Assembly (NCBI GenBank): GCA_965217585.1
Contig: OZ244561.1
Span: forward strand, 320,001 to 384,000
Origin: Candidatus Latescibacterota bacterium
GTDB taxonomy: Bacteria > Latescibacterota > UBA2968 > UBA8231
Direction: 5' to 3'
Length of the DNA stretch: 64,000 nucleotides
Positions 1 through 64,000 of this stretch are shown in pieces. Made by a program: the position numbers and the translations under genes. Under the pieces are notes generated by a model, which was not told the DNA's origin, did not search any database, and saw nothing but the letters and a program-made list of their open reading frames with translations. The stretch's first letter is position 1; the number at the start of each line of letters is the position of its first letter.

Positions 1-324
1 TTTCTTGCGGACGCCGACTTGGGTGTGGGTTTCGCCGTCCACGCTTACGGTCGCTTCGAACCAAGTGAAGATCTCATCCGCGGGGCTGTCGAGACAGTCG
101 GAACCGCCGAGTATATCCACGAGGGTCCGCGTCTGAGCGCGCAGGCGATCCCAATCCTCGGGTGCCATTTCGATGGCCACGTCGAGCACGCGGTCGAGGG
201 CAAAGTAGGGGTCGCTGGGATGGGAGGCATCCTCGGCGGCTTGGCCAAATGTTGGATGGACGGCCAAGAGTAATGCCGCGATCACTATATGCGCGACCGC
301 AAGTACGCTCTGGTGGTTTTTCAT
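1..324 (-). CDS. CotH kinase family secreted protein, 5' part (runs off the window)
   Basis: Not in the ORF track. Manual translation from ATG 324 (GAGGAG upstream): MKNHQSVLAVAHIVIAALLLAVHPTFG...FALDRVLDVAIEMAPEDWDRLR...WFEATVSVDGETHTQVGVRKK, i.e. signal peptide plus the CotH-type N-terminal 'VGVRKK(G)' motif. Confidence 0.75.
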   Translation of the reverse strand, partial: MKNHQSVLAVAHIVIAALLLAVHPTFGQAAEDASHPSDPYFALDRVLDVAIEMAPEDWDRLRAQTRTLVDILGGSDCLDSPADEIFTWFEATVSVDGETHTQVGVRKK

Positions 325-407
325 TTGCTCCTCTTCGTCTGATCGAGAAAGGGATAGTGAGAGAATAACGATGGCCCCGCTGCTGGTCCGAGCTTGTAAA
401 CTGATGA

Positions 408-518
408 TGGTATCATCAATTTACAAGCATAAATGGCCCTAGAATTATAGTCGCTCCCGTAGAAGAGGTTTTCCAGCTACGCGACGAGGTGCTCGTCATC
501 CCGTATGATCTGCTGTAA
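408..518 (+). pseudogene. Orphan 3' fragment resembling the C-terminus of an AAA/DUF4143 ATP-binding protein
   Basis: Reads WYHQFTSINGPRIIVAPVEEVFQLRDEVLVIPYDLL*, preceded by stop codons and no start; similar in character to the tail of 34475..35704. Confidence 0.4.
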
Positions 519-534
519 ACGAAGTTGAAGTTCC

Positions 535-642
535 TCAGCCGTGCAGGATGGGATGGCCGTTGCCGGTAAAAAACGCCACATCAATGAGGAAGGAGAGGCC
601 GACGCCGAGGAAGTAGCCTGCGATCAGGCCGATGAAGAAGGG
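535..642 (-). pseudogene. 3'-end remnant of a DUF6785/6784-type membrane protein paralogue
   Basis: PFFIGLIAGYFLGVGLSFLIDVAFFTGNGHPILHG* versus PFFIGLILGHFFGVGISFIVDMIFFPGNGHPILHG* at the end of 1312..3312; fused out of frame to the truncated HEPN gene. Confidence 0.9.
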
Positions 643-845
643 TCTAAATCGTGGGTGCGCGGAATCGGCTGGGCATGGAATACCAGCACGGCTTTGAGGT
701 ACTTTTCGGCCGCCTGCTGACTGTGAAAGCAGATCGTATCCCAAGGTATTTCTTGGGCCGCCAGATTATTCCTGACGTTTAGCAGATCATTTTCAGCCCG
801 GCTGGTCCACTGCCGTACTAGGATTTTTTGCGGAGATTCGCTCAT
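643..845 (-). pseudogene. HEPN-domain protein, 3'-truncated
   Basis: MSESPQKILVRQW...ICFHSQQAAEKYLKA...IPRTHDL is the typical N-terminal half of MNT-associated HEPN proteins; breaks off at about 643. Confidence 0.85.
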
Positions 846-1167
846 ATAAAGTGGTGCCCTCGGCCAATACCTGGGACGCGAATGAAGACGGAGCTTCTTT
901 CCAATAGTCCAGTTCGGCGGGGGTGTACACGACAACATCCAAGGGACAATCAATGTCTTCGAGTAGGCGGCGCACTTCAAGGGCGCGCTCCAACGGGGGC
1001 AAATCCGTCTGCCAGACTATGAGTAAATCCAAATCGCTGTCCCATTGGCTATGACCCGTAGCATGGGAGCCGAATAGAACGATCCGCTCAAAGGGGTGTG
1101 CGCGGACGAGAGTCTCTACGACGAGATCGAGCGTTTGGTTGGTCTTTTTGGTTGTCTCTGTGGTCAT
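793..1167 (-). CDS. Minimal nucleotidyltransferase (MNT) antitoxin-type protein
   Basis: LFGSHATG...SDLDLL motif (GS-x-DxD), later D in DVVVYTP; adjacent to HEPN. Confidence 0.9.
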   Translation of the reverse strand: MTTETTKKTNQTLDLVVETLVRAHPFERIVLFGSHATGHSQWDSDLDLLIVWQTDLPPLERALEVRRLLEDIDCPLDVVVYTPAELDYWKEAPSSFASQVLAEGTTLYERISAKNPSTAVDQPG

Positions 1168-1174
1168 AGTGTAG

Positions 1175-1203
1175 AATCTAAAGAATCAACCCATTAAATC
1201 CAA
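1175..1203 (-). promoter_or_regulatory. Putative sigma70-type promoter for a near-leaderless MNT-HEPN transcript
   Basis: Minus strand TTGGAT-17 bp-TAGATT, then 7 nt to the ATG at 1167; no SD sequence. Confidence 0.4.
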
Positions 1204-1208
1204 AATCC

Positions 1209-1304
1209 TCAGCCGTGCAAGATGGGATGGCCGTTGCCGGGGAAGAACGCTACATCCACGAGCAAGGAGCGCACGGTGACGCCTGTTGCGGGATAGGTTG
1301 ACAA
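1209..1304 (-). pseudogene. Internally deleted DUF6785-type paralogue (31-aa in-frame stub)
   Basis: TTG start, MSTYPATGVTVRSLL|VDVAFFPGNGHPILHG*: family N-terminal motif (G[LV]TxRSL) fused in frame to the family C-terminus; last 40 nt identical to the end of 1312..3312. Confidence 0.85.
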
Positions 1305-1311
1305 CGCGGCC

Positions 1312-3312
1312 TCAGCCGTGCAAGATGGGATGGCCGTTGCCGGGGAAGAAAATCATATCGACGATAAACGAGATCCCCACCCCGAAGAAGTGCCCGAGAA
1401 TCAGGCCGATGAAAAACGGCGCAGCCTTGCGGTATAGCTCAATGCCGCCAAAGCGCATGATCAGACTCTTGGCCGCCCAAGACACAAAGATCGCCGGGGC
1501 TTGGTTGCGCACCATCCAGATCGCGGAGATGGCCAAGCCCACCGGATGCAGGGGCCACCACGGGAAGCGGTACTGCATAAACGTCAAAACCGCCATCGCC
1601 GCCGCGCCGATGCCGAAAAAGCTGAGCTTTTGCACGTGGAAATCGGCCGGAGTTTTGATCTTGCTCAGCGCGTCGTCAAAGGAGCGCACCCCCGCGCCCG
1701 AGGAGACACGGAAAAACCAGGAGTTGAAGTTGGAGGCTCCCTGCTCGTAGGCCATGGCAATGACGTACACAATGGCGGCGATAAAGCCGACTAGTAGAGC
1801 CAGCGCAATGGCCAAGCACAGGCCGCGACGGCTCATGCGCATGGCGTCGTGCAGCCGGGTGGCATGGGCGGCCGACGGCATGAAGATCGACTGCACATCG
1901 CTGAAGAACCCATAACTCATCCCCAGGGCCGCCAAGCCCGTCGGCGAAATCGCACTCGTGCCAAAGGTCATCATGGTCATGGCTTGGCTGACCACGGGCG
2001 TCGTCAGGTAGAAGACGCCAGCCTGCACCACCAAGCGGGTAATGCCCAAGTAGGCAATCAGCACGCCGCCCAAGAAAAACGCCGCCACCGGCATTTCCAT
2101 ACCAGCCTTGTTGAGCCACGCCAGCATGTAGACGACTCCGACCAACAGGCCGACGACTGCGCTGCGATAGGACATCAACTCGCGGCTGTCGTCAACCGGA
2201 TGGGCGGGATTCCACGCCTTGCGGAACACGTCCTTAAGGTGATCGCGCGCCATCCACAACCCCCACAACACCAGCACCACAAAAGCCCCCCAACACTGCC
2301 AAGACGTCGACGGCAAGCCCCACACGAAGTTGTCGGCTTCGGTCACGCCAACGCCAAAGCGGTTAAACAGGCCCTCTTCGAGCAGCAGCAGCAAAAAGAA
2401 AAACCAGATGCTGAAGGTGACGTTGAGGTTGGCGAAATACATGAAGCCGACGACCGGGAAGTAGAAGCGGATGTTGATCGTGGGAAAGCCGTGCGCGATT
2501 TGGATGGGATGGTGCCACTCGATCTTGGGAAAGAAGTGGAAGAAAAAGCCGACGATGTTCCACAAGACGATGCACAGGGGGATCGCCGCCCCCATCCAAA
2601 AGACCTTGTTGCGCAAGACGGCCGGCACGCGCGCAGGGCCATCGGCGTCCGCCACGAGGGCCTGCGGCACCTCCATCAGCGGATAGGCCAACCGCTCGCG
2701 CTCGACCCACTGCTTGCGCAATATGACGACGAGGCAAAAACAGACCGCGTACAAAGTCCAGATAAAGCTCAGCCACCAAAACAGCGGCATGGCCCACGCA
2801 TCGAGCAGCGTGCCCCAAGGCATCGGCTCACCGAGAGGCAGTCCCTCAAAGAACCAAGTCATGGCCAAGCCGTCGTTGCTCGGCAGCAGCCACGCCGGCA
2901 AGTAGGGCAAGACGTACGTGCCCCACTGGTTTTCCGCGGAGGCAAAGTAATAGGGCGTGGTGGGGATCGACAGCACGTAGCCCATCATAAAGATGGGGAT
3001 GCCGGTCGTCACCAAGCCCATGACCACGACCGTGATCATCTCGGCCGGCCGCAAGGCCCAGCCGGGATTGATCGTCTTGAGCAGGATGTTGAGCAGGATG
3101 AGGCAGCAGAACGAGAAGCCGACGGCAATCGGAAAAAACGACCACGTGATCTCGGACGACCCCAAGACCCAGATGGCGTAGGGCGCGCCTAAACACACGA
3201 TGAGGACTTGGATGACGCCGAGCACCAAGGAGCGGAGCGTGAGGCCGCTAGCCGCGCCTTGGCTAGTGCTTGTTTCTCGATATGTAGTGGTCGCAGTCGG
3301 CGACGTCATCAA
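1312..3312 (-). CDS. DUF6785/DUF6784-type polytopic membrane protein, putative transporter
   Basis: 666 aa, many TM helices, motifs QWVERERLAYPL and WWPLHPVG; paralogue of 46890..48776. Confidence 0.8.
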   Translation of the reverse strand: MMTSPTATTTYRETSTSQGAASGLTLRSLVLGVIQVLIVCLGAPYAIWVLGSSEITWSFFPIAVGFSFCCLILLNILLKTINPGWALRPAEMITVVVMGLVTTGIPIFMMGYVLSIPTTPYYFASAENQWGTYVLPYLPAWLLPSNDGLAMTWFFEGLPLGEPMPWGTLLDAWAMPLFWWLSFIWTLYAVCFCLVVILRKQWVERERLAYPLMEVPQALVADADGPARVPAVLRNKVFWMGAAIPLCIVLWNIVGFFFHFFPKIEWHHPIQIAHGFPTINIRFYFPVVGFMYFANLNVTFSIWFFFLLLLLEEGLFNRFGVGVTEADNFVWGLPSTSWQCWGAFVVLVLWGLWMARDHLKDVFRKAWNPAHPVDDSRELMSYRSAVVGLLVGVVYMLAWLNKAGMEMPVAAFFLGGVLIAYLGITRLVVQAGVFYLTTPVVSQAMTMMTFGTSAISPTGLAALGMSYGFFSDVQSIFMPSAAHATRLHDAMRMSRRGLCLAIALALLVGFIAAIVYVIAMAYEQGASNFNSWFFRVSSGAGVRSFDDALSKIKTPADFHVQKLSFFGIGAAAMAVLTFMQYRFPWWPLHPVGLAISAIWMVRNQAPAIFVSWAAKSLIMRFGGIELYRKAAPFFIGLILGHFFGVGISFIVDMIFFPGNGHPILHG

Positions 3313-3393
3313 AAGCCAGCTTCAGAGGCAATTCTAGCGGAATTCAAAGCGGACAATATGGTTTCAAGACACCGCAGCCGCAATCCTGCCGCG

Positions 3394-5001
3394 CTAGTCC
3401 CCATCTAACCCAGCGGCGTGGCGGCCCGCAGCCGGATCGCCAGCCGCGTAGTACGTGCCCGCGTCGGCCCACAGCATGACCGGGGTGGCGATGGGGCCGT
3501 TGCGGGCCTCGACTTGGTGGCCGCGCCGCGCCAGTTCGTCCCGGTCATTCGCATCAACGGCCGAGCTGATGGCCAGCGAGCCGGCCTCGATGAACGTCTG
3601 CTCGCGCACCGGGTTGGGATCAAACGAGTCCTCGTGGTGGTCCGTGGCAAAGCGCGGCGCGATGACCGCTTCGGCCGGCTGCATCCCAAACTCCACAAAG
3701 TCGAGCAACAGGTTCAAGGTGGCCTGATCTTGCAGATCGCCGCCGGCCACGCTGATGGCCAGCACGGGGGCACCGTCTTTGAGCACCATTGTGGGGGTCA
3801 GGGTGATGCGGGGCCGCTTGCCCGGTGCGATGCAGTTGGGATGCCCAAGGGTTGTGTTGAGGCTGCGCAGGCGGTTGCCATACGAGACGCCCGTGCTGCC
3901 GGTGCCGCCGGCGTGATAGACATTCGCGCTCGGCGTGGCCGATACGACCATGCCCCAGCGATCGGCCACTACGCACGTGGTGGTGCCGCCGACTCCGGGC
4001 CGGAACGCGCCCCCCTCCTGCACTGCCTTCATGCCGCGCGGGTCGCCAGGGCGGGCGTCCAGCGCAGCGTGGCCCATGTCGATCAGGGGCTGCCGGAGCT
4101 GGGTATATTCGTCGGACAGCAAGGCGTTCATGGGCACATCCACGAACAGGGGGTCGCCGTAGTGCGCGTCGCGGTCGGCCATGGCCAGCTTCATCGCTTC
4201 GACAACCGCGTGGACGTAGTCGGCCGAGCAATGCCCCATGCCTTTGAGATCAAACCCTTCAAGCAGGCGCAGGGCTTGACACAGATAAGGGCCTTGGGTC
4301 CACGGGCCGCACTTGTACACTTGGTAGCCTCGATAATCGACTGCCACCGGCTCTTCGATCAAGGTCCTATGGGCGGCCAGATCCGCGCGGCGCAAGAACC
4401 CGCCCTGCTCCACGTAGAACGCCTCCAGATCTTCGGCTATATCGCCGTGTTCGGCGCGGCGACCATAGAAGTGATCGCAGGCTGCTTGCAGCTTTTCTTG
4501 GCGATCGCCAGTGGCGCGATGTTCCTCCTCCACCATCCGCCGCAGCGTCTGCGCTAAGTCGGGGTGCCACGCCTCCTCGCCTTCGTCGAGCAGGGCCAAG
4601 GTCGGCGCGACAATCGCGGCAAAGCTCTGCGTGCCATAGTGCTGCAAGAGGGTAATGCACAAATCCACGACCGAGGGCACCGGAGCCATCTTGATGTCGC
4701 GGTCTGGGATACCGTGCTCCATGTACCAAGCAATGGCCTCCGGCGACAGCGGCGCGCGCCCCTGACCGGACAGCGACTTGACCGCTTTCCCGTCCCAGAC
4801 GAGCACCGGCACTTCCCCGCCGATGGAGCAAGCCCCGTGATCGGTGACGTTGAGCGCGATAATCGCGCCGGCTGTAGCATCGGCCGCATTGCCGCCTTGA
4901 CCGAGAATTTCAATGCCGGCGGCTACGGCACCAGCGCCGCCTGCCGCAATGACGCCGGTTTTGCTCTGGGCCTGCCAGCCGATCTGATCTACCCTACTCA
5001 T
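3394..5001 (-). CDS. Gamma-glutamyltransferase family (Ntn hydrolase)
   Basis: GGNAADA, GTTTCVVAD nucleophile region, PGKRPRITLTP, GGDLQDQ; start reassigned to ATG 5001 (AAGGAG upstream). Confidence 0.9.
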   Translation of the reverse strand: MSRVDQIGWQAQSKTGVIAAGGAGAVAAGIEILGQGGNAADATAGAIIALNVTDHGACSIGGEVPVLVWDGKAVKSLSGQGRAPLSPEAIAWYMEHGIPDRDIKMAPVPSVVDLCITLLQHYGTQSFAAIVAPTLALLDEGEEAWHPDLAQTLRRMVEEEHRATGDRQEKLQAACDHFYGRRAEHGDIAEDLEAFYVEQGGFLRRADLAAHRTLIEEPVAVDYRGYQVYKCGPWTQGPYLCQALRLLEGFDLKGMGHCSADYVHAVVEAMKLAMADRDAHYGDPLFVDVPMNALLSDEYTQLRQPLIDMGHAALDARPGDPRGMKAVQEGGAFRPGVGGTTTCVVADRWGMVVSATPSANVYHAGGTGSTGVSYGNRLRSLNTTLGHPNCIAPGKRPRITLTPTMVLKDGAPVLAISVAGGDLQDQATLNLLLDFVEFGMQPAEAVIAPRFATDHHEDSFDPNPVREQTFIEAGSLAISSAVDANDRDELARRGHQVEARNGPIATPVMLWADAGTYYAAGDPAAGRHAAGLDGD

Positions 5002-5201
5002 GTGTTGCTCCTTGTCAAAAAGAAGATGTGCCGCGCTCAATATCGCCTTGCGAGGGCGGTCTGTCGAGTCTAGCGACGGAGGGACAAGCCCCTTCCACGC
5101 GGAGCGGGCCAATATCCATGCTCCAAATAAGAGAAAATTCGATTATGTCTCAACATCCCATTATATTTATAGGCTCGTCGCGATGCCGCGCCGCAGTGCT
5201 G

Positions 5202-5353
5202 GCCGTTGTCTCCCTCGACCGCGAGAAGATGAAAAATCGGCACGCTGGCGGCGAAAATCGAGACCGCTACGAACATCTGCAAAAGTACCGTTCCGCCCTC
5301 ATCACCGCGCCTAGACCGGCAAAATTGACGTGAGAGAGAAAGCCGCTTTATGA
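5202..5353 (+). pseudogene. hsdS: Frameshifted 3' remnant of a type I RM specificity subunit gene
   Basis: Across frameshifts reads LDRE..KIGTLAAKIETA.EHLQKYRSALITA..TGKIDVREKAAL*, matching the HsdS C-terminal consensus (LxEYRxALITAAVTGKIDVR); its TGA overlaps the ATG at 5350. Confidence 0.8.
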
Positions 5354-6714
5354 AAGCCGATTCTATATACTTCAAGGGATATAGCTGTTTCAAAAAGGAT
5401 TGGGCCGGCTTCGACAAAATCAAGCCGATCAACGTCATCATTGGGCGTAATAACTCTGGAAAGTCCCATCTATTAGACTTGGTTGAAGCACTATGCGACG
5501 GTAAACTGTTCGACCGTGAGTGGGAGTACCGGTGTCATGGTGTGTTAGAAGAAAAGCCGCTGAGGGAAGTTTTTCCAGAAAATACAAGAGGAGGCTATCT
5601 TGGCGGAAACCACTGGGAAAACCATGGACGGTATTTTGTCGGGAAGGAGGTGACGTGGGAAGTTACCGCAAATGAGGTGGCGGACGTAAAATTTTCAGAC
5701 GATTTCGCCTTAGCCTCTCCCTCGCAAAACCTTTCCCTTCAAGACCAAGTAATCTTCGATGCTAGGCTTTCAAGAGTTAGAGAGACACTGAAGGGCGTAA
5801 CGCACCAGCTTAATGGGACGGCTTTCCGCAGGCTCTTTGCAGACCGGGACATCGAGCCCGAACAAGGAGACTCAAACTCAAAGCTTGGCTCTGATGGGCA
5901 ACTGGCTACAAATATAATACGTCAGTTCCTCCTAACGTCTAACGAGGAACTCCCACGAGAGGTTATCGAAGAGGATCTTCGAGATGCGTTGAATTTGATA
6001 TTTGAAGGTGACGGCCAGTTTTCAGATATCCGAGTACTATTTCACGATGTTGATAAGGAGGACCAACCAAAGGACCATTGGGAGGTCTATCTCGGCGAAA
6101 AGAAAAAGGGCTTGATTCCCCTCAGTAAATCGGGAAGCGGTCTGAAGACCGTTCTTTTAGTTCTGCTTAATCTACTGGTCGTTCCCAAAATTGAGAACAA
6201 GGATAAATCTCAGTTCACGTTCGCCTTCGAGGAACTTGAAAACAATCTCCATCCGGCACTCTTACGACGGTTATTTCAGTACCTTGAGACCTACGCACTC
6301 AACGAAAAAGCGACGATCTTCCTGACGACCCATTCCAGCATCGCCCTAGACTTTTTCGGCGTATCTGATAATGCCCAGATTATCCGCGTGCTCCACGATG
6401 GCGAGTCCGCCCACACGGAAACCGTCCACACGCATTCTAACCTTATCAAGATAGTTTCCGAATTAGGAGCAAGGCCGTCAGATTTGCTCCAAGCGAACGG
6501 ACTCATTTGGGTGGAGGGACCTTCGGACCGCATCTATCTCAATCGCTGGATTGAGCTCTATACCAATGGCCGTCTCCGAGAAGGCCGCGATTATCAGTGC
6601 GTATTCTACGGCGGTTCGCTCATAGCACGAGTAGAGTTAGCGTCACCCGAAAACGGGGCAGCCGAGGATAAAGTGAACAAACTCGTGAACCTGTTCCCAA
6701 TCAATCATAACCTA

Positions 6715-7870
6715 AGTAGTTAACAAAAAGTCCGTTGACACTTTTCCCTTGCCCTCTAAACTTAGTTGTATGCCCGGAGGCCGCTTATGACTCCGTTTTC
6801 CCTTCCCCGCCGCGAGCGCCGCTTGTTGGAGGCTTTGGTCGTCCAAACCCCGGATGCGATGGTCTTACGTCGAGCGCAAGCCCTGCTTTGGGTGGCGGCG
6901 GGCGATTCGGTAACTCATGTTGCTCAACGCCTGTGTGTTACGCGTCAAGCCATCTATAAATGGATCCGGCTGTTTGAGCAATCGTCGATCTCGAATCTGG
7001 CGACGCGCCTTCAAGCCGCCCCCCGCAGTGGACGACCGGGTAAAGTAAAAGGCGTGATTGAGCCCCTGCTAGACGAAGTCATCGATCACGATCCTCGTCT
7101 TTTCGGCCTCAATTCAACGGTATGGACCGCGTCGTTATTGGCGCAGTATCTACACGCAGAGCATACCCTCTGCGTTTCGGTGTCTAGTATCCGCCAAGCG
7201 CTGGTTCGATTAGATATTAAATGGAAACGGCCTCGGCATACCTTGTCCTTGCGCTCGCCGACTTGGCGGCAAGCCAAAGGCGGGTTAAAAAGGGGCTGGC
7301 GACGCGGAAACGCACCGTAATCCTCATGCTGGATGAAGTCATTCTCACCGAAACGCCGCCGTTGTATAGTTGTTATGGGCACCGTGGCCAACCGGTGCAG
7401 GTGCCGATCACCGGCCAGCGCGCCAAACGGATTCTGCACGGCGCGCTTAACATCAAAAGTGGCGAGGTCGCGCTGCTGATTTCGCAGGAATGGACGCAAG
7501 ATACCCACCAGATTTTTCTGCGTCTCATACGCGCCCACTGGCGCGGATGGCAGATCGTCCTCTTTGAAGATCGGGGCTCGCCTCATAAAGCGGAAGGCAG
7601 TTTGCGGTTGGCGGCCGACCTGAATATGGAAATTCGTCTATTACCGCGGGCCACCCCGGAGTTGAATGCGATGGATCATTTATGGCGTTGGGTGAAAGGA
7701 CGCGGGTTGGCCAACCAACCCACCGCCTCCATCGATGAGTCCGCCGATAGGGCATGCCAGTATATCTGGCAACTGAGGCCGCAGGAGCGATTGCAAAAAG
7801 CCGGCGTCTACGCTGATAATTTCTGGCTGAAGTCATAAACCTGGTGTAAACGAACTTTTTGTCACCTACT
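6715..7870 (+). mobile_element. IS630-family insertion sequence
   Basis: Terminal IRs taagtagttaacaaaaagtccgttgaca / reverse complement taagtaggtgacaaaaagttcgtttaca (24/28 including the TA); TA duplicated at 6713-14 and 7871-72 within a CTAG target. Confidence 0.95.
6787..7838 (+). CDS. IS630 transposase, two ORFs joined by a predicted -1 frameshift
   Basis: HTH ORF (to 7320) overlaps DDE ORF (LDE, EDRGSPH, PELNAMDHLW) in the -1 frame; slippery AAAAAGGGG at 7287..7295. Confidence 0.88.
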
Positions 7871-8272
7871 TAGTTGTCGTGTGCGACGGAGATCGGACTG
7901 CCGAGGATTCTAGTCTAAAGTCAAACGTGGAGAGAATTCGCGAGGAAGTCAAAAAGATAGACGACGCGCACATTTGGATCACCGAAGCTAAGGAAATTGA
8001 GAACTACCTTCCTAGCTCTGTCCTTGAGAAAGCAACAGGCTTGTCGCCGCTGCCAGATCCCGAAAAATATGAGAGTTGGTCGTCATATGCCGAAAAGCAT
8101 ATGCAGAGGAAGAGCATAGACAAGGTAGACTTAGCCATTTCGAGCGTCCAGTATATGACAAAGGAAGTAAAAGAAGTAATGGAGAGACGATTCGATTGGA
8201 AGGAACAGATGGAAGAAATCGTCAAGCGCATTGACTCGTGGAACAAAAATGGCTCCTTGGAAGGACCGTAAC

Positions 8273-8326
8273 CAGCAAGACATTGAGCAAAGGCGGGAAG
8301 AATTTCAGCGGAGGCGTCAGCAATGA
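8273..8326 (+). pseudogene. Short 3' stub of a gene formerly coupled to DUF2442 (possibly DUF4160 family)
   Basis: QQDIEQRREEFQRRRQQ* with TGA overlapping the ATG at 8323; DUF4160 genes usually precede DUF2442. Confidence 0.4.
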
Positions 8327-8643
8327 AAAAACACTATCAAATAACCGAACTGCACTTTGACGGAGATTGCATGATTCTGACTATCGATGGTCTAGAAAAG
8401 ACCTTTCAAGTAAGTGAAATATCCCCTGCCCTGCAAAATGCGTCTGAAGAAGAAAAAAACCTCTTTGAAATCTCTCCTTCGGGCTACGGTATCCACTGGC
8501 CACTACTCGACGAGAATCTGTCCATTGACGACTTGCTCGGCGTTGTTCACAGGCCGAAAAAGAAAAAACTCCTCCTGCTACAAAACCACGCTATTCTTGA
8601 CGCAGATAGAAGCCGACAATATGAAGGAGAATCGTCATGCTAG
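8323..8643 (+). CDS. DUF2442 family protein (copy 1, with unrelated C-terminal extension)
   Basis: SPSGYGIHWPLLDENLSIDDLL motif; near-identical to 16856..17116 over about 80 aa. Confidence 0.85.
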   Translation: MKKHYQITELHFDGDCMILTIDGLEKTFQVSEISPALQNASEEEKNLFEISPSGYGIHWPLLDENLSIDDLLGVVHRPKKKKLLLLQNHAILDADRSRQYEGESSC

Positions 8644-8790
8644 GATTTGAACGCATTACCTTTGACCCGGATGTAATGGGCGGTCGAGCCTGTGTCCGCG
8701 GTATGCGCGTAACGGTCTCCCTCGTGCTCAATCTGGTCGCTAACGGGATGTCAACCGAGAAGATTTTGGAAGCCTACCCATACCTCGAAG

Positions 8791-9968
8791 GGCTTTGGTG
8801 CATGAATCGTCGGTTTTTCTTGTGTTCATTGGTTGAATAAAGACAGGTTCCTTAGTAGTTTGGGCAGGACCTTTTTGGCAAAAAATCCATGCTTTCTCGT
8901 CCAAGGAACCTGTCATGCCCAAGGTATCGTCTTCTTCCTCCCCGGTCAAGTTTGCTCGCGGTCGCCCGAAGGTCGTATACCGGGTGCGTAATGGGTCTGC
9001 CTACGAGGCCGGCCTTAAACAGCGGGGGAGTCTGACGGTGTGGTTTAGCCCCCAAGCGGTTCAAGCTTGGTATTATCAAGGGCCCTCCCAGCGGGGAGCG
9101 CAATACACCTTTTCGGATGGAGCCATCCAAACGGCGTTGACGCTACGGATGCTCTATCATTTGCCGCTGCGCCAAACCGAGGGCTTTGTCGGCTCCATCT
9201 TGGCCTTGATGGGACTGGATCTACAGGGGCCCGATCACACGACCTGGTCTCGCCGTCAGGCGGATTTGGCGGTGGATCTACCGCCCCAGCGTACCGACCA
9301 ACCCCTGCACTTGGTGGTTGACTCGACGGGGCTGAAAGTGTATGGGGAAGGCGAGTGGAAGGTGCGTCAGCACGGTTGGACGAAGCGGCGCGCATGGCGC
9401 AAATTGCACCTAGGGGTCAACGAGGCTACCGGCGAAATCGTCGCACAGACCTTGACCACCAACCGCCGAGATGATGCCTCGCAGGTGGAGCCGTTGCTGC
9501 AGCAAGTCGAAGCGTCCGTGGTCGCGTTGGGTGGCGATGGAGCCTATGATAAGCGCAAGGTCTTCGACGCGTTGGCCGCGCCCGATCAAGGCCGGCCTAT
9601 TCGCCCGATCATTCCGCCGCGCAAGGACGCCAAAATCGAGCAACATGGCAACACTCACGCCGAGCCGTTACCCCGCGATGAGACGATTCGAGCGATCCGC
9701 CAACGGGGCCGTCGAACCTGGAAAAACGACAGCGGCTATCATCGCCGCTCGATCGCCGAAACGCAGATAGGCCGCTATAAACAGATACTCGGCGATACCT
9801 TACGCGCCCGAACCTTACCCCACCAACAGACCGAAACACGGTTGGGTTGTGCGGTACTTAACCGACTGCTCGCGTTGGCCAAACCCGAGTCCTATCCGAT
9901 CACAAAAAAAGCGTAAACCAAAAAACCAAGAGGCCAACACAGCCGACCTGGTTTCATGCAACAAAGCC
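8791..9968 (+). mobile_element. IS5-family (IS903-like) insertion sequence
   Basis: IRs ggctttggtgcatgaa / reverse complement ggctttgttgcatgaa (15/16); 8-bp target duplication CCTCGAAG at 8783..8790 and 9969..9976. Confidence 0.95.
8915..9916 (+). CDS. IS5-family DDE transposase
   Basis: QRGSLTVW, LPLRQTEGF, VDSTGLKVYGEGEW, WRKLHL, DGAYD, YHRRSIAET motifs. Confidence 0.95.
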   Translation: MPKVSSSSSPVKFARGRPKVVYRVRNGSAYEAGLKQRGSLTVWFSPQAVQAWYYQGPSQRGAQYTFSDGAIQTALTLRMLYHLPLRQTEGFVGSILALMGLDLQGPDHTTWSRRQADLAVDLPPQRTDQPLHLVVDSTGLKVYGEGEWKVRQHGWTKRRAWRKLHLGVNEATGEIVAQTLTTNRRDDASQVEPLLQQVEASVVALGGDGAYDKRKVFDALAAPDQGRPIRPIIPPRKDAKIEQHGNTHAEPLPRDETIRAIRQRGRRTWKNDSGYHRRSIAETQIGRYKQILGDTLRARTLPHQQTETRLGCAVLNRLLALAKPESYPITKKA

Positions 9969-10283
9969 CCTCGAAGCCGAAGATGTCAGCGAATGTCTGC
10001 GTTACGCGGCGTGGTTGGCGGAAGATGCCGTATATTCTGTGGTACCGTCCTCGGCATGAAATTCACGAGGACGGCCAGAAATTTGGGCCTGCCGATCAAG
10101 GTGCAACGGACGCCGCTCTTGGAAAGCGGATTCCTCCCGGACGAAGGCTCCGTTTGATTGACAAGAGGTCCGATTCTTGTCATCTTGTCCTAGAGCTTCT
10201 CTGGATTCTGGCTTTCGCTGGAAGGAAGGATGACATGCCTCTATCCACGTCGTACACAGCCTATATGACCTGATTAGAAAACT

Positions 10284-10692
10284 ATGTCGAATACCGAAGC
10301 TGAAAAATCCCTATCACACGCAAAGCAACATCTAGAACGCGTCCTTGCGGCATGGGAGGATCCCACTGATTGGGCGGACCTCATAATCTATGGGTTTTAC
10401 TGTCTCGAAGCCTCTGTTGTTGCAGCAGCATTACATATAGGTCTAGAATTCAAAAAAAACCCATGCAGAGAAAGCCGAAATAGCGCGTAAACTCTCTCGC
10501 TCTCACAGCCTGCCCGATGTTGGCGATTTTCTTCGAGTTCTCAATGATGCTCGCAAGGCTATGGCCTATGGAGATGTAGGTTTTCCAGTATTGAATGCAG
10601 AGGATGTGGCCATTAAAATTGAGGAATATGTGGAAGCAGTCTCTGCGTTATTGGGAGATGAACCAAATGAGCAATCATCTGATGAACAATAG
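10284..10692 (+). pseudogene. HEPN-like protein, frameshifted in an A8 run
   Basis: With A7 instead of A8 at 10452..10459 the ORF continues ...FKKTHAEKAEIARKL...LNDARKAMAYGD...EQ*; Rx4Y motif; adjacent to a nucleotidyltransferase. Confidence 0.7.
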
Positions 10693-11353
10693 GCCCGAGA
10701 ACGTGGATTCATCTCACGTCCTCGAAACGATCGATAAATGGCCCAGTACTCGTGCAAAAGAATGGGTCGAAAATTTTGTACAAACATCGCGTCAGCAATC
10801 CGACATCTGGACAATTGTGATTTTCGGTTCCATCATTCGTCCGCAAGTCAGATATAGTGTTGATGTTGACTTACTGGTCATTTATGAGAGCGAAAGACCG
10901 AATTTTGTACTCCCACCTCTTGATGTCGATATTCGGTCGTATCGTCAAGAGGATATAGAATCTCTTATTTCAGAAGGGCATGAACTTCTTTGCTGGACGA
11001 TTCGTTTGGGGAAGATCCTCTATGAAAAAGATAAATATTGGACAACCTTATGTAATAAATGGAAAGATCACCTGCCCTTTCCCTCTGCAAAAACAGCGGA
11101 TAAACGTGCGAAAAGAGCGAAGCGGCTTTTTGAGGATCTTAAAGTGATTGGTGACGAAGATGCTGCTCAGGAACAATACATTACGATGTTGACACAAATT
11201 GGCCGTGCATATTTAATCAGATCAGATACTTATCCCGCATCCCGCCCTGAATTACCAGATCAATTAAAATCTGTTGGAGAACACGAGCTTGCCTCTCAAT
11301 TGGAAAAAGCATTGCAGACGCGTCTTGAGTGGATGGAGACGCAAGCAATTTAG
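10667..11353 (+). CDS. Nucleotidyltransferase-domain protein with helical C-terminal extension
   Basis: IVIFGSIIR...VDVDLLVIY motif; GGAG upstream of ATG 10667. Confidence 0.8.
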   Translation: MSNHLMNNRPENVDSSHVLETIDKWPSTRAKEWVENFVQTSRQQSDIWTIVIFGSIIRPQVRYSVDVDLLVIYESERPNFVLPPLDVDIRSYRQEDIESLISEGHELLCWTIRLGKILYEKDKYWTTLCNKWKDHLPFPSAKTADKRAKRAKRLFEDLKVIGDEDAAQEQYITMLTQIGRAYLIRSDTYPASRPELPDQLKSVGEHELASQLEKALQTRLEWMETQAI

Positions 11354-11487
11354 CTGAACCTTGGCCATTCTGCGCCGATAAATCATTGGACGCATCGACT
11401 CGTGGAATGACAATGGCCGCTCAGTGTGTAAGATCGACGCGAGAAGCCGTGTTCCCGCGAACAATTCAGAGCCAAAGCTCCTCTTCC

Positions 11488-14400
11488 ATGAGCAACCAAA
11501 CCAACGAACAAGCCTTTGAAGCCCAAGTCGAGGCGACGCTCCTCGGGCCGGGCGGCTGGCATTGCGGCACCACCGCCGCGTGGGATGTCGAGCGCGCCCT
11601 CTTCCCTACTCAGGTCTGTACTTTCCTCGCCGAAACCCAGCCGACGCTGTGGGAACAGATGCGTGCCCTACACGGCGCTGGGCTTGAAGACCTGCTGATA
11701 GACGCGCTAGTCAAAGAACTCGACATCAAAGGCGCGCTGCACGTGCTGCGCCACGGCTTCAAGTTCTACGGCAAGACCTTCCGGCTAGCGTATTTCAAGC
11801 CTGCCCACGCGCTCAACGACGAAGTGCTGGCACTGTACGCGCAAAACAAGCTAACGGTCACGCGGCAAGTTCCCTGCCATCCCAATAAGCGCGATACAGT
11901 CGATCTGTTGTTCGCACTAAACGGGCTGCCCGTGGCGACCTGCGAACTGAAAAATCCCGGCACCGGCCAAAGCTGGCGGCAAGCCGTGCGGCAATACCAG
12001 GAAGACCGCGACCCACGCGCGCCGCTATTCAGTTTCAAGACGCGGGCATTAGTGCATTTCGCCGCCGATCCGGACGAAGTACACATGAGCACGCGCCTTA
12101 ACGGTGAAGACACGCGCTTCCTCCCCTTCAACCGAGGCAGCCACCCAGGCGAAGTACAATGCGGCGCAGGCAACCCGCAGCACACCTCGGGCTACCGCAC
12201 CGGCTATTTCTGGCAAGAAGTGCTGGAGCGCGACAGTTTCCTCGACATCCTCGGCCACTTCATGTTCGTCGAGAAGAAAGAAGAAAAGAGCGAAGACGAC
12301 CAAGGCAGTGCTCGGCGCATCGTCCACGAGACCATGATTTTCCCCCGCTATCACCAGCTCGACTCCGTACGGCAGCTAGTCGCCGCAGCGCGAGCAGACG
12401 GGGCCGGCCAGAATTATTTGGTGCAGCATTCGGCGGGCAGCGGCAAGACCAACAGTATCTCTTGGCTTTCACACCGCCTCGCCAGCTTGCACGACGACGA
12501 GGACCGCAAAGTCTTCGACTGCGTCGTCGTCATCACCGACCGCCGCGTGTTAGACCAGCAACTCCAAGACGCAATTTACCAGATCGAACACGCCCAAGGC
12601 GTAGTCAAGGCGATTGACCAAGACAGCCAGCAACTCGCCAGCGCCCTAATCGACGGCACCAAAATCGTCGTCACCACGCTCCAGAAATTCCCGTTCGTAT
12701 TGCGCGGGTTACTGCGCACCGCTGGGGCCGAGTCGCAGGAGGCCGCCACCGCCGAGGAGCGAGCGCAGGCTAAGGCTTGGGAAGCGGAAATCGGCAAGCG
12801 CCGGTATGCGGTGATTGTAGATGAGGCGCACTCCAGCCAGACCGGAGAGAGCGCACGGGAGCTCAAGGAGATTTTGGGCACAGGCACGGATGCCGAAGGC
12901 GAGCAGGACTGGGAAGACCGCCTAAACCAAGTGATGGCTTCGAGAGGCCGTCAGCCGAACTTGTCGTTTTTCGCCTTCACAGCCACCCCCAAAGGCAAGA
13001 CGCTAGAGCTGTTTGGCCGCCCCGGTGCCCGAGGTGTACCCGAAGCGTTCCACCTGTACAGCATGAGGCAGGCCATTGAGGAAGGCTTCATCCTCGACGT
13101 GCTCTCGAACTACACGACCTACAACGTCTATTACCGGCTGCTCAAAAACGCGGAGGACGACCCGAACCTGCCAAAGAAGAAGGCGGCCCGCGCTCTAGCG
13201 AAGTTCGCAAGCTTTCACCCTCATAACATCGAGCAGAAGACCGAGGTAATCGTCGAGCACTTCCGCAATAAGGTGCGGCATCGGCTAGATGGTCGCGCCA
13301 AGGCCATGGTAGTCACTGCATCGCGGCTACACGCCGTACGCTACAAACTCTCCTTCGAGCGCTACATAGAGGAGAAAGGCTATGCGGACATCCGTCCGCT
13401 CGTCGCCTTCAGCGGCACCGTACGCGACCCCGATACCGGCCTTGAATACACGGAGCCGGGCATGAACGTGGATGTCGTCACCGGCAAGCCCATCAGCGAA
13501 GCGGCGCTGCCCGACCGCTTCGACTCACCCTCCTACCAAGTGCTGCTAGTTGCGAACAAGTACCAGACGGGCTTTGATCAGCCGCGCCTATGCGCGATGT
13601 ACGTGGACAAGCGGCTCGACGGGGTACAGGCCGTGCAGACGCTCTCGCGGCTCAACCGCACGGCTCCGGGTAAGGACGCTCCGTTCGTGCTCGATTTCGT
13701 CAACAATGCCGAAGACATCTTGAATGCCTTCAAGCCGTATTACGACAAGACCGAGGTAGTAGAGGCGTCTGACCCTTCGAGGCTAGAGGCCCTAAAACAC
13801 GAACTCGACCAAGCACAGGTCTACTACTGGAGTGAGGTCGAGAAGTTCGCCGGGGTGTTCTACAAAGCCCCCGAGGACCAAAGGCCTAGCGATCACGCCG
13901 ACATGCAAAAGTGCCTCCAGCCAGCCATAACTCGCTTCACCGCAATCGAGCAAGACGACGCCCGCGACCAGTTCCGCGACAAACTCTCCGGCTACGTAGG
14001 ACTATACGCTTACTTGAGTCAGATCGTCCCCTACGGCGACCCAGACCAAGAAATGCTTTACAGCTATGGGCACTTTCTACTACCGCACCTGCCTCTCGAC
14101 CGCGACGACGCAGTTGTCAAGCTAGGCAGCGAAGTCGCTCTCCAGTACTACCGACTGGAGCGCGTTTCCTCGGGGCCGATACATGTGGCGGAAGGCGATC
14201 CTCAGTACGTCAGACCCCCGACCGAGGTCGGCACTGGCCGGGCACAGGACCCCAAGGCTCCCCTGTCGGAGATCATCGAGGTGCTGAACGAACGCTTCGG
14301 GACGCAGTTTGATGAAGTGGATCGGCTCTTTTTTCAGCAGATCAAGGAAAAAGCCTGCAACGACGAAACCGTAGTAGAGACGGCGCGCGCCAATCCGCGT

Positions 14401-14589
14401 GACCGGTTCGAGTTGGGAATCAAGAGCCGCCTCGACGAATTAATGATCGAGCGCATGAGCGAGAACGACCAGATCGCGGAGCGCTACCTGTCGGACGAAA
14501 CGTTTCGGAGTTTGGCCCTGCCCATCCTCGCGCAGGCCATATTCGAGGACCTACAGACGAAAGATGCGGATACACCCGCGCCGAAATAA
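11488..14589 (+). CDS. hsdR: Type I restriction endonuclease subunit R
   Basis: Nuclease motif DLLFALNGLPVATCELKN, Walker A HSAGSGKT, DEAH box, FTATP, YQTGFDQP, QTLSRLNR; start reassigned to MSNQTNEQAFE. Confidence 0.95.
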   Translation: MSNQTNEQAFEAQVEATLLGPGGWHCGTTAAWDVERALFPTQVCTFLAETQPTLWEQMRALHGAGLEDLLIDALVKELDIKGALHVLRHGFKFYGKTFRLAYFKPAHALNDEVLALYAQNKLTVTRQVPCHPNKRDTVDLLFALNGLPVATCELKNPGTGQSWRQAVRQYQEDRDPRAPLFSFKTRALVHFAADPDEVHMSTRLNGEDTRFLPFNRGSHPGEVQCGAGNPQHTSGYRTGYFWQEVLERDSFLDILGHFMFVEKKEEKSEDDQGSARRIVHETMIFPRYHQLDSVRQLVAAARADGAGQNYLVQHSAGSGKTNSISWLSHRLASLHDDEDRKVFDCVVVITDRRVLDQQLQDAIYQIEHAQGVVKAIDQDSQQLASALIDGTKIVVTTLQKFPFVLRGLLRTAGAESQEAATAEERAQAKAWEAEIGKRRYAVIVDEAHSSQTGESARELKEILGTGTDAEGEQDWEDRLNQVMASRGRQPNLSFFAFTATPKGKTLELFGRPGARGVPEAFHLYSMRQAIEEGFILDVLSNYTTYNVYYRLLKNAEDDPNLPKKKAARALAKFASFHPHNIEQKTEVIVEHFRNKVRHRLDGRAKAMVVTASRLHAVRYKLSFERYIEEKGYADIRPLVAFSGTVRDPDTGLEYTEPGMNVDVVTGKPISEAALPDRFDSPSYQVLLVANKYQTGFDQPRLCAMYVDKRLDGVQAVQTLSRLNRTAPGKDAPFVLDFVNNAEDILNAFKPYYDKTEVVEASDPSRLEALKHELDQAQVYYWSEVEKFAGVFYKAPEDQRPSDHADMQKCLQPAITRFTAIEQDDARDQFRDKLSGYVGLYAYLSQIVPYGDPDQEMLYSYGHFLLPHLPLDRDDAVVKLGSEVALQYYRLERVSSGPIHVAEGDPQYVRPPTEVGTGRAQDPKAPLSEIIEVLNERFGTQFDEVDRLFFQQIKEKACNDETVVETARANPRDRFELGIKSRLDELMIERMSENDQIAERYLSDETFRSLALPILAQAIFEDLQTKDADTPAPK

Positions 14590-14618
14590 TTATTATTTTA
14601 CAGGCTCGCAAGCTGGAA

Positions 14619-14659
14619 ACCGCCCTCATTCCACGGCCGTAATCGACAAAATCGACGTA
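14619..14659 (+). pseudogene. hsdS: Second degenerate hsdS 3'-end remnant
   Basis: acc gcc ctc att .. acg gcc gta atc gac aaa atc gac gta = TALI-TAVIDKIDV, versus consensus ALITAAVTGKIDV; preceded by ttattttacaggctcg, similar to ttatatttataggctcg before the first remnant. Confidence 0.6.
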
Positions 14660-14772
14660 TTGGCAGAAAGCAAATTTATCGTCCGTGCAAGAGACCACTC
14701 CGGCTTTGTGCTCAATTTTGGCCCTATCCGACAGGCTACGCGCTAGTTCTTTCATATCGACGAGAGGACGAC

Positions 14773-16581
14773 ATGAGACTGCTACATTACCTAGAGCTAC
14801 AAAACTTCAAGCGCTTTGGCGACAGACAGCGCATTGAGTTGGATCATCCGTCCGTGCTCATCGGCCCAAACAACTGCGGCAAAACGACGGCCATACAGGC
14901 CATCGCACTCTGGTCACAAGCCGTCAAAACTTGGTTGGAAAACAAAGGCACAGCACCGCCCAAAGAGCGGACATCAACATCAATCAACCGGCTCAATATC
15001 GTCTCGGTGCCCGTGCAGCGTACGCGCTACTTCTGGCACAACATGGCCGTTCGCACCGGCAACCACGACATCTACTTTCATATCACCCTAGGCGTCTTAC
15101 ACGAGCACAAAGTCGAGCCTGTCACCATGCGCTTCCGTAATCAGGGCAACGAATTGGTCTATTGCACACCCGACGAATCAACGCTCAAAAGGCCAGAACT
15201 CATCGAAACAGCCGCCGAATTCAATGTCAAGTTGCTATACCCCATGTCGGGTCTCGATACTGAAGAAGCCGTTTTACAGCCCGGACGAATAGACGTATTG
15301 CTCGGCCAGGGGCAAACGGCGCAAGTGCTCCGTAACCTTTGCTTGACTGTATTCCAAAACGCGCCCAAAGATTGGGAAAAGATCGTTGATCTGATGAAGC
15401 GTTTGTTTACAGTTGATCTTGAAAATCCGAAAGAGACTACACGCGGCAGCATTGATCTGTTCTATCGGCAATCTCATGTCAAGGATCGGTTAGATGTGTC
15501 ACTTGCTGGACGTGGACTTCAGCAGATGCTCCTAATCGTCGCCTACCTGTATTCTGATCAGCGCAACGTCCTTCTAATCGACGAGCCAGACGCCCACCTC
15601 GAAATCCTGCGCCAAAAACAGATCTACGTATTGTTGCGCGAAATCGCCACCGAGAGAGAGTCGCAAATCATACTCGCTACGCATTCTGAGGTAGTCTTAG
15701 AGGAAGCGCGCGATCACAACCTCACACTGCTGTTGCAGGGACGGGCCGACGACCTCGCGGCAAAGAAGGACATCCTCAATACACTCAAACACTACGGGAC
15801 CGAACATTACATCCGGGCACAGCAGCGGGGCTACGTGCTCTACGTGGAGGGAAGCACAGATATCGATATCCTACGGGCGTTAGCAAAACAACTGAATCAC
15901 AAGGCAGAAAGCGTTTGGGACGAGCGCGCCAACGCATTCTACGTAAAAAACACCTTCCCGAGGGCCAGCTTGAACTCAGAACTCGAGCGCGTGGAAGGTG
16001 GCTTCGACGCAATGCCGGAGCAACATTTCTTCGCGCTGCGGCCTATGGTGCCTCACCTAAGAGGATTGGCGATCCTCGATAACGACGGCCGAGAGCGGAA
16101 GGACTCGGATGAAGGAGGACTTCAGATCGCCTACTGGCGTCGCTATGAAGCGGAGAACTATTTTATCACGCCAGACGTGTTGCGAAACTACGTTGCGGAA
16201 CAATACCAAGATCTAACGCTCTTTGACGGGTTTCAGAGACAGACCAACGAAGTCCTAGACGAATTGATCCAAGACCGTGTTTTTGACGGTAGCCAGAGTG
16301 ATTTCACTACATGGCGCGATACAAACGAGGACGCGAAACGGCTCTTGTGGGAAACACGAACCGAGCGATTGAAGCTGAGCGACTTTGCCGAAGAATTCTT
16401 TCGACGTCTCGCAGAGAAGCTCAGACACGCTATGCTGCTCAGGAAAGGCGAACTCCATCACCTTATCCACTTCGCTGATCCCGCCACGATCCCCAAAGAG
16501 GTGAGCGAAAAACTCGACTTGCTGCAAAAACTCTTTGAGCAAGCTAACCGAGGTGAGGAAGAGTCGGGAGAGCCTGAATGA
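14773..16581 (+). CDS. OLD-like ATP-dependent nuclease (ABC-type ATPase + TOPRIM)
   Basis: GPNNCGKT, AGRG signature, IDEPDAHL, ATHS, VEGSTD, LDNDG, EAENY. Confidence 0.85.
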   Translation: MRLLHYLELQNFKRFGDRQRIELDHPSVLIGPNNCGKTTAIQAIALWSQAVKTWLENKGTAPPKERTSTSINRLNIVSVPVQRTRYFWHNMAVRTGNHDIYFHITLGVLHEHKVEPVTMRFRNQGNELVYCTPDESTLKRPELIETAAEFNVKLLYPMSGLDTEEAVLQPGRIDVLLGQGQTAQVLRNLCLTVFQNAPKDWEKIVDLMKRLFTVDLENPKETTRGSIDLFYRQSHVKDRLDVSLAGRGLQQMLLIVAYLYSDQRNVLLIDEPDAHLEILRQKQIYVLLREIATERESQIILATHSEVVLEEARDHNLTLLLQGRADDLAAKKDILNTLKHYGTEHYIRAQQRGYVLYVEGSTDIDILRALAKQLNHKAESVWDERANAFYVKNTFPRASLNSELERVEGGFDAMPEQHFFALRPMVPHLRGLAILDNDGRERKDSDEGGLQIAYWRRYEAENYFITPDVLRNYVAEQYQDLTLFDGFQRQTNEVLDELIQDRVFDGSQSDFTTWRDTNEDAKRLLWETRTERLKLSDFAEEFFRRLAEKLRHAMLLRKGELHHLIHFADPATIPKEVSEKLDLLQKLFEQANRGEEESGEPE

Positions 16582-16847
16582 AGATTACACTCACGCCTGA
16601 TATGGAGCGCACGTTGATCAAGCAGGCTCGCAAGTTGGGTATTACTCCTGAACAGCTCGTCGTGGATAGCTTGAAGGAGCGTCTCGCGTCGGCATCGGCC
16701 GTGCCAGAGTCACAAGGAACGCTGGCAGATTTTCTCCATGAGCATATCGGCGTTTTAGATAGCCGCGAATACATCCCCGGCGGTGCGCGTATGTCGGAAG
16801 ATAGTGGCAAGAAATTCGCCGCGGGATTGCTCAAACAACATCGATAG
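16578..16847 (+). CDS. Small antitoxin-like DNA-binding protein, no cognate toxin downstream
   Basis: 89 aa, MKITLTPDMERTLIKQARKLGITPEQL (ribbon-helix-helix-like N-terminus); coupled to the upstream gene. Confidence 0.5.
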   Translation: MKITLTPDMERTLIKQARKLGITPEQLVVDSLKERLASASAVPESQGTLADFLHEHIGVLDSREYIPGGARMSEDSGKKFAAGLLKQHR

Positions 16848-16855
16848 AGCACGGG

Positions 16856-17116
16856 ATGAAAAAACACCATCAAATAACCGGATTGCACTTTGACGGGGAT
16901 TGCATGGTTTTGACTATCGATGGTCAAGAAAAAACCTTTCGCGTGAGCGAAATATCCCCTGCGCTGCAAAATGCGTCCGACGAAAAAAAGAACCTCTTTG
17001 AAATCTCTCCTTCGGGCTACGGTATCCACTGGCCACTACTCGACGAAGATCTGTCCATTGACGGATTGCTCGGCGTCGTTCACAGGCCTGAAAAGAAAAA
17101 AGCTCCTCTCCTATGA
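16856..17116 (+). CDS. DUF2442 family protein (copy 2)
   Basis: GYGIHWPLLDEDLSIDGLL; near-duplicate of 8323..8580. Confidence 0.85.
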   Translation: MKKHHQITGLHFDGDCMVLTIDGQEKTFRVSEISPALQNASDEKKNLFEISPSGYGIHWPLLDEDLSIDGLLGVVHRPEKKKAPLL

Positions 17117-17170
17117 GCGAGCAGACCAACGAACAAGCCTTTGAAGCCTAAATCGAGGCGACGCTCCTCG
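17113..17170 (+). pseudogene. hsdR: 5' stub of hsdR
   Basis: 53/58 nt identical to 11488..11545, with a CAA-to-TAA stop; ATG overlaps the DUF2442 stop. Confidence 0.9.
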
Positions 17171-17722
17171 CTAGAAAATCTCGTTTAAGCCAACGGAGAA
17201 ACCTGTGAGCGTGGACGAGGTCATCGCTTGCCCCTCGCCGTAGATGGCCTCCACCTCGAAGGCACCCTCGCCGAGCCGCAGCACCGTCACCGTCCGGGCG
17301 TCTGAATCGACTAGCCAGTATTCCTTCACGCCATACTTGGCGTACAGGGCGCGTTTGAGCGTCCGATCCCGCCCGGCAGTGGAGGGGGACAGGATTTCGA
17401 CGACCAAATCCGGTGCACCGAGGACATTCGCGCCGCCGAGCAGCAGGTGCGCTCGCTCATTGGAGACGAACAATAGGTCCGGCTGTACCACATCCGTATT
17501 CGACAGCACCACGTCGCAGGGCGCGTGGAAGACCTCGCCTAAACCCCTCTCCTGTACGAAACCATGGAGCAACGCTCCTAGCCGGATGCCAATTCTCTGG
17601 TGCTCTAGGTTGGGCGCGGGAGCCATAATCAACTCTCCGTCCAATAACTCGTAGCGCTTGTCCTCCGGGGTATGTTGGTAGTCCTCATAGGTGAACTTGA
17701 CGGCTGGGTTGGGGCTGAGCAT
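17171..17722 (-). CDS. Uma2 family endonuclease
   Basis: RYELLDGEL, VVQPDLLFV, APDLVVEILSPST, YGVKEYWLVD; start ATG 17722 after GGAGG. Confidence 0.93.
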   Translation of the reverse strand: MLSPNPAVKFTYEDYQHTPEDKRYELLDGELIMAPAPNLEHQRIGIRLGALLHGFVQERGLGEVFHAPCDVVLSNTDVVQPDLLFVSNERAHLLLGGANVLGAPDLVVEILSPSTAGRDRTLKRALYAKYGVKEYWLVDSDARTVTVLRLGEGAFEVEAIYGEGQAMTSSTLTGFSVGLNEIF

Positions 17723-17838
17723 ATCGCCCTCCTCTCGTCGCTGGATGTGCGGTTTACGGACGCCTAAATGCCGGTCAACCAACTACCAATAATCTAACCA
17801 CCTCCGCCCTACTCGGCGGGCCGTTGCATAAGGGCCAT

Positions 17839-18381
17839 TCACTGTATCAATCGGTCGACTTGAGCCAAAATTTCATCGGGCGTCGGCCGGTCGTCTTTGT
17901 CTTCCCCTACGTATTTCCATTCGATGTGGCCCTCAGGCGAGACAATGAAGGTGGACGGCGTCGCGACGTCGTCATTCAGAAGGTTGTAAACTCCGTAGTC
18001 CTTGGCTACCTCGGCGTCCTTGTCTGACAGAATGACGAACTCAGCGCCGGTGAGCTCCACCATTTGCAGCGCGTCGGCCATCTCATCAGTGCTGATCGCC
18101 GCAAGCGACACGTTGCGCTTTAGAAACTCGGGATACACATCTGCCAACTCACCTAGTTGGCTCTTGCAGGCACCTCAGAAGAATCCTCTGTAGAACAGCA
18201 GTACCGCCGCCGCGCGGTTGTCGAGTAAGTCGGACAGGGAAACAGAAGTCCCATCCACCGCAGGTAAGGTGAATGCAGGCGCAGACGCTTGATCGTCCGA
18301 GGAGACCGCATTGGAGCTGCAGCCGGCGAGGGCGATGAGGGTCGCGATTGCTAAAGGCAGAAACACTGCGATATGGTGCAT
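17839..18381 (-). CDS. AhpC/TSA-like thioredoxin-fold lipoprotein, selenoprotein (UxxC)
   Basis: ORFs 18175..18381 and 17839..18147 are in frame across one TGA (18175..18177): LFYRGFF-U-GAC-KSQL; lipobox LAGC; APAFTL and PSTFIV motifs. Confidence 0.88.
18143..18161 (-). promoter_or_regulatory. Putative bacterial SECIS hairpin
   Basis: GCCAACU-AGGUG-AGUUGGC, perfect 7-bp stem with a G-containing loop starting 20 nt after the UGA. Confidence 0.7.
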
Positions 18382-18402
18382 TTTCTTTCTCCTTAAAAGA
18401 AC

Positions 18403-19218
18403 CTACTCGGCGAGCCGACCAATCGGTTTGCGCGGGCCGACCAAAATCATCCGGCCCCACGTGTTGTCGTCGTCGCCATTGCCGTAGATCATGAAGTGGC
18501 CGCCGTACGCGCCGCCGTCCGGGTCGGTGTGGACGATTTCCATGCTGTATTCGTCCCCCACTTGCGGCGGCTGCCAGCGGGGGTCGCTCTGGCCAAACGT
18601 CGGAACCATCTCGACGCGGGCCTCCAAGATGAAATCGGCCGCGCTCCGGCCCCAAGGATCCATGCGCACGACGTAGTTACAAGCGGCCTCGGGGATCGGC
18701 TCTTCAATGTAGCTCTGGCCGGGCGCACCGTGCCGCCACCAAGCGTTTTGTGGGGTGCGCTGCGGGTCGGCGACAAAACAGAAGGCGTTGTCGCCTTGGC
18801 CGAAGCGCTCGTTGGCCCGGTCGCGCGGGCCTTCCATAAACCAGCAAATCGCATCCTTGAAATACCAGCGCTTGTCCGCCGGGTCGGGGTCGTCGAGGTC
18901 GTTGACATTGTCCCAGACCTCGGCCCCAAAGTAGAAGTTTTGCGCGTCCCAAGCAATGTAGTAGCGAGCGCTCAAGTCGTCTTCGAGGTGCGGCTCATTG
19001 CCGTGGTCGGTGAGGCGATTGCGCGCGCCGCGATCGAGGCGGTAGAAGCCAGCCTCGCTGATACGGCGCATATCCCAGACGCCGTCGTTGTGGGCGCGGT
19101 CCTTCCACTCGGCAAGGTCGCCGTCAATGGTCGGGGCCGCCTCCAACAAGGGGGCGTTGATGTTCATGTCCGCGCACGCGGCAGAGGCGGCGAGCAAAAT
19201 CGCGCACAAGGGCAGCAT
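18403..19218 (-). CDS. Secreted CBM9/DOMON-like sugar-binding domain protein
   Basis: Signal peptide MLPLCAILLAASAACA, PTIDGDLAEW, AWDAQNFYFGAEVWD; ATG 19218 after AGGAGA. Confidence 0.65.
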   Translation of the reverse strand: MLPLCAILLAASAACADMNINAPLLEAAPTIDGDLAEWKDRAHNDGVWDMRRISEAGFYRLDRGARNRLTDHGNEPHLEDDLSARYYIAWDAQNFYFGAEVWDNVNDLDDPDPADKRWYFKDAICWFMEGPRDRANERFGQGDNAFCFVADPQRTPQNAWWRHGAPGQSYIEEPIPEAACNYVVRMDPWGRSAADFILEARVEMVPTFGQSDPRWQPPQVGDEYSMEIVHTDPDGGAYGGHFMIYGNGDDDNTWGRMILVGPRKPIGRLAE

Positions 19219-19229
19219 GGATGTTCTCC

Positions 19230-19976
19230 TCAGCGGTAGTCTTCGGCTCGGTCCGCGGGCACAAAGCCCACCGTCTGGCGAGCGTGCTCTAAGTCGCGGT
19301 AGCCCCATTTGTTGTCCGAGTTGACGAAGAAGGTGTCGAAGGGCAAGTCGAGGGGGGCTGCAAGGCACTTTTCGATCATCTGCACGGCGTCGCGCTGGCT
19401 GCACCAGACGCAGTACTCGCGGGAATGGGTCGGGCGGTTCTCCGGGTTGACGCGGCCAAAGCGCAGGCAGAGGACGGACATGCCGTGGGCCGAGGCGTAT
19501 TCGCGACCCAACTCTTCGCCCCAGACCTTGCTGGCCGCGTACAGGCCCGTTGGCCGCAGGGGCGATTGCGCGGTCAGCATCGGCCACGTAGCGGGGACTT
19601 GGTCGTACTCGCCGGCCAGAAGCTCCTTGTACGGAGAAAGCGCGGTGTACCCACCCATGACCGACCCGCTGCTGGCAAAGAGGACGCGCCGCACCCCAGC
19701 CTCGTGGGCCGCGGCGAAAACATTCCCAGTTCCCTGCAAGTTGGCGCGGAAGATCGCCGGCAGGTCGTTGGCGATGTGGGCGGCGAGATGGACGACCGCA
19801 TCCATCCCGGCAAAGGCCGACCGGATGGCGTCGAGATCGGCGATGTCGGCCTGGTGGCAGTCGATGTTCGGGAGCGGGCGGCGGTTGAGGGCGCGCAGGT
19901 TATAGCGGGTGCGCAGGCTGGCGACAGCGCCCGTGCCGATCAGACCCGTGGCACCCGTGATGAGGACGTTTTGCAT
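19230..19976 (-). CDS. NAD-dependent epimerase/dehydratase (uronate dehydrogenase-like)
   Basis: ITGATGLIG, YAASK catalytic motif, FASS. Confidence 0.88.
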   Translation of the reverse strand: MQNVLITGATGLIGTGAVASLRTRYNLRALNRRPLPNIDCHQADIADLDAIRSAFAGMDAVVHLAAHIANDLPAIFRANLQGTGNVFAAAHEAGVRRVLFASSGSVMGGYTALSPYKELLAGEYDQVPATWPMLTAQSPLRPTGLYAASKVWGEELGREYASAHGMSVLCLRFGRVNPENRPTHSREYCVWCSQRDAVQMIEKCLAAPLDLPFDTFFVNSDNKWGYRDLEHARQTVGFVPADRAEDYR

Positions 19977-20125
19977 GGCATATCCGAACGGTTATGAGGT
20001 TCCATTAAGTACGGAATTGTGGACGCGGTGTCCAGCAGAGCAGATTGTCGGTAAAGAGCGGTTTGGCTAATATAGACGGCGCGAAATGCACTGGAGCAAT
20101 TTGCGGATTCTATGCGGCTATATCC

Positions 20126-21388
20126 TTGAAAAAAATACTAGTTCCATTGTTCATAAGCCTAGCCGCCTGCGGGGGAAACGACCGCCCGCGCCCCGGTGAG
20201 CCGACCACGGTGGTGCTGTGGGAATTCGGGGGCGTGCCGGGCCTGCGCGCATGGGTACAGCAGGCCGTGGCCGACTTCAACGCCTCCCGCAGCGACATCC
20301 AAATCGAGCTGGAATTCCGCGACTGGGCGACGCAACGCGAGAGCCTGATCAGCACCACCATCGTCGGCGATGGGCCGGATATTGTGCGGGTGCATCACAA
20401 GTACTCGGTGGAGTTCGGCGAGTTGGGGGGATTGTACGCGCTGGAGAATTTCCCCGATTTCCCCCAAGTCAAGGAGCGCATCCTCGACAATGTTTGGGAA
20501 CTGGTCGAATACGACGGCCAGCACTATGGCTTGCCGGTGACCATGCTGCCCTTCGTGCTGGCGGTCAACACCGACATTATGGCGCGGATGGAACTCGAAG
20601 TTCCCAAGACCTGGGATGAGATGCTGGCGCTCGGCCCACAATTCGCGGGCACGGGGATCGAGCCTTTTACCATGCCTGGAGGCGTCAATCTGGACACGGC
20701 CTACCGCTTCTTGCCGCTGCTGTACAAAGCGGGCGGGCGCGTCTTTAACGATGATTGGTCTGCCGCTGCTTTTAACGGCCCAGCCGGGCAAGCGGCGCTG
20801 GAGTTTTTAGTAGAAATGAAAAACAAGGGTTATTTGCCGCCCGGCAGCGCGGCCTATCGCTTCGACGAGAACGCCGCGCACTGGTCAACCGGCAAGGCGG
20901 CGCTGTCGATTGAGGGGCCGTGGTGGCAGGATATCGTCCACGGCAACTACGACTTCGATCTGAACAATCTGGCGCTGGCGCAGATTCCCACGCCCACCAA
21001 GCACATCGGGCCGCACGAATCGCGGACCTTGCTCGACGTGATTATGATTGCCATAACGGGTTATACCAAGGTCCCCAAGGAAGCATGGGAAGTGGTCAAG
21101 GCGCTGGATTTGGACCATCCGGTCTGGCGCAACCCCAACCCGACCATGGGTGGCATTCCCACGCTGAAGGCGGCCTATGCCGAAGGCGTGCAATCCGATT
21201 ACATCGACCTGGACCAGCTCGCCATAGCCGGGGCCAATGGGCTGGGCTGGCCGGGGCATCCGGCGGTCACCCAAATCCAGCGGCACATTGCCGACGCGGT
21301 CAATATGGCACTGACCGGCTCGCTAAGCCCCAAGGAGGCGCTGGACTTTGCCGCCGAAGAAGTAAACGAGGTGTTGAGTGATTACTAA
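20126..21388 (+). CDS. Carbohydrate ABC transporter substrate-binding lipoprotein
   Basis: Lipobox LAAC, GPDI, YDGQHYGLP, GKAALSIEGPW; probable TTG start at 20126. Confidence 0.9.
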   Translation: MKKILVPLFISLAACGGNDRPRPGEPTTVVLWEFGGVPGLRAWVQQAVADFNASRSDIQIELEFRDWATQRESLISTTIVGDGPDIVRVHHKYSVEFGELGGLYALENFPDFPQVKERILDNVWELVEYDGQHYGLPVTMLPFVLAVNTDIMARMELEVPKTWDEMLALGPQFAGTGIEPFTMPGGVNLDTAYRFLPLLYKAGGRVFNDDWSAAAFNGPAGQAALEFLVEMKNKGYLPPGSAAYRFDENAAHWSTGKAALSIEGPWWQDIVHGNYDFDLNNLALAQIPTPTKHIGPHESRTLLDVIMIAITGYTKVPKEAWEVVKALDLDHPVWRNPNPTMGGIPTLKAAYAEGVQSDYIDLDQLAIAGANGLGWPGHPAVTQIQRHIADAVNMALTGSLSPKEALDFAAEEVNEVLSDY

Positions 21389-22283
21389 AGGTGCGCTGCG
21401 CAAAAATCTGACGCCGTACTATTTCTTGCTGCCGGCGATTCTGGTCTTGGCGGTGGTCATCCTCTATCCGGTGTTCAGCAATCTCGTGATGAGCGTCTAC
21501 AAGGTGAAGCTCTTCCGCGGAGCCGGCGACGAGTTCATCGGCCTTACCCACTACGCCAAGCTCTTCGGCAGCCGCACCTTTGTCAACAGCATCTGGAGTT
21601 CGGTGCGCTTTACGCTCTATTCCCTGCCGGTGGCCTTCGTCTTGGGCTTGGGGATGGCGTTGATCTTCAACGAGATCCGCAAGTATCGGCCGGTCTTTAC
21701 CGGCTTTCTGCTCATCCCTTGGGCCATCGCCCCAGTAGTGACCGGCTACATGTGGCGCTGGCTGTTCCACGACAGCTTCGGCCTCGTCAATCATACGCTC
21801 CTGAGCCTCGGCTTCATCGACGCCAATGTCCCTTGGCTAGCGCAGCCGGACACGGCTATCGGCGCAGTGGTGGTGGCCAATGTCTGGCGCTTCATGCCCT
21901 ACATCACCATCATGCTGCTGGCCGGTTTGCAGGGTGTATCCTCCGAGCTGTACGAGGCCGCGCACGTCGATGGAGCCAATGTGTTCGAGCGCTTCTTCCA
22001 CGTGACCCTGCCGCAGCTCAAACACGTAATCGGAGTGGTCTTCCTCTTCGCCACCATCTGGATGGTCAATGACTTCGCGCTAATTTTTATTATGACCGAG
22101 GGCGGCCCGGCCAAGGCCACGCAAGTGGTGCCGATTACGGTCTATCGCATCGCCTTCGAGCACCTGCGGCTCGGCAAGGGCGCGGCCGCGGCACTCATTC
22201 TGCTGCTCTTTTTGCTGTCGTTGAGCATCGTCTTCATCCGCATGCTCTTCCGCGAGGAGAGGAGGAGCGGGGATGCGAATTAA
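21378..22283 (+). CDS. Carbohydrate ABC transporter permease 1 (MalF/UgpA-like)
   Basis: EAA loop ELYEAAHVDGA..FFHVTLPQL; six TM segments. Confidence 0.93.
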   Translation: MITKGALRKNLTPYYFLLPAILVLAVVILYPVFSNLVMSVYKVKLFRGAGDEFIGLTHYAKLFGSRTFVNSIWSSVRFTLYSLPVAFVLGLGMALIFNEIRKYRPVFTGFLLIPWAIAPVVTGYMWRWLFHDSFGLVNHTLLSLGFIDANVPWLAQPDTAIGAVVVANVWRFMPYITIMLLAGLQGVSSELYEAAHVDGANVFERFFHVTLPQLKHVIGVVFLFATIWMVNDFALIFIMTEGGPAKATQVVPITVYRIAFEHLRLGKGAAAALILLLFLLSLSIVFIRMLFREERRSGDAN

Positions 22284-22320
22284 GGCCCAAGAAAATGACA
22301 GAAGGAGGATGCGCCGATGA
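22273..22320 (+). pseudogene. 5' stub of permease 2 forming a 15-aa mini-ORF
   Basis: GGAGGAG then MRIKAQEN|DRRRMRR*; attaaggcccaagaaaat (22279..22296) matches attaaaacccaagaaaat (24504..24521, IKTQEN) at 16/18; its TGA overlaps the WD40 ATG. Confidence 0.7.
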
Positions 22321-24476
22321 ACAAGACCCGGTTGTCCCACGTCATCTTCTTAGTCGTCTGTGCCTTATGGGTGCAGAGCAGTCTCGCCCAAGACTACACC
22401 CCTTGGAGTTTGCCCGCAGAGGCCCCCGCCCGCTCGGGCAAAGCGAGCACCGGTGCGGGCGACCAAACGGCGGCTAGCCGCGTTGGCGTCTGGCTCGACG
22501 ATACGAACACCAGTGCTGAAATCGCTCTATTCACAGGCCATACGGATTTTGTGACTTCCGTGGCGTTTTCGCCGGATGGAACCACCCTCGCCAGTGCTAG
22601 TTCGGACGGCACAGTACGGCTGTGGAACGTAGCATCAGGACAACTGGTAAAAACCTTAGCGCATACGGATCATGTGATTTCCGTGGCGTTTTCGCCAGAT
22701 GGAACCACCCTCGCCAGTGCTAGTGCCAGTGGGAACGGCACGGTGCGGCTGTGGAACGTCGAATCTGGACAACTGGTAACCTCCTTAGAGCATACAGATT
22801 ATGTCTCTTCCGTAGTGTTCTCGCCGGATGGAACCACCCTCGCCAGTGCCAGTGCCAGTGCCAGTGGGAACGGCACGGTGCGGCTGTGGAACGTCGAATC
22901 TGGACAACTGGTAAACACACTCACAGGACATACGGGTCATGTCTTGTCCGTGGCGTTTTCACCGGATGGAAACACTCTCGCCAGTGCCGGTTGGGAAATG
23001 GTGCGGCTGTGGAACGTAGCATCAGGACAACTGGTAAAAACCTTAGCGCATACGGATCATGTGATTTCCGTGGCGTTTTCGCCGGATGGAAACACTCTCG
23101 CCAGTGCCGGTGAGGACCGCACAGTACGGCTGTGGAACGTCGAATCTGGACAACGGATAAACACCTTAGAGCATACGAATGATGTCTTGTCCGTGGCGTT
23201 TTCGCCGGATGGAAATACCCTCGCCAGTGCCAGTTGGGAAACGGTGCGGCTGTGGAACGTCGAATCTGGACAACGGATAAACACCTTAAAGAATACTTGG
23301 TATTGGGTCAATTCCGTGGCGTTCTCACCGGACGGGACCCTCGCCAGTGGTAATGGGGACGGCACGGTGCGGCTGTGGAAGGTGGAATCAGGACAATGGT
23401 TAACCTCCTTAGAGCATACGGATTATGTTTCTTCCGTGGCATTCTCACCGGATGGAACCACCCTCGCTAGTGCCAGTTGGGACGGCACAGTACGGCTGTG
23501 GGATGTGGTATCAGGACAACAGGTAACCTCCTTAGAGCATACGGATTATGTCTTGTCCGTGGCGTTTTCGCCCGATGGAAACACCCTCGCCAGTGCCAGA
23601 GGGAAAACGGTGTGGCTGTGGGATGTGGTATCAGGACAACGGATAAAGTCCCTCACAGGCCATACGGATTATGTATATTCCGTGGCGTTTTCGCCCGATG
23701 GAAACACTCTCGCCAGTGCCGGTCATGACGACACAGCGCGGCTGTGGAACGTGGCATCAGGACAACTGGTATACACCTTAGAGCATACGGATTATGTCTC
23801 TTCTGTGGCGTTCGCGCCGGATGGAAACACCTTCGCCAGTGGCAGTGCCGGTGCCAGTGAGGACCGCACGGTGCGGCTGTGGAACGTGGCATCAGGACAA
23901 CTGGTAAACTCCCTCACAGGCCATCATGTCTTGTCTATGGCGTTCTCACCGGATGGAACCACCCTCGTCAGTGGCAGTTACGATGGCACGGTGCGGCTGT
24001 GGGATGTGGCATCAGGACAACTAGTAAACACAATCACAGGCCATACGGATCATGTCTTTTCCGTGGTGTTCTCACCGGATGGAATCACCCTCGCCAGTGC
24101 CAGTCGGGACGGCACAGTGCTACTATGGGATATGTCGCCTTACATCACTCCCTCTGAACCGACGGCGATTCAATCTTCAGCACCGCACTTGTCACCAGCC
24201 GTCAGCGGCCTAGAGCCCAATTATCCCAATCCGTTCAACGCCAGCACCTATCTTATCTATCGTATAGCCACCCCCGGCGCGGTGCGGCTGAAGATTTACA
24301 ACACCTTGGGGCAGCCGGTGCGCACCCTCGTGGATCAATACCAGCCCACTGGCTTCTACCAAGTCGCCTGGGATGGCCGCAACCAGCGCGGGGCAGCGGT
24401 GGCCGCGGGCGTCTATCTGACGCGGCTTTTCTATCCCGGCGGCGAGCAGACCCGCCGGATGCTCTTGCTCAAGTAA
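22317..24476 (+). CDS. Secreted WD40-repeat protein with FlgD-Ig/T9SS type A-like C-terminal domain
   Basis: Signal peptide; 13 repeats of HTDxVxSVAFSPDGxTLASxxxDGTVRLWNV; tail NYPNPFN...IYNTLGQPVRTL...WDGRN..G..VAAGVY. Confidence 0.92.
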   Translation: MNKTRLSHVIFLVVCALWVQSSLAQDYTPWSLPAEAPARSGKASTGAGDQTAASRVGVWLDDTNTSAEIALFTGHTDFVTSVAFSPDGTTLASASSDGTVRLWNVASGQLVKTLAHTDHVISVAFSPDGTTLASASASGNGTVRLWNVESGQLVTSLEHTDYVSSVVFSPDGTTLASASASASGNGTVRLWNVESGQLVNTLTGHTGHVLSVAFSPDGNTLASAGWEMVRLWNVASGQLVKTLAHTDHVISVAFSPDGNTLASAGEDRTVRLWNVESGQRINTLEHTNDVLSVAFSPDGNTLASASWETVRLWNVESGQRINTLKNTWYWVNSVAFSPDGTLASGNGDGTVRLWKVESGQWLTSLEHTDYVSSVAFSPDGTTLASASWDGTVRLWDVVSGQQVTSLEHTDYVLSVAFSPDGNTLASARGKTVWLWDVVSGQRIKSLTGHTDYVYSVAFSPDGNTLASAGHDDTARLWNVASGQLVYTLEHTDYVSSVAFAPDGNTFASGSAGASEDRTVRLWNVASGQLVNSLTGHHVLSMAFSPDGTTLVSGSYDGTVRLWDVASGQLVNTITGHTDHVFSVVFSPDGITLASASRDGTVLLWDMSPYITPSEPTAIQSSAPHLSPAVSGLEPNYPNPFNASTYLIYRIATPGAVRLKIYNTLGQPVRTLVDQYQPTGFYQVAWDGRNQRGAAVAAGVYLTRLFYPGGEQTRRMLLLK
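22535..24132 (+). repeat. Tandem ~120-135 bp WD40-coding repeats with high nucleotide identity
   Basis: Recurrent tccgtggcgttttcgccggatggaa and cggctgtggaacgt blocks; (gccagt)n expansions in units 2 and 3. Confidence 0.9.
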
Positions 24477-24488
24477 TAGGCCCTACGA

Positions 24489-25337
24489 ATGATGTCTATT
24501 CCGATTAAAACCCAAGAAAATATCCGCGCCTATCTCGCCTACGGCTTGGGCACGGTCTTTGTCCTCGCGCTGGTGCTGCCGCTGATATGGGTAGTCACGA
24601 CTTCGGTGCGTCCCCTGTCCGAGATGACGCAGACGCCGCCTTTGGTCTTTCCGCGCTCGGTCACTTTCAGCGCCTATGTCGATATGTGGGACACCGGGCC
24701 GTTTGTGAAGTACTTTGCCAACAGCATGGTGATTTCCCTTTCGACGGCCCTGATTGCCCTCGCGTTTAGCATCTGCGCGGCGTATGCCTTTGCCCGCTTC
24801 CGCTTTCGCGGCAACACCTTGTTGCTGATGGTAGTGGTGATGTCGCAAATGCTGCCCGGCTCTTCGATCCTCATCCCGCTCTTTCAGGTGATTCGCTCGT
24901 TCGGCTTGCTCGACACGCACGTGGGCATGGTGCTGATCTACACGGGCTTTGCCATCCCCTTTTGCACTTGGCTGCTCAACGGCTATTTCCGCGCCATTCC
25001 TACAGATCTAGAGCAGGCCGCGCTCATCGACGGCTGCAACCGCCTCCAGCTACTCTACCGGATCGTCTTGCCGCTGGCCGCACCGGCAATCGTAGCAGTG
25101 GGGACCTTTGCGTTTTTGCTTTCGTGGAATGAATTCTTGTTCGCTTTTGTGTTTACCAAATCGCAGGCCCTAACCATTCCGGTGGGGCTGCGCGCCGCGT
25201 TTTTGGGCCAATACGTCAACAAATACGACCAGCTATTCGCCGCGTCGCTAATTTTTAGCCTGCCGCCAATCGCGCTCTTTGTGGGGTTGCAGCGGTATTT
25301 TGTCCAGGGACTGACGGCTGGTGCCGTAAAGGGATAA
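24489..25337 (+). CDS. Carbohydrate ABC transporter permease 2 (MalG/UgpE-like)
   Basis: DLEQAALIDGC, SWNEFLFA, QRYFVQGLTAGAVKG. Confidence 0.93.
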   Translation: MMSIPIKTQENIRAYLAYGLGTVFVLALVLPLIWVVTTSVRPLSEMTQTPPLVFPRSVTFSAYVDMWDTGPFVKYFANSMVISLSTALIALAFSICAAYAFARFRFRGNTLLLMVVVMSQMLPGSSILIPLFQVIRSFGLLDTHVGMVLIYTGFAIPFCTWLLNGYFRAIPTDLEQAALIDGCNRLQLLYRIVLPLAAPAIVAVGTFAFLLSWNEFLFAFVFTKSQALTIPVGLRAAFLGQYVNKYDQLFAASLIFSLPPIALFVGLQRYFVQGLTAGAVKG

Positions 25338-25349
25338 GGAGTCCTCGCG

Positions 25350-26924
25350 ATGCGCTTTTTCAACACGAGCGGTCCGGTGGTGGCCGACGATCACTACTGC
25401 ATCCCGCCCTTGGAGCGGCTAAGCCTGTCCGAGGTTCGCCGGCTCCTCCGCGACAAACGCTACTTCGTCCTGCACGCGCCGCGGCAGACGGGCAAGACGT
25501 CCGCCCTGCTGGCGCTGCGCGACCTGCTCAACGCCGAAGGGGCCTATCGCTGCGTGTACGTCAACGTGGAAGGCGCACAAGCCATGCGCGAAGATGTGGA
25601 ACGGGCGACGCAGGTCATCTTGGGCGAACTGGCCTCTTGGGCGCGCATAACACTGGACGACGAGTTTCTGGATGCGATTTGGCTCGACATCTTGGCGAAA
25701 TACGGTCCGGGGGCACTGGGCGAGGTATTGACGCGCTGGTCAGAAGCAGACCCTACCCCCTTGGTACTGCTCATCGACGAGATTGATTCCTTGATCGGCG
25801 ACACGCTGCTGTCGGTGCTGCGGCAGTTGCGGGCTGGCTACGTGCGCCGTCCCGGAGGATTTCCACAGAGCGTGGTGCTGTGCGGAGTGCGCGATGTGCG
25901 CGATTACCGCATTCAATCTACCGCAGAGAATGCGCTTATCGCCGGGGGCAGCGCGTTCAACATCAAGGCGCGATCACTGCGTCTGGGCGATTTTTCGCGG
26001 ACGGAGGTGCTGGCGCTACTGGGTCAGCACACCGAGGAGACGGGACAGGTATTCACCGCTGATGCGCTGGACACGGTTTGGACGCAGACCCAAGGGCAGC
26101 CGTGGCTGGTCAACGCGCTGGCCGACGAAGCCTGCTTCTATGGCGAATTTGCGGAGGCGTGGCATCGTCCGGTTACCGCCGAAGCCATCCGCGCCGCGCA
26201 AGAGCAACTCATCCTACGGCGCGAGACGCATCTGGATCAGTTAGCCGACAAGCTCAAGGAGGAGCGGGTGCGCCGGGTGGTGGAGCCGCTGTTGAGCGGC
26301 GGCGAAGCTCGCTCTATGCCCTCCGACGACTTGACCTATGTCCGCGATCTGGGGCTGATCAGTGCAGATGATCCGGCTCGTATTGCCAACCCCATTTACC
26401 GCGAGGTTATTCCGCGGGAACTCACCTATACCACCCAAGCGATGTTGGCGCAAGAAACGGCGTGGTATGTGGGGGACGATGGAGACCTACACGTCGGCAA
26501 ACTGCTAACCGCGTTCCAAGCCTTTTTCCGCGAGCACTCCGAGCATTGGGTCGAGCGGTTCGAGTACAAGGAAGCGGGTCCACAGTTGCTATTGCAGGCG
26601 TTTTTGCAGCGGATCGTCAACAGCGGCGGACGCATCGAGCGCGAATACGGCCTCGGTCGGATGCGGACGGACTTGCTGATCGTCTGGCCGCAAGACGGGC
26701 AGACGCGCCGGTTCGTCGTCGAGTGCAAGGTGTTGCACAAGAGCTTGGAGCAGACCATCGCCGAGGGCTTGACGCAGACGGCGGAATACATGGACCGCTG
26801 CGCGGCAGAGTCGGGTCATCTGGTAATTTTCGACCGGCGTGTGGGTCGGCGGTGGACCGACAAAGTGTTCCACTGCCGCCGGACAGCGGACAGCGGTGTC
26901 GAGATCGATATTTGGGGGATATGA
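25350..26924 (+). CDS. AAA-like P-loop ATPase with C-terminal PD-(D/E)XK-like domain
   Basis: RFFNTSGP, APRQTGKTS, LLIDEID, GRMRTDLLI...VVECK. Confidence 0.8.
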   Translation: MRFFNTSGPVVADDHYCIPPLERLSLSEVRRLLRDKRYFVLHAPRQTGKTSALLALRDLLNAEGAYRCVYVNVEGAQAMREDVERATQVILGELASWARITLDDEFLDAIWLDILAKYGPGALGEVLTRWSEADPTPLVLLIDEIDSLIGDTLLSVLRQLRAGYVRRPGGFPQSVVLCGVRDVRDYRIQSTAENALIAGGSAFNIKARSLRLGDFSRTEVLALLGQHTEETGQVFTADALDTVWTQTQGQPWLVNALADEACFYGEFAEAWHRPVTAEAIRAAQEQLILRRETHLDQLADKLKEERVRRVVEPLLSGGEARSMPSDDLTYVRDLGLISADDPARIANPIYREVIPRELTYTTQAMLAQETAWYVGDDGDLHVGKLLTAFQAFFREHSEHWVERFEYKEAGPQLLLQAFLQRIVNSGGRIEREYGLGRMRTDLLIVWPQDGQTRRFVVECKVLHKSLEQTIAEGLTQTAEYMDRCAAESGHLVIFDRRVGRRWTDKVFHCRRTADSGVEIDIWGI

Positions 26925-26946
26925 CCGTAGAGAAGGAATACGACCT

Positions 26947-27930
26947 ATGAAAAAAACATGGCTATTGAGTCTGCTATTGGTCGCCGCCTGCGGGCAGCCG
27001 GACGACGCGCCCGATACACTCAAGATCGGCTACGTGATCAACTTCATGTCGCACGAGTGGTATCAAAACATCAGCAAGTCGGCGACAGCGCGAGCGGCCG
27101 AGTTAGGTGTCGAGCTGATCGTCGCCGATGCCAACCTCGACGTGGCAGCGCAAATCTCCAAGGCCGAAAACCTGCTCGCCCAAGGGGTCGAGGTGCTGAT
27201 CTTGTCGCCGGTGGATGCCAAGGCTATGGGGCCGATAGTGCGGCAGGCCAAGGCCGCGGGTGCCAAGGTGATTACCGAATCCAACCCCGTGCCAGAGGCC
27301 GACAGCTACGTGGGGATCGACAACTACGCCGGCGGGGTCAAGGCCGGCGAGTGGTTTGCCGAGTACGCCCAAGCCAAGGGGATCGACCCCAAGATCCTCA
27401 CCGTCGGCTTCCCCAACTTCGAGGATTGCCGGCAGCGGGTCGATGGCTTCAAAGACGCGCTCGCCGCCTCGGGTCTGACCTATACAATCGTCCAAGAAGT
27501 CGATGGGCAGGGCCTCAAGGAAAAGGCGTTCAAGGTGGCGCAGGACGCGCTGACAGCTAACCCGCAGATCAACGTGATCTACGGCATCAACGACGATTCG
27601 ACGACCGGCGGCATGGCGGCCTATAAGGCCGCGGGCCTCGACGAAGCAGCGCTGACCGCGATTGGCTTTGGCTTTGAGGGCACCGTGGGACAGACGGCTC
27701 TGACCGGCGATACGCCCTACGCAGCGGCCCTGGCGATGTTTCCCAACTTCGTCGGCGCATCGCTGATTGACGCAGCCGTACAGTTGAGCGAGGGCAAGTC
27801 GTTGCCCGACCACTACGAGACGCCAACCATTGTCGTCACCCGCGACAATCTCAGCCGCTTCTACGACATGAGCACCGAGCCGCCCTTCGCCCTCAAGGTA
27901 GATGCGGTGCGGGCCTTGATGCCGCAATGA
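26947..27930 (+). CDS. Monosaccharide ABC transporter substrate-binding lipoprotein (RbsB-like)
   Basis: Lipobox VAAC, periplasmic-binding class I motifs (YVGIDNYAGG, IYGINDD); ATG 26947 after AAGGAA. Confidence 0.9.
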   Translation: MKKTWLLSLLLVAACGQPDDAPDTLKIGYVINFMSHEWYQNISKSATARAAELGVELIVADANLDVAAQISKAENLLAQGVEVLILSPVDAKAMGPIVRQAKAAGAKVITESNPVPEADSYVGIDNYAGGVKAGEWFAEYAQAKGIDPKILTVGFPNFEDCRQRVDGFKDALAASGLTYTIVQEVDGQGLKEKAFKVAQDALTANPQINVIYGINDDSTTGGMAAYKAAGLDEAALTAIGFGFEGTVGQTALTGDTPYAAALAMFPNFVGASLIDAAVQLSEGKSLPDHYETPTIVVTRDNLSRFYDMSTEPPFALKVDAVRALMPQ

Positions 27931-28898
27931 GCCGCTTTCTTTCGCGAGTACTCCACAGCGAGCAGGCCGGACTGTTGCTAGCACTGGTCCTGCTCTGCGT
28001 GGGGATTTCGCTGCTGACGCCGGTCTTTTTTACCGCCATCAATATCAAAAACGTGCTGCGCGACGCCTCGCTGGTGGCCATCGCCGGGATCGGCATGGTG
28101 ATGATCATCCTGCTCGGCGAGATCGACCTGAGCGTCGGCTCGACCCAAGCCGTGGCCGGGATCATCGCCGTAGCCGTACTCAACCAGTTTGAGAGCGTGA
28201 CGCTGGCGCTGGGGGCCGCACTAGTTGCCGGGGCGCTCGTCGGCCTGTGCAACGGACTGTTGGTCACCAAGGCCGGCATCAACTCCCTGATCGCCACCTT
28301 GGGCATGATGGCGATTTTGCGCGGCGCGGCCATGGTCAGTACCCAAGCGGTATCGATCCAGGGCAAAGTAGAAGGCTTCGTCGAAGTGGGGACCGGATAC
28401 TTGGGGCCGATCCCGATCCCGGTGCTGGTGACCTTTGTCCTCTTCGGGCTGTTTTACTACGTCCTCCACCACACCATCCTCGGCCGCTACATCTACGCCA
28501 TCGGCGGCAATATCCAAGCGGCGCGGCTGGCGGGCTTGGCCGTCGATCGCACGCGCGTCTTGGTCTTTGTGCTCGGCGGCGTGCTGGCGGCCCTGAGCGC
28601 CTTTATCTTGGCCTCGCGCCTCAACTCCGGGCAGCCGAATGCCGGCCTCGGTTTTGAATTGCAGGTGATCGCGGCGGTGATCTTGGGCGGCATCAGCCTG
28701 ACGGGCGGCGTGGGTACGCTCGGCGGTGCTTTTATCGGCATCCTGATTCTGACGGTGCTCTCCAACGGCTTGGTGCTTCTGAACGTGTCGTCCTTCTACC
28801 ACGATATTGCGCGCGGCGCGGTGATTATTCTCGCCGTGTATCTGGACACCCGGCGCAAGCAGAGCCTCCTGCGACGGCTACTCGCCCCCTCAACATGA
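27927..28898 (+). CDS. Monosaccharide ABC transporter permease (RbsC-like)
   Basis: GEIDLSVGS, GRYIYAIGGN, ELQVIAAVILGG. Confidence 0.93.
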   Translation: MSRFLSRVLHSEQAGLLLALVLLCVGISLLTPVFFTAINIKNVLRDASLVAIAGIGMVMIILLGEIDLSVGSTQAVAGIIAVAVLNQFESVTLALGAALVAGALVGLCNGLLVTKAGINSLIATLGMMAILRGAAMVSTQAVSIQGKVEGFVEVGTGYLGPIPIPVLVTFVLFGLFYYVLHHTILGRYIYAIGGNIQAARLAGLAVDRTRVLVFVLGGVLAALSAFILASRLNSGQPNAGLGFELQVIAAVILGGISLTGGVGTLGGAFIGILILTVLSNGLVLLNVSSFYHDIARGAVIILAVYLDTRRKQSLLRRLLAPST

Positions 28899-30385
28899 CG
28901 CCGCTGCTTTCCCTAGAGGATATCCACAAGCGCTTCCCCGGCGTCTATGCGCTCAAGGGCGTTGATTTCGAGGTACTGCCAGGGGAAGTCCACGCGCTGG
29001 TCGGCGAAAACGGCGCGGGCAAGAGCACCTTGATCAAAATTGCGGCCGGCGTGTATAGCCGCGACCAAGGCCGCTACCAGATCGCGGGCCGCCCTGTAGA
29101 TATCCGCCATCCGCGCCAAGCCTTAGACCACGGGCTGGCGGTCGTTTACCAAGAGTTAGAGTTAGTCCCTTCGCTGTCGGTGGCTGAGAATCTGTTCTTC
29201 GGCCGCCTGCCGCACGGACGCGGCGGGCGCGTCCAGTGGAACGCGCTCTACGCAGCGTCTGCAACGCTATTGGCCGAAGTCGGGCTAGCGGTCGATCCGC
29301 AGACCAAGGTCGGCCACCTCGGCGTAGCCGCGCAGCAATTGGTCGAGATCGCGCGGGCGCTGGCGTGCGACGCCCAGGTAATCGTCATGGACGAGCCAAC
29401 CTCGGCGCTGAGTACGCGCGAGATCGACAAGCTCTTTGCGCTCATCGCCCGGCTCAAGGCGCGAGGCGTGGGCGTGGTCTATGTATCGCACAAGCTCGCC
29501 GAGGTCATGGCGCTAGCCGACCGAGTGACGGTCTTGCGCGACGGAGAGCGCGTCGCCTGCGAGCAAGCCGCCGACCTCGACGAGGAGCGGCTTATCGCGC
29601 TGATGGTGGGGCGGGAGTTGGGCCAAGGGTTTCCCGCAGCCGATCGCACGCCGGGACCGAGTGCGCTGGAAGTGGAGGGGCTGACCACGGACCGGGTGCG
29701 GGATATTTCCTTCCGGGTGTGCGCTGGAGAAATCGTCGGGTTCTCCGGGCTGATGGGCGCGGGGCGGACGGAACTAGCGCGGGCCGTGATGGGTGTGGAT
29801 CGACGCCGTGCTGGGACTGTCACCCTCGGCGGGGTCGCCGTGCCAGCGAACGCACCGCCGAGGGCGCGTACCCTCGGATTGGGACTAGTACCAGAGGATC
29901 GCCGGGCCGACGGCCTGTTCGCCCAGCAAAGCGTGCGCGCAAACGCGAGCGTCGCGGCCTTAGAGCAGTTTTGCCGCGCTGGCCACGTGCAGGTAGGCAT
30001 GGAGCGGCAGCAAGTCGGCGCACTCGTCGCGCGCCTGCGCCTGCGTCCCCCCGACCAAGAGCAGACCATCGCGCGGCTCAGCGGCGGCAATCAGCAAAAG
30101 GCGCTGCTGGCCCGCTGGCTGCTCAAGGAAAACTTGCAGGTGCTGCTCGTCGATGAGCCGACCCGGGGAATCGATGTCGGTGCCAAGGCCGAGATCTATC
30201 AATTGCTGGACGAACTGGCGCGCCAAGGACTGGCAATCGTGGTCCTTTCGTCGGAAATGCCCGAAATTTTGGGGCTATGCGACCGAGTGTACGTGATGCG
30301 CGAGGGGCGGATTGCCGCCGAGTACGCACGGGCCGAGGCCACGCCGGAAAAACTCTTGGCCAGCGCCCTACCCGGTGGAAGCTAA
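28895..30385 (+). CDS. Monosaccharide ABC transporter ATP-binding protein (RbsA-like, two NBDs)
   Basis: GENGAGKST, MDEPT, LSGGNQQK, DEPTRGIDVGAK. Confidence 0.95.
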   Translation: MTPLLSLEDIHKRFPGVYALKGVDFEVLPGEVHALVGENGAGKSTLIKIAAGVYSRDQGRYQIAGRPVDIRHPRQALDHGLAVVYQELELVPSLSVAENLFFGRLPHGRGGRVQWNALYAASATLLAEVGLAVDPQTKVGHLGVAAQQLVEIARALACDAQVIVMDEPTSALSTREIDKLFALIARLKARGVGVVYVSHKLAEVMALADRVTVLRDGERVACEQAADLDEERLIALMVGRELGQGFPAADRTPGPSALEVEGLTTDRVRDISFRVCAGEIVGFSGLMGAGRTELARAVMGVDRRRAGTVTLGGVAVPANAPPRARTLGLGLVPEDRRADGLFAQQSVRANASVAALEQFCRAGHVQVGMERQQVGALVARLRLRPPDQEQTIARLSGGNQQKALLARWLLKENLQVLLVDEPTRGIDVGAKAEIYQLLDELARQGLAIVVLSSEMPEILGLCDRVYVMREGRIAAEYARAEATPEKLLASALPGGS

Positions 30386-30415
30386 AGCCATTCATCCCCA
30401 TCAAAGAGGTGCAAC

Positions 30416-31444
30416 GTGAAAATCCTAATCACCGGCGGCACCGGCCGCGTCGGAGCCAATTTGGCGCAAGCCCTGCTCGACAAAGGGCACGACATCCGCT
30501 CGTTTGTCTATCCCGGCGACCAAAGTCGCGCCCACAAGCTCGACGGCTTTGACCGCGTCGAAACCATCGAAGGCGATCTGCGCAATCTCGCCGACGTGCG
30601 CCGCGCCGTCGAAGGAGTCGATGCAGTGTACCACATTGCCGCGGCCTTTGGCGGCCCCTTCGATAACCGCGAATACCTCGAAATCAACGGCATGGGCACC
30701 ATCAACGTGCTAGAGTCCATCCGCGAGTTGACACCTAATCTGCACCGCTTGGTCTATGCTTCCACTGAGGCGATCTACTGGGACAATCCCTACAACGGCC
30801 GCTGCTTTGAAGAGCCAATCCGCGAAGATCAGGTCGCCCGCTACCAGACGATGCCCTATTTCCTCACCAAGTGGATCGGCGAGGAACTGGTAATGAGCTA
30901 TCACCGCCAGTACGGGTTGCCGTCGGTGACCACGCGCTTTGCCACGATTATTGAGCCGGGGGAATTCCTCGACGAAAATGGCTTGCCGCACCTGTTTTTG
31001 TTCGGGCCGGTTTACGAGCAGTTCAAGGACCGAGAGGGAGCCGAGGAAATCAAGGCGCTGTGGACGGGCGAAGAGCAGTTCTTGCTATCGCGGAATCCAG
31101 ACGGACGGCCCTTTCGGCAGGTGTATGCTGACGTGCGCGACATCGTCCAAGGGCTGGTGCTAGCGCTGGAGCGGGACGAGGCCGTGGGCGAGGTGTTCAA
31201 TCTGGGCGGGGCCGCGCTGTTCGATTGGAGCGAAGCCGTGCCCTATCTAGCCGAGCGCTTCGGCTTGGGGTTCGTCGATGCACGGCGACCGGATTGGAAC
31301 TACTTCGAGCTGGATTTGACGAACATCAAGGAAAAATTGGGGTTTGAACCCAAGCACGACTTGGCGAGCATACTCGATGCGGCTGAGGCCATGCGGCGCG
31401 GCGAGGACGTGGGAATCATTCCGACAGGGGTGCGCTTTGGGTAG
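30416..31444 (+). CDS. NAD-dependent epimerase/dehydratase
   Basis: ITGGTGRVG, YFLTK catalytic motif. Confidence 0.88.
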   Translation: MKILITGGTGRVGANLAQALLDKGHDIRSFVYPGDQSRAHKLDGFDRVETIEGDLRNLADVRRAVEGVDAVYHIAAAFGGPFDNREYLEINGMGTINVLESIRELTPNLHRLVYASTEAIYWDNPYNGRCFEEPIREDQVARYQTMPYFLTKWIGEELVMSYHRQYGLPSVTTRFATIIEPGEFLDENGLPHLFLFGPVYEQFKDREGAEEIKALWTGEEQFLLSRNPDGRPFRQVYADVRDIVQGLVLALERDEAVGEVFNLGGAALFDWSEAVPYLAERFGLGFVDARRPDWNYFELDLTNIKEKLGFEPKHDLASILDAAEAMRRGEDVGIIPTGVRFG

Positions 31445-31483
31445 GCGTAGTGGTGCGCCAGAATTTCCCATTGTGAGGAGAAC

Positions 31484-33118
31484 ATGATCGAAGGACACCA
31501 AGTACTAGCCGACGGCGGCGCGGTGGCCGCCCAACAGCCAGCGGCGGCGCGCATTGGCGCGCAGATATTGTCCCAAGGCGGCAACGCCATGGATGCGGCC
31601 GCAGCCACCAGTTTGGCCTGCTGCATGTTGGCACCCCAATCCAACGGCATCGGCGGCTACATGTCAGCGGCGGTCGTTTTGGAAGGTTCCACCGGCCGCG
31701 TCTGGTCGCTCGACGCCAATGCCGTAGCCCCGACCGCCGCCCACGAGTACATGTACGATATTCTACCAGCCCGCCGCGACAACAAGGACCTCAACGAAAA
31801 GGAATACGCCTGTAGCGTGCGCGACGATGCCAACGTGTATGGCCCCCAGTCCGTAGCCGTCCCCGGCCAAATGGCTGGCATGGGCTTTTTGCACGAGCAC
31901 TGGGGACAGTTGCCTTGGGCCGCGATTGTCGCTCCGGCCCAAGGGCTGCTCGCCGACGGCTTCCCCTACGGCCCGGCCCTAGCCAGTACCATTCGCAACC
32001 AAGCAGCCATCCTGCGCCGCTTCCCCGCGACGTTTAGCCACCTCGCGCCGCAAGGCGAGTTGCCCAGCCCCGACGACATTTGGCATCGCCCCGATATGGA
32101 GCGCACATTGGAACGTTTGGCCCAAGCTGGCTGGCGCGACTTTTACGGCGGGGAATTGGGCCGCACCATCGGCGACTATGTCCAAGCCAGCGACGGTGCT
32201 CTCACCCGCCGGGATATGGCCGACTTTGCGCCGCGCCTGACCGAGCCGTACCAAATCACCTACCGCGACGTGCCGGTATACGGGCCGATTTTGCCCAACG
32301 GCTGCCTCTCCGCCCTCCAGATTCTGCACATGCTGGAATGCCTGCCCGCGGTGCCCGACGACCAGGCCCTGTACTGGCACCAGCTAGCCGAGGTCGTCAA
32401 ACAAGCCTGGCGCGACCGCCTGCGCTACGTCGGCGATCCCGATTTCGTCGATGTACCGGTGGAGCGCTTGCTGAGCAAGGACTATGCAGCCGGTCGCGTC
32501 GAGGCCCTGCGGCAATTCCCCGAGCAGGTCAATCAGCAGGTGTACGAAGTCTCGGGTCCGGCCGTCGCCGAAACCCTGCACGTATCAGCCGCAGATGCCG
32601 CGGGCAATCTCGTCGGCATCACCATCACCCAAGGCGGGGCCTTTGGCTCCTGTCTCACTGTGCCGGGCACGGGCATTATTTTAGGCCACGGCATGTGCCG
32701 TTTGGACCCCCGCCCTGGCCGGGCCAATTCCGTGGCCGCGCACAAGCGTCCGCTCAACAACGTGGTCCCCATGATCTTACGCCTGCCCCAGCGCGACGTG
32801 GCTATCGGCCTACCCGGAGGTCGCCGCATCATCAGCGTCGGTGCCCAACTGGCACAGCGCATTATCGACTTCAACGCCACCGCCTTGGGAGCAGCCACAG
32901 CCCCCCGGCTCAACGCCGAAGCCCAAGAACCCCTCGAACTGAAGCGCGGCATTGACCCGGCGATTGTGCAAACCCTAAAAGAAATGGGCCACCGGGTGCA
33001 GGTAAGAGAAGGGGTGGCCGGCGGTGCTCACGGTGCGGAGGTACTCAAAAGCGAGGGCAAAGTACGCGCCGGGGGCAATGGATGGGCCGCGGGCGTGGAT
33101 TTTGTAGAGGGCCGGTGA
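31484..33118 (+). CDS. Gamma-glutamyltransferase family protein
   Basis: GGNAMDAA, VAVPG, GDPDF, ETLHVSAAD (Thr nucleophile), KRPLNN, PGGRRI. Confidence 0.9.
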   Translation: MIEGHQVLADGGAVAAQQPAAARIGAQILSQGGNAMDAAAATSLACCMLAPQSNGIGGYMSAAVVLEGSTGRVWSLDANAVAPTAAHEYMYDILPARRDNKDLNEKEYACSVRDDANVYGPQSVAVPGQMAGMGFLHEHWGQLPWAAIVAPAQGLLADGFPYGPALASTIRNQAAILRRFPATFSHLAPQGELPSPDDIWHRPDMERTLERLAQAGWRDFYGGELGRTIGDYVQASDGALTRRDMADFAPRLTEPYQITYRDVPVYGPILPNGCLSALQILHMLECLPAVPDDQALYWHQLAEVVKQAWRDRLRYVGDPDFVDVPVERLLSKDYAAGRVEALRQFPEQVNQQVYEVSGPAVAETLHVSAADAAGNLVGITITQGGAFGSCLTVPGTGIILGHGMCRLDPRPGRANSVAAHKRPLNNVVPMILRLPQRDVAIGLPGGRRIISVGAQLAQRIIDFNATALGAATAPRLNAEAQEPLELKRGIDPAIVQTLKEMGHRVQVREGVAGGAHGAEVLKSEGKVRAGGNGWAAGVDFVEGR

Positions 33119-33198
33119 CGACGTCCTAGAGTAGTGCGTCCAGAAATTCGCCCGCGTGTAGCGCCCAGCGGCGCATCTCAATACAAAGGAGAGCAGCC

Positions 33199-34407
33199 AT
33201 GGCAATATCCCGCGCAACGATTGCCGAACGCATCGGCAAGGTGCAGCAGTTCATAGAAGAAGAGGACCTCGGGGCGCTGTTCGTCTACTCGCCGGCGATG
33301 GAGCACATGTGGGGGCAGACAGGCCACGTCGCCTACCTGTCGGGGTGGGCGGACTGCGACCGCATCGTCGACTCGGCCGTCGTCGTCCCGCGAGTGGGTG
33401 AGGCGGCGCTGATGTTCGCCGGCCTGCCCTACATGCGCGACCTCGCCCTCGAGGTGTCGCCCCTCGACGACATGCGCCTAGTCACCGCGGTCGATCCCAA
33501 CGCCGTGGCGGTCGACGCGAGCAAGCCGGGAGCCCCGGGGAGCTTTGCCTCCGAAACCCTGGCGATCCTCGACGAGAGCGGCTTCGGAGACAGACAGGTC
33601 GGCGTCGTCGGCATCGACAACATGCCGCAGCCGCTTCACCAGACCCTGGTCCGGGGTCTCGGCGCAAAGTTCGTCGCGCCCCGGGACATCGTCGCCGAGC
33701 TGCGCTACGCCAAGACCCCCGACGAGGTCGAGATGATGCGCAAGGCCGCGGCGCTCAGCGACCTCGGCTTTGAGACGCTCGTGCAGACCGCCCGCCCCGG
33801 TATGCGCGGCATCGAGGTCGTCGCCGAAATGGAGCGCGTCATCCGCCGGCAGGGGGCCGATGTCGCCAAGTACTGGATCGCCTCCGGCCCGGCACCGGAC
33901 TGGTCGGACGTCAAGCTCGAGGTCAAGCCCCACATGCGAGTGCTGGAAGCCGGCGACCTGATGGCCGCCTGTTCCTACGTCGTCTACAAAGGGTACTGGT
34001 GCCACGGCCAGCGCACCGGCTCCCTCGGCGAGCCGTGCGCCGAGCTCGAACGCATCTGCGCGCTGACGCGGGAGGCCCAGGACGCCGGCCTCGCGGTGAT
34101 GAAGCCGGGCGCTCCCGTGGGCAGCGTCGCCAAGGCGGTGCGGGAGAAGGCTGCCGAGGGCGGCTGGGAGATCCAGGGGGGCCGCATCGGCCACGGCATG
34201 GGGCTGGACTACAGCGAGAGCCCGGTACTGAACGAAAGCAACGAGACCCCACTCCAGGCCGGCACCACCGCGGTCGTCCACTCGACCTTCTCGCTGCCCA
34301 GGTCCGGGAAGATGTTCGTCCCCCTCGGCGACGTCTGCCACGTGACCGAAAGCGGCCCCGAGTTCCTGATGTCGTTTCAGCGCGAGCCGTTCGTCACCGG
34401 CGGGTAA
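33199..34407 (+). CDS. M24/creatinase-fold hydrolase
   Basis: LRYAKTPDEVEMMRKAA, KGYW...RT, GHGMGLD; canonical acidic metal ligands appear replaced. Confidence 0.8.
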   Translation: MAISRATIAERIGKVQQFIEEEDLGALFVYSPAMEHMWGQTGHVAYLSGWADCDRIVDSAVVVPRVGEAALMFAGLPYMRDLALEVSPLDDMRLVTAVDPNAVAVDASKPGAPGSFASETLAILDESGFGDRQVGVVGIDNMPQPLHQTLVRGLGAKFVAPRDIVAELRYAKTPDEVEMMRKAAALSDLGFETLVQTARPGMRGIEVVAEMERVIRRQGADVAKYWIASGPAPDWSDVKLEVKPHMRVLEAGDLMAACSYVVYKGYWCHGQRTGSLGEPCAELERICALTREAQDAGLAVMKPGAPVGSVAKAVREKAAEGGWEIQGGRIGHGMGLDYSESPVLNESNETPLQAGTTAVVHSTFSLPRSGKMFVPLGDVCHVTESGPEFLMSFQREPFVTGG

Positions 34408-34424
34408 GAGGGAGCGAGTTCTTA

Positions 34425-34468
34425 GGGTGAAAATCACCCTTGACGTGGGTGATTTTCACCCATATCGT
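34425..34468 (+). promoter_or_regulatory. Promoter overlapped by a perfect 15-bp inverted repeat (putative operator)
   Basis: GGGTGAAAATCACCC-ttgacgt-GGGTGATTTTCACCC; -35 TTGACG (34440), 17 bp, -10 TATCGT (34463), ATG at 34475. Confidence 0.7.
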
Positions 34469-34474
34469 GGGTAT

Positions 34475-35704
34475 ATGAACACGAATCGACTGCTGCCTCG
34501 ATTTGCTTCCGCGAGCGTGGAGCGGGCGCTGAGGGTTATGCCTGTGACGGTTCTCACTGGCGCACGCCAGACCGGTAAGAGCACCCTCGCCCGGATGCAT
34601 CCCATCGGGGCAGATCGATCTTACTTCACCTTGGACGACTACGGCGTCCTCGAGCAGGCCCAACGCGAACCGGATGCTCTTGCCGCTCGGGCCGTGCAGA
34701 TCACGCTTGATGAGATACAGCGGGTGCCGCATGTGCTGCTCGCCATCAAGCGCCTCGTTGACGAAAATCGAGTTGCTGGTCGTTTCCTCCTGACTGGGTC
34801 GGCGAATCTGCTGCTTATGAAGGAGGTGGGCGAAACGCTCGCTGGCCGTGCTAGTTACTTGACGCTCTGGCCCATGACCCGTCGCGAGCAACGCGGGTTG
34901 GCTAGGCCCGGTCTGTGGACAGAGCTTGTAGATGCGCTCCCTACTGCATGGCGGGATGTGCTGCTCGCGGAGCCAGCCGCAGCAGAGCCGTGGGTGGCCC
35001 TTGCTCAACGCGGAGGTTATCCCGTCCCGGCCCATGAGTTGATGGACGATGACGACCGGCGGCTCTGGTTTGAAGGCTACGCGGCTACCTACTTGGAGCG
35101 GGATATCCCGCGTCTATCCGCCATCGGGGGCATCACGGACCTGCGGAGGTTGATAACGGCAGCCTGTCTGCGCGTTGGGGGGCTATTAAACCAAGCAGAC
35201 CTAGCCCGGGACGTGCATCTTGCCCCCTCCACAGTGCAGCGGTATCTCAACTTGCTAGAGGTGTCGTTCCAGCTAGTGCGACTGCCAGCCTATTCTGTCA
35301 ACAGGACGAAACGGCTGGTCAAGTCATCCAAACTCTACTGGAGCGATACCGGGTTGGCTTTGCACTTAGCGGGCGAGGCACATCCCCGCGGCGCGCACCT
35401 AGAGAACATAGTGCTCTGTGACCTACTGGCTTGGGCGACTACTCGCGTCGAAAAAACGGAGATTCTCTTTTGGCGGACTACCAAGGGTGCCGAGGTCGAT
35501 TTCGTCATCGAAACGGGCCGACGTCTGCTGCCCGTGGAGGTAAAGGCCGCCGCGAGCGTCCATCCTGGGGACGTGCGGCATGTGCATACGTTCCTAGATG
35601 AGTACTCTGATATGGCGCAGTGTGGGATCGTTCTCTACGATGGCGAAGAGACGTTCTGGCTCACCGACCGCGTACTCGCTGCACCGTGGTGGCGTGTGGT
35701 CTGA
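34475..35704 (+). CDS. AAA_14 ATPase + DUF4143 (HTH and restriction-endonuclease-like C-terminus)
   Basis: GARQTGKS, LDEIQR, LTGSA, GGYP, KLYWSDTG, EVDFVIE...PVEVK. Confidence 0.9.
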   Translation: MNTNRLLPRFASASVERALRVMPVTVLTGARQTGKSTLARMHPIGADRSYFTLDDYGVLEQAQREPDALAARAVQITLDEIQRVPHVLLAIKRLVDENRVAGRFLLTGSANLLLMKEVGETLAGRASYLTLWPMTRREQRGLARPGLWTELVDALPTAWRDVLLAEPAAAEPWVALAQRGGYPVPAHELMDDDDRRLWFEGYAATYLERDIPRLSAIGGITDLRRLITAACLRVGGLLNQADLARDVHLAPSTVQRYLNLLEVSFQLVRLPAYSVNRTKRLVKSSKLYWSDTGLALHLAGEAHPRGAHLENIVLCDLLAWATTRVEKTEILFWRTTKGAEVDFVIETGRRLLPVEVKAAASVHPGDVRHVHTFLDEYSDMAQCGIVLYDGEETFWLTDRVLAAPWWRVV

Positions 35705-35710
35705 AGCTCC

Positions 35711-35826
35711 TATAGCAGTCCTGAATGACTTAAACGATTCGATCTGTGGATCGTCTTGTTTCTACTATTCTGCGTCTGTCTGCGTCCATCTGCGGATCAC
35801 CTTGTGAATGATTTAGGATTGCTATA
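35711..35826. mobile_element. MITE-like element, 116 bp
   Basis: Terminal IRs tatagcagtcctgaatga / reverse complement tatagcaatcctaaatca (15/18), TA at both ends, internal (tctgcg) repeats, no transposase. Confidence 0.7.
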
Positions 35827-35849
35827 TCTAAATACGACGGAGAACAAGA

Positions 35850-36980
35850 ATGAAAATTACGGATCTGCAGGTGATGAGGATGGGGTCGGATGGTGGGAAT
35901 AATTGGACGTTTGTGAAAATTGAGACAGACGCCGGTATTCACGGGTGGGGCGAGGCCAGTTTGCAGTTTAAAGATGACGGATTGATCGGCGAGTTTGCGG
36001 CGTTCAAGCGCTTTCTGCTAGGCAAAAATCCGTTTGAGATCGAGCGGATCTGGACTTCGCTGTATCGGCGCGTGACGTGGTCGGGTGGACCGGTAACGAC
36101 GAGTGCGATCAGTGCTATTGATCTAGCATTGTGGGACATTAAAGGCAAAGCACTGGGCGTCCCCGTGTATGAATTGTTGGGTGGAAAATCGCACGACAAA
36201 ATTCGCATGTACGCCAATGGCTGGCCGAGAAAAGACAACACACCTGCAGGGATTGCCGAGGGCGTAAAACGGGTGGTAGATCAAGGCTATGAGGCGTTGA
36301 AGTTCTACCCTTTTAACGGCGTACAGGTGGCAAAGATCGATCGGATTCAGCACGGGGTCGCCTTGGTGGAAGCGGCGCGCGAAGCGGCAGGGTCGCAAAT
36401 TGAAATAGGAATTGACATTCGCGCACGACTAAATATATGGAGCGCACGACGAGTGGCGCAGGAATTGGAGCCCTATAACATTGCGTGGATGGAAGAGCCG
36501 ATTTTGTGGGATAATCCAGAAGCGCTAGCGCAATTTGCCCACGAAGTAAATGTGCCCATTGCGACGGGTGAGCAGTTGTACACTCGCTGGGATTTTCGCG
36601 CGCTGTTGGAGTTGAATGCGGTCGGGATCATTCAGCCGGATATTTGTCATGCAGGCGGCATCACTGAACTGAAGAAAATTGCCGCCATGGCTGAAACGTA
36701 TTACGTGACGGTCGCTCCGCACAATTCCAATGGGCCGATTTCAACAATCGCCAGCTTGCATTTGGATCTGTGCATTCACAACAGTTTGATGCAGGAAATT
36801 TTTGTGTCGTCTATTGATCTGTATAACGAGGTACTTACGCAGCCTATTGAAGTAATCGATGGGCACTGTGTGCCACCTGCAGGACCGGGTTGGGGCGTAG
36901 AGTTGCGCGAGGATGTTATAGAACAACATCCGCCGAAGTCGTTTACGCCTGTTGAATCTGAACCGTATGTGGAATTTTAA
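35850..36980 (+). CDS. Mandelate racemase/enolase superfamily sugar-acid dehydratase (DgoD-like)
   Basis: GWGE, AIDLALWDIKGKALGVPVYELLGG, KFYP, WMEEP, ATGE, IIQPD, APHN. Confidence 0.92.
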   Translation: MKITDLQVMRMGSDGGNNWTFVKIETDAGIHGWGEASLQFKDDGLIGEFAAFKRFLLGKNPFEIERIWTSLYRRVTWSGGPVTTSAISAIDLALWDIKGKALGVPVYELLGGKSHDKIRMYANGWPRKDNTPAGIAEGVKRVVDQGYEALKFYPFNGVQVAKIDRIQHGVALVEAAREAAGSQIEIGIDIRARLNIWSARRVAQELEPYNIAWMEEPILWDNPEALAQFAHEVNVPIATGEQLYTRWDFRALLELNAVGIIQPDICHAGGITELKKIAAMAETYYVTVAPHNSNGPISTIASLHLDLCIHNSLMQEIFVSSIDLYNEVLTQPIEVIDGHCVPPAGPGWGVELREDVIEQHPPKSFTPVESEPYVEF

Positions 36981-36996
36981 GACGCGGGCGTTCTGT

Positions 36997-37026
36997 GAGG
37001 ATTTGGGGATTATACCGACGGGGTGA
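36997..37026 (+). pseudogene. Diverged copy of the 3' end of the epimerase gene 30416..31444
   Basis: EDLGIIPTG* versus EDVGIIPTGVRFG* (31403..31429); 21/27 nt, 5 of 6 mismatches at third codon positions. Confidence 0.7.
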
Positions 37027-37065
37027 TTCGAGAAAGCGTAGGAAAAATCGACAAAAAGCTAACGG

Positions 37066-37102
37066 CCGGCCTCCGCGTCGTCACACCTGACGCGGAGGCC
37101 GG
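37066..37102. terminator. Hairpin between convergent genes, probable bidirectional terminator
   Basis: ccggcctccgcgtc-9 nt-gacgcggaggccgg, perfect 14-bp stem with T-rich sequence nearby on both strands. Confidence 0.75.
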
Positions 37103-37109
37103 TTTATTG

Positions 37110-37565
37110 TTACAGTGAATCGCGCTTGAATTGCACGTACGCGGGCTGCTCGGTAGCCACCGCCATATCGGTGGCTTGGCCAAAAGCATCCATGATTTCT
37201 TCGTAATCCGAGCCATAGGGCACAGTGACAACCGACGCGGAATCCACAGCCGCCGAGGACATGTCGTCAGCAGCACACGTCACTATTACCGTCATGGGCG
37301 TGTATATCCCACCGGTAAGCACATTCACCAGTCCGTTCAAAAAGCTCTGCTGCGTCTCAACCCTAGCTACGCCATTTTCACACTCGCTTTGCGCTTCGAC
37401 CACCGAGGGCGGCACGAGGCCATATATCCAGCTATGCTTCCACATCTCCACCGTCTTAGGCCCCGGGGCAAGCCCAGTATCAATGGTCGCGTGATAACAT
37501 CCGGCCAAAAGAAACAGGCTAAAAAAGACTACTATGAGAAAACTCCCCTGCAAACGCTTGATCAT
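37110..37565 (-). CDS. Bor/Iss-like lipoprotein
   Basis: Lipobox LAGC, WIYGLVP, C..GVARVETQQSFLNGLV..LTGGIYTP...VTC. Confidence 0.8.
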   Translation of the reverse strand: MIKRLQGSFLIVVFFSLFLLAGCYHATIDTGLAPGPKTVEMWKHSWIYGLVPPSVVEAQSECENGVARVETQQSFLNGLVNVLTGGIYTPMTVIVTCAADDMSSAAVDSASVVTVPYGSDYEEIMDAFGQATDMAVATEQPAYVQFKRDSL

Positions 37566-37774
37566 TTTAACCCCCTTGGGTTGACGAAAAATTACCGGCC
37601 CCTAGGCCGCGAATGGGATAGGATAGGCAAAGTGCCAAGGCTATTCAAGTAGGGGGCCTATGTGGTTGTCCCCTGTTTGGACAGGTATAGGGACGGACTT
37701 TTATCGGGCGGCCCCTCGTAGTTGATCTGGACGCCCGCGCCGGTTGATTTCCTCACGCCCTGCTTGGCCAGTCC

Positions 37775-39454
37775 CTAGCGGAGCCAATCCTCCCATCGAC
37801 GTGCCAGATCCACTCGCGAATCACGAAGTGCGTCCGAGTAATGCGGATGTCCGTCCACGTAAGGGGGACTTAACGGCAGGCGATGTCCTGTTATTGCTTC
37901 CAATGCATCTCTGCGGGCCGCGAAGTTGGTTATTTGATCCATGCGGGCGTCCTCTTCGAGACCGGAGACGATTTCTGCAGCAAAACGCGGATGAGCCATT
38001 CTTCTGGCTAAGTGCAAGGATACATAACGGACATCCAGGCTCGTGTCGCTGAAAAGGGTGCGGAGAGATGCGCTGCATTCAGACCACAAATCTGGACAAT
38101 TTTGCAGCAGGTATACCGCCGCCGAACGGACAATTGGCGAAACGTCCCGACACGCTTCCTTGATGTAGTCCGAGTTTACATCGAACGTTTTGCTTGCTAG
38201 GGCACACAGGCTAGCGGCACGAACGTCAGGTTTTGAATGGTTTAAACACGCACTGATTGGTTGCAGAGCCGCGTCCGGGAGTGCATCACCAACAAAAGAG
38301 AGGATGACATCCTTTACCTGCTTAGAATCGCCAGCACCGAGTCGATCCATCCGGTATTCGACCGAACTTTTCCGCCACGCTGACCAGGTTCGATAGGGGC
38401 TCGTTACCGGCGCGGGTGGGTGCTCCGCCGCATCCATCGCCAAAGCACCTTCGACAGAAACCAGACCGGCGCGCAGGTCGGACCACTGCGGACGCTTGAT
38501 CGACGAAGCGATGAGGGCCGTTTTCATTCCCAGGGCTGACCAATTCGGATGCGCCTGCCACACACAGGCGGCAGCTCCAAGAGTGATCGGCCCCGAGAAC
38601 GATGTCCCAAGTGCGCGAGCATAGCGACGGGGGAGATCGTCTATCTTGCCATAAAAGTGGTTTTCGATCTCTTCATCGGTTCCATGGGGGAGGACGATGT
38701 TCTCCGCAGGCGCCAGAATCTCCGGAATCCATTTTCCTTCGAAGGTCGTTCCTCGGCTCCCCGGAAACATTTCGGTCCGGTCCAGGTCCCCGTCCGGAGA
38801 AATCGCGATCCCTCCGACGGAAAGGACCGACGGAGCCGCGGGTTCGGTAAGCCCAGCAGTCCGGTCGGATGTATTCCCCGACCCTGCCATTACGAGCACG
38901 CCTGCAGCCGCTATTTCTTCACACAAGATGCGTGTCGAGTCCGTTTGCCAGGGCAGAAGGCTCGAGTCGACCCCACATCGGCGTGCCGACAATACAGCTC
39001 GTATCTCGTACTTCTTCCAGTTGTCCCGAACCCATTCCAGCGCCTTAAGATGTGCTTCATATCGCCCTTCAGGATCCTGGCTCTGGCCGGGGAAGTATTC
39101 GGCAACGAGAAAGAGATCGGCTTCCGGTGCGATACCCCGATATAGACCCTGCGATTCGGCACCTGATCCAGCAGCCGCGGCCGCGGCCCACAGCCCATGC
39201 GCGCCTCCTTTCCATGGTCCAGGCTCCGCCTCGAACACCTTGGGCTGCGGTTCAGACTCCATCACCATTACTTTGTAGGTTGTACGTTGTTCATTGGTGG
39301 TGATATCGGGATGGCTTGGAAAATCCCCATCGACAACAGCAATGCGAACCCCTTTCCCCGTAAGTTCATCAGGCACACTCAGGAAGTCGCGCAACGTCGG
39401 CCACATATCCCCTCCTATGGGGTTTTGAGAAGCGTTCTTAGACGAGTTGCTCAT
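37775..39454 (-). CDS. S8 subtilisin-like serine peptidase with C-terminal HEAT-like repeats
   Basis: Triad D (IAVVDGD), H (HGLWAA), S (GTSFSGP); oxyanion GSGN; C-terminal PDVRAAS/PIVRSAAV/LDVRYVS repeats; no signal peptide. Confidence 0.85.
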   Translation of the reverse strand: MSNSSKNASQNPIGGDMWPTLRDFLSVPDELTGKGVRIAVVDGDFPSHPDITTNEQRTTYKVMVMESEPQPKVFEAEPGPWKGGAHGLWAAAAAAGSGAESQGLYRGIAPEADLFLVAEYFPGQSQDPEGRYEAHLKALEWVRDNWKKYEIRAVLSARRCGVDSSLLPWQTDSTRILCEEIAAAGVLVMAGSGNTSDRTAGLTEPAAPSVLSVGGIAISPDGDLDRTEMFPGSRGTTFEGKWIPEILAPAENIVLPHGTDEEIENHFYGKIDDLPRRYARALGTSFSGPITLGAAACVWQAHPNWSALGMKTALIASSIKRPQWSDLRAGLVSVEGALAMDAAEHPPAPVTSPYRTWSAWRKSSVEYRMDRLGAGDSKQVKDVILSFVGDALPDAALQPISACLNHSKPDVRAASLCALASKTFDVNSDYIKEACRDVSPIVRSAAVYLLQNCPDLWSECSASLRTLFSDTSLDVRYVSLHLARRMAHPRFAAEIVSGLEEDARMDQITNFAARRDALEAITGHRLPLSPPYVDGHPHYSDALRDSRVDLARRWEDWLR

Positions 39455-41591
39455 GGGGCTGCGCCTCAGCCACATGACAATTGAACCAATCCAGAGCGCG
39501 CCGACACAGATCATCGAGCGCATCGCGGGACCAAGCACTTGTGCCGTGGTGCTCGTCCTTGTACAGCCGTAGCTCGACGCGCTTACCGAGTCGGCGCAGG
39601 GCGACGAACGTATCTTCGGCCTGATTGGAACCGGCCTGATCCCCTGTACCACACACAACCAATAGTGGAGTAGACACTCGGTCTAGGTAGAAGAAGGGCG
39701 AGTTCTCGATGTACGCGGCCCGGTTCTCCCACGGCGAGCCGCCGAGGCGGGCTTGGCCTGTTTCGCACCATCCTATATGGTGGATGTAGAAGCTCGTCAT
39801 ATTCACACCCCAAGGGGCAATAGCCAGTGCAGCTCGGAATCTGTCGGTCTGCGCGATCAGCGCCACAGTGCTATATCCGCCATAACTCGTACCCATTAGC
39901 CCCACGCGGTTGCCATCGGCCAGACCGAGTTCGACCGCTCGATCCACAGCGGCGAGTACCGGGTCCACAAGACCGATCATCGGGTCCTTTTCTCCCAACG
40001 GCACCTCCGGGAACAACACTGCGTAACCGGCGCTGCACAGGAGTTGTGGCTCGATAGCCTGCGGCCCTTGGAGACTAAAGCGATTGATCGTCCCCACACC
40101 TCGGTACCCCCCATACACACTGACGATCATCGGATACGGCGGCCGCGTCTCAGGAGGAAGCAACATCACTCCCCGGCACTGTATGCCGCCGGCTTCGAAG
40201 TCGATCAGTTTACTGCGACCGAGCTTGGATACCTGAACTTCAGGCGCTAGGCAAAATAGCCAGTCATGGCGTCCATCCTCTATGCACAACACAGAGGGTG
40301 GACGCTTTGCCTCCTCCGCCATCAGGTAGTAGCGCCCGGAGGAATCATCCACCTCCATGCACCAAATTTGACCCGTGCACGTGCCTGGGATATCTGCTAC
40401 GTGCTTCAGCCCTCCGTCCTGGCCCAGATGGGCGACCTGCTCACTCAGGCCGGACCGATTCTGCAGCACGACGGGCAGGTCCCCGGCCTGCGTCAATTGA
40501 ATGGTGGGTTCAGTCGGTCGTGCGATCCAATGGCGCATAGACCACTCTTCTGGAATCGCTGCGCGACGGTGATGACCGGATTCCAGATCGAATTGCCACC
40601 AGGCCTTCCTACCGAGTGAGTACAGCTTCGAACTATCCGGACTCCATCGCGGTGTGTCGTATTTCAGCAAGAGGTCGAACTCTGGCCCCGGAGTCAGATT
40701 TACAGGCTCTGCAGAACCATCGGCCGCGACGATGAACAGCTCGTCGGGCTGCCCTCTACCGAAGGAGGCGTACGCAATATTCGCCGAATCCGTGGACCAC
40801 GCGTAGTTGATGCCAAAGGCGTTGGCAATGTCCGAGGCGAGTACCCTTTCCTCTCCGGTCTCGATATCCACGGTGAAAAGCTCGAACAGGGAGTGCTGCA
40901 AGCGCGTTACACCTTCGACTTCGACGTAGCGCGTACAGGCCACATGCCGGCCATCGGGAGCGATGCGCCAGTGGCCGGAGGCCCATTGTTGCAGCAGTCT
41001 CTTGACGGATCCAGTTGAGAGGCTGACATGGCCTAGGTCGCGCTGCCACCAACTCGGTACAGTCGGCTCGACCTCCGTGGTTTCGTCAGGATCGTTGGAT
41101 CTGACGTCAATCTTTGGCACGGGGCCGTGCGCATCTTCCCGATAGTCGCGGTCGGCAGGCCAGAGGGGTACTACGATGCCCTTTCCATCGGGCGTCCACA
41201 CTGGCAACTTAAAACCAAAGCGGACTAGAACAGGCGCATTACGCAGCAACTCAACCTCCCCCGTGTCCACTTCCCACAGGCCCAGGCATGCCACTCCTTC
41301 GTGCCGCACGCAGGCCACCAGCCTGTCGCCCGCTGGCGACCACTGAGCACCCCAGCTTACGCTGCCTTCGGGAAAAGGCCGCATCGAATCCCCGGTGGCT
41401 GTATCCACGACGACCACGGAACTGCCGGCCATTTCCGTGGGAACACCCCACTCGTCAAATCTCGGTCCTCGTGCGCCTTCGGTGCGTCTTTGTACCCCAA
41501 GGGCGAGCCGCCGTCCATCCGGGGACAGGTGAAAGGGCATCCGCCCGGTGGGTTTGGGCAGATCGATGAGAGAGGCGATGGTATTCTCCAT
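39438..41591 (-). CDS. S9 family (prolyl oligopeptidase/acylaminoacyl peptidase-like) peptidase
   Basis: Beta-propeller WSP/PDG repeats, GTSYGGY nucleophile, GTGD, EHH. Confidence 0.9.
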   Translation of the reverse strand: MENTIASLIDLPKPTGRMPFHLSPDGRRLALGVQRRTEGARGPRFDEWGVPTEMAGSSVVVVDTATGDSMRPFPEGSVSWGAQWSPAGDRLVACVRHEGVACLGLWEVDTGEVELLRNAPVLVRFGFKLPVWTPDGKGIVVPLWPADRDYREDAHGPVPKIDVRSNDPDETTEVEPTVPSWWQRDLGHVSLSTGSVKRLLQQWASGHWRIAPDGRHVACTRYVEVEGVTRLQHSLFELFTVDIETGEERVLASDIANAFGINYAWSTDSANIAYASFGRGQPDELFIVAADGSAEPVNLTPGPEFDLLLKYDTPRWSPDSSKLYSLGRKAWWQFDLESGHHRRAAIPEEWSMRHWIARPTEPTIQLTQAGDLPVVLQNRSGLSEQVAHLGQDGGLKHVADIPGTCTGQIWCMEVDDSSGRYYLMAEEAKRPPSVLCIEDGRHDWLFCLAPEVQVSKLGRSKLIDFEAGGIQCRGVMLLPPETRPPYPMIVSVYGGYRGVGTINRFSLQGPQAIEPQLLCSAGYAVLFPEVPLGEKDPMIGLVDPVLAAVDRAVELGLADGNRVGLMGTSYGGYSTVALIAQTDRFRAALAIAPWGVNMTSFYIHHIGWCETGQARLGGSPWENRAAYIENSPFFYLDRVSTPLLVVCGTGDQAGSNQAEDTFVALRRLGKRVELRLYKDEHHGTSAWSRDALDDLCRRALDWFNCHVAEAQPHEQLV

Positions 41592-41743
41592 GGATTCCCT
41601 CCATTGTGGGGAAAAATGGCTGCGATTCTGCGGTCTTTGGATGGTGGATTTTCGCGTTGACAAAGAGTACTGGAGGGTGTTACTTTTGTCAATATAAAAA
41701 TGACGTATCTATATATTTATATTGATGTTATAATCTATTATAC

Positions 41744-41772
41744 TTGACAACATTCAGCCGATTCTTTATATT
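41744..41772 (+). promoter_or_regulatory. Near-consensus sigma70 promoter in an AT-rich intergenic region
   Basis: TTGACA-17 bp-TATATT with AT-rich upstream DNA; no plus-strand CDS follows. Confidence 0.6.
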
Positions 41773-41783
41773 TTATGTACAAG

Positions 41784-41834
41784 AAAAAGATGGGGGCCGC
41801 TTACGTGAGCAGCCCCCATCTTTTTGTTTTTTTT
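41784..41834. terminator. Intrinsic terminator, potentially bidirectional
   Basis: aaaaagatggggg...cccccatcttttt followed by gtttttttt. Confidence 0.85.
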
Positions 41835-41954
41835 ACTCTTCCAGAATTGGGCGGATTATGGGCGCGTGGAACCTGCGATCAAATTTCCCTTAGGTAATCT
41901 CCATTTCCGGGGCTAGAAAGTTTTTTTGTTGCTTCCCTCGCAAAAAAGCATGAC

Positions 41955-42920
41955 TTACGTCTTCGCCGCCATAATCTCAGCCGCCTCAATCTGATCCACT
42001 AAAGCGATCGAGTGAATCACGTCGCGGATGTCGGTGATCGGCTGCCGGTTTTCAACCACGCAATCGACGAAGTGCTCGTGCATGGTCAGCAGCCCCTCGT
42101 AGCGAGGCACGTCGTCTTCGGGCACGCCGTCGATTTCCCAGCCGCCGAGGGTGCGGACTTGGTTGTCCTCGTGGATTTCGATTTCATTGGGAATTTTCAT
42201 GTAGCAGCCAATGCCCACGCCGTGTAGCTCCGAGCGCAGCACCCGCCCGCCAGAGGCGCGGTTGCCGAGCATCACGCCGGTCGCGCGGTTGTCGAAGCGC
42301 ACCAGCGCAGTGTAGTGGTTGAAGCCCTCGCCGCCGAATTTGTCCTGATAGGCGGTAACTTCCACCGGCTCGCCGCCGGCCATGTAGCGCAGCAGATCGA
42401 CGATGTGGACCAGGTCGTTCCACAAGGTGGTGGTGAATTCGTCGGCGCCCTGCGGAAGCTGTTTGTTGAAGGTCGTCGTCGCCAGCGACACCGGGCCTTT
42501 GGCCGCAACTATACGCATGGCCTCGCGGGTGACGGCGGTATAGCGGCGTTGGAGACCGACCATCACCCAGACACCGTGGCGCTCGGCAGCCTCTAAAATC
42601 GCCCGCGTCTCGTCGCTGTTGGCCCCAGGCGGCTTTTCGATAAACAGGTGCTTGCCCGCGGCGATGCAGTCGAGGGCCGGCTGCAGAAGCCACTTCTCGT
42701 TCATCACGCAATAGACAATGTCCGGGTCGATCTCGTCGAGCATGGCGCGGTGATCTTGGTACGTGCGCGTAAAGCCATACTTTGCGACCACTTGCTTGAG
42801 GCGTTCCTCGTCCAACTCGCAAACCGCGGCCATCTGCACTTGGTCGGCGAGGCGATGGACCGTTGGGTAGTGGGCGCTCTGGCCGCGCCCCCCCGCGCCG
42901 ATAAATCCTGCTTTAAGCAT
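41955..42920 (-). CDS. Gfo/Idh/MocA family oxidoreductase
   Basis: GFIGAGG, GKHLFIEKPP, VGLQRRY, HIVDLL. Confidence 0.9.
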   Translation of the reverse strand: MLKAGFIGAGGRGQSAHYPTVHRLADQVQMAAVCELDEERLKQVVAKYGFTRTYQDHRAMLDEIDPDIVYCVMNEKWLLQPALDCIAAGKHLFIEKPPGANSDETRAILEAAERHGVWVMVGLQRRYTAVTREAMRIVAAKGPVSLATTTFNKQLPQGADEFTTTLWNDLVHIVDLLRYMAGGEPVEVTAYQDKFGGEGFNHYTALVRFDNRATGVMLGNRASGGRVLRSELHGVGIGCYMKIPNEIEIHEDNQVRTLGGWEIDGVPEDDVPRYEGLLTMHEHFVDCVVENRQPITDIRDVIHSIALVDQIEAAEIMAAKT

Positions 42921-43752
42921 GATCTTCCCCTTTCTGGCACAAAGCCGTAAAAAAGCGCACATCAATGCGCGCCAAGTCGATGACGCTTTCCACCGGCTCG
43001 CCGCTGTACTCGCTGTGGAAGCTGACCGGGCCGGTAAAATCCAGCCGCTTCAAGGTCGCGATCACCGAAGGCCAATCGACAAAGCCCTGCCCCATCCGCA
43101 CGACGCCACTGCCGGGTGCACCCTGCTGGGTAATGCTCAAAGACCGCTGGCGGGCCAGATCCTTAAACGCGACCAGACACAAGTGCGAACGCACGATGTC
43201 GAGGGCCATAGCAATCGGCTCGCCGCATACTGACAAGTGCCCGGGATCGGCGAAAACGCCCACGTATTGCGGGTCGCAGTCCTTGACGATATTCATGGCG
43301 GCGCAGGCATTGAGGCCCATGGACGCGCCCGAATGATTGTGGATGGCGGTTTTGACGCCGTATTTTTCCGACAGCACTTGGAATCCCTGCATAAAGCCGC
43401 GCACCTCGTCTAATTGCGTCCAGTAGGACACATCCGGCTCCCAGTGCCAGTAGCCGAGCTTGACGTGGCCCACGCCGGCTGCACCCAAGGCCGCGTAATA
43501 CCTTTCCGCATAGTCGAGGTCCGGGCGGTTGAAGTCGCCCGGAGCCGTGACCAAGGGGATGCAAAGGCCAGCGTCGGCAAAGCGACGCGCAGCCTCCGGT
43601 AGGGCCGTGGCCACATTGTCGGGGTTGACCGGATAGCCGTCGCGCACACACAAGTCGGCTCCCTGCACGCCCATGGCCTGCAAGGCGTCGATGATTTGCG
43701 GGACATCGAGGCCCTCTAAGTGTTTAGTAAATGCGATATACGTCAGATCCAC
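42913..43752 (-). CDS. Sugar phosphate isomerase/epimerase (xylose isomerase-like TIM barrel)
   Basis: HNHSG, DPGH, AFKD, G.GFVDW, FHSEY; GTG 43752 after AAGGAG. Confidence 0.88.
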   Translation of the reverse strand: MDLTYIAFTKHLEGLDVPQIIDALQAMGVQGADLCVRDGYPVNPDNVATALPEAARRFADAGLCIPLVTAPGDFNRPDLDYAERYYAALGAAGVGHVKLGYWHWEPDVSYWTQLDEVRGFMQGFQVLSEKYGVKTAIHNHSGASMGLNACAAMNIVKDCDPQYVGVFADPGHLSVCGEPIAMALDIVRSHLCLVAFKDLARQRSLSITQQGAPGSGVVRMGQGFVDWPSVIATLKRLDFTGPVSFHSEYSGEPVESVIDLARIDVRFFTALCQKGEDHA

Positions 43753-43850
43753 GATGTGTGCTCCTTTCTCTATGATTTGTTTGACAAAGCTCGGTAAGGG
43801 TATCAAAATATCGGCTACATGCCAACGAACTAAATGGAGCAAGTCGAATT

Positions 43851-44783
43851 ATGGAAGCAATCAAGATGGAACCCAGCCCGGCAATTGAGGTCCCCAAGCC
43901 GCTCACCCCCGCCCAAGTGCAGTTCTTTATCGACAACGGCTATCTCGTCGTGCCGGACCTGATGGAAGCAGCCGAGCTCGCCGAACTCAAACGCGACCTC
44001 GTGGACGTGGCGCGCGGCCGCTACGAGTGCGACAACATCGAGCCGGTCGATCCCGCCCTCAGCGACCAAGCGGTGTTGGAAAGCATCCTCTGCATCCACC
44101 AGCCGCACTACGTCAGTCCAGTCATCGAAAGGTACGTCCGCCACCCCAAGATCTGTGGAGCCCTGAGCCAGATCACCGCCGCGCACCTGCCCTTTTGGGA
44201 CGGCAGCGTCAAGTGCATGCAGTCCATGTACTTCGTCAAGCCGCCCAATTTCCAGGGTCAGGCTTGGCACCAAGACGAGATCTACATCCCCACGCGGGAT
44301 CGCTCGCTGATCGGCGCGTGGATCGCCGTGGACGACGCCACCGTCGAAAACGGCTGCCTATACGTCATTCCGGGGTCGCACCGGCCCGGATACCTCTACC
44401 CGCAGCGGCCCCACGAAAACTCGGACGAGTTCGACTTCGCGCCCGAGAGCTACGGCTTTGACGAGAGCGTCGAGATCCCGGTTGAAGTGGAGGCCGGTGC
44501 CCTCGTGTTCTTCAACGGCTATCTCCTCCATCGCTCGTACAAAAACCGCGGCGACACCTATCGCCGCGTCTTGGTCAACCACTACTGCAACTCTTGGAGC
44601 CTGTTGCCCTGGAGCCTTGAAGAGGGCGAGTCACCGGCCAAGGCCGATCGGCGCAACATCGTGCCTGTGGCCGGCATCGACCCCTATGCCTGGAAGGGCT
44701 ATAAAACGCCAGCCAAGTCCGTGGGGCTGCGGCACTGCAAGGCCATCGACGAGGTCCACGCCGCCCGCGAGGAGCACGCATAA
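43851..44783 (+). CDS. Phytanoyl-CoA dioxygenase (PhyH) family Fe/2OG enzyme
   Basis: WHQD, WIAVDDATVENGCL..IPGSH, LLHRS..N...RR. Confidence 0.92.
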   Translation: MEAIKMEPSPAIEVPKPLTPAQVQFFIDNGYLVVPDLMEAAELAELKRDLVDVARGRYECDNIEPVDPALSDQAVLESILCIHQPHYVSPVIERYVRHPKICGALSQITAAHLPFWDGSVKCMQSMYFVKPPNFQGQAWHQDEIYIPTRDRSLIGAWIAVDDATVENGCLYVIPGSHRPGYLYPQRPHENSDEFDFAPESYGFDESVEIPVEVEAGALVFFNGYLLHRSYKNRGDTYRRVLVNHYCNSWSLLPWSLEEGESPAKADRRNIVPVAGIDPYAWKGYKTPAKSVGLRHCKAIDEVHAAREEHA

Positions 44784-44786
44784 AAA

Positions 44787-45560
44787 ATGGTTAATCAATC
44801 AGCATTTTGCTGGCCGGAAGGCGTTCAGGGAGCAGTATCTGTCAGCTACGACGACGCGCTACCCTGTCACTACGAGGATGTCGCACCCGCCTGGGAAGCC
44901 CATGGATTGAGGGTGACGTTCTACACGAATATAATCAGCCTGATGAACAATCCCGATGCTTGGCGCGATGTCGGCGTGAAGGGCCACGAACTCGGCAATC
45001 ACAGCATCTTCCACCCGTGCCGCAAGCAACAGGGCAACGACTGGCTGGCCGACGAGTACGACCTGCGCAGGTACACGCCCCGCAGGTGGACAGATGAAAT
45101 GCGCACCGCGAACGCCATCCTGTCGTCGCTCGACGGCAAAAAGGAGCGTTCCTTCGGCAACACCTGCTGCAACACCGATCTCGGCGAGGGGGAGACCCTT
45201 CACAGCCTCGAACCGCTGATCGAGGAACTGTTCGTCGCCGGCCGCGGCCCCTTCAACAACCGGGTCGTCGATGCAGAGACGCTCAACTTCAACTCCCTCG
45301 GGCATTTCAGCGGCGACGGCCGCGATTTCGACCGCCTGCGGCTGGAAATCGACGACGCCGTAGCCGCAGGCGGCTGGATCATCTACATGATCCACGGAGT
45401 CGGCGAAGGCACGCACGGTTTGTACATCGATCCCGAGGTGCATCAGAGTCTGGTCGACTACCTCGGAGAGCGGCAGGATTCCATCTGGACGGCACCGGTG
45501 GGGACGGTGGCGCGGTACCTGCGCGACAGTACCGGAACAGGCCCGACCGGACCCCGGTGA
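44787..45560 (+). CDS. Polysaccharide deacetylase (NodB-like) family protein
   Basis: SYDDAL, GHELGNHS..HP, WIIYMIHGV. Confidence 0.85.
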   Translation: MVNQSAFCWPEGVQGAVSVSYDDALPCHYEDVAPAWEAHGLRVTFYTNIISLMNNPDAWRDVGVKGHELGNHSIFHPCRKQQGNDWLADEYDLRRYTPRRWTDEMRTANAILSSLDGKKERSFGNTCCNTDLGEGETLHSLEPLIEELFVAGRGPFNNRVVDAETLNFNSLGHFSGDGRDFDRLRLEIDDAVAAGGWIIYMIHGVGEGTHGLYIDPEVHQSLVDYLGERQDSIWTAPVGTVARYLRDSTGTGPTGPR

Positions 45561-45564
45561 TCGC

Positions 45565-45630
45565 ATGAAAAAGATCAGATTGGCATTAGTAGGTAACGAG
45601 GTCCGCGCCGCCCGCGAGGAGCACGCGTGA
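45565..45630 (+). pseudogene. Chimeric 21-aa stub: Gfo/Idh/MocA start fused to a PhyH 3' end
   Basis: MKKIRLALVG|NEVRAAREEHA*; first half resembles MDKIRLALVG (62506), second half is 30/31 nt identical to 44749..44779. Confidence 0.85.
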
Positions 45631-45701
45631 AAATCGGCTGCTCTACTTGGGGGATGGCGAAGCTGTCCGGCATCCTGATCAGCATCCGACTAGGAGCGTA
45701 G
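45627..45701 (+). pseudogene. 5' stub of a probable sugar isomerase-type gene (24-aa mini-ORF)
   Basis: GAGGAG then GTG, MKIGCSTWGMAKL...; stops 1 nt before the next CDS. Confidence 0.45.
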
Positions 45702-45702
45702 G

Positions 45703-46893
45703 TTGATGTTCGATACTAGGGATCAAATTCTGAACCAACTCCGCGCCGGCGAAGACGGCCGCGCCGAGTTCAAAGAAGTGCGCTTCGGGGATCGAGGCGT
45801 GCTAGCCCCCAACACCCAAGAATTGGCCGGTGAACTCGTTGCGTTTGCGAACGCCGAGGGTGGCGTTGTGTTCCTTGGCGTTGACGATTCGGGTGCCGTG
45901 CGCGGGATCCCGCTGGGGCAAGTGGATATGGTCGAGCACTGGCTGCTCAACGTCGCGACCCACAACTGCGATCCACCGATCCGGCTCGTCATCCGCAAAG
46001 CACTGCTGCCGAGTACAGAAGGAGACGAGGAGCACGTTCTCCTGGCAGAGGTGCCGCGTGGACTGTATGTACATCGCACATCGAGCGGGCGTTACTACAC
46101 TCGGATCGGGTCCACCAAACAGGATCTCACGCTCCCGGAACTCGCCCGGCTTTTCCAACAGCGGGGCCGCGAGTACGTATTTGACGAGCAGCCCGTACTC
46201 GCAGCAACAGTAGAAGACCTCAATCGCAATCGACTTGAAGCATTTTTCGGACGCTCGCCGACCATCCCTTGGCTCGACTTACTGCGCAACACCCGAGTGA
46301 TATTCCAAGATGAGGAGGGGATGGACCGGCCGACCGTCGCCGGCTCGCTGGTCTTCGCAACCGAGCCGACCGAGTTCTTGGCGTCCGGGGCCATTGAAGC
46401 CGCGTGCTACCGTGGAACTCGTTTGTCCTCGGACGATCTGATCCACGCCGAGCGGCTCGCCGGCCCGGTGTCCGATCAGATCGACGCCGGAATTGCCTTC
46501 GTCGCCCGTTTCATGCAAACAGGAGACTCCCCCCAGTACGACATCGATGTCGTTGACGAGGCCATCGTCAACGCGGTTGCCCACCGCGACTACGCCATTG
46601 CCGGATCGAAAATCCGCCTGTTCCTGTTTGCCGACCGGCTGGAGTTGTACAGCCCCGGCAAGTTGCCCAACACCATCACGATCGACGATATGGCCTATCG
46701 CACGTTCACCCGCAATCAGCTCTTGGTCAGCTTCCTGTCGAGGATTCGCAGCAAGCGCACCGGTCAGGTATTCCTCGAATCGCGTGGCGAAGGTGTGCGG
46801 AAGATTCTGGAGGATGGCGAAGCGCACTCGGGTCGACGCCCAAAGTACGAGCTGTTCGGCGATGAGCTTCGATTGACGTTGTGGGCCAAGTGA
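45703..46893 (+). CDS. Schlafen/AlbA_2-domain protein with HATPase_c_4 (RecG-C-like) domain
   Basis: GEDGRAEFKE, AFANAEGG..FLGVDDSG, EAIVNAVAHRDY, SPGKLP, ESRGEG. Confidence 0.88.
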   Translation: MMFDTRDQILNQLRAGEDGRAEFKEVRFGDRGVLAPNTQELAGELVAFANAEGGVVFLGVDDSGAVRGIPLGQVDMVEHWLLNVATHNCDPPIRLVIRKALLPSTEGDEEHVLLAEVPRGLYVHRTSSGRYYTRIGSTKQDLTLPELARLFQQRGREYVFDEQPVLAATVEDLNRNRLEAFFGRSPTIPWLDLLRNTRVIFQDEEGMDRPTVAGSLVFATEPTEFLASGAIEAACYRGTRLSSDDLIHAERLAGPVSDQIDAGIAFVARFMQTGDSPQYDIDVVDEAIVNAVAHRDYAIAGSKIRLFLFADRLELYSPGKLPNTITIDDMAYRTFTRNQLLVSFLSRIRSKRTGQVFLESRGEGVRKILEDGEAHSGRRPKYELFGDELRLTLWAK

Positions 46894-48776
46894 CCCTCCG
46901 CTCCCTCGGCATCGGCTTGCTGCTGGCCTTTGGGGTCGGCGCGGTGGTTCCCTTCCTCGGCCTCTACGTGCAAGGCTCGAATTCCGGGTCGTACTTCACC
47001 AGTCAGATCGCCCACCTCCTCCTCTTCCTACTCATTTTGGTCGTCAACGCAAGCCTCGGCTCCATCCGCCGGTCTTGGGTCCTCCAGCGCGGCGAGTTGG
47101 TCGTCATTTTTATTATGACCAGCTTGGCCAACTCGGTCCCCGGGCTGCTCAGCTACTGGGTGCCGCTGGCGTCGAGTCCATTTTACTATGCCAGCCCCGA
47201 GAACAACTGGGGCGAACTGATCCTGCCCTATATCCCCTCCTGGCTGGTGCCCCACGACCTAGAGGCCATTCGCGCTTTCTTTGAGGGCAATGAAGGGCAG
47301 TCGAGCGCGATCCCCTGGCTGGTGTGGCTCACACCGCTGTTGAGCTGGTTGCCGCTGGTCGTCGCGCTGCACGTGGCCACCTTGTGCCTGATGGTCGTCG
47401 TGCGCCGGCACTGGGTCGAAAACGAGCGGCTCGTCTATCCGGTGATGCAGCTCCCCCTCGCCATGGTGCAGGACGACGAACACGGCTCGCTAATCAAGCC
47501 CTTCTTCCGCAACGGAGTCATGTGGATCGGCTTTGCCGTGCCCGTGATCACCGGGACGGTCATCGGCCTGCACGCCTATTTCCCGTTCCTGCCGACGATT
47601 GACCTGTTTGTCCCCTTTCCGCTCTTCAGCTCCCGCCTGAGCTTCGCCACCTTGGGCTTCTTCTTTTTGATCCAGCGCGAAGTGACCTTTGGCCTGTGGC
47701 TGTTCACCTTGCTCAACAACCTGCAAGAGACCATCTACCGCTCCATCGGCTGGGGCATCGAACAGGAGCCGGCCGTCAGCGTGTGGAGCTACGGCCTGCC
47801 CAGCTTGGTCCACCAAGGCATGGGCGCGATGGTCGTCCTCGTGTTGGGCGGGCTGTGGGTCGGGCGCGAACACATCGGCAACGTCTTCCGCAAGGCCCTG
47901 CGCGGCGCGCCGGACATCGACGACAGCGACGAGATCCTCTCGTATCGGAGCGCGGTCTTGGGCCTCACCGGCAGCGTGGGGGTCATGGCCGGCTGGCTAT
48001 GGCTCCTCGGCATCCCACTGCTGGGCATCGCAACCCTCTTGTTCTTCATGTTCATAGTGTACATGGCCCTCACGCGAGTGGTGGCCGAGGGCGGCGTGGC
48101 GGTCATCTACGCCCCGCTGGTGGCTCCGGACGCGGCCGTCTCGGCCATCGGTACCTCCTTCTTCGGGGTCGGCTTGGTCGGGCTAGCCTTCACGCGGGTC
48201 TTTGCCAACGATCTGCTCAATTTCGCCATGCCCCACGTGGCCAACAGCCTGAAGCTGAGCGGGCAAATCGAGGGGCGGCGGCGCTACCTGTTCTGGGGTA
48301 TGCTGCTGGCCCTGTTGGCGGGCCTTGGCGGCGCGCTGTGGATGCTGATGCACCTCGCCTACACGTACGGGGCGATCAACTTGCGGCCACCCAATTTTAT
48401 CTGGCTGCCCAACTACGTGTACGACTATACGGCCACACAGATGGGCAGTCCCTCGCCGCCCAACTGGCTGGGGTGGTTCCACACCGGCGTTGGCGGCGGG
48501 GTGATGGGGCTGTTGATGCTGGCGCGCCGCTACTGGATCTGGTGGCCCTTGCATCCGATTGGCTTCCCCATCAGCTCGACCTTTCACTGGATGGCCTTCA
48601 ACGCCTTTTTGGCCTGGCTCATCAAGGGGCCGATCCTGCACTACGGCGGCGTCCATCTCTACCGCCAAGTGCGGCCGTTCTTTTTGGGGATGATCCTCGG
48701 GCACTTTGCGATCTTCGGCATCTTCTGGATCATCGACACCCTCACGGGCATGGTCGGCAACGGTCTATTCGTCTGA
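46890..48776 (+). CDS. DUF6785/DUF6784-type polytopic membrane protein, putative transporter
   Basis: TLRSL start, YYASPENNW, HWVENERLVYP, DDSDEILSYRSAV, WWPLHPIG; paralogue of 1312..3312. Confidence 0.8.
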   Translation: MTLRSLGIGLLLAFGVGAVVPFLGLYVQGSNSGSYFTSQIAHLLLFLLILVVNASLGSIRRSWVLQRGELVVIFIMTSLANSVPGLLSYWVPLASSPFYYASPENNWGELILPYIPSWLVPHDLEAIRAFFEGNEGQSSAIPWLVWLTPLLSWLPLVVALHVATLCLMVVVRRHWVENERLVYPVMQLPLAMVQDDEHGSLIKPFFRNGVMWIGFAVPVITGTVIGLHAYFPFLPTIDLFVPFPLFSSRLSFATLGFFFLIQREVTFGLWLFTLLNNLQETIYRSIGWGIEQEPAVSVWSYGLPSLVHQGMGAMVVLVLGGLWVGREHIGNVFRKALRGAPDIDDSDEILSYRSAVLGLTGSVGVMAGWLWLLGIPLLGIATLLFFMFIVYMALTRVVAEGGVAVIYAPLVAPDAAVSAIGTSFFGVGLVGLAFTRVFANDLLNFAMPHVANSLKLSGQIEGRRRYLFWGMLLALLAGLGGALWMLMHLAYTYGAINLRPPNFIWLPNYVYDYTATQMGSPSPPNWLGWFHTGVGGGVMGLLMLARRYWIWWPLHPIGFPISSTFHWMAFNAFLAWLIKGPILHYGGVHLYRQVRPFFLGMILGHFAIFGIFWIIDTLTGMVGNGLFV

Positions 48777-48782
48777 GGAGCG

Positions 48783-50123
48783 GTGAAGATGCGATGGACA
48801 ATCGGGCTGCTCGTCGCCGGCCTCGCCGGCTGCGCCGAAAATCACAGCACGGCCCAAGCGCACTTGGCCGAGTGCGCGCAGCAGAGCGAGCAAAAGCAGT
48901 ATCTCCAAGCCATCGCCGCCTGCCAACGCGCACTCGCGACAGAGCCAAGCCTTGTGGAGGCGCGGCTGCTCATCGGGGAGCTGCTGCTCAAACACGGCCA
49001 GTTCGACCGCGCCATTGCGCACTATCAGCAGGTCCTCCAAAACCACCCGGAGCACTCCGGTGCCTACGAGGCGCTGGGGGATGTCCATGCGCGGCTGCGG
49101 CGCAACGACGAAGCGGCCGCAGCCTACCAGCAAGCGATGGCCCAAGCGACCGACCAAGCCGCGCTCTACCGCAAGCTAGCCCTCATCTACGGCGACCAAA
49201 ACCGCTATGCGGCCGCGGTGGCCGCGCTGCAACAGGCGCAGACCCTCGCTCCCCAACACGCGCGAACTTACTACAACCTCGGCATGCTCTATCAGCGGCA
49301 GGCCCAGTACGCGGCCGCGCAGACCCAACTAGAACGAGCGGTGGAACTGAATCCGGCTTACGGCGACGCGTACTATCAGCTAGGGCAGATACACAGCCGC
49401 TTGGGCCGCTACGCAGAGGCCGAAGCGAGCCTGCGCGCAGCCATAGAACACCAGAGCGAGTACGCGGCGCAGGCGCTATCCTCCCTCGGGGCGGTTTTGC
49501 TACGCCAAGGGCGCGGGGAAGAGGCCGAAAAGGTGCTGTTGCAAGCGGTGCATGCCGATCCACTTGAACCGGAAGCCCTCCACCGGCTAGGGACGCTCTA
49601 CCGGCAGGGCGCGCGGCCGGAAATGGCGGAAAAGCTGCTGGCGGCCTTTGAGCGCGTGCGGCCGTACAGCGAACAGATCGCGCACTACCGCCACGTGTTG
49701 CAGCGCTATCGAGAAGACGCAGATGCCCACTACAACCTCGGGGTCCTGTACGGACGGCTGGGCTATCCCAAAGCCGCGGCTGAGCAATACCGCCGCGCCC
49801 TCGCCATCAATCCAGCCGACTTGGGTGCGCGCAACAACCTCGCCAACAACTTGTTGCACCGCGGACAAGCCGAGGCAGCCATTGGCGAATACGAGCGAGT
49901 CTTGACCCTGTCACCACGCAACGCCAGAGCGTACAACAACCTCGGCACGGCCTATATGGAACTGGGTAATTTGGAGCTGGCCACGCAGATTTTGCACAAG
50001 GCCGCGCGCGTGGATTCGGCTTATGCGGATCCCCACTACAACCTGAGTCAGATTTACTTCATGCAGGGGCGTCGAGCCGAGGGCGAGACCGAGTTGGCAA
50101 TCTACGAGAGCCTGCGCCCCTAG
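48783..50123 (+). CDS. TPR-repeat lipoprotein
   Basis: Lipobox LAGC; many 34-aa AxYNLG..Y...G...A repeats. Confidence 0.9.
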   Translation: MKMRWTIGLLVAGLAGCAENHSTAQAHLAECAQQSEQKQYLQAIAACQRALATEPSLVEARLLIGELLLKHGQFDRAIAHYQQVLQNHPEHSGAYEALGDVHARLRRNDEAAAAYQQAMAQATDQAALYRKLALIYGDQNRYAAAVAALQQAQTLAPQHARTYYNLGMLYQRQAQYAAAQTQLERAVELNPAYGDAYYQLGQIHSRLGRYAEAEASLRAAIEHQSEYAAQALSSLGAVLLRQGRGEEAEKVLLQAVHADPLEPEALHRLGTLYRQGARPEMAEKLLAAFERVRPYSEQIAHYRHVLQRYREDADAHYNLGVLYGRLGYPKAAAEQYRRALAINPADLGARNNLANNLLHRGQAEAAIGEYERVLTLSPRNARAYNNLGTAYMELGNLELATQILHKAARVDSAYADPHYNLSQIYFMQGRRAEGETELAIYESLRP

Positions 50124-50875
50124 GGCATCGTCACTGAGCGCGGAGTCTTGGCCATGTAGAGCGCACGGTCGAAGCGATAGGCAATATCCACGGTCTCGAT
50201 CGGCTCGTTGCGGTAGTCAAAGCGCAAGCTCACGTCCTCGATCCGCACCTCCAACGCGGCCACGTCGTGGTGCAGGGGCGGAAACGCAATGTACCCGCTG
50301 TACTCCTGGCCGCTAAACACGTATTCCTCGCGCTTGTACAAAGTTCTCTGTAGGATGTCCACGCGCTCTTGATACGAGAGATAGAGGTTGCCGGCGTTGG
50401 CCCACGAGTACGGCAAGTAGTATTCGACCATAGCCGCAAACTGCAGCGAGTTATAGGTGCGTCCGTTGTCGGCGACCAAGGAGATATTGGCCGGGTCCAT
50501 CAGCACCTTGGGGAACTCGTAGTTTTTGACCGTCAGGTTAAAAACCTCAAAGCGCTTGGTCGCCCAATCCTGCTCGGGCGGGGTCCAATCCCCATAGGTG
50601 TACGGGTTGAGGTTGCTCGCGTAGGGATTTTGGTAAAATCCTTCCTTGGCAGACGAGTAGGCCGCCAGTTGGCGATTGAGGAATTCGTCGCTCAAGGGGC
50701 GTAGCTCAATCTCCAAGCGACCCTGCGAAAAGGTGATGCTGCGGTCGTCGCCCACGGCGAATTGCTCGCTGTGCTGCTCAGGTCTGGGCAGGATCGGCCC
50801 GGCGAAATGCCGCAGGCCAAACTGGGCACAGCCGGCAAGCGCGACGAGCGCGAATACGAGGCTAGCTTTCTGCAT
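50120..50875 (-). CDS. Uncharacterised lipoprotein
   Basis: Lipobox LAGC; beta-rich body; last gene of the 59904-to-50120 operon. Confidence 0.75.
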   Translation of the reverse strand: MQKASLVFALVALAGCAQFGLRHFAGPILPRPEQHSEQFAVGDDRSITFSQGRLEIELRPLSDEFLNRQLAAYSSAKEGFYQNPYASNLNPYTYGDWTPPEQDWATKRFEVFNLTVKNYEFPKVLMDPANISLVADNGRTYNSLQFAAMVEYYLPYSWANAGNLYLSYQERVDILQRTLYKREEYVFSGQEYSGYIAFPPLHHDVAALEVRIEDVSLRFDYRNEPIETVDIAYRFDRALYMAKTPRSVTMP

Positions 50876-50888
50876 CAGATCCCTCCCC

Positions 50889-53525
50889 TTACAGCTCGCC
50901 GGTGGCGGCGAAGACCCGCATGAAGGCGATGGTTTCCATCAGGGGGTCATCCGCGTCCTTGAACTGCTTGCGTTCGCGTTTGAACCCGGCGTTGAGGGTG
51001 ATGTTGTAGCCTATATAGGCCGAGGTGTTGGAGACCAAAACGGCCCAGACGAAGTTGTCGAAGTCGCCTTCCTCGCCGGCCTGCACAGTCTCTTTGGCGT
51101 TGTCGAACTTGCTAAACTCAACCCCGAAATCCACCCACGTCCTGTCCAACAGACTGTAGCGGGCGAGCAGGAAGACAGTCCCCTCGTGGTCCCGCGACGA
51201 CCGCAGATCGAGGTCTGAGTGCCCACGGTTGCGGAAGGTGCTCTTGAACTTGGGCGACAAGGTCAGGGCGGCGCTGAGCGGATACTGGTAGTCGAACTTG
51301 TTGATCACTCCCAAGAAAGAGCGGTCGGCCTTGAGTTCGGCTTGCTTGCCCTGCTGGAAGTAGCGCTCGTACTTCAGCTTGGAGGTGAAGTGAAAACGGG
51401 CGATGGCGTTGTATTTTACAGAGGCGTAGAAGCTGTTGATGAAGGTGTCCTGCGCGTCGAGGGGGTCGTTGAAGGGCACCATGCCGTCCGGGTCGGTCCA
51501 GACGATCCGGTCGTCAAAGATAGTGTCCCGCACCTGCTTGCCGAGCTCAAAGACGGCGATTTGCAGCCCGGGATAATCCCACTCCGAGGTCAGCAGCGCG
51601 TAGGTCGCGTGATTCTCGCGGCCGCTGCTGATTTGGCGCTGCCGCAAGCGCCCGACCGTCAGGTTGGTGCCCTCGCGAAAGGCCACGCCACCGTACACAT
51701 TGTAGCCCGAGCGGTCGCGCTCATAGGGCAGGTCGGCTTGTAGGTCGTCCTCAAAGCGGTCGACGATGGTGTTGTTGTTCACGTCCATGCCGAAGAGAAA
51801 CTCCGGCGAATCGACCCGGTAGCGCAAAAACGCCTCGGCGTAGTCGGGCTTGTCGTTCTTGTTTTGGTTGAAGTCCGGGATGAAGTCGTTGTTCTCATCG
51901 AGCCCGGGAAAGACCTCGCGGTCGCCGCCGGAAGTCGAAGCCAATTCGGCGAACAGCACGTTAGCCCCGCCTTGGTCCGAGCGCAGCCAGTCCGGGGTCT
52001 GGTCTTGATCGTCGTTGTCATCGACGAACTCGAAAAGATAGCGGAAGGGCTGGTCGTAGCTGATGTTGCCAGAGCCATCGGCCATGTACGCGGCCGTGCT
52101 GTACTCTGGATCGAGATAGAAGGTTTCGCCGTAGCCGAAGAATGGGTAGCGGACGTACGAGGCCGTCAGGTAAAAGGCCTCGGAGGTTTTTTCGGTAGCC
52201 GGCAGCTTGCGGAAGTTCTGGTTGGGAAAGCGCTGGAAGCGCCGGTTGATCGCGTATTCGGTGCTGAGGTCAAACCCCTTGATATCTGTGACGTTGAAAT
52301 CCACACCCAAGATCTCGTTGGCCGTCGGCAGCCCGTACTCAAAGCGGAGGAAGTGCTGGTTCGACCCGTCGGTGATGTTGTTCTCGGCGTGGGCCACGGG
52401 CAGAAAGATGGGGCCGCCGAGGCTAGTGACCTGCTTGTTGGACGTTATTTCGACCCGGTAGTCGTTGGCCAAAATCAACTCAAACTCCAGCTTCTCAGCG
52501 TCCCGATACGTCGGGGTAGTCTCGGTCAGCTCGAAGTCGTTGCGAATGTCGTAGGTCAACAAAATCGCGTCCGTCCCCTTGGCCTTGAGGACCCCGTCCT
52601 CTTGCACGCCGCCCTCCACGAGGGGGACGATCTTGTTCTGCACCTCCCCGTCGATCAGGATGCGCTCGAGAAAGAGCACGGCCCCTTCTTCCGGCGATTC
52701 GGGCGAGTCATCCGAGATGCGGATGACCACTTCTTCTACATTGCCCTGGTTCTGCGGGCGAGTCAGGACGCCCTTGAGCGAGTTGTCGTCCAAGCTCAGC
52801 TCGGAATCAGCGTGGTGCGCGCTGACCCAAGTGATTCCCACCTTGCCGAAGTCGCCCACTTGCGCCACGCCCCGGCCCCCGAGGACCCGGGTGGAGTTCA
52901 GGGCCGTGTTGGCGCTGGAGAGCTGAGTTCTGGCGAGGCTGCCCGGGGCGCTGACCCGCGACCCCAAGAAGGTCGCGGCGTACTTGTCGGACAGGAAGTC
53001 CCACTGAATGCCGTTAAAGGCGGGCTTGGAAAAGGTCATCGGCGTCAAGGTCGTGCGGATTGCGTCGCCGATGGTGACGGCCGTGTGGAATTGCCCTTTG
53101 CTCGCCGAAGAGACGATGAGGTTGCTAAACCAAGAATTGAAGCGCGGGCTCTTAAAGAGCGAAGAGCCAAAGGAGCGCGGATTGGTCTCGGTCCAGTCGT
53201 AGATCTCCCAGCCGCGCGCGATGTAGTTGCCCAACGGGTCGTAGAGGCGCTCGCCGTTGAGCAGGGTCCCGACGTAGCGCTGGTAGGCTTCGCGGGCGTA
53301 GTTGCTGTACTCCCAGCCGCGCCAGCGGTACTCGTAGTACAAATTCTGCGGCAGGTACCACTTGCGAATCGCCGGGGCCAAGGCCCCGGGGTGGATGCGA
53401 GCGCCGACGATCCCAGGTTCGGAAATCTCGCGGTAGGGATTCGGCAATTGGGCCTCTGCCGCTGTCCCACAGGCCGCACTGACCACGAGCAGCCATGCGA
53501 TTCGCTCCAGTCCCTTCTTGCGCAT
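50889..53525 (-). CDS. Large secreted or outer-membrane protein, putative beta-barrel with acidic Ca-binding-like loops
   Basis: Signal peptide; alternating aromatic/hydrophobic strands in the C-terminal third; DDNDDQD, GLDENNDFIPD and MDVNNN motifs. Confidence 0.6.
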   Translation of the reverse strand: MRKKGLERIAWLLVVSAACGTAAEAQLPNPYREISEPGIVGARIHPGALAPAIRKWYLPQNLYYEYRWRGWEYSNYAREAYQRYVGTLLNGERLYDPLGNYIARGWEIYDWTETNPRSFGSSLFKSPRFNSWFSNLIVSSASKGQFHTAVTIGDAIRTTLTPMTFSKPAFNGIQWDFLSDKYAATFLGSRVSAPGSLARTQLSSANTALNSTRVLGGRGVAQVGDFGKVGITWVSAHHADSELSLDDNSLKGVLTRPQNQGNVEEVVIRISDDSPESPEEGAVLFLERILIDGEVQNKIVPLVEGGVQEDGVLKAKGTDAILLTYDIRNDFELTETTPTYRDAEKLEFELILANDYRVEITSNKQVTSLGGPIFLPVAHAENNITDGSNQHFLRFEYGLPTANEILGVDFNVTDIKGFDLSTEYAINRRFQRFPNQNFRKLPATEKTSEAFYLTASYVRYPFFGYGETFYLDPEYSTAAYMADGSGNISYDQPFRYLFEFVDDNDDQDQTPDWLRSDQGGANVLFAELASTSGGDREVFPGLDENNDFIPDFNQNKNDKPDYAEAFLRYRVDSPEFLFGMDVNNNTIVDRFEDDLQADLPYERDRSGYNVYGGVAFREGTNLTVGRLRQRQISSGRENHATYALLTSEWDYPGLQIAVFELGKQVRDTIFDDRIVWTDPDGMVPFNDPLDAQDTFINSFYASVKYNAIARFHFTSKLKYERYFQQGKQAELKADRSFLGVINKFDYQYPLSAALTLSPKFKSTFRNRGHSDLDLRSSRDHEGTVFLLARYSLLDRTWVDFGVEFSKFDNAKETVQAGEEGDFDNFVWAVLVSNTSAYIGYNITLNAGFKRERKQFKDADDPLMETIAFMRVFAATGEL

Positions 53526-53548
53526 CTTAATCCCTCTCGATTGGGCAC

Positions 53549-55870
53549 TCAGTAGGCGAGGCCGATGGTCCGGGTGATTTGCTGTTCATCGGACTGGGTT
53601 TGCAGGCGAATTCGGCACAGGTACAGCCCGGGGGCTGCCCGGCCCTGTGCGCCATCCGCGCCCGACCAAGTATAGACGTAGTAACCATCCGGCCCGCGGT
53701 CGCCCGCCAACTTTTGCACCAACCGCCCGTCCAAACTATACAGGGCGACCTCGGGCACCGCATCCACATTGAGGACCTGAAAGCGGATCTGCGCTTGGTC
53801 GCCGATCTCGTCCCCGTTGGGGGTGGCGATCCGGGGGTGGATCGAGACATTGTCGAGCAAGCGATCCGGGACGGCGGGAAAAAATACATGGGTCGCCCGG
53901 GGGGTGTGCGCCGCTGGGTTCACTTCCTGCCAGAGGCCCGGACGCGCCGCTTCGCCGATGAACGCATTGAAGCGCGTGGGGTTGCGGTCTATCTGCGTGC
54001 GCAACCGCACCGCCACAGTGTCCGCGGGCTGCTCTATGGCTTGGGGAAGCTGAATCACCAACGAGTCGCTGGTAATGAGTTCGATTTGCGCCGCAACCTC
54101 CGCGCCACCCACTGTAACTTGCAGTTCGTCGGCATGAGACGGGGTGGTAAAGAGGAGCCGATCAAAGCGAGCCGGATCCGCGAAGTCGCCCCATATCTTG
54201 TAGGTAAAGGTCTCGGGCTTCCCCGGCTGGGCCGTCTTGGGGTGAATTTCGCCCTCGGCTCCGCGCAGTACGGCGTCGGTGAAGTTCACGTCCAGCCGAC
54301 GCATAGTTGGCGCAACTTCGGGCCGGTCGGAGCGCAGGGTCAGCTTGATTTGCAAGAATCGCCGCGGGCTGGGCGAGAGGAACTGGCCCAGCTCTCGGTA
54401 GGGCGCGCTCCACGGGCTCCAGTCGGCACCGGCGACGACGAGGGTATCCGTATCGCCGCGCAGGAACTTGTTGAGGTCCTCGTACTCGGCCTTACCTGCC
54501 AGCGGCGACCCATCCAATTTGTAGTAGAGGACCTCTTCGGTCAGCTCGTACCCGGTGCGGGTGACGACCTCTACTTGGGTGCCTTCCGGCGTGGCGGCGT
54601 CCCAGAAGATGCCTTGGATCTGCTTTGCGCGTAGGTCGCCAGCAAAAGCGCCGAGGTCAATGAAGTCGGATTCTAGCTCCACTTCGGCGAAATGCCCGGT
54701 GGGGACGACCATGAGTTCGGCCATGTCCCCGTTTGCACCCACGTAAATGGCGGCGAGATAGCGAATCGCCTGGGGCTTGGCCATGATGTACTGGAAGTCG
54801 ATGTCGGAAGACCGGTCGTTGTCGTCGTATAGCTGGTCGAAATCGAGGTCGCCCGTCAGGGTCAGGCTGCCGTCTGAAGCCAAGAGCCGATGGTCGTTGA
54901 CGCGGGCATACGACACCCCATATCCCGAGTCGGCCAAGCCCGTGGTGTTGGCACCGATCTGGAGAATGCGCTTGACCCACACGAAGGTACCCATGTCCAA
55001 GATCCACACCGTTGGGTCCTCCGCGTCGCCGTGTACGGCCCAAGAGCTATTAAAATCGCCGTCAATCAGGTCTGTGCCACGGCCCGTCTTGTCGAGGAGG
55101 CTGCCGCCGCGCGCGAGCGAACCCAAGGCCACATTGCTGCCAAAGGTATAGGCTTCCAATTCGGCCAAGGCCGCGTTCTCGCTCTTGCTGTCTATCTTGA
55201 TCCGAATGTATTGCAGCGTGCGGTAGGTCGGGTCGAATACTTGGGTATCAGCTGCGTCTTGGAACAGAACCCGAGTGCTGATGTCGGGCAGGGGCGCGAG
55301 GTCGTATTCGACCGTGGTTTGGTCGTTAAAGCGGGTGGTGCCCCCGAGGGTTTCGTAGTAGAAGAGGTTGGCCTGAAAGGAACGCCGCTGCCCGTCCGAG
55401 CCCATGACGCGAAACTCCCTGAGCGGCCGGCCACCTGCGGCGTCTGGAAATACCAAGCGGATGCGGGTGACCGGGACGGCGCGGCCCAAGTCGAGCTCGA
55501 TCCACCAATCGTCCAAGTCCGCGGCCGGGTCGGGTTTCCAATAGGTCGCCGGGTCCCCGTCGGCGATGTTATCGGCCCTGAATTGGGCACCGGGCGCGGT
55601 TGAGCCGACCCGCCAGATGCCGCCCTGAATCTCCTCGGCGTTGGCCAGCTTGTGGGTGAATTGTCCGGCGTCGAGTGCGGCGTTGATGTCGTTGGCAAAC
55701 TTCGCCGGGACAAAAGAACCATCCGCACTAAATTCAATGGTGCCAGGGGGAATTTTCCACTCTTCCCACTGCGCCTGCTGCTCGACTCGGTACACTTGCG
55801 ACTCTTGGCCTCCAACCGACCCCAAGCCGGCGAGGACGAGGCCGCAAGCATACGTTGCAATGCGTGTCAT
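53549..55870 (-). CDS. Secreted discoidin-like beta-sandwich protein with TPNGD/FlgD-type C-terminal domain (paralogue 3)
   Basis: Signal peptide; DGDPATYW..WIELDLG discoidin motif; WSPWSAP, PRRFLQ; tail ATPNGD...W...PGLYL...LAY. Confidence 0.75.
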   Translation of the reverse strand: MTRIATYACGLVLAGLGSVGGQESQVYRVEQQAQWEEWKIPPGTIEFSADGSFVPAKFANDINAALDAGQFTHKLANAEEIQGGIWRVGSTAPGAQFRADNIADGDPATYWKPDPAADLDDWWIELDLGRAVPVTRIRLVFPDAAGGRPLREFRVMGSDGQRRSFQANLFYYETLGGTTRFNDQTTVEYDLAPLPDISTRVLFQDAADTQVFDPTYRTLQYIRIKIDSKSENAALAELEAYTFGSNVALGSLARGGSLLDKTGRGTDLIDGDFNSSWAVHGDAEDPTVWILDMGTFVWVKRILQIGANTTGLADSGYGVSYARVNDHRLLASDGSLTLTGDLDFDQLYDDNDRSSDIDFQYIMAKPQAIRYLAAIYVGANGDMAELMVVPTGHFAEVELESDFIDLGAFAGDLRAKQIQGIFWDAATPEGTQVEVVTRTGYELTEEVLYYKLDGSPLAGKAEYEDLNKFLRGDTDTLVVAGADWSPWSAPYRELGQFLSPSPRRFLQIKLTLRSDRPEVAPTMRRLDVNFTDAVLRGAEGEIHPKTAQPGKPETFTYKIWGDFADPARFDRLLFTTPSHADELQVTVGGAEVAAQIELITSDSLVIQLPQAIEQPADTVAVRLRTQIDRNPTRFNAFIGEAARPGLWQEVNPAAHTPRATHVFFPAVPDRLLDNVSIHPRIATPNGDEIGDQAQIRFQVLNVDAVPEVALYSLDGRLVQKLAGDRGPDGYYVYTWSGADGAQGRAAPGLYLCRIRLQTQSDEQQITRTIGLAY

Positions 55871-55881
55871 AGCTCCTCGCT

Positions 55882-57963
55882 TTAGTAGGCCACGGCAATG
55901 GGCACAGTCGTGGCAAACCGACCCCGGCCGCTGTCGATGGCGACCTGACACAAGTACAGGCCCGGTGCTAATAGGCGGCCGCCCTCGTCGCGGACGTCCC
56001 ATTCTATAGGCGGGTTGGTACCCGCTTTCTGATCCGTCGCCAGCAGGCGGCGCACCGGCGCGCCCGCTAGGGTGTAGAAAGCTACCTCCACCTCGGCGTT
56101 GAGCACCCCAAAGAGCGCGTAGCGAATGTGCAGACGGTCGTTGTTGCCATCGCCATTCGGCGTCAGAATCCGGGGCTGGATGTGCAGGTCGCCTATGGAT
56201 TGAGCAATGTCGCTCGTGGCCACGATCTGGAGCTGATCCGTGTGGATGCGGTCGGTGGCATTGCCCGCCTTGACGAACTGGCGCGCATGACTTGCCGCGC
56301 GGTTAAAAACCGCCCCTTGGAGCTGCGCGGAAATCGTATAGAGTGCGGTGCGCAAGCCAATGTGCAGTTCCGCATCCGTTGCAATCGGCTGGGGCAAATG
56401 CAGGGTCAGGCCGGTCTCATCGAACACGACGGCGTCGCGCTCCAGCGCCATGGTCTCTGGGGGGCTGCCAATGGCCAAGCCCAAAAACTCCGGTTGCGAA
56501 GGGGTCTGGACGCGCACGGCGTCAAAGCCTGCACCGGACTGATCGCCAAACTCGGCGCGAATGGCGTAGGTCAGGTCAACCGGCTCGCCAATGGGCACTT
56601 CCATTAGAGAGACCGCGAGAGGGTCATCTACTACGCCCACCTCGCCGACGAGGTCTGGCACGAGCAGGGGCAGCAGCTCTAGGCGCAGCGAATCGAGCCG
56701 CGCGACATCGGTTGGCCGGCGCGATGTCATTTCGACTAGCACCTGAAAGTAGCGACCGTGGTCGAGGCTGAGTGGCGCTCCCGGCGCGCGAACCGGACTC
56801 GACCACGGAGTCCACCGCTCGCGGTCTTCGGCCAAAGGGCCTTGCCAGCCGACGAAGACCGGGTCGTAAGGCCCTTGGCGTTCCTTGAGGGTCCGCCAAG
56901 TGGCGAAGTCCACTTCGTCTAGTTCGCCTTGGTCGTTGTATGTAAAAAACAGGCGCGGATCGTCCGTGCTGCCAGTCTTGATGCGCACCCGCACCTCGGC
57001 GTCGGCGTCTGGAGCTGCGACGAGCGCACCCTCTTGCCAGCGCTGATTTGCGCCCCATTGCCCCCCCTGCCGACGCCACTTGCTGACGGCCATCGACACT
57101 TGGCCCAAGATGGCCGGCTGCCCCAGATCCACGACCTTGGACTCGTAGCGGGACTCCGCGGCAAAACCCCGGCCGTATAGCTCAAACTCAGCATAGGCCA
57201 GCTTGGCAATGGTCAGCACGCCTTCGGCTTGGTCGAAAAAGGGGCCTTGGCCGTTGTCGGGGAAACTCCGCCAGCGCACGTAGCGGAAGTACTGCAAGGG
57301 AAAGGTGATCTCAATAGGCGCGACGAGGTTGCCCTCTATGCGGCCGAGGACCTTGTCCAAGGGGACGTAGCGAGTATTGTACGTGAACTGGCCTTTGTCC
57401 TCCGTGGGGATTTGCTCGCCGAGCAAGGTGGCGGAAAGCTCGCCCTGCCGCGGCACGTAATTTTCCCAAGGTTCCCCAAACAGATCCGTGGCCCCGGACG
57501 GAGGCAGGCGGAGGACGAATCGCTCTAGCGGCAGCGGCGTGCCTGGGTCAATGGTGTAGAATTCGTTGGAGGTTTTATTGCCGCCGGGGCCGAAATTGGT
57601 CACCCACTGGAAGGTGTTGATAGCGCCGTCAACATAGCGTAAAAAGGGCATCATCACTCCGGGATGCCCCAAGTTGCCCAAGCCCCGCCACAACCGGGGC
57701 ATGCCATTGACCCACAGTGGATTGGGCGGGTCGCGCCAGCGTTCAAAGGGGAACTGGGTAAAGATGCTGGGCAAAATATTGACGTCCGGCCGCAATTCCC
57801 GCGGCTGCAATGCACCCGGTACGCGGGCATCGTCGGCGAGGACTTTGAGTTGCGCCCATTCTTCCCAAGATTGACCACCCTGCCCGCCAAAAGCCCACTC
57901 CTGTCCCCGCGCTGGAATCGACCCCACCAGCAAGGACAAGAGTACTATACCCAGAAGCTGCAT
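55882..57963 (-). CDS. Secreted protein with TPNGDG/FlgD-type C-terminal domain (paralogue 2)
   Basis: Signal peptide; YESKVVDLG, KTGSTDDP, WTPWSSP, RYFQ; tail LTPNGDGNND...WD...PGLYL...VAY. Confidence 0.75.
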   Translation of the reverse strand: MQLLGIVLLSLLVGSIPARGQEWAFGGQGGQSWEEWAQLKVLADDARVPGALQPRELRPDVNILPSIFTQFPFERWRDPPNPLWVNGMPRLWRGLGNLGHPGVMMPFLRYVDGAINTFQWVTNFGPGGNKTSNEFYTIDPGTPLPLERFVLRLPPSGATDLFGEPWENYVPRQGELSATLLGEQIPTEDKGQFTYNTRYVPLDKVLGRIEGNLVAPIEITFPLQYFRYVRWRSFPDNGQGPFFDQAEGVLTIAKLAYAEFELYGRGFAAESRYESKVVDLGQPAILGQVSMAVSKWRRQGGQWGANQRWQEGALVAAPDADAEVRVRIKTGSTDDPRLFFTYNDQGELDEVDFATWRTLKERQGPYDPVFVGWQGPLAEDRERWTPWSSPVRAPGAPLSLDHGRYFQVLVEMTSRRPTDVARLDSLRLELLPLLVPDLVGEVGVVDDPLAVSLMEVPIGEPVDLTYAIRAEFGDQSGAGFDAVRVQTPSQPEFLGLAIGSPPETMALERDAVVFDETGLTLHLPQPIATDAELHIGLRTALYTISAQLQGAVFNRAASHARQFVKAGNATDRIHTDQLQIVATSDIAQSIGDLHIQPRILTPNGDGNNDRLHIRYALFGVLNAEVEVAFYTLAGAPVRRLLATDQKAGTNPPIEWDVRDEGGRLLAPGLYLCQVAIDSGRGRFATTVPIAVAY

Positions 57964-57978
57964 GGCATTCGACCTTGG

Positions 57979-59904
57979 TTAATAGACGACTGCAATCGCG
58001 CGCGTATGGGCGAAGTCCTGCACATTGCCTTCCACCGCAACCCGGAGCAAATAGATGCCGACCGGGACGACTTGCCCCGCATGATCCCGGCCATCCCACC
58101 TTTCGCTGTACACCCCGCGGCCGCGGACCGCGCTAACGGCGTACACGCGCTGACCCGCGAGGGAAAAAATCTCTACCCGGTTGGGCAATTCCTCTAGAAT
58201 TTGGAGGACGTCGTAGCGGATTTCGATCTCGTCGTTAATGCCGTCGCCATTGGGCGAGATCACCGATGGATAGACCTCCAGAAAGGGTAGGATGGTACTC
58301 CGCGACTCCGCCGAGGTCAGGACTTGGAGCTTGTCGGTGGTCACCTGCTGGCTGGCGTTGTCCGGTAGCACCGGCTGGGGGAGTTCCTCGCTCTCGGTAT
58401 CGAAGACCTCGCCGTGAAAAAAGGTCGATTGCACCAATAGCTGGGCATTGAAGACCACCCGCAGCGAGGTCGTGGAGTCAACCCGATGCCCAGGGAAAAA
58501 CAGCGTCAGGGCCTTTGCTTCTTCCCGCACGCTATCTGGGACCACAGTGGTCAAGGCGTCTTCGCTGGGACCGATGAAAAGCTCGGTGAACTGCGGCTGC
58601 GTCGGAGTCGAAATCCGCAAGGCGTCAAACCCCACATCCCCACCAGTGACCGCGGCGCGCACGTCATAGACAAAGGGCGAGGGAACCCCTACGGGTACGA
58701 CTGCGAAGCCGCTGCTAGGGTCGGGGTCGCCCAACAGGGATATCTCGCCCACCAAGCCCTGCGCGAGGGGAGCGGCGATTTCGATCCCGAGGTCCTCGAC
58801 GCGGATCCCATCGAGGATCGACCTGCTCTCCATGACGACCCGGAACTGCACGTAACGTCGCGGGCTGGGCAGGACAACCTTGTGCCCCGATTCAGTAAAG
58901 GGGGCCGACCAGCGGCTCCAATTGATCTGGTCGTCCTCAAAGCCGGCTTGATCGTCTTTGGATAGCGCGTTGTACTCTTCCTCGGTGACGGGTGTCTGTT
59001 CATCGAGGTAGCGATTGGTGACCTCGTAGAAGGTCAGCGGGGTGTCGTCCAGCCCAGACCGCATCTGAATGGTTGCCGAGGCCATGGCCGCGGGTTCTTC
59101 CACCAAGCTATCGCCGACGACGCGGACTTTTGCAGCGCCGAAGTTCAGGGTCCCGAAATTGACGGGCGCGCCCAAGTCGATGACCTCAGAGCGATATTCG
59201 CCCCGGGGCACGAAGCCTTCGCCGTAGAGTTCGATTTCGGCAATCTCAAAGGGATTGGTGGCCGTGATGCGCAGTAGGATATAGCGAACGAAATCGAGTT
59301 CAAACTCGACGACCGAAACGCTGTCGCGGGAGAATTCCACTTTCTTTATGGGATCGCCGTAGATCGGCTGCCCGTCAGTGCCAAAGCTCAGGCCGTCGTT
59401 GACATAGAGTTCGTAGCCGCGGATATAGTCTGACCACAGCGGCTTGCCGCTGGAATCTAAGCCCGTGAGCCTTGGGTAAAAGACGATCCGGTTCAGGGGA
59501 AAGCGGCTGCCCAAATCGAGGAAGAAGCGTTTGCCGGCTTGGCTGGAGCCAAAGACCTTGAAGCGGTCTTCGGTAGAAGTGTTGGGGTCGCCATCGACGA
59601 TGGGGAGATCCGACTTTTTGAGCGGGTAATTGTTCCAGATGCGGGCATTGGAGCGGATGATGTCGAATCCATCCCGCGGTATGCCATCTACCCAAGAGAG
59701 CGTAGAGGTGATGTTTTCCCCCGGCCGAAAGCCAGCGATCTGGATGGCGTTGGGCACATCGAAATCAATGGCCGTAGAAGCCTCTGCCACGGATTTCCAG
59801 TTCCGCCCGCCGTCGTTGATTTGCCACAGCGTCACCTCAGCGCGGGCCGCGCTCCCAAGGCTCAACACCAGAACTGGCAGGCAGATTAAATGGCGTAGTC
59901 GCAT
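57979..59904 (-). CDS. Secreted protein with SPNGDG/FlgD-type C-terminal domain (paralogue 1)
   Basis: Signal peptide from ATG 59904; YRSEVIDLG, RSGLDDTP, WSRWSAP, PRRYVQ; tail ISPNGDGIND...WDGRD...GIYL...VVY. Confidence 0.75.
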   Translation of the reverse strand: MRLRHLICLPVLVLSLGSAARAEVTLWQINDGGRNWKSVAEASTAIDFDVPNAIQIAGFRPGENITSTLSWVDGIPRDGFDIIRSNARIWNNYPLKKSDLPIVDGDPNTSTEDRFKVFGSSQAGKRFFLDLGSRFPLNRIVFYPRLTGLDSSGKPLWSDYIRGYELYVNDGLSFGTDGQPIYGDPIKKVEFSRDSVSVVEFELDFVRYILLRITATNPFEIAEIELYGEGFVPRGEYRSEVIDLGAPVNFGTLNFGAAKVRVVGDSLVEEPAAMASATIQMRSGLDDTPLTFYEVTNRYLDEQTPVTEEEYNALSKDDQAGFEDDQINWSRWSAPFTESGHKVVLPSPRRYVQFRVVMESRSILDGIRVEDLGIEIAAPLAQGLVGEISLLGDPDPSSGFAVVPVGVPSPFVYDVRAAVTGGDVGFDALRISTPTQPQFTELFIGPSEDALTTVVPDSVREEAKALTLFFPGHRVDSTTSLRVVFNAQLLVQSTFFHGEVFDTESEELPQPVLPDNASQQVTTDKLQVLTSAESRSTILPFLEVYPSVISPNGDGINDEIEIRYDVLQILEELPNRVEIFSLAGQRVYAVSAVRGRGVYSERWDGRDHAGQVVPVGIYLLRVAVEGNVQDFAHTRAIAVVY

Positions 59905-59992
59905 TATCTTTTGCTTGGGTGTTGTGCCTTCGGCCGGTAAATTTGCCAAAAGCCACCACCCCAAACGACGAAGATGCCCGCCGCCGACCACC

Positions 59993-61309
59993 ATGGACCA
60001 TTGCAAACGAGATAATCGCCTCGGCTTATGTGCTGCCTTTGGGTTGCCGCTAGGGGCTGTGCTCTGTCTTGGACTTTTGTCGTTCGATTCAGACATCTAT
60101 GGCCATGCTCGGTTGCGCTGGAGCTTGTGGGGAGCTGGTTTGCTGCTCCTCGTCTGGCAGGGATGGCTTTGCGCCGCCGGGCGCAAGCCGACGATAGGTC
60201 TGCGCGTTGTTAAGGCCCACTACGTACAAGCGCTGATCCAGCTTTGCATCTACTTGTACTGGGGTTGGTACTGGCCGCCGGTCTATGAGATGGCCCAGTT
60301 GATTGCAGCGCAGATCGCATTTGCCTACGGCTTTGATGCGTTGCTCTGCTGGTCGAGAAGGCAAGAGTGGCACTTAGGCTTTCGCCCCTTCCCCATCGTG
60401 TTGAGCATGAACTTGTTTATATGGTTCAAATTCGACTGGTTCGCATTGCAGTTTCTGATGGTAGCCGCAAGCCTCGTGGGCAAGGAGTTTTTCACCTGGC
60501 GCAGGAACGGACGCTCGACGCATATATTCAACCCCTCTGGCTTTGCGCTCACCGCATTTTCCATCGCCCTGCTGGCCACTGGCAACACCGATCTTACCTG
60601 CGGCGAGACAATCGCCAAAACCCTAGCCGAACCCGAGTACATCTACATCGTGGTGTTCGCGCTCGGGCTAGTGGTCCAATGCCTCTTTTCGGTCGTGCTA
60701 ATGACCTTGGCCGCGGTGGTCGCCCTGTATGTATTAAGCTCTACCTATGGTGCCTTTTTTGGCTTTTCGTACTTCGCGGACACCAGCATTCCCATTGGAA
60801 TTTTCATCGGGCTGCACCTGCTGATGACCGATCCGGCGACTTCACCCAAGTCGGGTTTGGGGCGGTTGATCTTCGGCGCACTGTACGGCACCTGCGCCTT
60901 CGCGCTATACGGACTGCTTGGTTGGCTGGAGCAGCCGACGTTTTACGACAAGCTCCTCTGCCTACCCTTGCTCAACTTGGCGGTTCGCGCTTTCGACCGC
61001 TGCCGCTTGCCTGCGATAGAACGTTTGCGGCGCGCCCTGAGAACCAACGCAGTTCAGATCGGCGCGTGGACGGCGTTTTTCTTGTTTTTGCACTCGACGA
61101 GTTTCATCGGCAAAAAAAACCAAGAGGGGCTGGCGTTCTGGCGCGGGGCCGTGGCGCATGGCGTTTCCGCGCTCGCAGACGCCTTGAGCCCGAGCGGCGA
61201 CGAAGCGCTTAGGGCGCAGAGCGAATACCGGCGACAACTCGGCGCGACAAACCTCTTGGCGCAAACAAAACGGCCCGCAACACATTGCGGTTGCGGGCCG
61301 GAGGACTAA
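59993..61309 (+). CDS. RnfD/NqrB-like (UnbU-type) membrane protein
   Basis: Polytopic; HIFNPSGF and MTDPATSP motifs; start reassigned to ATG 59993 to avoid overlap with the divergent gene. Confidence 0.65.
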   Translation: MDHCKRDNRLGLCAAFGLPLGAVLCLGLLSFDSDIYGHARLRWSLWGAGLLLLVWQGWLCAAGRKPTIGLRVVKAHYVQALIQLCIYLYWGWYWPPVYEMAQLIAAQIAFAYGFDALLCWSRRQEWHLGFRPFPIVLSMNLFIWFKFDWFALQFLMVAASLVGKEFFTWRRNGRSTHIFNPSGFALTAFSIALLATGNTDLTCGETIAKTLAEPEYIYIVVFALGLVVQCLFSVVLMTLAAVVALYVLSSTYGAFFGFSYFADTSIPIGIFIGLHLLMTDPATSPKSGLGRLIFGALYGTCAFALYGLLGWLEQPTFYDKLLCLPLLNLAVRAFDRCRLPAIERLRRALRTNAVQIGAWTAFFLFLHSTSFIGKKNQEGLAFWRGAVAHGVSALADALSPSGDEALRAQSEYRRQLGATNLLAQTKRPATHCGCGPED

Positions 61310-61345
61310 GCGGTCTGCTCATCGACCGTCCTATCTGTACTAGCC

Positions 61346-62251
61346 TCAGCGGTTGATGTGGCTCTTGATTCTTCCCCAAGTAGTATGCTCCACAGCGGTA
61401 GCGCTGCCCTCTTCCCAACTGACGTAGGGATCGGCCATGTCCGTGGGCACCAGCAGATAGTCCGGGCAATGGTCGCCTTCGCGGTCGCACTCGTAGCTGC
61501 CGCCAACCTGCCCCCACAAATCCTGCTCGCCATTGGCTTCGCGGTCGCCGTCGTCAAAGCGGGCGTTGAAGTGGATGACCTGCTCGGGCTCCAAAACGTG
61601 CGGCGTGCTGGTTTGCGGGCCTTCAACTCCGTAGATGTCCCAGAGGTGAGTCCGCACCTCAAAGGTGTACTCGACATTGGTCGCCCACGTAACCGAACCG
61701 GCCGGGAGGATGGTCGAAGCAGCGAAGGTGTACGGCTCTTCGCCTCCCCAGTTCACAGGCCCCTGTTCCTCGTCAAACGGGGGTGCCTCGCCCCCACCGC
61801 CTAGCGGATGAAAGCCAAGGCGATAGCCGTTAATGAACTCGGATAGATAATTGCCCGAAGCGTGGTCGGCGTCGATCTGGAGCTGCAAGTAATCGTCGTT
61901 CCACCAATTCCCTTTTTCCTCTAGGGCGCGCAGCGTGTCGTCTTGAGCGCGGGCGAAGAAGTACAGGGCATTGTCCGGCGGCGGACTCCAAGCGACGAAA
62001 AAGCTGACGCTGAAGTCTTCCGGGTTGGGGTTCGGGCCTTGGTCCAAATGCTCGCCGAGCAAGGACTCAATCTGTTCGGGCTTGACGCCAAAGGAATCGG
62101 TGTCGTACCAGCCCCAATCGTCTTCCTCGCCATCGAGGACAAAGGTGGTCGGATCGGGCCAAGCGGGAATGAAGTTGGTCATGCCGTTGTGGGCAAAGGT
62201 CGGGCCGATAATAACAAACGCCAACATCATACCGAGGAGGGTGCGTACCAT
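61346..62251 (-). CDS. Secreted CBM9/DOMON-like protein with C-terminal AVExTTWGxIK tail
   Basis: Signal peptide from ATG 62251; LDGEEDDW, LYFFARAQDD, IDADHASG; ends ATAVEHTTWGRIKSHINR. Confidence 0.65.
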   Translation of the reverse strand: MVRTLLGMMLAFVIIGPTFAHNGMTNFIPAWPDPTTFVLDGEEDDWGWYDTDSFGVKPEQIESLLGEHLDQGPNPNPEDFSVSFFVAWSPPPDNALYFFARAQDDTLRALEEKGNWWNDDYLQLQIDADHASGNYLSEFINGYRLGFHPLGGGGEAPPFDEEQGPVNWGGEEPYTFAASTILPAGSVTWATNVEYTFEVRTHLWDIYGVEGPQTSTPHVLEPEQVIHFNARFDDGDREANGEQDLWGQVGGSYECDREGDHCPDYLLVPTDMADPYVSWEEGSATAVEHTTWGRIKSHINR

Positions 62252-62505
62252 CGCGATCTCCTTTATAGGTGTGGTAGTGAAAGAGATGGTCAACTGCTGA
62301 ATTTTACATCGCGGGCGATTGCAATTCAACGCGCTACGGATTACTGCGGCCTCCTTTTTTGGGGGTGGGGATTCTACTTGCTAACTTCGTCTTTAACTTT
62401 AGTCACGCCTTGTATCACGCCGCATTTTTCATTAAGTACGGATGTCGTAGCCTTTTGTCAACATTTATTTGTTCGTGCTACATCAATCAAAAAAGAGAGG
62501 CGACT

Positions 62506-63738
62506 GTGGACAAAATCAGACTGGCATTGGTCGGCTGCGGAGGCATGGGAACGCGGCATCTATACGGCCTAGGGGAACTCGCCAAAACCCCGTTTGACAA
62601 TGTAGAGCTAGTCGCCGTATGCGACATCCGGCGCGACAACGCCGAGCTGGCGGCCGCAGAAGCCGAAAAGCTCGTGGGCCAGCGGCCGGCCGTGTTCACC
62701 GACCTCGAATCCATGCACCGCGAAGTCGCCGATCTAATGGCCGTGGATGTGGTGGTGGATCCGTCGGTGCATCACGCTGTAGTCTGCCAAGCCCTCGATC
62801 TGGGGCTGCACGCGATGGTGGAAAAGCCCATGGCCATTACCATCAAGGGCTGCCAGCAGATGATAGAGGCCGCCAAACGCAACCAGCGCATCCTGTCGGT
62901 GGCGGAAAATTACCGCCGCGACCCCTCGGCGCGGCTGGTGCATCACCTGCTGGAGCAAGGGGCCATTGGCCGCCCTTACATGGCCATCTTCCACTCGCTG
63001 GCCCCGCACCGCGAAGTGTTTATCACGCCTTGGCGGCACATGAAGGATCGGGGTGGGCTACTGCTGGATCTAGGCGTCCATTTCACCGACATGATTCGCT
63101 ACCAACTCGGGGACATCAAAGAAGCCTACGGGGCCGTCGAGCTAGCCTCGCCCGTGCGCCACAAGCCCAAGGCCGTCAACTCGCCCTATGAGTTTTACCA
63201 AACCCGCTTCGCCGAGATGGAGCAGCAAGTCCACGCCACGGCCGAAGACACCTCTATGGCGATGTTTAGGATGGAGAGCGGCCTCGCGGTCAACTGGGTG
63301 GTGGGCCTAGGGGGCTACGGCTCTTGTGGTGGCGAGATCATCTTCGGATCCGAGGGAGTAATGCAGGGGTTTGGCACGCGCGGCGCTAGGGCGTGCTTGC
63401 AAAGGGCCGACGGCACAACGCTCGACCACGCCGCGCTCGTGGCTAGCGCAGAGGCGTTTGTCCTAGAGCCGCTGGCCGAGCACTTTTTCCCCGCGCGAGT
63501 CGCCGACCAAGACATCGACTGGAAACTATTGGCGCTAGAGTACTTTGAACTGGCCGAGGCCATTCTTAACGGACGGGAAATCGAGGTGGACGGGACAGAG
63601 GGCTTAAAAGACGTGGCCGCGGTGTACGCAGTTTTCGAGTCGAGCCGGCTGGGCCGGACGGTGCAGCTAAGCGAGGTGGAAAGCGGGGCTGTCTATGAAT
63701 ACCAAGCCGAAATCGACGCGGCACTGGGCATAGGCTAA
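62506..63738 (+). CDS. Gfo/Idh/MocA family oxidoreductase
   Basis: ALVGCGGMG, VEKPMA, VAENYRRDP, LDLGVH; GTG 62506 after GAGAGG. Confidence 0.92.
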   Translation: MDKIRLALVGCGGMGTRHLYGLGELAKTPFDNVELVAVCDIRRDNAELAAAEAEKLVGQRPAVFTDLESMHREVADLMAVDVVVDPSVHHAVVCQALDLGLHAMVEKPMAITIKGCQQMIEAAKRNQRILSVAENYRRDPSARLVHHLLEQGAIGRPYMAIFHSLAPHREVFITPWRHMKDRGGLLLDLGVHFTDMIRYQLGDIKEAYGAVELASPVRHKPKAVNSPYEFYQTRFAEMEQQVHATAEDTSMAMFRMESGLAVNWVVGLGGYGSCGGEIIFGSEGVMQGFGTRGARACLQRADGTTLDHAALVASAEAFVLEPLAEHFFPARVADQDIDWKLLALEYFELAEAILNGREIEVDGTEGLKDVAAVYAVFESSRLGRTVQLSEVESGAVYEYQAEIDAALGIG

Positions 63739-63750
63739 CAGGAGGCCAAC

Positions 63751-64000
63751 ATGAACAAACTCACCGACAAGGTCGCGCTAGTGACCGGTGCCGGCCGCGG
63801 CCTAGGGCGATCGTACGCATTGCGCTTGGCAAAGCTCGGGGCCGCTGTAGTGATCAACGACGTCAACCTAGCCTCGGCCAAGCAATACGACGAGAAGCTG
63901 AGCGCGGACACGGTCGTCGACGAAATCCGCAACCTCGGCTGCCGCTCCCTCGGCATAGAGGCCGACGTGTCGCAAAAGGCCGCTGCCGCCGAGGTCGTCA
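63751..64000 (+). CDS. Short-chain dehydrogenase/reductase, 5' part (runs off the window)
   Basis: MNKLTDKVALVTGAGRGLGRSYALRLAKLGAAVVIND; AGGAGG RBS. Confidence 0.9.
   Translation, partial: MNKLTDKVALVTGAGRGLGRSYALRLAKLGAAVVINDVNLASAKQYDEKLSADTVVDEIRNLGCRSLGIEADVSQKAAAAEVV

Follow-up and report, generated by a model that had tools for sequence, protein, structure and literature searches.

How do genes unrelated to their neighbours come to lie between the end of a chromosomal gene and a second, slightly different copy of that end, with no integrase nearby? The question is raised by a window of 64,000 nucleotides (positions 320,001 to 384,000 of contig OZ244561.1, assembly GCA_965217585.1; all coordinates below are those of the window) from a Candidatus Latescibacterota genome. 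A sequence-only reading of the window had pointed to six such sites. It proposed that genes are acquired from relatives, one at a time, by recombination anchored in a shared gene, and that this builds integron-like arrays. The genome of the window is referred to as G000 and its sister genome as G001; the other G-numbers denote relatives. The host is described as an uncultured sponge-type bacterium, and its genome is gene-dense, with a coding share of about 88% by a crude gene call.

Results

Repeated gene termini in the window

All six repeats were found where they had been reported. Self-BLAST of the window gave significance to three of them: DUF6785 (1206-1269 vs 532-595, 56/64; 1310-1350 and 1207-1247, identical over 41/41), hsdR (11474-11545 vs 17099-17170, 65/72, longer than the 53/58 originally noted) and PhyH (44749-44779 vs 45596-45626, 30/31, extending to 35/38). 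The CBM9 (15/16), permease (16/18) and epimerase (21/27) repeats are not significant alone, since they are absent from the self-BLAST list at E≤1; relatives or a shuffle test back them. A further repeat, missed earlier, adjoins that of hsdR and joins two DUF2442 genes (8323-8568 vs 16856-17101, 246 nt, 90%). The layout departs from the earlier description at two sites: there is no cargo at 1209/1312, and the hsdR gene itself lies inside its repeats. The features are collected in Table 1.

Table 1. Features of the variable sites in the window.
Feature	Position	Strand	Basis or remark
Stub C, displaced readable 3' end of a B-type DUF6785 paralogue	535..648	-	~114 nt including stop codon
HEPN + nucleotidyltransferase (MNT) toxin-antitoxin-type pair, cargo between stub C and B remnant	624..1167	-	Pfam HEPN, Polbeta/NTP_transf_2
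Remnant of tandem DUF6785 paralogue B	1207..1311	-	48 nt of 3' end joined to ~55 nt of 5' end
Intact DUF6785/DUF6784 gene A	1312..3312	-	Pfam; last 41 nt equal end of B remnant (self-BLAST)
DUF2442 gene copy A	8323..8643	+	Pfam; homology to copy B ends at 8568
IS4/IS5-type insertion sequence, ordinary transposon insertion	8791..9968	+	DDE_Tnp_1
Type I restriction R-subunit gene (hsdR), ATG at 11488, 14-nt leader	11474..14589	+	Pfam HSDR_N, ResIII, SWI2_SNF2
AAA_21/AAA_15 ATPase gene and 89-codon ORF, within repeat pair	14773..16847	+	Pfam
DUF2442 copy B, then directly 58-nt hsdR start stub with in-frame TAA	16856..17170	+	Sequence, self-BLAST
Uma2-family endonuclease cassette	17171..17807	-	Pfam Uma2; identical two ends in two contexts across genus
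CBM9-like gene 3' end remnant, 16 nt, travelling with Uma2 cassette	17808..17823	-	15/16 to 18402-18417
Frameshifted AhpC/peroxiredoxin-like gene	17825..18401	-	Two ORFs match AhpC-TSA profile positions 4-35 and 48-123
CBM9-like gene, intact terminus 18402-18417	18402..19587	-	Weak CBM9_1 match
Left copy of 18-nt duplicated target; permease-1 stop codon and old permease-2 start	22279..22296	+	Empty site in relatives
WD40-repeat protein gene (22317-24476) and new ATGATGTCTATTCCG start for permease-2, inserted cargo	22297..24503	+	Pfam WD40
Right copy of duplicated target, now permease-2 codons 6-11	24504..24521	+	16/18 to left copy
AAA_22 gene, inserted without duplication	25342..26952	+	Missing in G011, G010, G012, G009
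3' end of epimerase gene (gene 30416-31444)	31403..31447	+	Pfam
M24 peptidase gene, inserted in last codon of gamma-glutamyltranspeptidase gene	33097..34418	+	Missing in 9/9 relatives holding junction
Old stub like epimerase 3' end (EDLGIIPTG... GCGTAG)	36997..37045	+	Directly after MR_MLE gene, at variable-segment edge
PhyH last 11 codons, stop and 3 nt; functional repeat copy with deacetylase-linked tail	44749..44786	+	Sequence comparison
Polysaccharide deacetylase gene, cargo	44787..45560	+	Pfam
Mini-ORF of scars: Gfo/Idh/MocA first 10 codons fused in frame to PhyH last 11 codons and stop	45558..45633	+	PhyH stub is 45596-45633
Start stub (VKIGCSTWGM...) of a further gene	45628..45702	+	Same stub directly after PhyH in G001, G014

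Genome-wide distribution of short direct repeats

The enrichment that the sequence-only reading had called for was found. A crude gene caller combined with an ungapped seed-and-extend search, applied to G000 only, gave 202 isolated short direct repeats spaced 100-10,000 nt apart, compared with 5, 10, 3 and 7 pairs when equal windows were offset by 0.5-3 Mb as a control, and with 33 inverted repeats at this spacing. A gapped-extension filter left 132 of the 202 and 16 of the 25 control pairs, and the 70 pairs that extend under gapped alignment may be diverged paralogues. Counting genes of 150 aa or more, 63/202 repeats touch a gene terminus (5.8% for a random 40-mer), and pairs combining a terminus with intergenic DNA were observed 30 times vs about 2 expected. 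The geometry of gene, cargo and stub characterizes 34 of the 48 one-terminus pairs, with repeat lengths of 24-192 nt showing no peak or mode and with 5' ends affected in 13/34. Their cargo is diverse, comprising oxidoreductases, peptidases, toxin-antitoxin pairs, a restriction-modification gene, Fic, ankyrin and WD40 genes.

The site-specific character of the repeats was likewise borne out: an all-against-all comparison of the 34 repeats and 68 cargo ends returned only 11-13-mers as shared motifs. No integrase or resolvase family match occurs among the 43 window ORFs (Pfam). The 7.3 Mb genome holds 5 tyrosine and 0 serine recombinases, all of them outside the window, and a comparison of coordinates showed that each of the 34 pairs is more than 10 kb from any recombinase gene.

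Insertions with empty sites in relatives

The empty-site prediction was confirmed at the permease slot, where five of the seven relatives holding the junction have a single copy of the target and no WD40 gene; in each of them (G001, G011, G010, G012, G009) the site ATGCGAATTAA(G/A)ACCCAAGAAAA occurs once, and the other two carry different cargo. Among the genomes compared, only G000 has the WD40 gene at this slot, its closest outside relative being 45% identical. Both junctions are bridged by contigs from four runs of three other studies, two of these runs showing 11/415 and 17/664 differences from the window, so the suspicion of an assembly artefact can be dismissed here. The flanks of the insert are 96.0% identical between G000 and G001, on both sides alike. 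The HEPN-MNT pair is missing in G001 and present at its site in G011, G013, G002, G012 and G009. The WD40 gene and the HEPN-MNT pair were genuinely inserted; the corresponding sites in sister genomes are empty.

Two further sites are also empty in relatives. A DUF5615/DUF433 pair is flanked by a 68/71 repeat that exists as one copy in 5/5 relatives, and a DAO gene by a 46/46 repeat whose site is filled in G000, G001 and G005 and single-copy in G019, G012, G006, G003 and G021. At least 14 genomes of the genus carry the DAO gene at another locus, which in G000 is empty after a wider, imprecise deletion; the gene came to its present site from a different locus within the lineage. As read off the junction sequences, the unit travelled with about 22 nt past the stop codon and about 40 nt before the start, and no clear microhomology was seen at its junctions. 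Identity between repeat copies tells little about age, the DAO stub matching at 46/46 in G000 vs 41/46 in G001.

The window also contains joints that duplicated nothing. The AAA_22 insert replaces about 18 nt, including the start codon of the next gene, and supplies a new ATG. The M24 insertion cost about 7 nt of target, and the gamma-glutamyltranspeptidase gene gained a new 7-codon tail.

Deletions, duplicated starts and old stubs

At the DUF6785 locus, stub C matches the intact B end at 97/115 positions for G001 and likewise for G002, with its reading frame intact. The 1209 stub is the deletion remnant of the tandem paralogue B, because no DNA separates it from 1312; an internal deletion of about 1.9 kb took place at a CCACGAG microhomology. 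Full-length B, 81% identical to A, stands at the site in five relatives (G001, G011, G013, G002, G012) and is wholly lost in G009. Tandem paralogue deletion, which had been anticipated for some sites, is thus upheld here.

The hsdR site belongs to a variable defence islet in which the DUF2442-hsdR start is duplicated, and the first 58 nt of hsdR are the template of its stub. The ATPase block is found beside different neighbours in G013 and G002; in the same two genomes positions 8790 and 9969 are contiguous, and G001 holds many copies of the IS4/IS5-type element. G010 has a single DUF2442 gene and lacks hsdR. The absence of 8326-17147 from G001 is a deletion, because all that remains of the hsdR stub in this genome is its final 24 nt.

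The AhpC-like gene is what separates the CBM9 gene from its stub. The 17808 stub is a decayed CBM9 stub; the G001 version is longer, with 80 nt or more of the CBM9 3' end, and has a deletion inside it. In G011, G013 and G022 the Uma2 cassette is flanked by the AhpC fragment and CBM9; in G000 and G001 it stands ahead of the fragment, and G002 and G010 lack it.

The sequence at 36997 is an old epimerase stub. A gapped local alignment of 48 columns scores 18 vs a shuffle maximum of 14 (0/2000 shuffles reach 18), and 5/6 mismatches of the 21/27 repeat fall at third positions, as read off the sequences. The stub is kept, while decaying, in five of nine relatives (G001, G011, G013, G002, G012) and is missing in G022, G010, G007 and G009.

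At PhyH, each of the two gene ends bears the tail of a different gene order. In G013, G002 and G010 PhyH is followed by the Gfo gene, which in G011 comes after the deacetylase; the VKIGCSTWGM start stub belongs to a gene that may resemble a sugar-isomerase-type TIM barrel. The deacetylase is missing in G001; in G011 and G022, copies 90-91% identical to it have PhyH or a PhyH stub as neighbour. PhyH is 98.2% identical between G000 and G001 up to the repeat. The site is empty in the sister genome, and the gene may have been lost by G001 rather than gained by G000, because its identity to the G011 and G022 copies is about the same as that of its flanks and the single PhyH end of G001 looks as if a crossover between the two G000 repeats had produced it.

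Discussion

The scars are real: relatives have empty sites, the repeats vary in length, recombinases are absent and there is a genome-wide excess. Different species also have stubs at the same slots. The origins of the six sites differ, and include insertion, paralogue deletion, a duplicated start and decayed or old stubs. We consider, with a probability of about 0.6, that recombinase-independent illegitimate recombination at gene boundaries left the gene-terminus stubs behind, and that the six sites are a mix of event types.

The mechanism originally favoured, homology-facilitated illegitimate recombination, would anchor relatives' DNA by long homology in a shared gene and join the far end by microhomology upstream of the anchor's end, displacing the recipient's gene end as a stub. 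The third-position pattern noted earlier for the epimerase and DUF6785 copies was confirmed, and several pairs do look like diverged functional alleles. Stub C differs from B-type alleles mostly at synonymous sites (11-14 of 17-20 mismatches at third codon positions), and the 90% likeness of the DUF2442 and hsdR copies is close to the between-species distance. In G013 two permease-1 ends match at 238/261, the functional one having a variant tail in common with G002, and the PhyH end, deacetylase and Gfo order of G011 looks donor-like for the two-tailed PhyH site. DprA (2 matches) and ComEC (1 match), competence genes that had been suggested for checking, are present, but they do not discriminate because 10-11 of 14 control genomes have them too. 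Such recombination fits some sites and not the cleanest recent insertions: at a resolution of 400 nt the DNA beside recent cargo showed no donor tract, a G000-specific T found in 0/5 empty sites is present in both copies of the WD40 repeat, and the flanks of the old and new DAO sites have no visible similarity. Together with the deletions at the 1209 stub and in G001 and the duplication-free M24 and AAA_22 joints, this makes it unlikely as the single mechanism. That all stubs are instead what deletion left of tandem paralogues or tandem duplications, no gene having been gained, describes the 1209 stub exactly, agrees with the loss of 8326-17147 in G001 and could draw on the 70 pairs that extend when gapped. 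It is nevertheless quite improbable as a general account, as the cargo is unrelated to the gene with the duplicated end, the WD40 gene and the DUF5615/DUF433 pair are missing from intact single-copy targets in all compared relatives, and the DAO gene has its home locus elsewhere in most of the genus.

A dedicated, unrecognised trans-acting machinery that relocates genes through long staggered target cuts, such as an end-independent integrase or reverse-transcription-based copying, would suit the tight single-gene DAO unit, the identical Uma2 cassette ends in two contexts and the single operon slot occupied by a WD40 gene in G000 and by ankyrin genes in G013. The odds against it appear slightly longer still, given cargo ends with no common sequence or, at the WD40 and DAO junctions, visible poly-A or other tail, duplication lengths with no mode, and duplication-free insertions side by side with the others. 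Islands in tRNA or protein-gene 3' ends have the geometry seen here, which would suit decayed elements whose integrase set islands with a replacement end (attL/attR) into gene 3' ends and was later lost. This is very improbable for cargo that can measure just 0.7-2.2 kb and holds no trace of an integrase, for repeats that vary 8-fold in length and touch 5' ends so often, and for a genome whose few recombinases are distant from the pairs. The integron comparison is a loose analogy, as the recombinase and attC that are features of integrons are both missing and the order is limited to 2-3 stacked events. Chance matches or strain-chimera assembly errors are largely refuted. The genome appears to be metagenome-assembled and 3/6 repeats are too short to be significant alone, but the shifted controls are 20-60 times lower, independently assembled relatives have the same scars and the WD40 junctions recur in other studies.

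In the recombinase-independent reading, segments of one to a few genes would enter the chromosome via two non-homologous or microhomologous joints; they would stem from another locus, from congeners whose genes are ordered differently or from distant sources. Joints overlapping on the target would duplicate a stretch of it (18 to ~190 nt; 261 nt in a relative), and joints leaving a gap would lose or replace a few bases. Neighbouring genes presumably abut or overlap, and the joints would lie within a few codons of gene termini because only events that leave both neighbours readable would survive. One copy of the terminus would be kept by the gene and the other would decay as a stub, the insert often bringing an in-frame new start or tail. 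The same ground may later undergo deletions, by microhomology or between repeats, gene conversion between copies and more insertions into the slot. Candidate routes include taken-up single strands annealing at the replication fork, one-sided homologous recombination with an illegitimate joint, single crossover of a circle and replicative template switching. The scar-forming process is an already known kind of sloppy recombination, and it is well documented in this genome.

Materials and methods

The genome under study (G000) is a single contig of 7.32 Mb with 59.5% G+C, and the sequencing runs that have words in common with the window are mostly sponge metagenomes by label. At least 30 genomes of the same genus, many of them complete, were available for comparison, and the site-by-site reading used the syntenic regions of ten relatives (G-numbers below). 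The nearest of these, G001, is 93–96% identical to G000 over syntenic blocks and the others 88–93%. Gene content was determined with Pfam profiles for 43 window ORFs. In the genome-wide test, 13-mer seeds were extended without gaps, and repeat pairs with a score (matches minus twice the mismatches) of at least 20 and a length of at most 200 nt were kept only if their flanks were less than 45% identical; arrays were removed. The resulting counts are based on crude gene calls and refer to G000 alone. A region with dense short direct-repeat pairs (2054 and 229 in two 5-kb bins), which probably represents a spaced array, either a large CRISPR or one of another kind, was excluded from them.

Results

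Gene-end repeats in the window and in the genome

The gene-end scars are real and recombinase-free. All six repeats described in the sequence-only reading were confirmed, and its statement that no integrase is present also held, since none of the 43 window ORFs matched an integrase or resolvase family in Pfam; two IS transposases were found. Self-BLAST of the window returned five significant pairs, four of them at the DUF6785 (two), hsdR and PhyH sites; the fifth, not described in the sequence-only reading, consists of two DUF2442 genes. The matches at the CBM9-like (15/16), permease (16/18) and epimerase (21/27) genes are too short to be significant by themselves; near pairs with such scores exceed shifted controls less than 3-fold.

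Features of the gene-end sites and their surroundings (window coordinates unless a contig or locus is named)
Feature	Position	Second copy	Identity or length
Hairpin and conserved segment	339-534		
DUF6785 end, second stub	1206-1269	532-595	56/64
DUF6785 end, remnant of paralogue B	1310-1350	1207-1247	41/41
Whole remnant of paralogue B	1207-1311		
Defence islet	5350-17800		
IS transposase	6766-7838		
IS transposase	8915-9916		
DUF2442 genes	8323-8568	16856-17101	246 nt, 90%
hsdR start	11474-11545	17099-17170	65/72
Uma2 endonuclease cassette	17171-17807		
WD40 gene	22297-24503 (whole insert)		
AAA_22 gene	25304-26903 (interval of the identity comparison)		
Palindromes before DUF4143/AAA_14 gene	34419-34480		
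Copy of dispersed repeat	35713-35820		108 nt
PhyH 3' end	44749-44779	45596-45626	30/31
DAO site, repeated gene end	G000:C1:161023-161068	G000:C1:162263-162308	46/46
Ankyrin-repeat ORFs (locus in G013)	L030:13758-15192		
Dense direct-repeat cluster	G000:C1 ~7,145,000-7,155,000		

The genome-wide enrichment that the sequence-only reading called for was seen, with 202 direct repeats spaced 100–10,000 nt apart against 5, 10, 3 and 7 at shifts of 0.5, 1, 2 and 3 Mb. Inverted repeats at near spacing numbered 33, against 8 and 7 in shifted controls. After a gapped-extension filter, 132 of the 202 pairs and 16 of 25 control pairs were left. Repeats lay at the terminus of a gene of at least 150 aa in 63 of the 202 cases (random 40-mers, 5.8%), and a terminus was paired with intergenic DNA in 30, about 2 being expected. 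One copy alone lay on a terminus in 48 pairs; the gene was outside the pair in 34 (21 3' ends and 13 5' ends) and inside it in 14. The lengths ranged from 24 to 192 nt with no mode, the cargo was diverse, and sequence comparison revealed no motif common to the repeats or to the 68 cargo ends.

Two other kinds of repeat were observed in the window. One is a stretch of 108 nt that G001 lacks, a member of a dispersed repeat family of ~116–120 nt; G000 contains another 22 copies, up to 99% identical, and many occur in relatives, which gives the repeat the look of a miniature mobile element. Ahead of the DUF4143/AAA_14 ATPase gene stand GGGTGAnnnTCACCC-type palindromes around a promoter-like TTGACG...TATAT, and at this place relatives without the gene (G013, G022, G012) keep 3–5 tandem palindrome units.

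The permease junction

The start of permease-2 (ATGCGAATTAA...) overlaps the stop of permease-1, and the 18-nt target is single in G001, G011, G010, G012 and G009. G000 has it twice, around a WD40 gene, and the insert supplies a new in-frame ATGATGTCTATTCCG start. A T common to both G000 target copies occurs in none of the five empty sites, and either flank shares 96.0% identity with G001. The slot carries other cargo in G013 and G002. The order in G013 is a variant permease-1 end, a 356-codon ORF, a second permease-1 end of 261 nt (238/261) with the first 14 nt of permease-2, two ankyrin-repeat ORFs and then permease-2. This slot has therefore been struck at least three times. One ABC-permease junction holds a WD40 gene in one species and two ankyrin ORFs in another, both coding for eukaryote-like repeat proteins.

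The WD40 gene matches genes of five relatives at 64–79% identity, and its best match among species-representative genomes is 45% identical; no second copy was found in G000. Retro-copying was considered for the WD40 and DAO oxidoreductase cargo and rejected, as there is no tail and there are no transcript-like ends.

The DUF6785, hsdR and CBM9 sites

In G001, G011, G013, G002 and G012 the intact DUF6785 gene (A) is directly followed by a full-length paralogue (B), 81% identical to A. In G000, B has shrunk to a remnant in which a common CCACGAG connects the final 48 nt of the gene directly with the first ~55 nt, and in G009 B is wholly gone, with one copy of the 41-nt end left. The G000 remnant is the result of a plain microhomology deletion. 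The second stub, at 535, retains ~114 nt from the end of a B-type gene, its frame still open, and agrees with the intact B end of G001, and likewise with that of G002, at 97 of 115 positions. A HEPN-MNT pair sits between this stub and B, and G001 has B without the pair and without the stub. As had been claimed for DUF6785, most mismatches between stub and B alleles (11–14 of 17–20) fall at third codon positions. Here the cargo thus lies between two gene ends whose divergence took place while they were functional. Between the upstream gene and the stub, a hairpin that looks perfect (TTGTAAACTGATGATGGTATCATCAATTTACAAG) was observed together with a short conserved segment; both occur in G011, G013, G002, G012 and G022 and are absent from G001.

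At the hsdR site the repeat unit comprises DUF2442 and the first 58 nt of hsdR. It is unbroken in copy B, and copy A is split by 2.9 kb containing an IS, an unknown ORF and a nucleotidyltransferase gene. The DUF2442/hsdR copies are 90% alike, which is about the between-species distance. Positions 8790 and 9969 adjoin in G013 and G002, so the IS at 8791-9968 is an ordinary insertion, separate from the gene-end scars. The region varies among relatives: G010 has one DUF2442 alone, G013 an ATPase without hsdR, and G002 the 3' third of hsdR. The "empty" state of G001 is a deletion, because the final 24 nt of the hsdR stub are still there as all that remains of it. The interval from the transpeptidase gene to the CBM9 gene behaves as a defence islet whose content differs in every relative compared. 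Its genes encode AAA_15/AAA_21 ATPases, a nucleotidyltransferase, DUF2442, Uma2 and an orphan type I R subunit, near which neither an M nor an S gene was seen.

The Uma2 cassette has identical ends (AGAAAATCTCG... to ...CCACCTCCGCC) in two contexts across the genus, lying between an AhpC fragment and CBM9 in G011, G013 and G022; in G000 and G001 it precedes the AhpC fragment, and G002 and G010 lack it. These tight borders hint that the Uma2 gene may move as a unit. Behind the cassette, at least 80 nt of the CBM9 3' end are found in G001 and 16 nt are left in G000, which shows that the 16-nt match is a real, decayed stub. The block between the CBM9 stub and the CBM9 gene is a broken AhpC gene.

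The epimerase and PhyH sites

The epimerase stub gives a 48-column alignment ending in GCGTAG with a score of 18, reached by none of 2000 shuffles. It lies at the edge of a variable segment and is conserved yet decaying in five of nine relatives; since no relative has an empty site, the stub is old. The PhyH stub of G000 comprises the last 11 PhyH codons and has directly in front of it, in the same frame, the first 10 codons of a Gfo/Idh/MocA gene. In G001 and G014, PhyH is directly followed by the sequence that comes after the stub in G000, and the PhyH end of G001 reads like a crossover product of the two G000 copies. The Gfo gene follows PhyH in G013, G002 and G010; in G011 it follows the deacetylase gene, which itself comes after a PhyH stub of 60 nt. 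Among the ten loci compared, at least five different sequences follow the PhyH end. The deacetylase is 90–91% identical to the G011 and G022 copies, a divergence equal to that of the flanks.

Joints without duplication and further sites in the genome

The M24 gene entered the last codon of the transpeptidase gene with a loss of ~7 nt of target, giving the transpeptidase a new tail, and is absent from all nine relatives that have the junction. The AAA_22 gene replaced ~18 nt, including the start of the next gene, and brings a new ATG. These two joints indicate that duplication is not the only outcome. Within the AAA_22 gene, identity to G001 swings from 86.6% to 96.8% in adjacent 400-nt windows, a mosaic that suggests internal recombination tracts.

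Elsewhere in G000, the DAO gene lies between identical copies of a gene end. G001 and G005 also carry the gene at this site, next to a decayed stub (41/46 in G001, locus L069), and five genomes have the site empty. At least 14 genomes of the genus have the DAO gene at another locus, which is empty in G000 by a deletion wider than the moved segment. The insertion is older than the G000/G001 split, and the copies may have been kept identical in G000 by gene conversion between them. A DUF5615/DUF433 toxin-antitoxin pair, absent from five of five relatives, is flanked by 68/71 repeats whose three mismatches are clustered at the cargo-side edge of the gene-proximal copy; elsewhere only the DUF433 half of the insert matches, in G013 and G002 at 93–94%. 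For the pairs at loci L064 and L061 the cargo is present in most or all relatives, hence no direction can be read.

Discussion

A strain-chimera assembly artefact, which the sequence-only reading had named as a refutation, was discarded for the WD40 junctions, as these are bridged by contigs of four runs from three studies. Two of the bridging runs deviate from the window at 11/415 and 17/664 letters, and one run may be the source sample. Among the joints listed, which exclude 125 others, none connects 22295 to 24504, the empty allele, in the same communities; this carries no weight for or against such an allele. Deletion within tandem paralogues, allowed by the same reading for some sites, accounts for the 1209 stub (the B remnant) only, where five relatives have full-length B, and no full-length paralogue was found in relatives at the WD40, toxin-antitoxin and DAO sites. 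Transposition by a DDE or other element would leave target duplications of fixed length and element-specific terminal repeats, and here the duplications span 24–192 nt and the cargo has no common ends. With regard to site-specific recombination, the whole genome contains five tyrosine recombinases (Phage_integrase) and no serine recombinase. None of the five is in the window or within 10 kb of the 34 pairs, so no IntI stands next to the arrays, and sequence comparison of the 68 cargo ends gave no common sequence, which speaks against attC-type imperfect inverted repeats. An integrase-borne island in a gene 3' end is likewise disfavoured, the cargo ORFs scanned containing no recombinase. Capture by non-homologous end joining finds no support in a whole-genome search for Ku, which gave no match in this single contig (94.6% complete by marker genes). 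Integration of the Cas1 or casposon type was set aside, given the variable duplication length.

The best explanation would be illegitimate recombination of a generic kind, with selection retaining those events that leave the neighbours intact. Some events may have brought in DNA from lineages with another gene order, by a process like homology-facilitated illegitimate recombination (HFIR) or by a circle and a single crossover; others would be relocations or insertions without an anchor, resembling double illegitimate recombination, and the remaining ones deletions. The HFIR anchor put forward in the sequence-only reading stood in part. A donor-allele tract is missing at the WD40 and PhyH sites, where the flanks are 96.0–98.2% identical to G001 up to the repeat, but the allele-like divergence of the copies at the 535 stub, DUF2442/hsdR and the G013 permease-1 is compatible with it. 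Microhomology, judged by eye, amounts to 0–2 nt at the Gfo::PhyH and DAO joints, and the 7-nt CCACGAG was seen at a deletion joint only. The competence genes gave one ComEC match and two DprA matches, also obtained in 10 and 11 of 14 control genomes, respectively.

The usual laboratory outcome of HFIR and double illegitimate recombination is deletion of the target, not its duplication. Both are described from natural transformation (de Vries and Wackernagel, 2002; Prudhomme et al., 2002; Meier and Wackernagel, 2003; Hülter and Wackernagel, 2008, as cited in PMC5361080, PMC2884548 and PMC12359135), the double form by Hülter and Wackernagel (2008, as cited in PMC12359135). As presented in these citing papers, they resemble the present scars in that foreign DNA is joined without an integrase, at points where homology is absent or limited to a microhomology; other features in common are an optional homologous flank, rarity and lack of sequence specificity. 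However, they are laboratory events in competent model bacteria, whereas natural scars of an uncultured lineage are seen here, and unlike in HFIR, the cleanest of these have no homologous anchor.

By analogy, and as far as the cited passages extend, the closest natural counterparts would be the displacement arrays of Rhs, CDI and T6SS effector-immunity loci (PMC5361080) and small variable segments (PMC2884548). In C-terminal displacement (Jackson et al., 2009, PMC2935791; Kirchberger et al., 2017, PMC5361080), as in the present case, an incoming module pushes out the resident gene end, the old end is kept downstream as an orphan with a piece of conserved gene of variable length, and arrays arise from repeated events with no known integrase. 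Both HFIR and circle-plus-single-crossover models are proposed in the cited parts of these papers, the circle with a single crossover for Rhs tips (PMC2935791). The targets described there are polymorphic toxin genes with long conserved cores as homology, whereas here ordinary metabolic, transport and defence genes are affected, 5' ends are also struck, and the duplicated pieces are mostly shorter than 100 nt. Touzain et al. (2010, PMC2884548), in the sections concerned, attribute small variable segments and microdiversity in E. coli, S. aureus and S. pyogenes to illegitimate recombination, with direct repeats flanking 10–18% of small indels and HFIR proposed for dimorphic loci. In that account too, most small indels of close genomes have no link to mobile elements; its repeats, however, are mostly below 30 bp and read as deletion substrates, while here many exceed that length and enclose entire inserted genes, the direction being clear for several of them. 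A eukaryotic parallel comes from Arabidopsis, where single non-transposon genes that change locus are associated with flanking repeats (Woodhouse et al., 2010, PMC2869330). With integrons the scars share the single addition of promoterless genes at a recurrent slot and the pushing outward of older material; unlike in integrons, there is no IntI, attC, attI or common slot sequence, and the slots are gene termini throughout the genome.

The gene-end scars are no new kind of system. We consider it unlikely that recombinase-free slotting of single genes at gene termini is the main route of gene gain and relocation in sponge-type Latescibacterota, a genome-wide, sequence-independent counterpart of the integron with a rate far above that of other bacteria. 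Such a route would create long, variable target duplications, perhaps by single-strand annealing or replication-fork template switching, and would also cover the WD40 and ankyrin genes, both eukaryote-like, that entered one transporter-operon slot in two species.

The addition of single genes to tight bacterial operons without mobile elements is usually inferred rather than seen. The genus offers many complete genomes ~5–10% apart, in which sites occur both filled and empty, events are stacked and stubs are decaying; in this material the spectrum of natural illegitimate joints (duplication versus deletion, length, microhomology) is measurable and comparable with laboratory HFIR and double illegitimate recombination. 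The finding also provides an explanation for the frequent gene-end stubs in intergenic DNA and a caution for annotators, who may wrongly read such stubs as att sites or small genes. It likewise shows the slotting of host-interaction (WD40, ankyrin) and defence genes into expressed operons.
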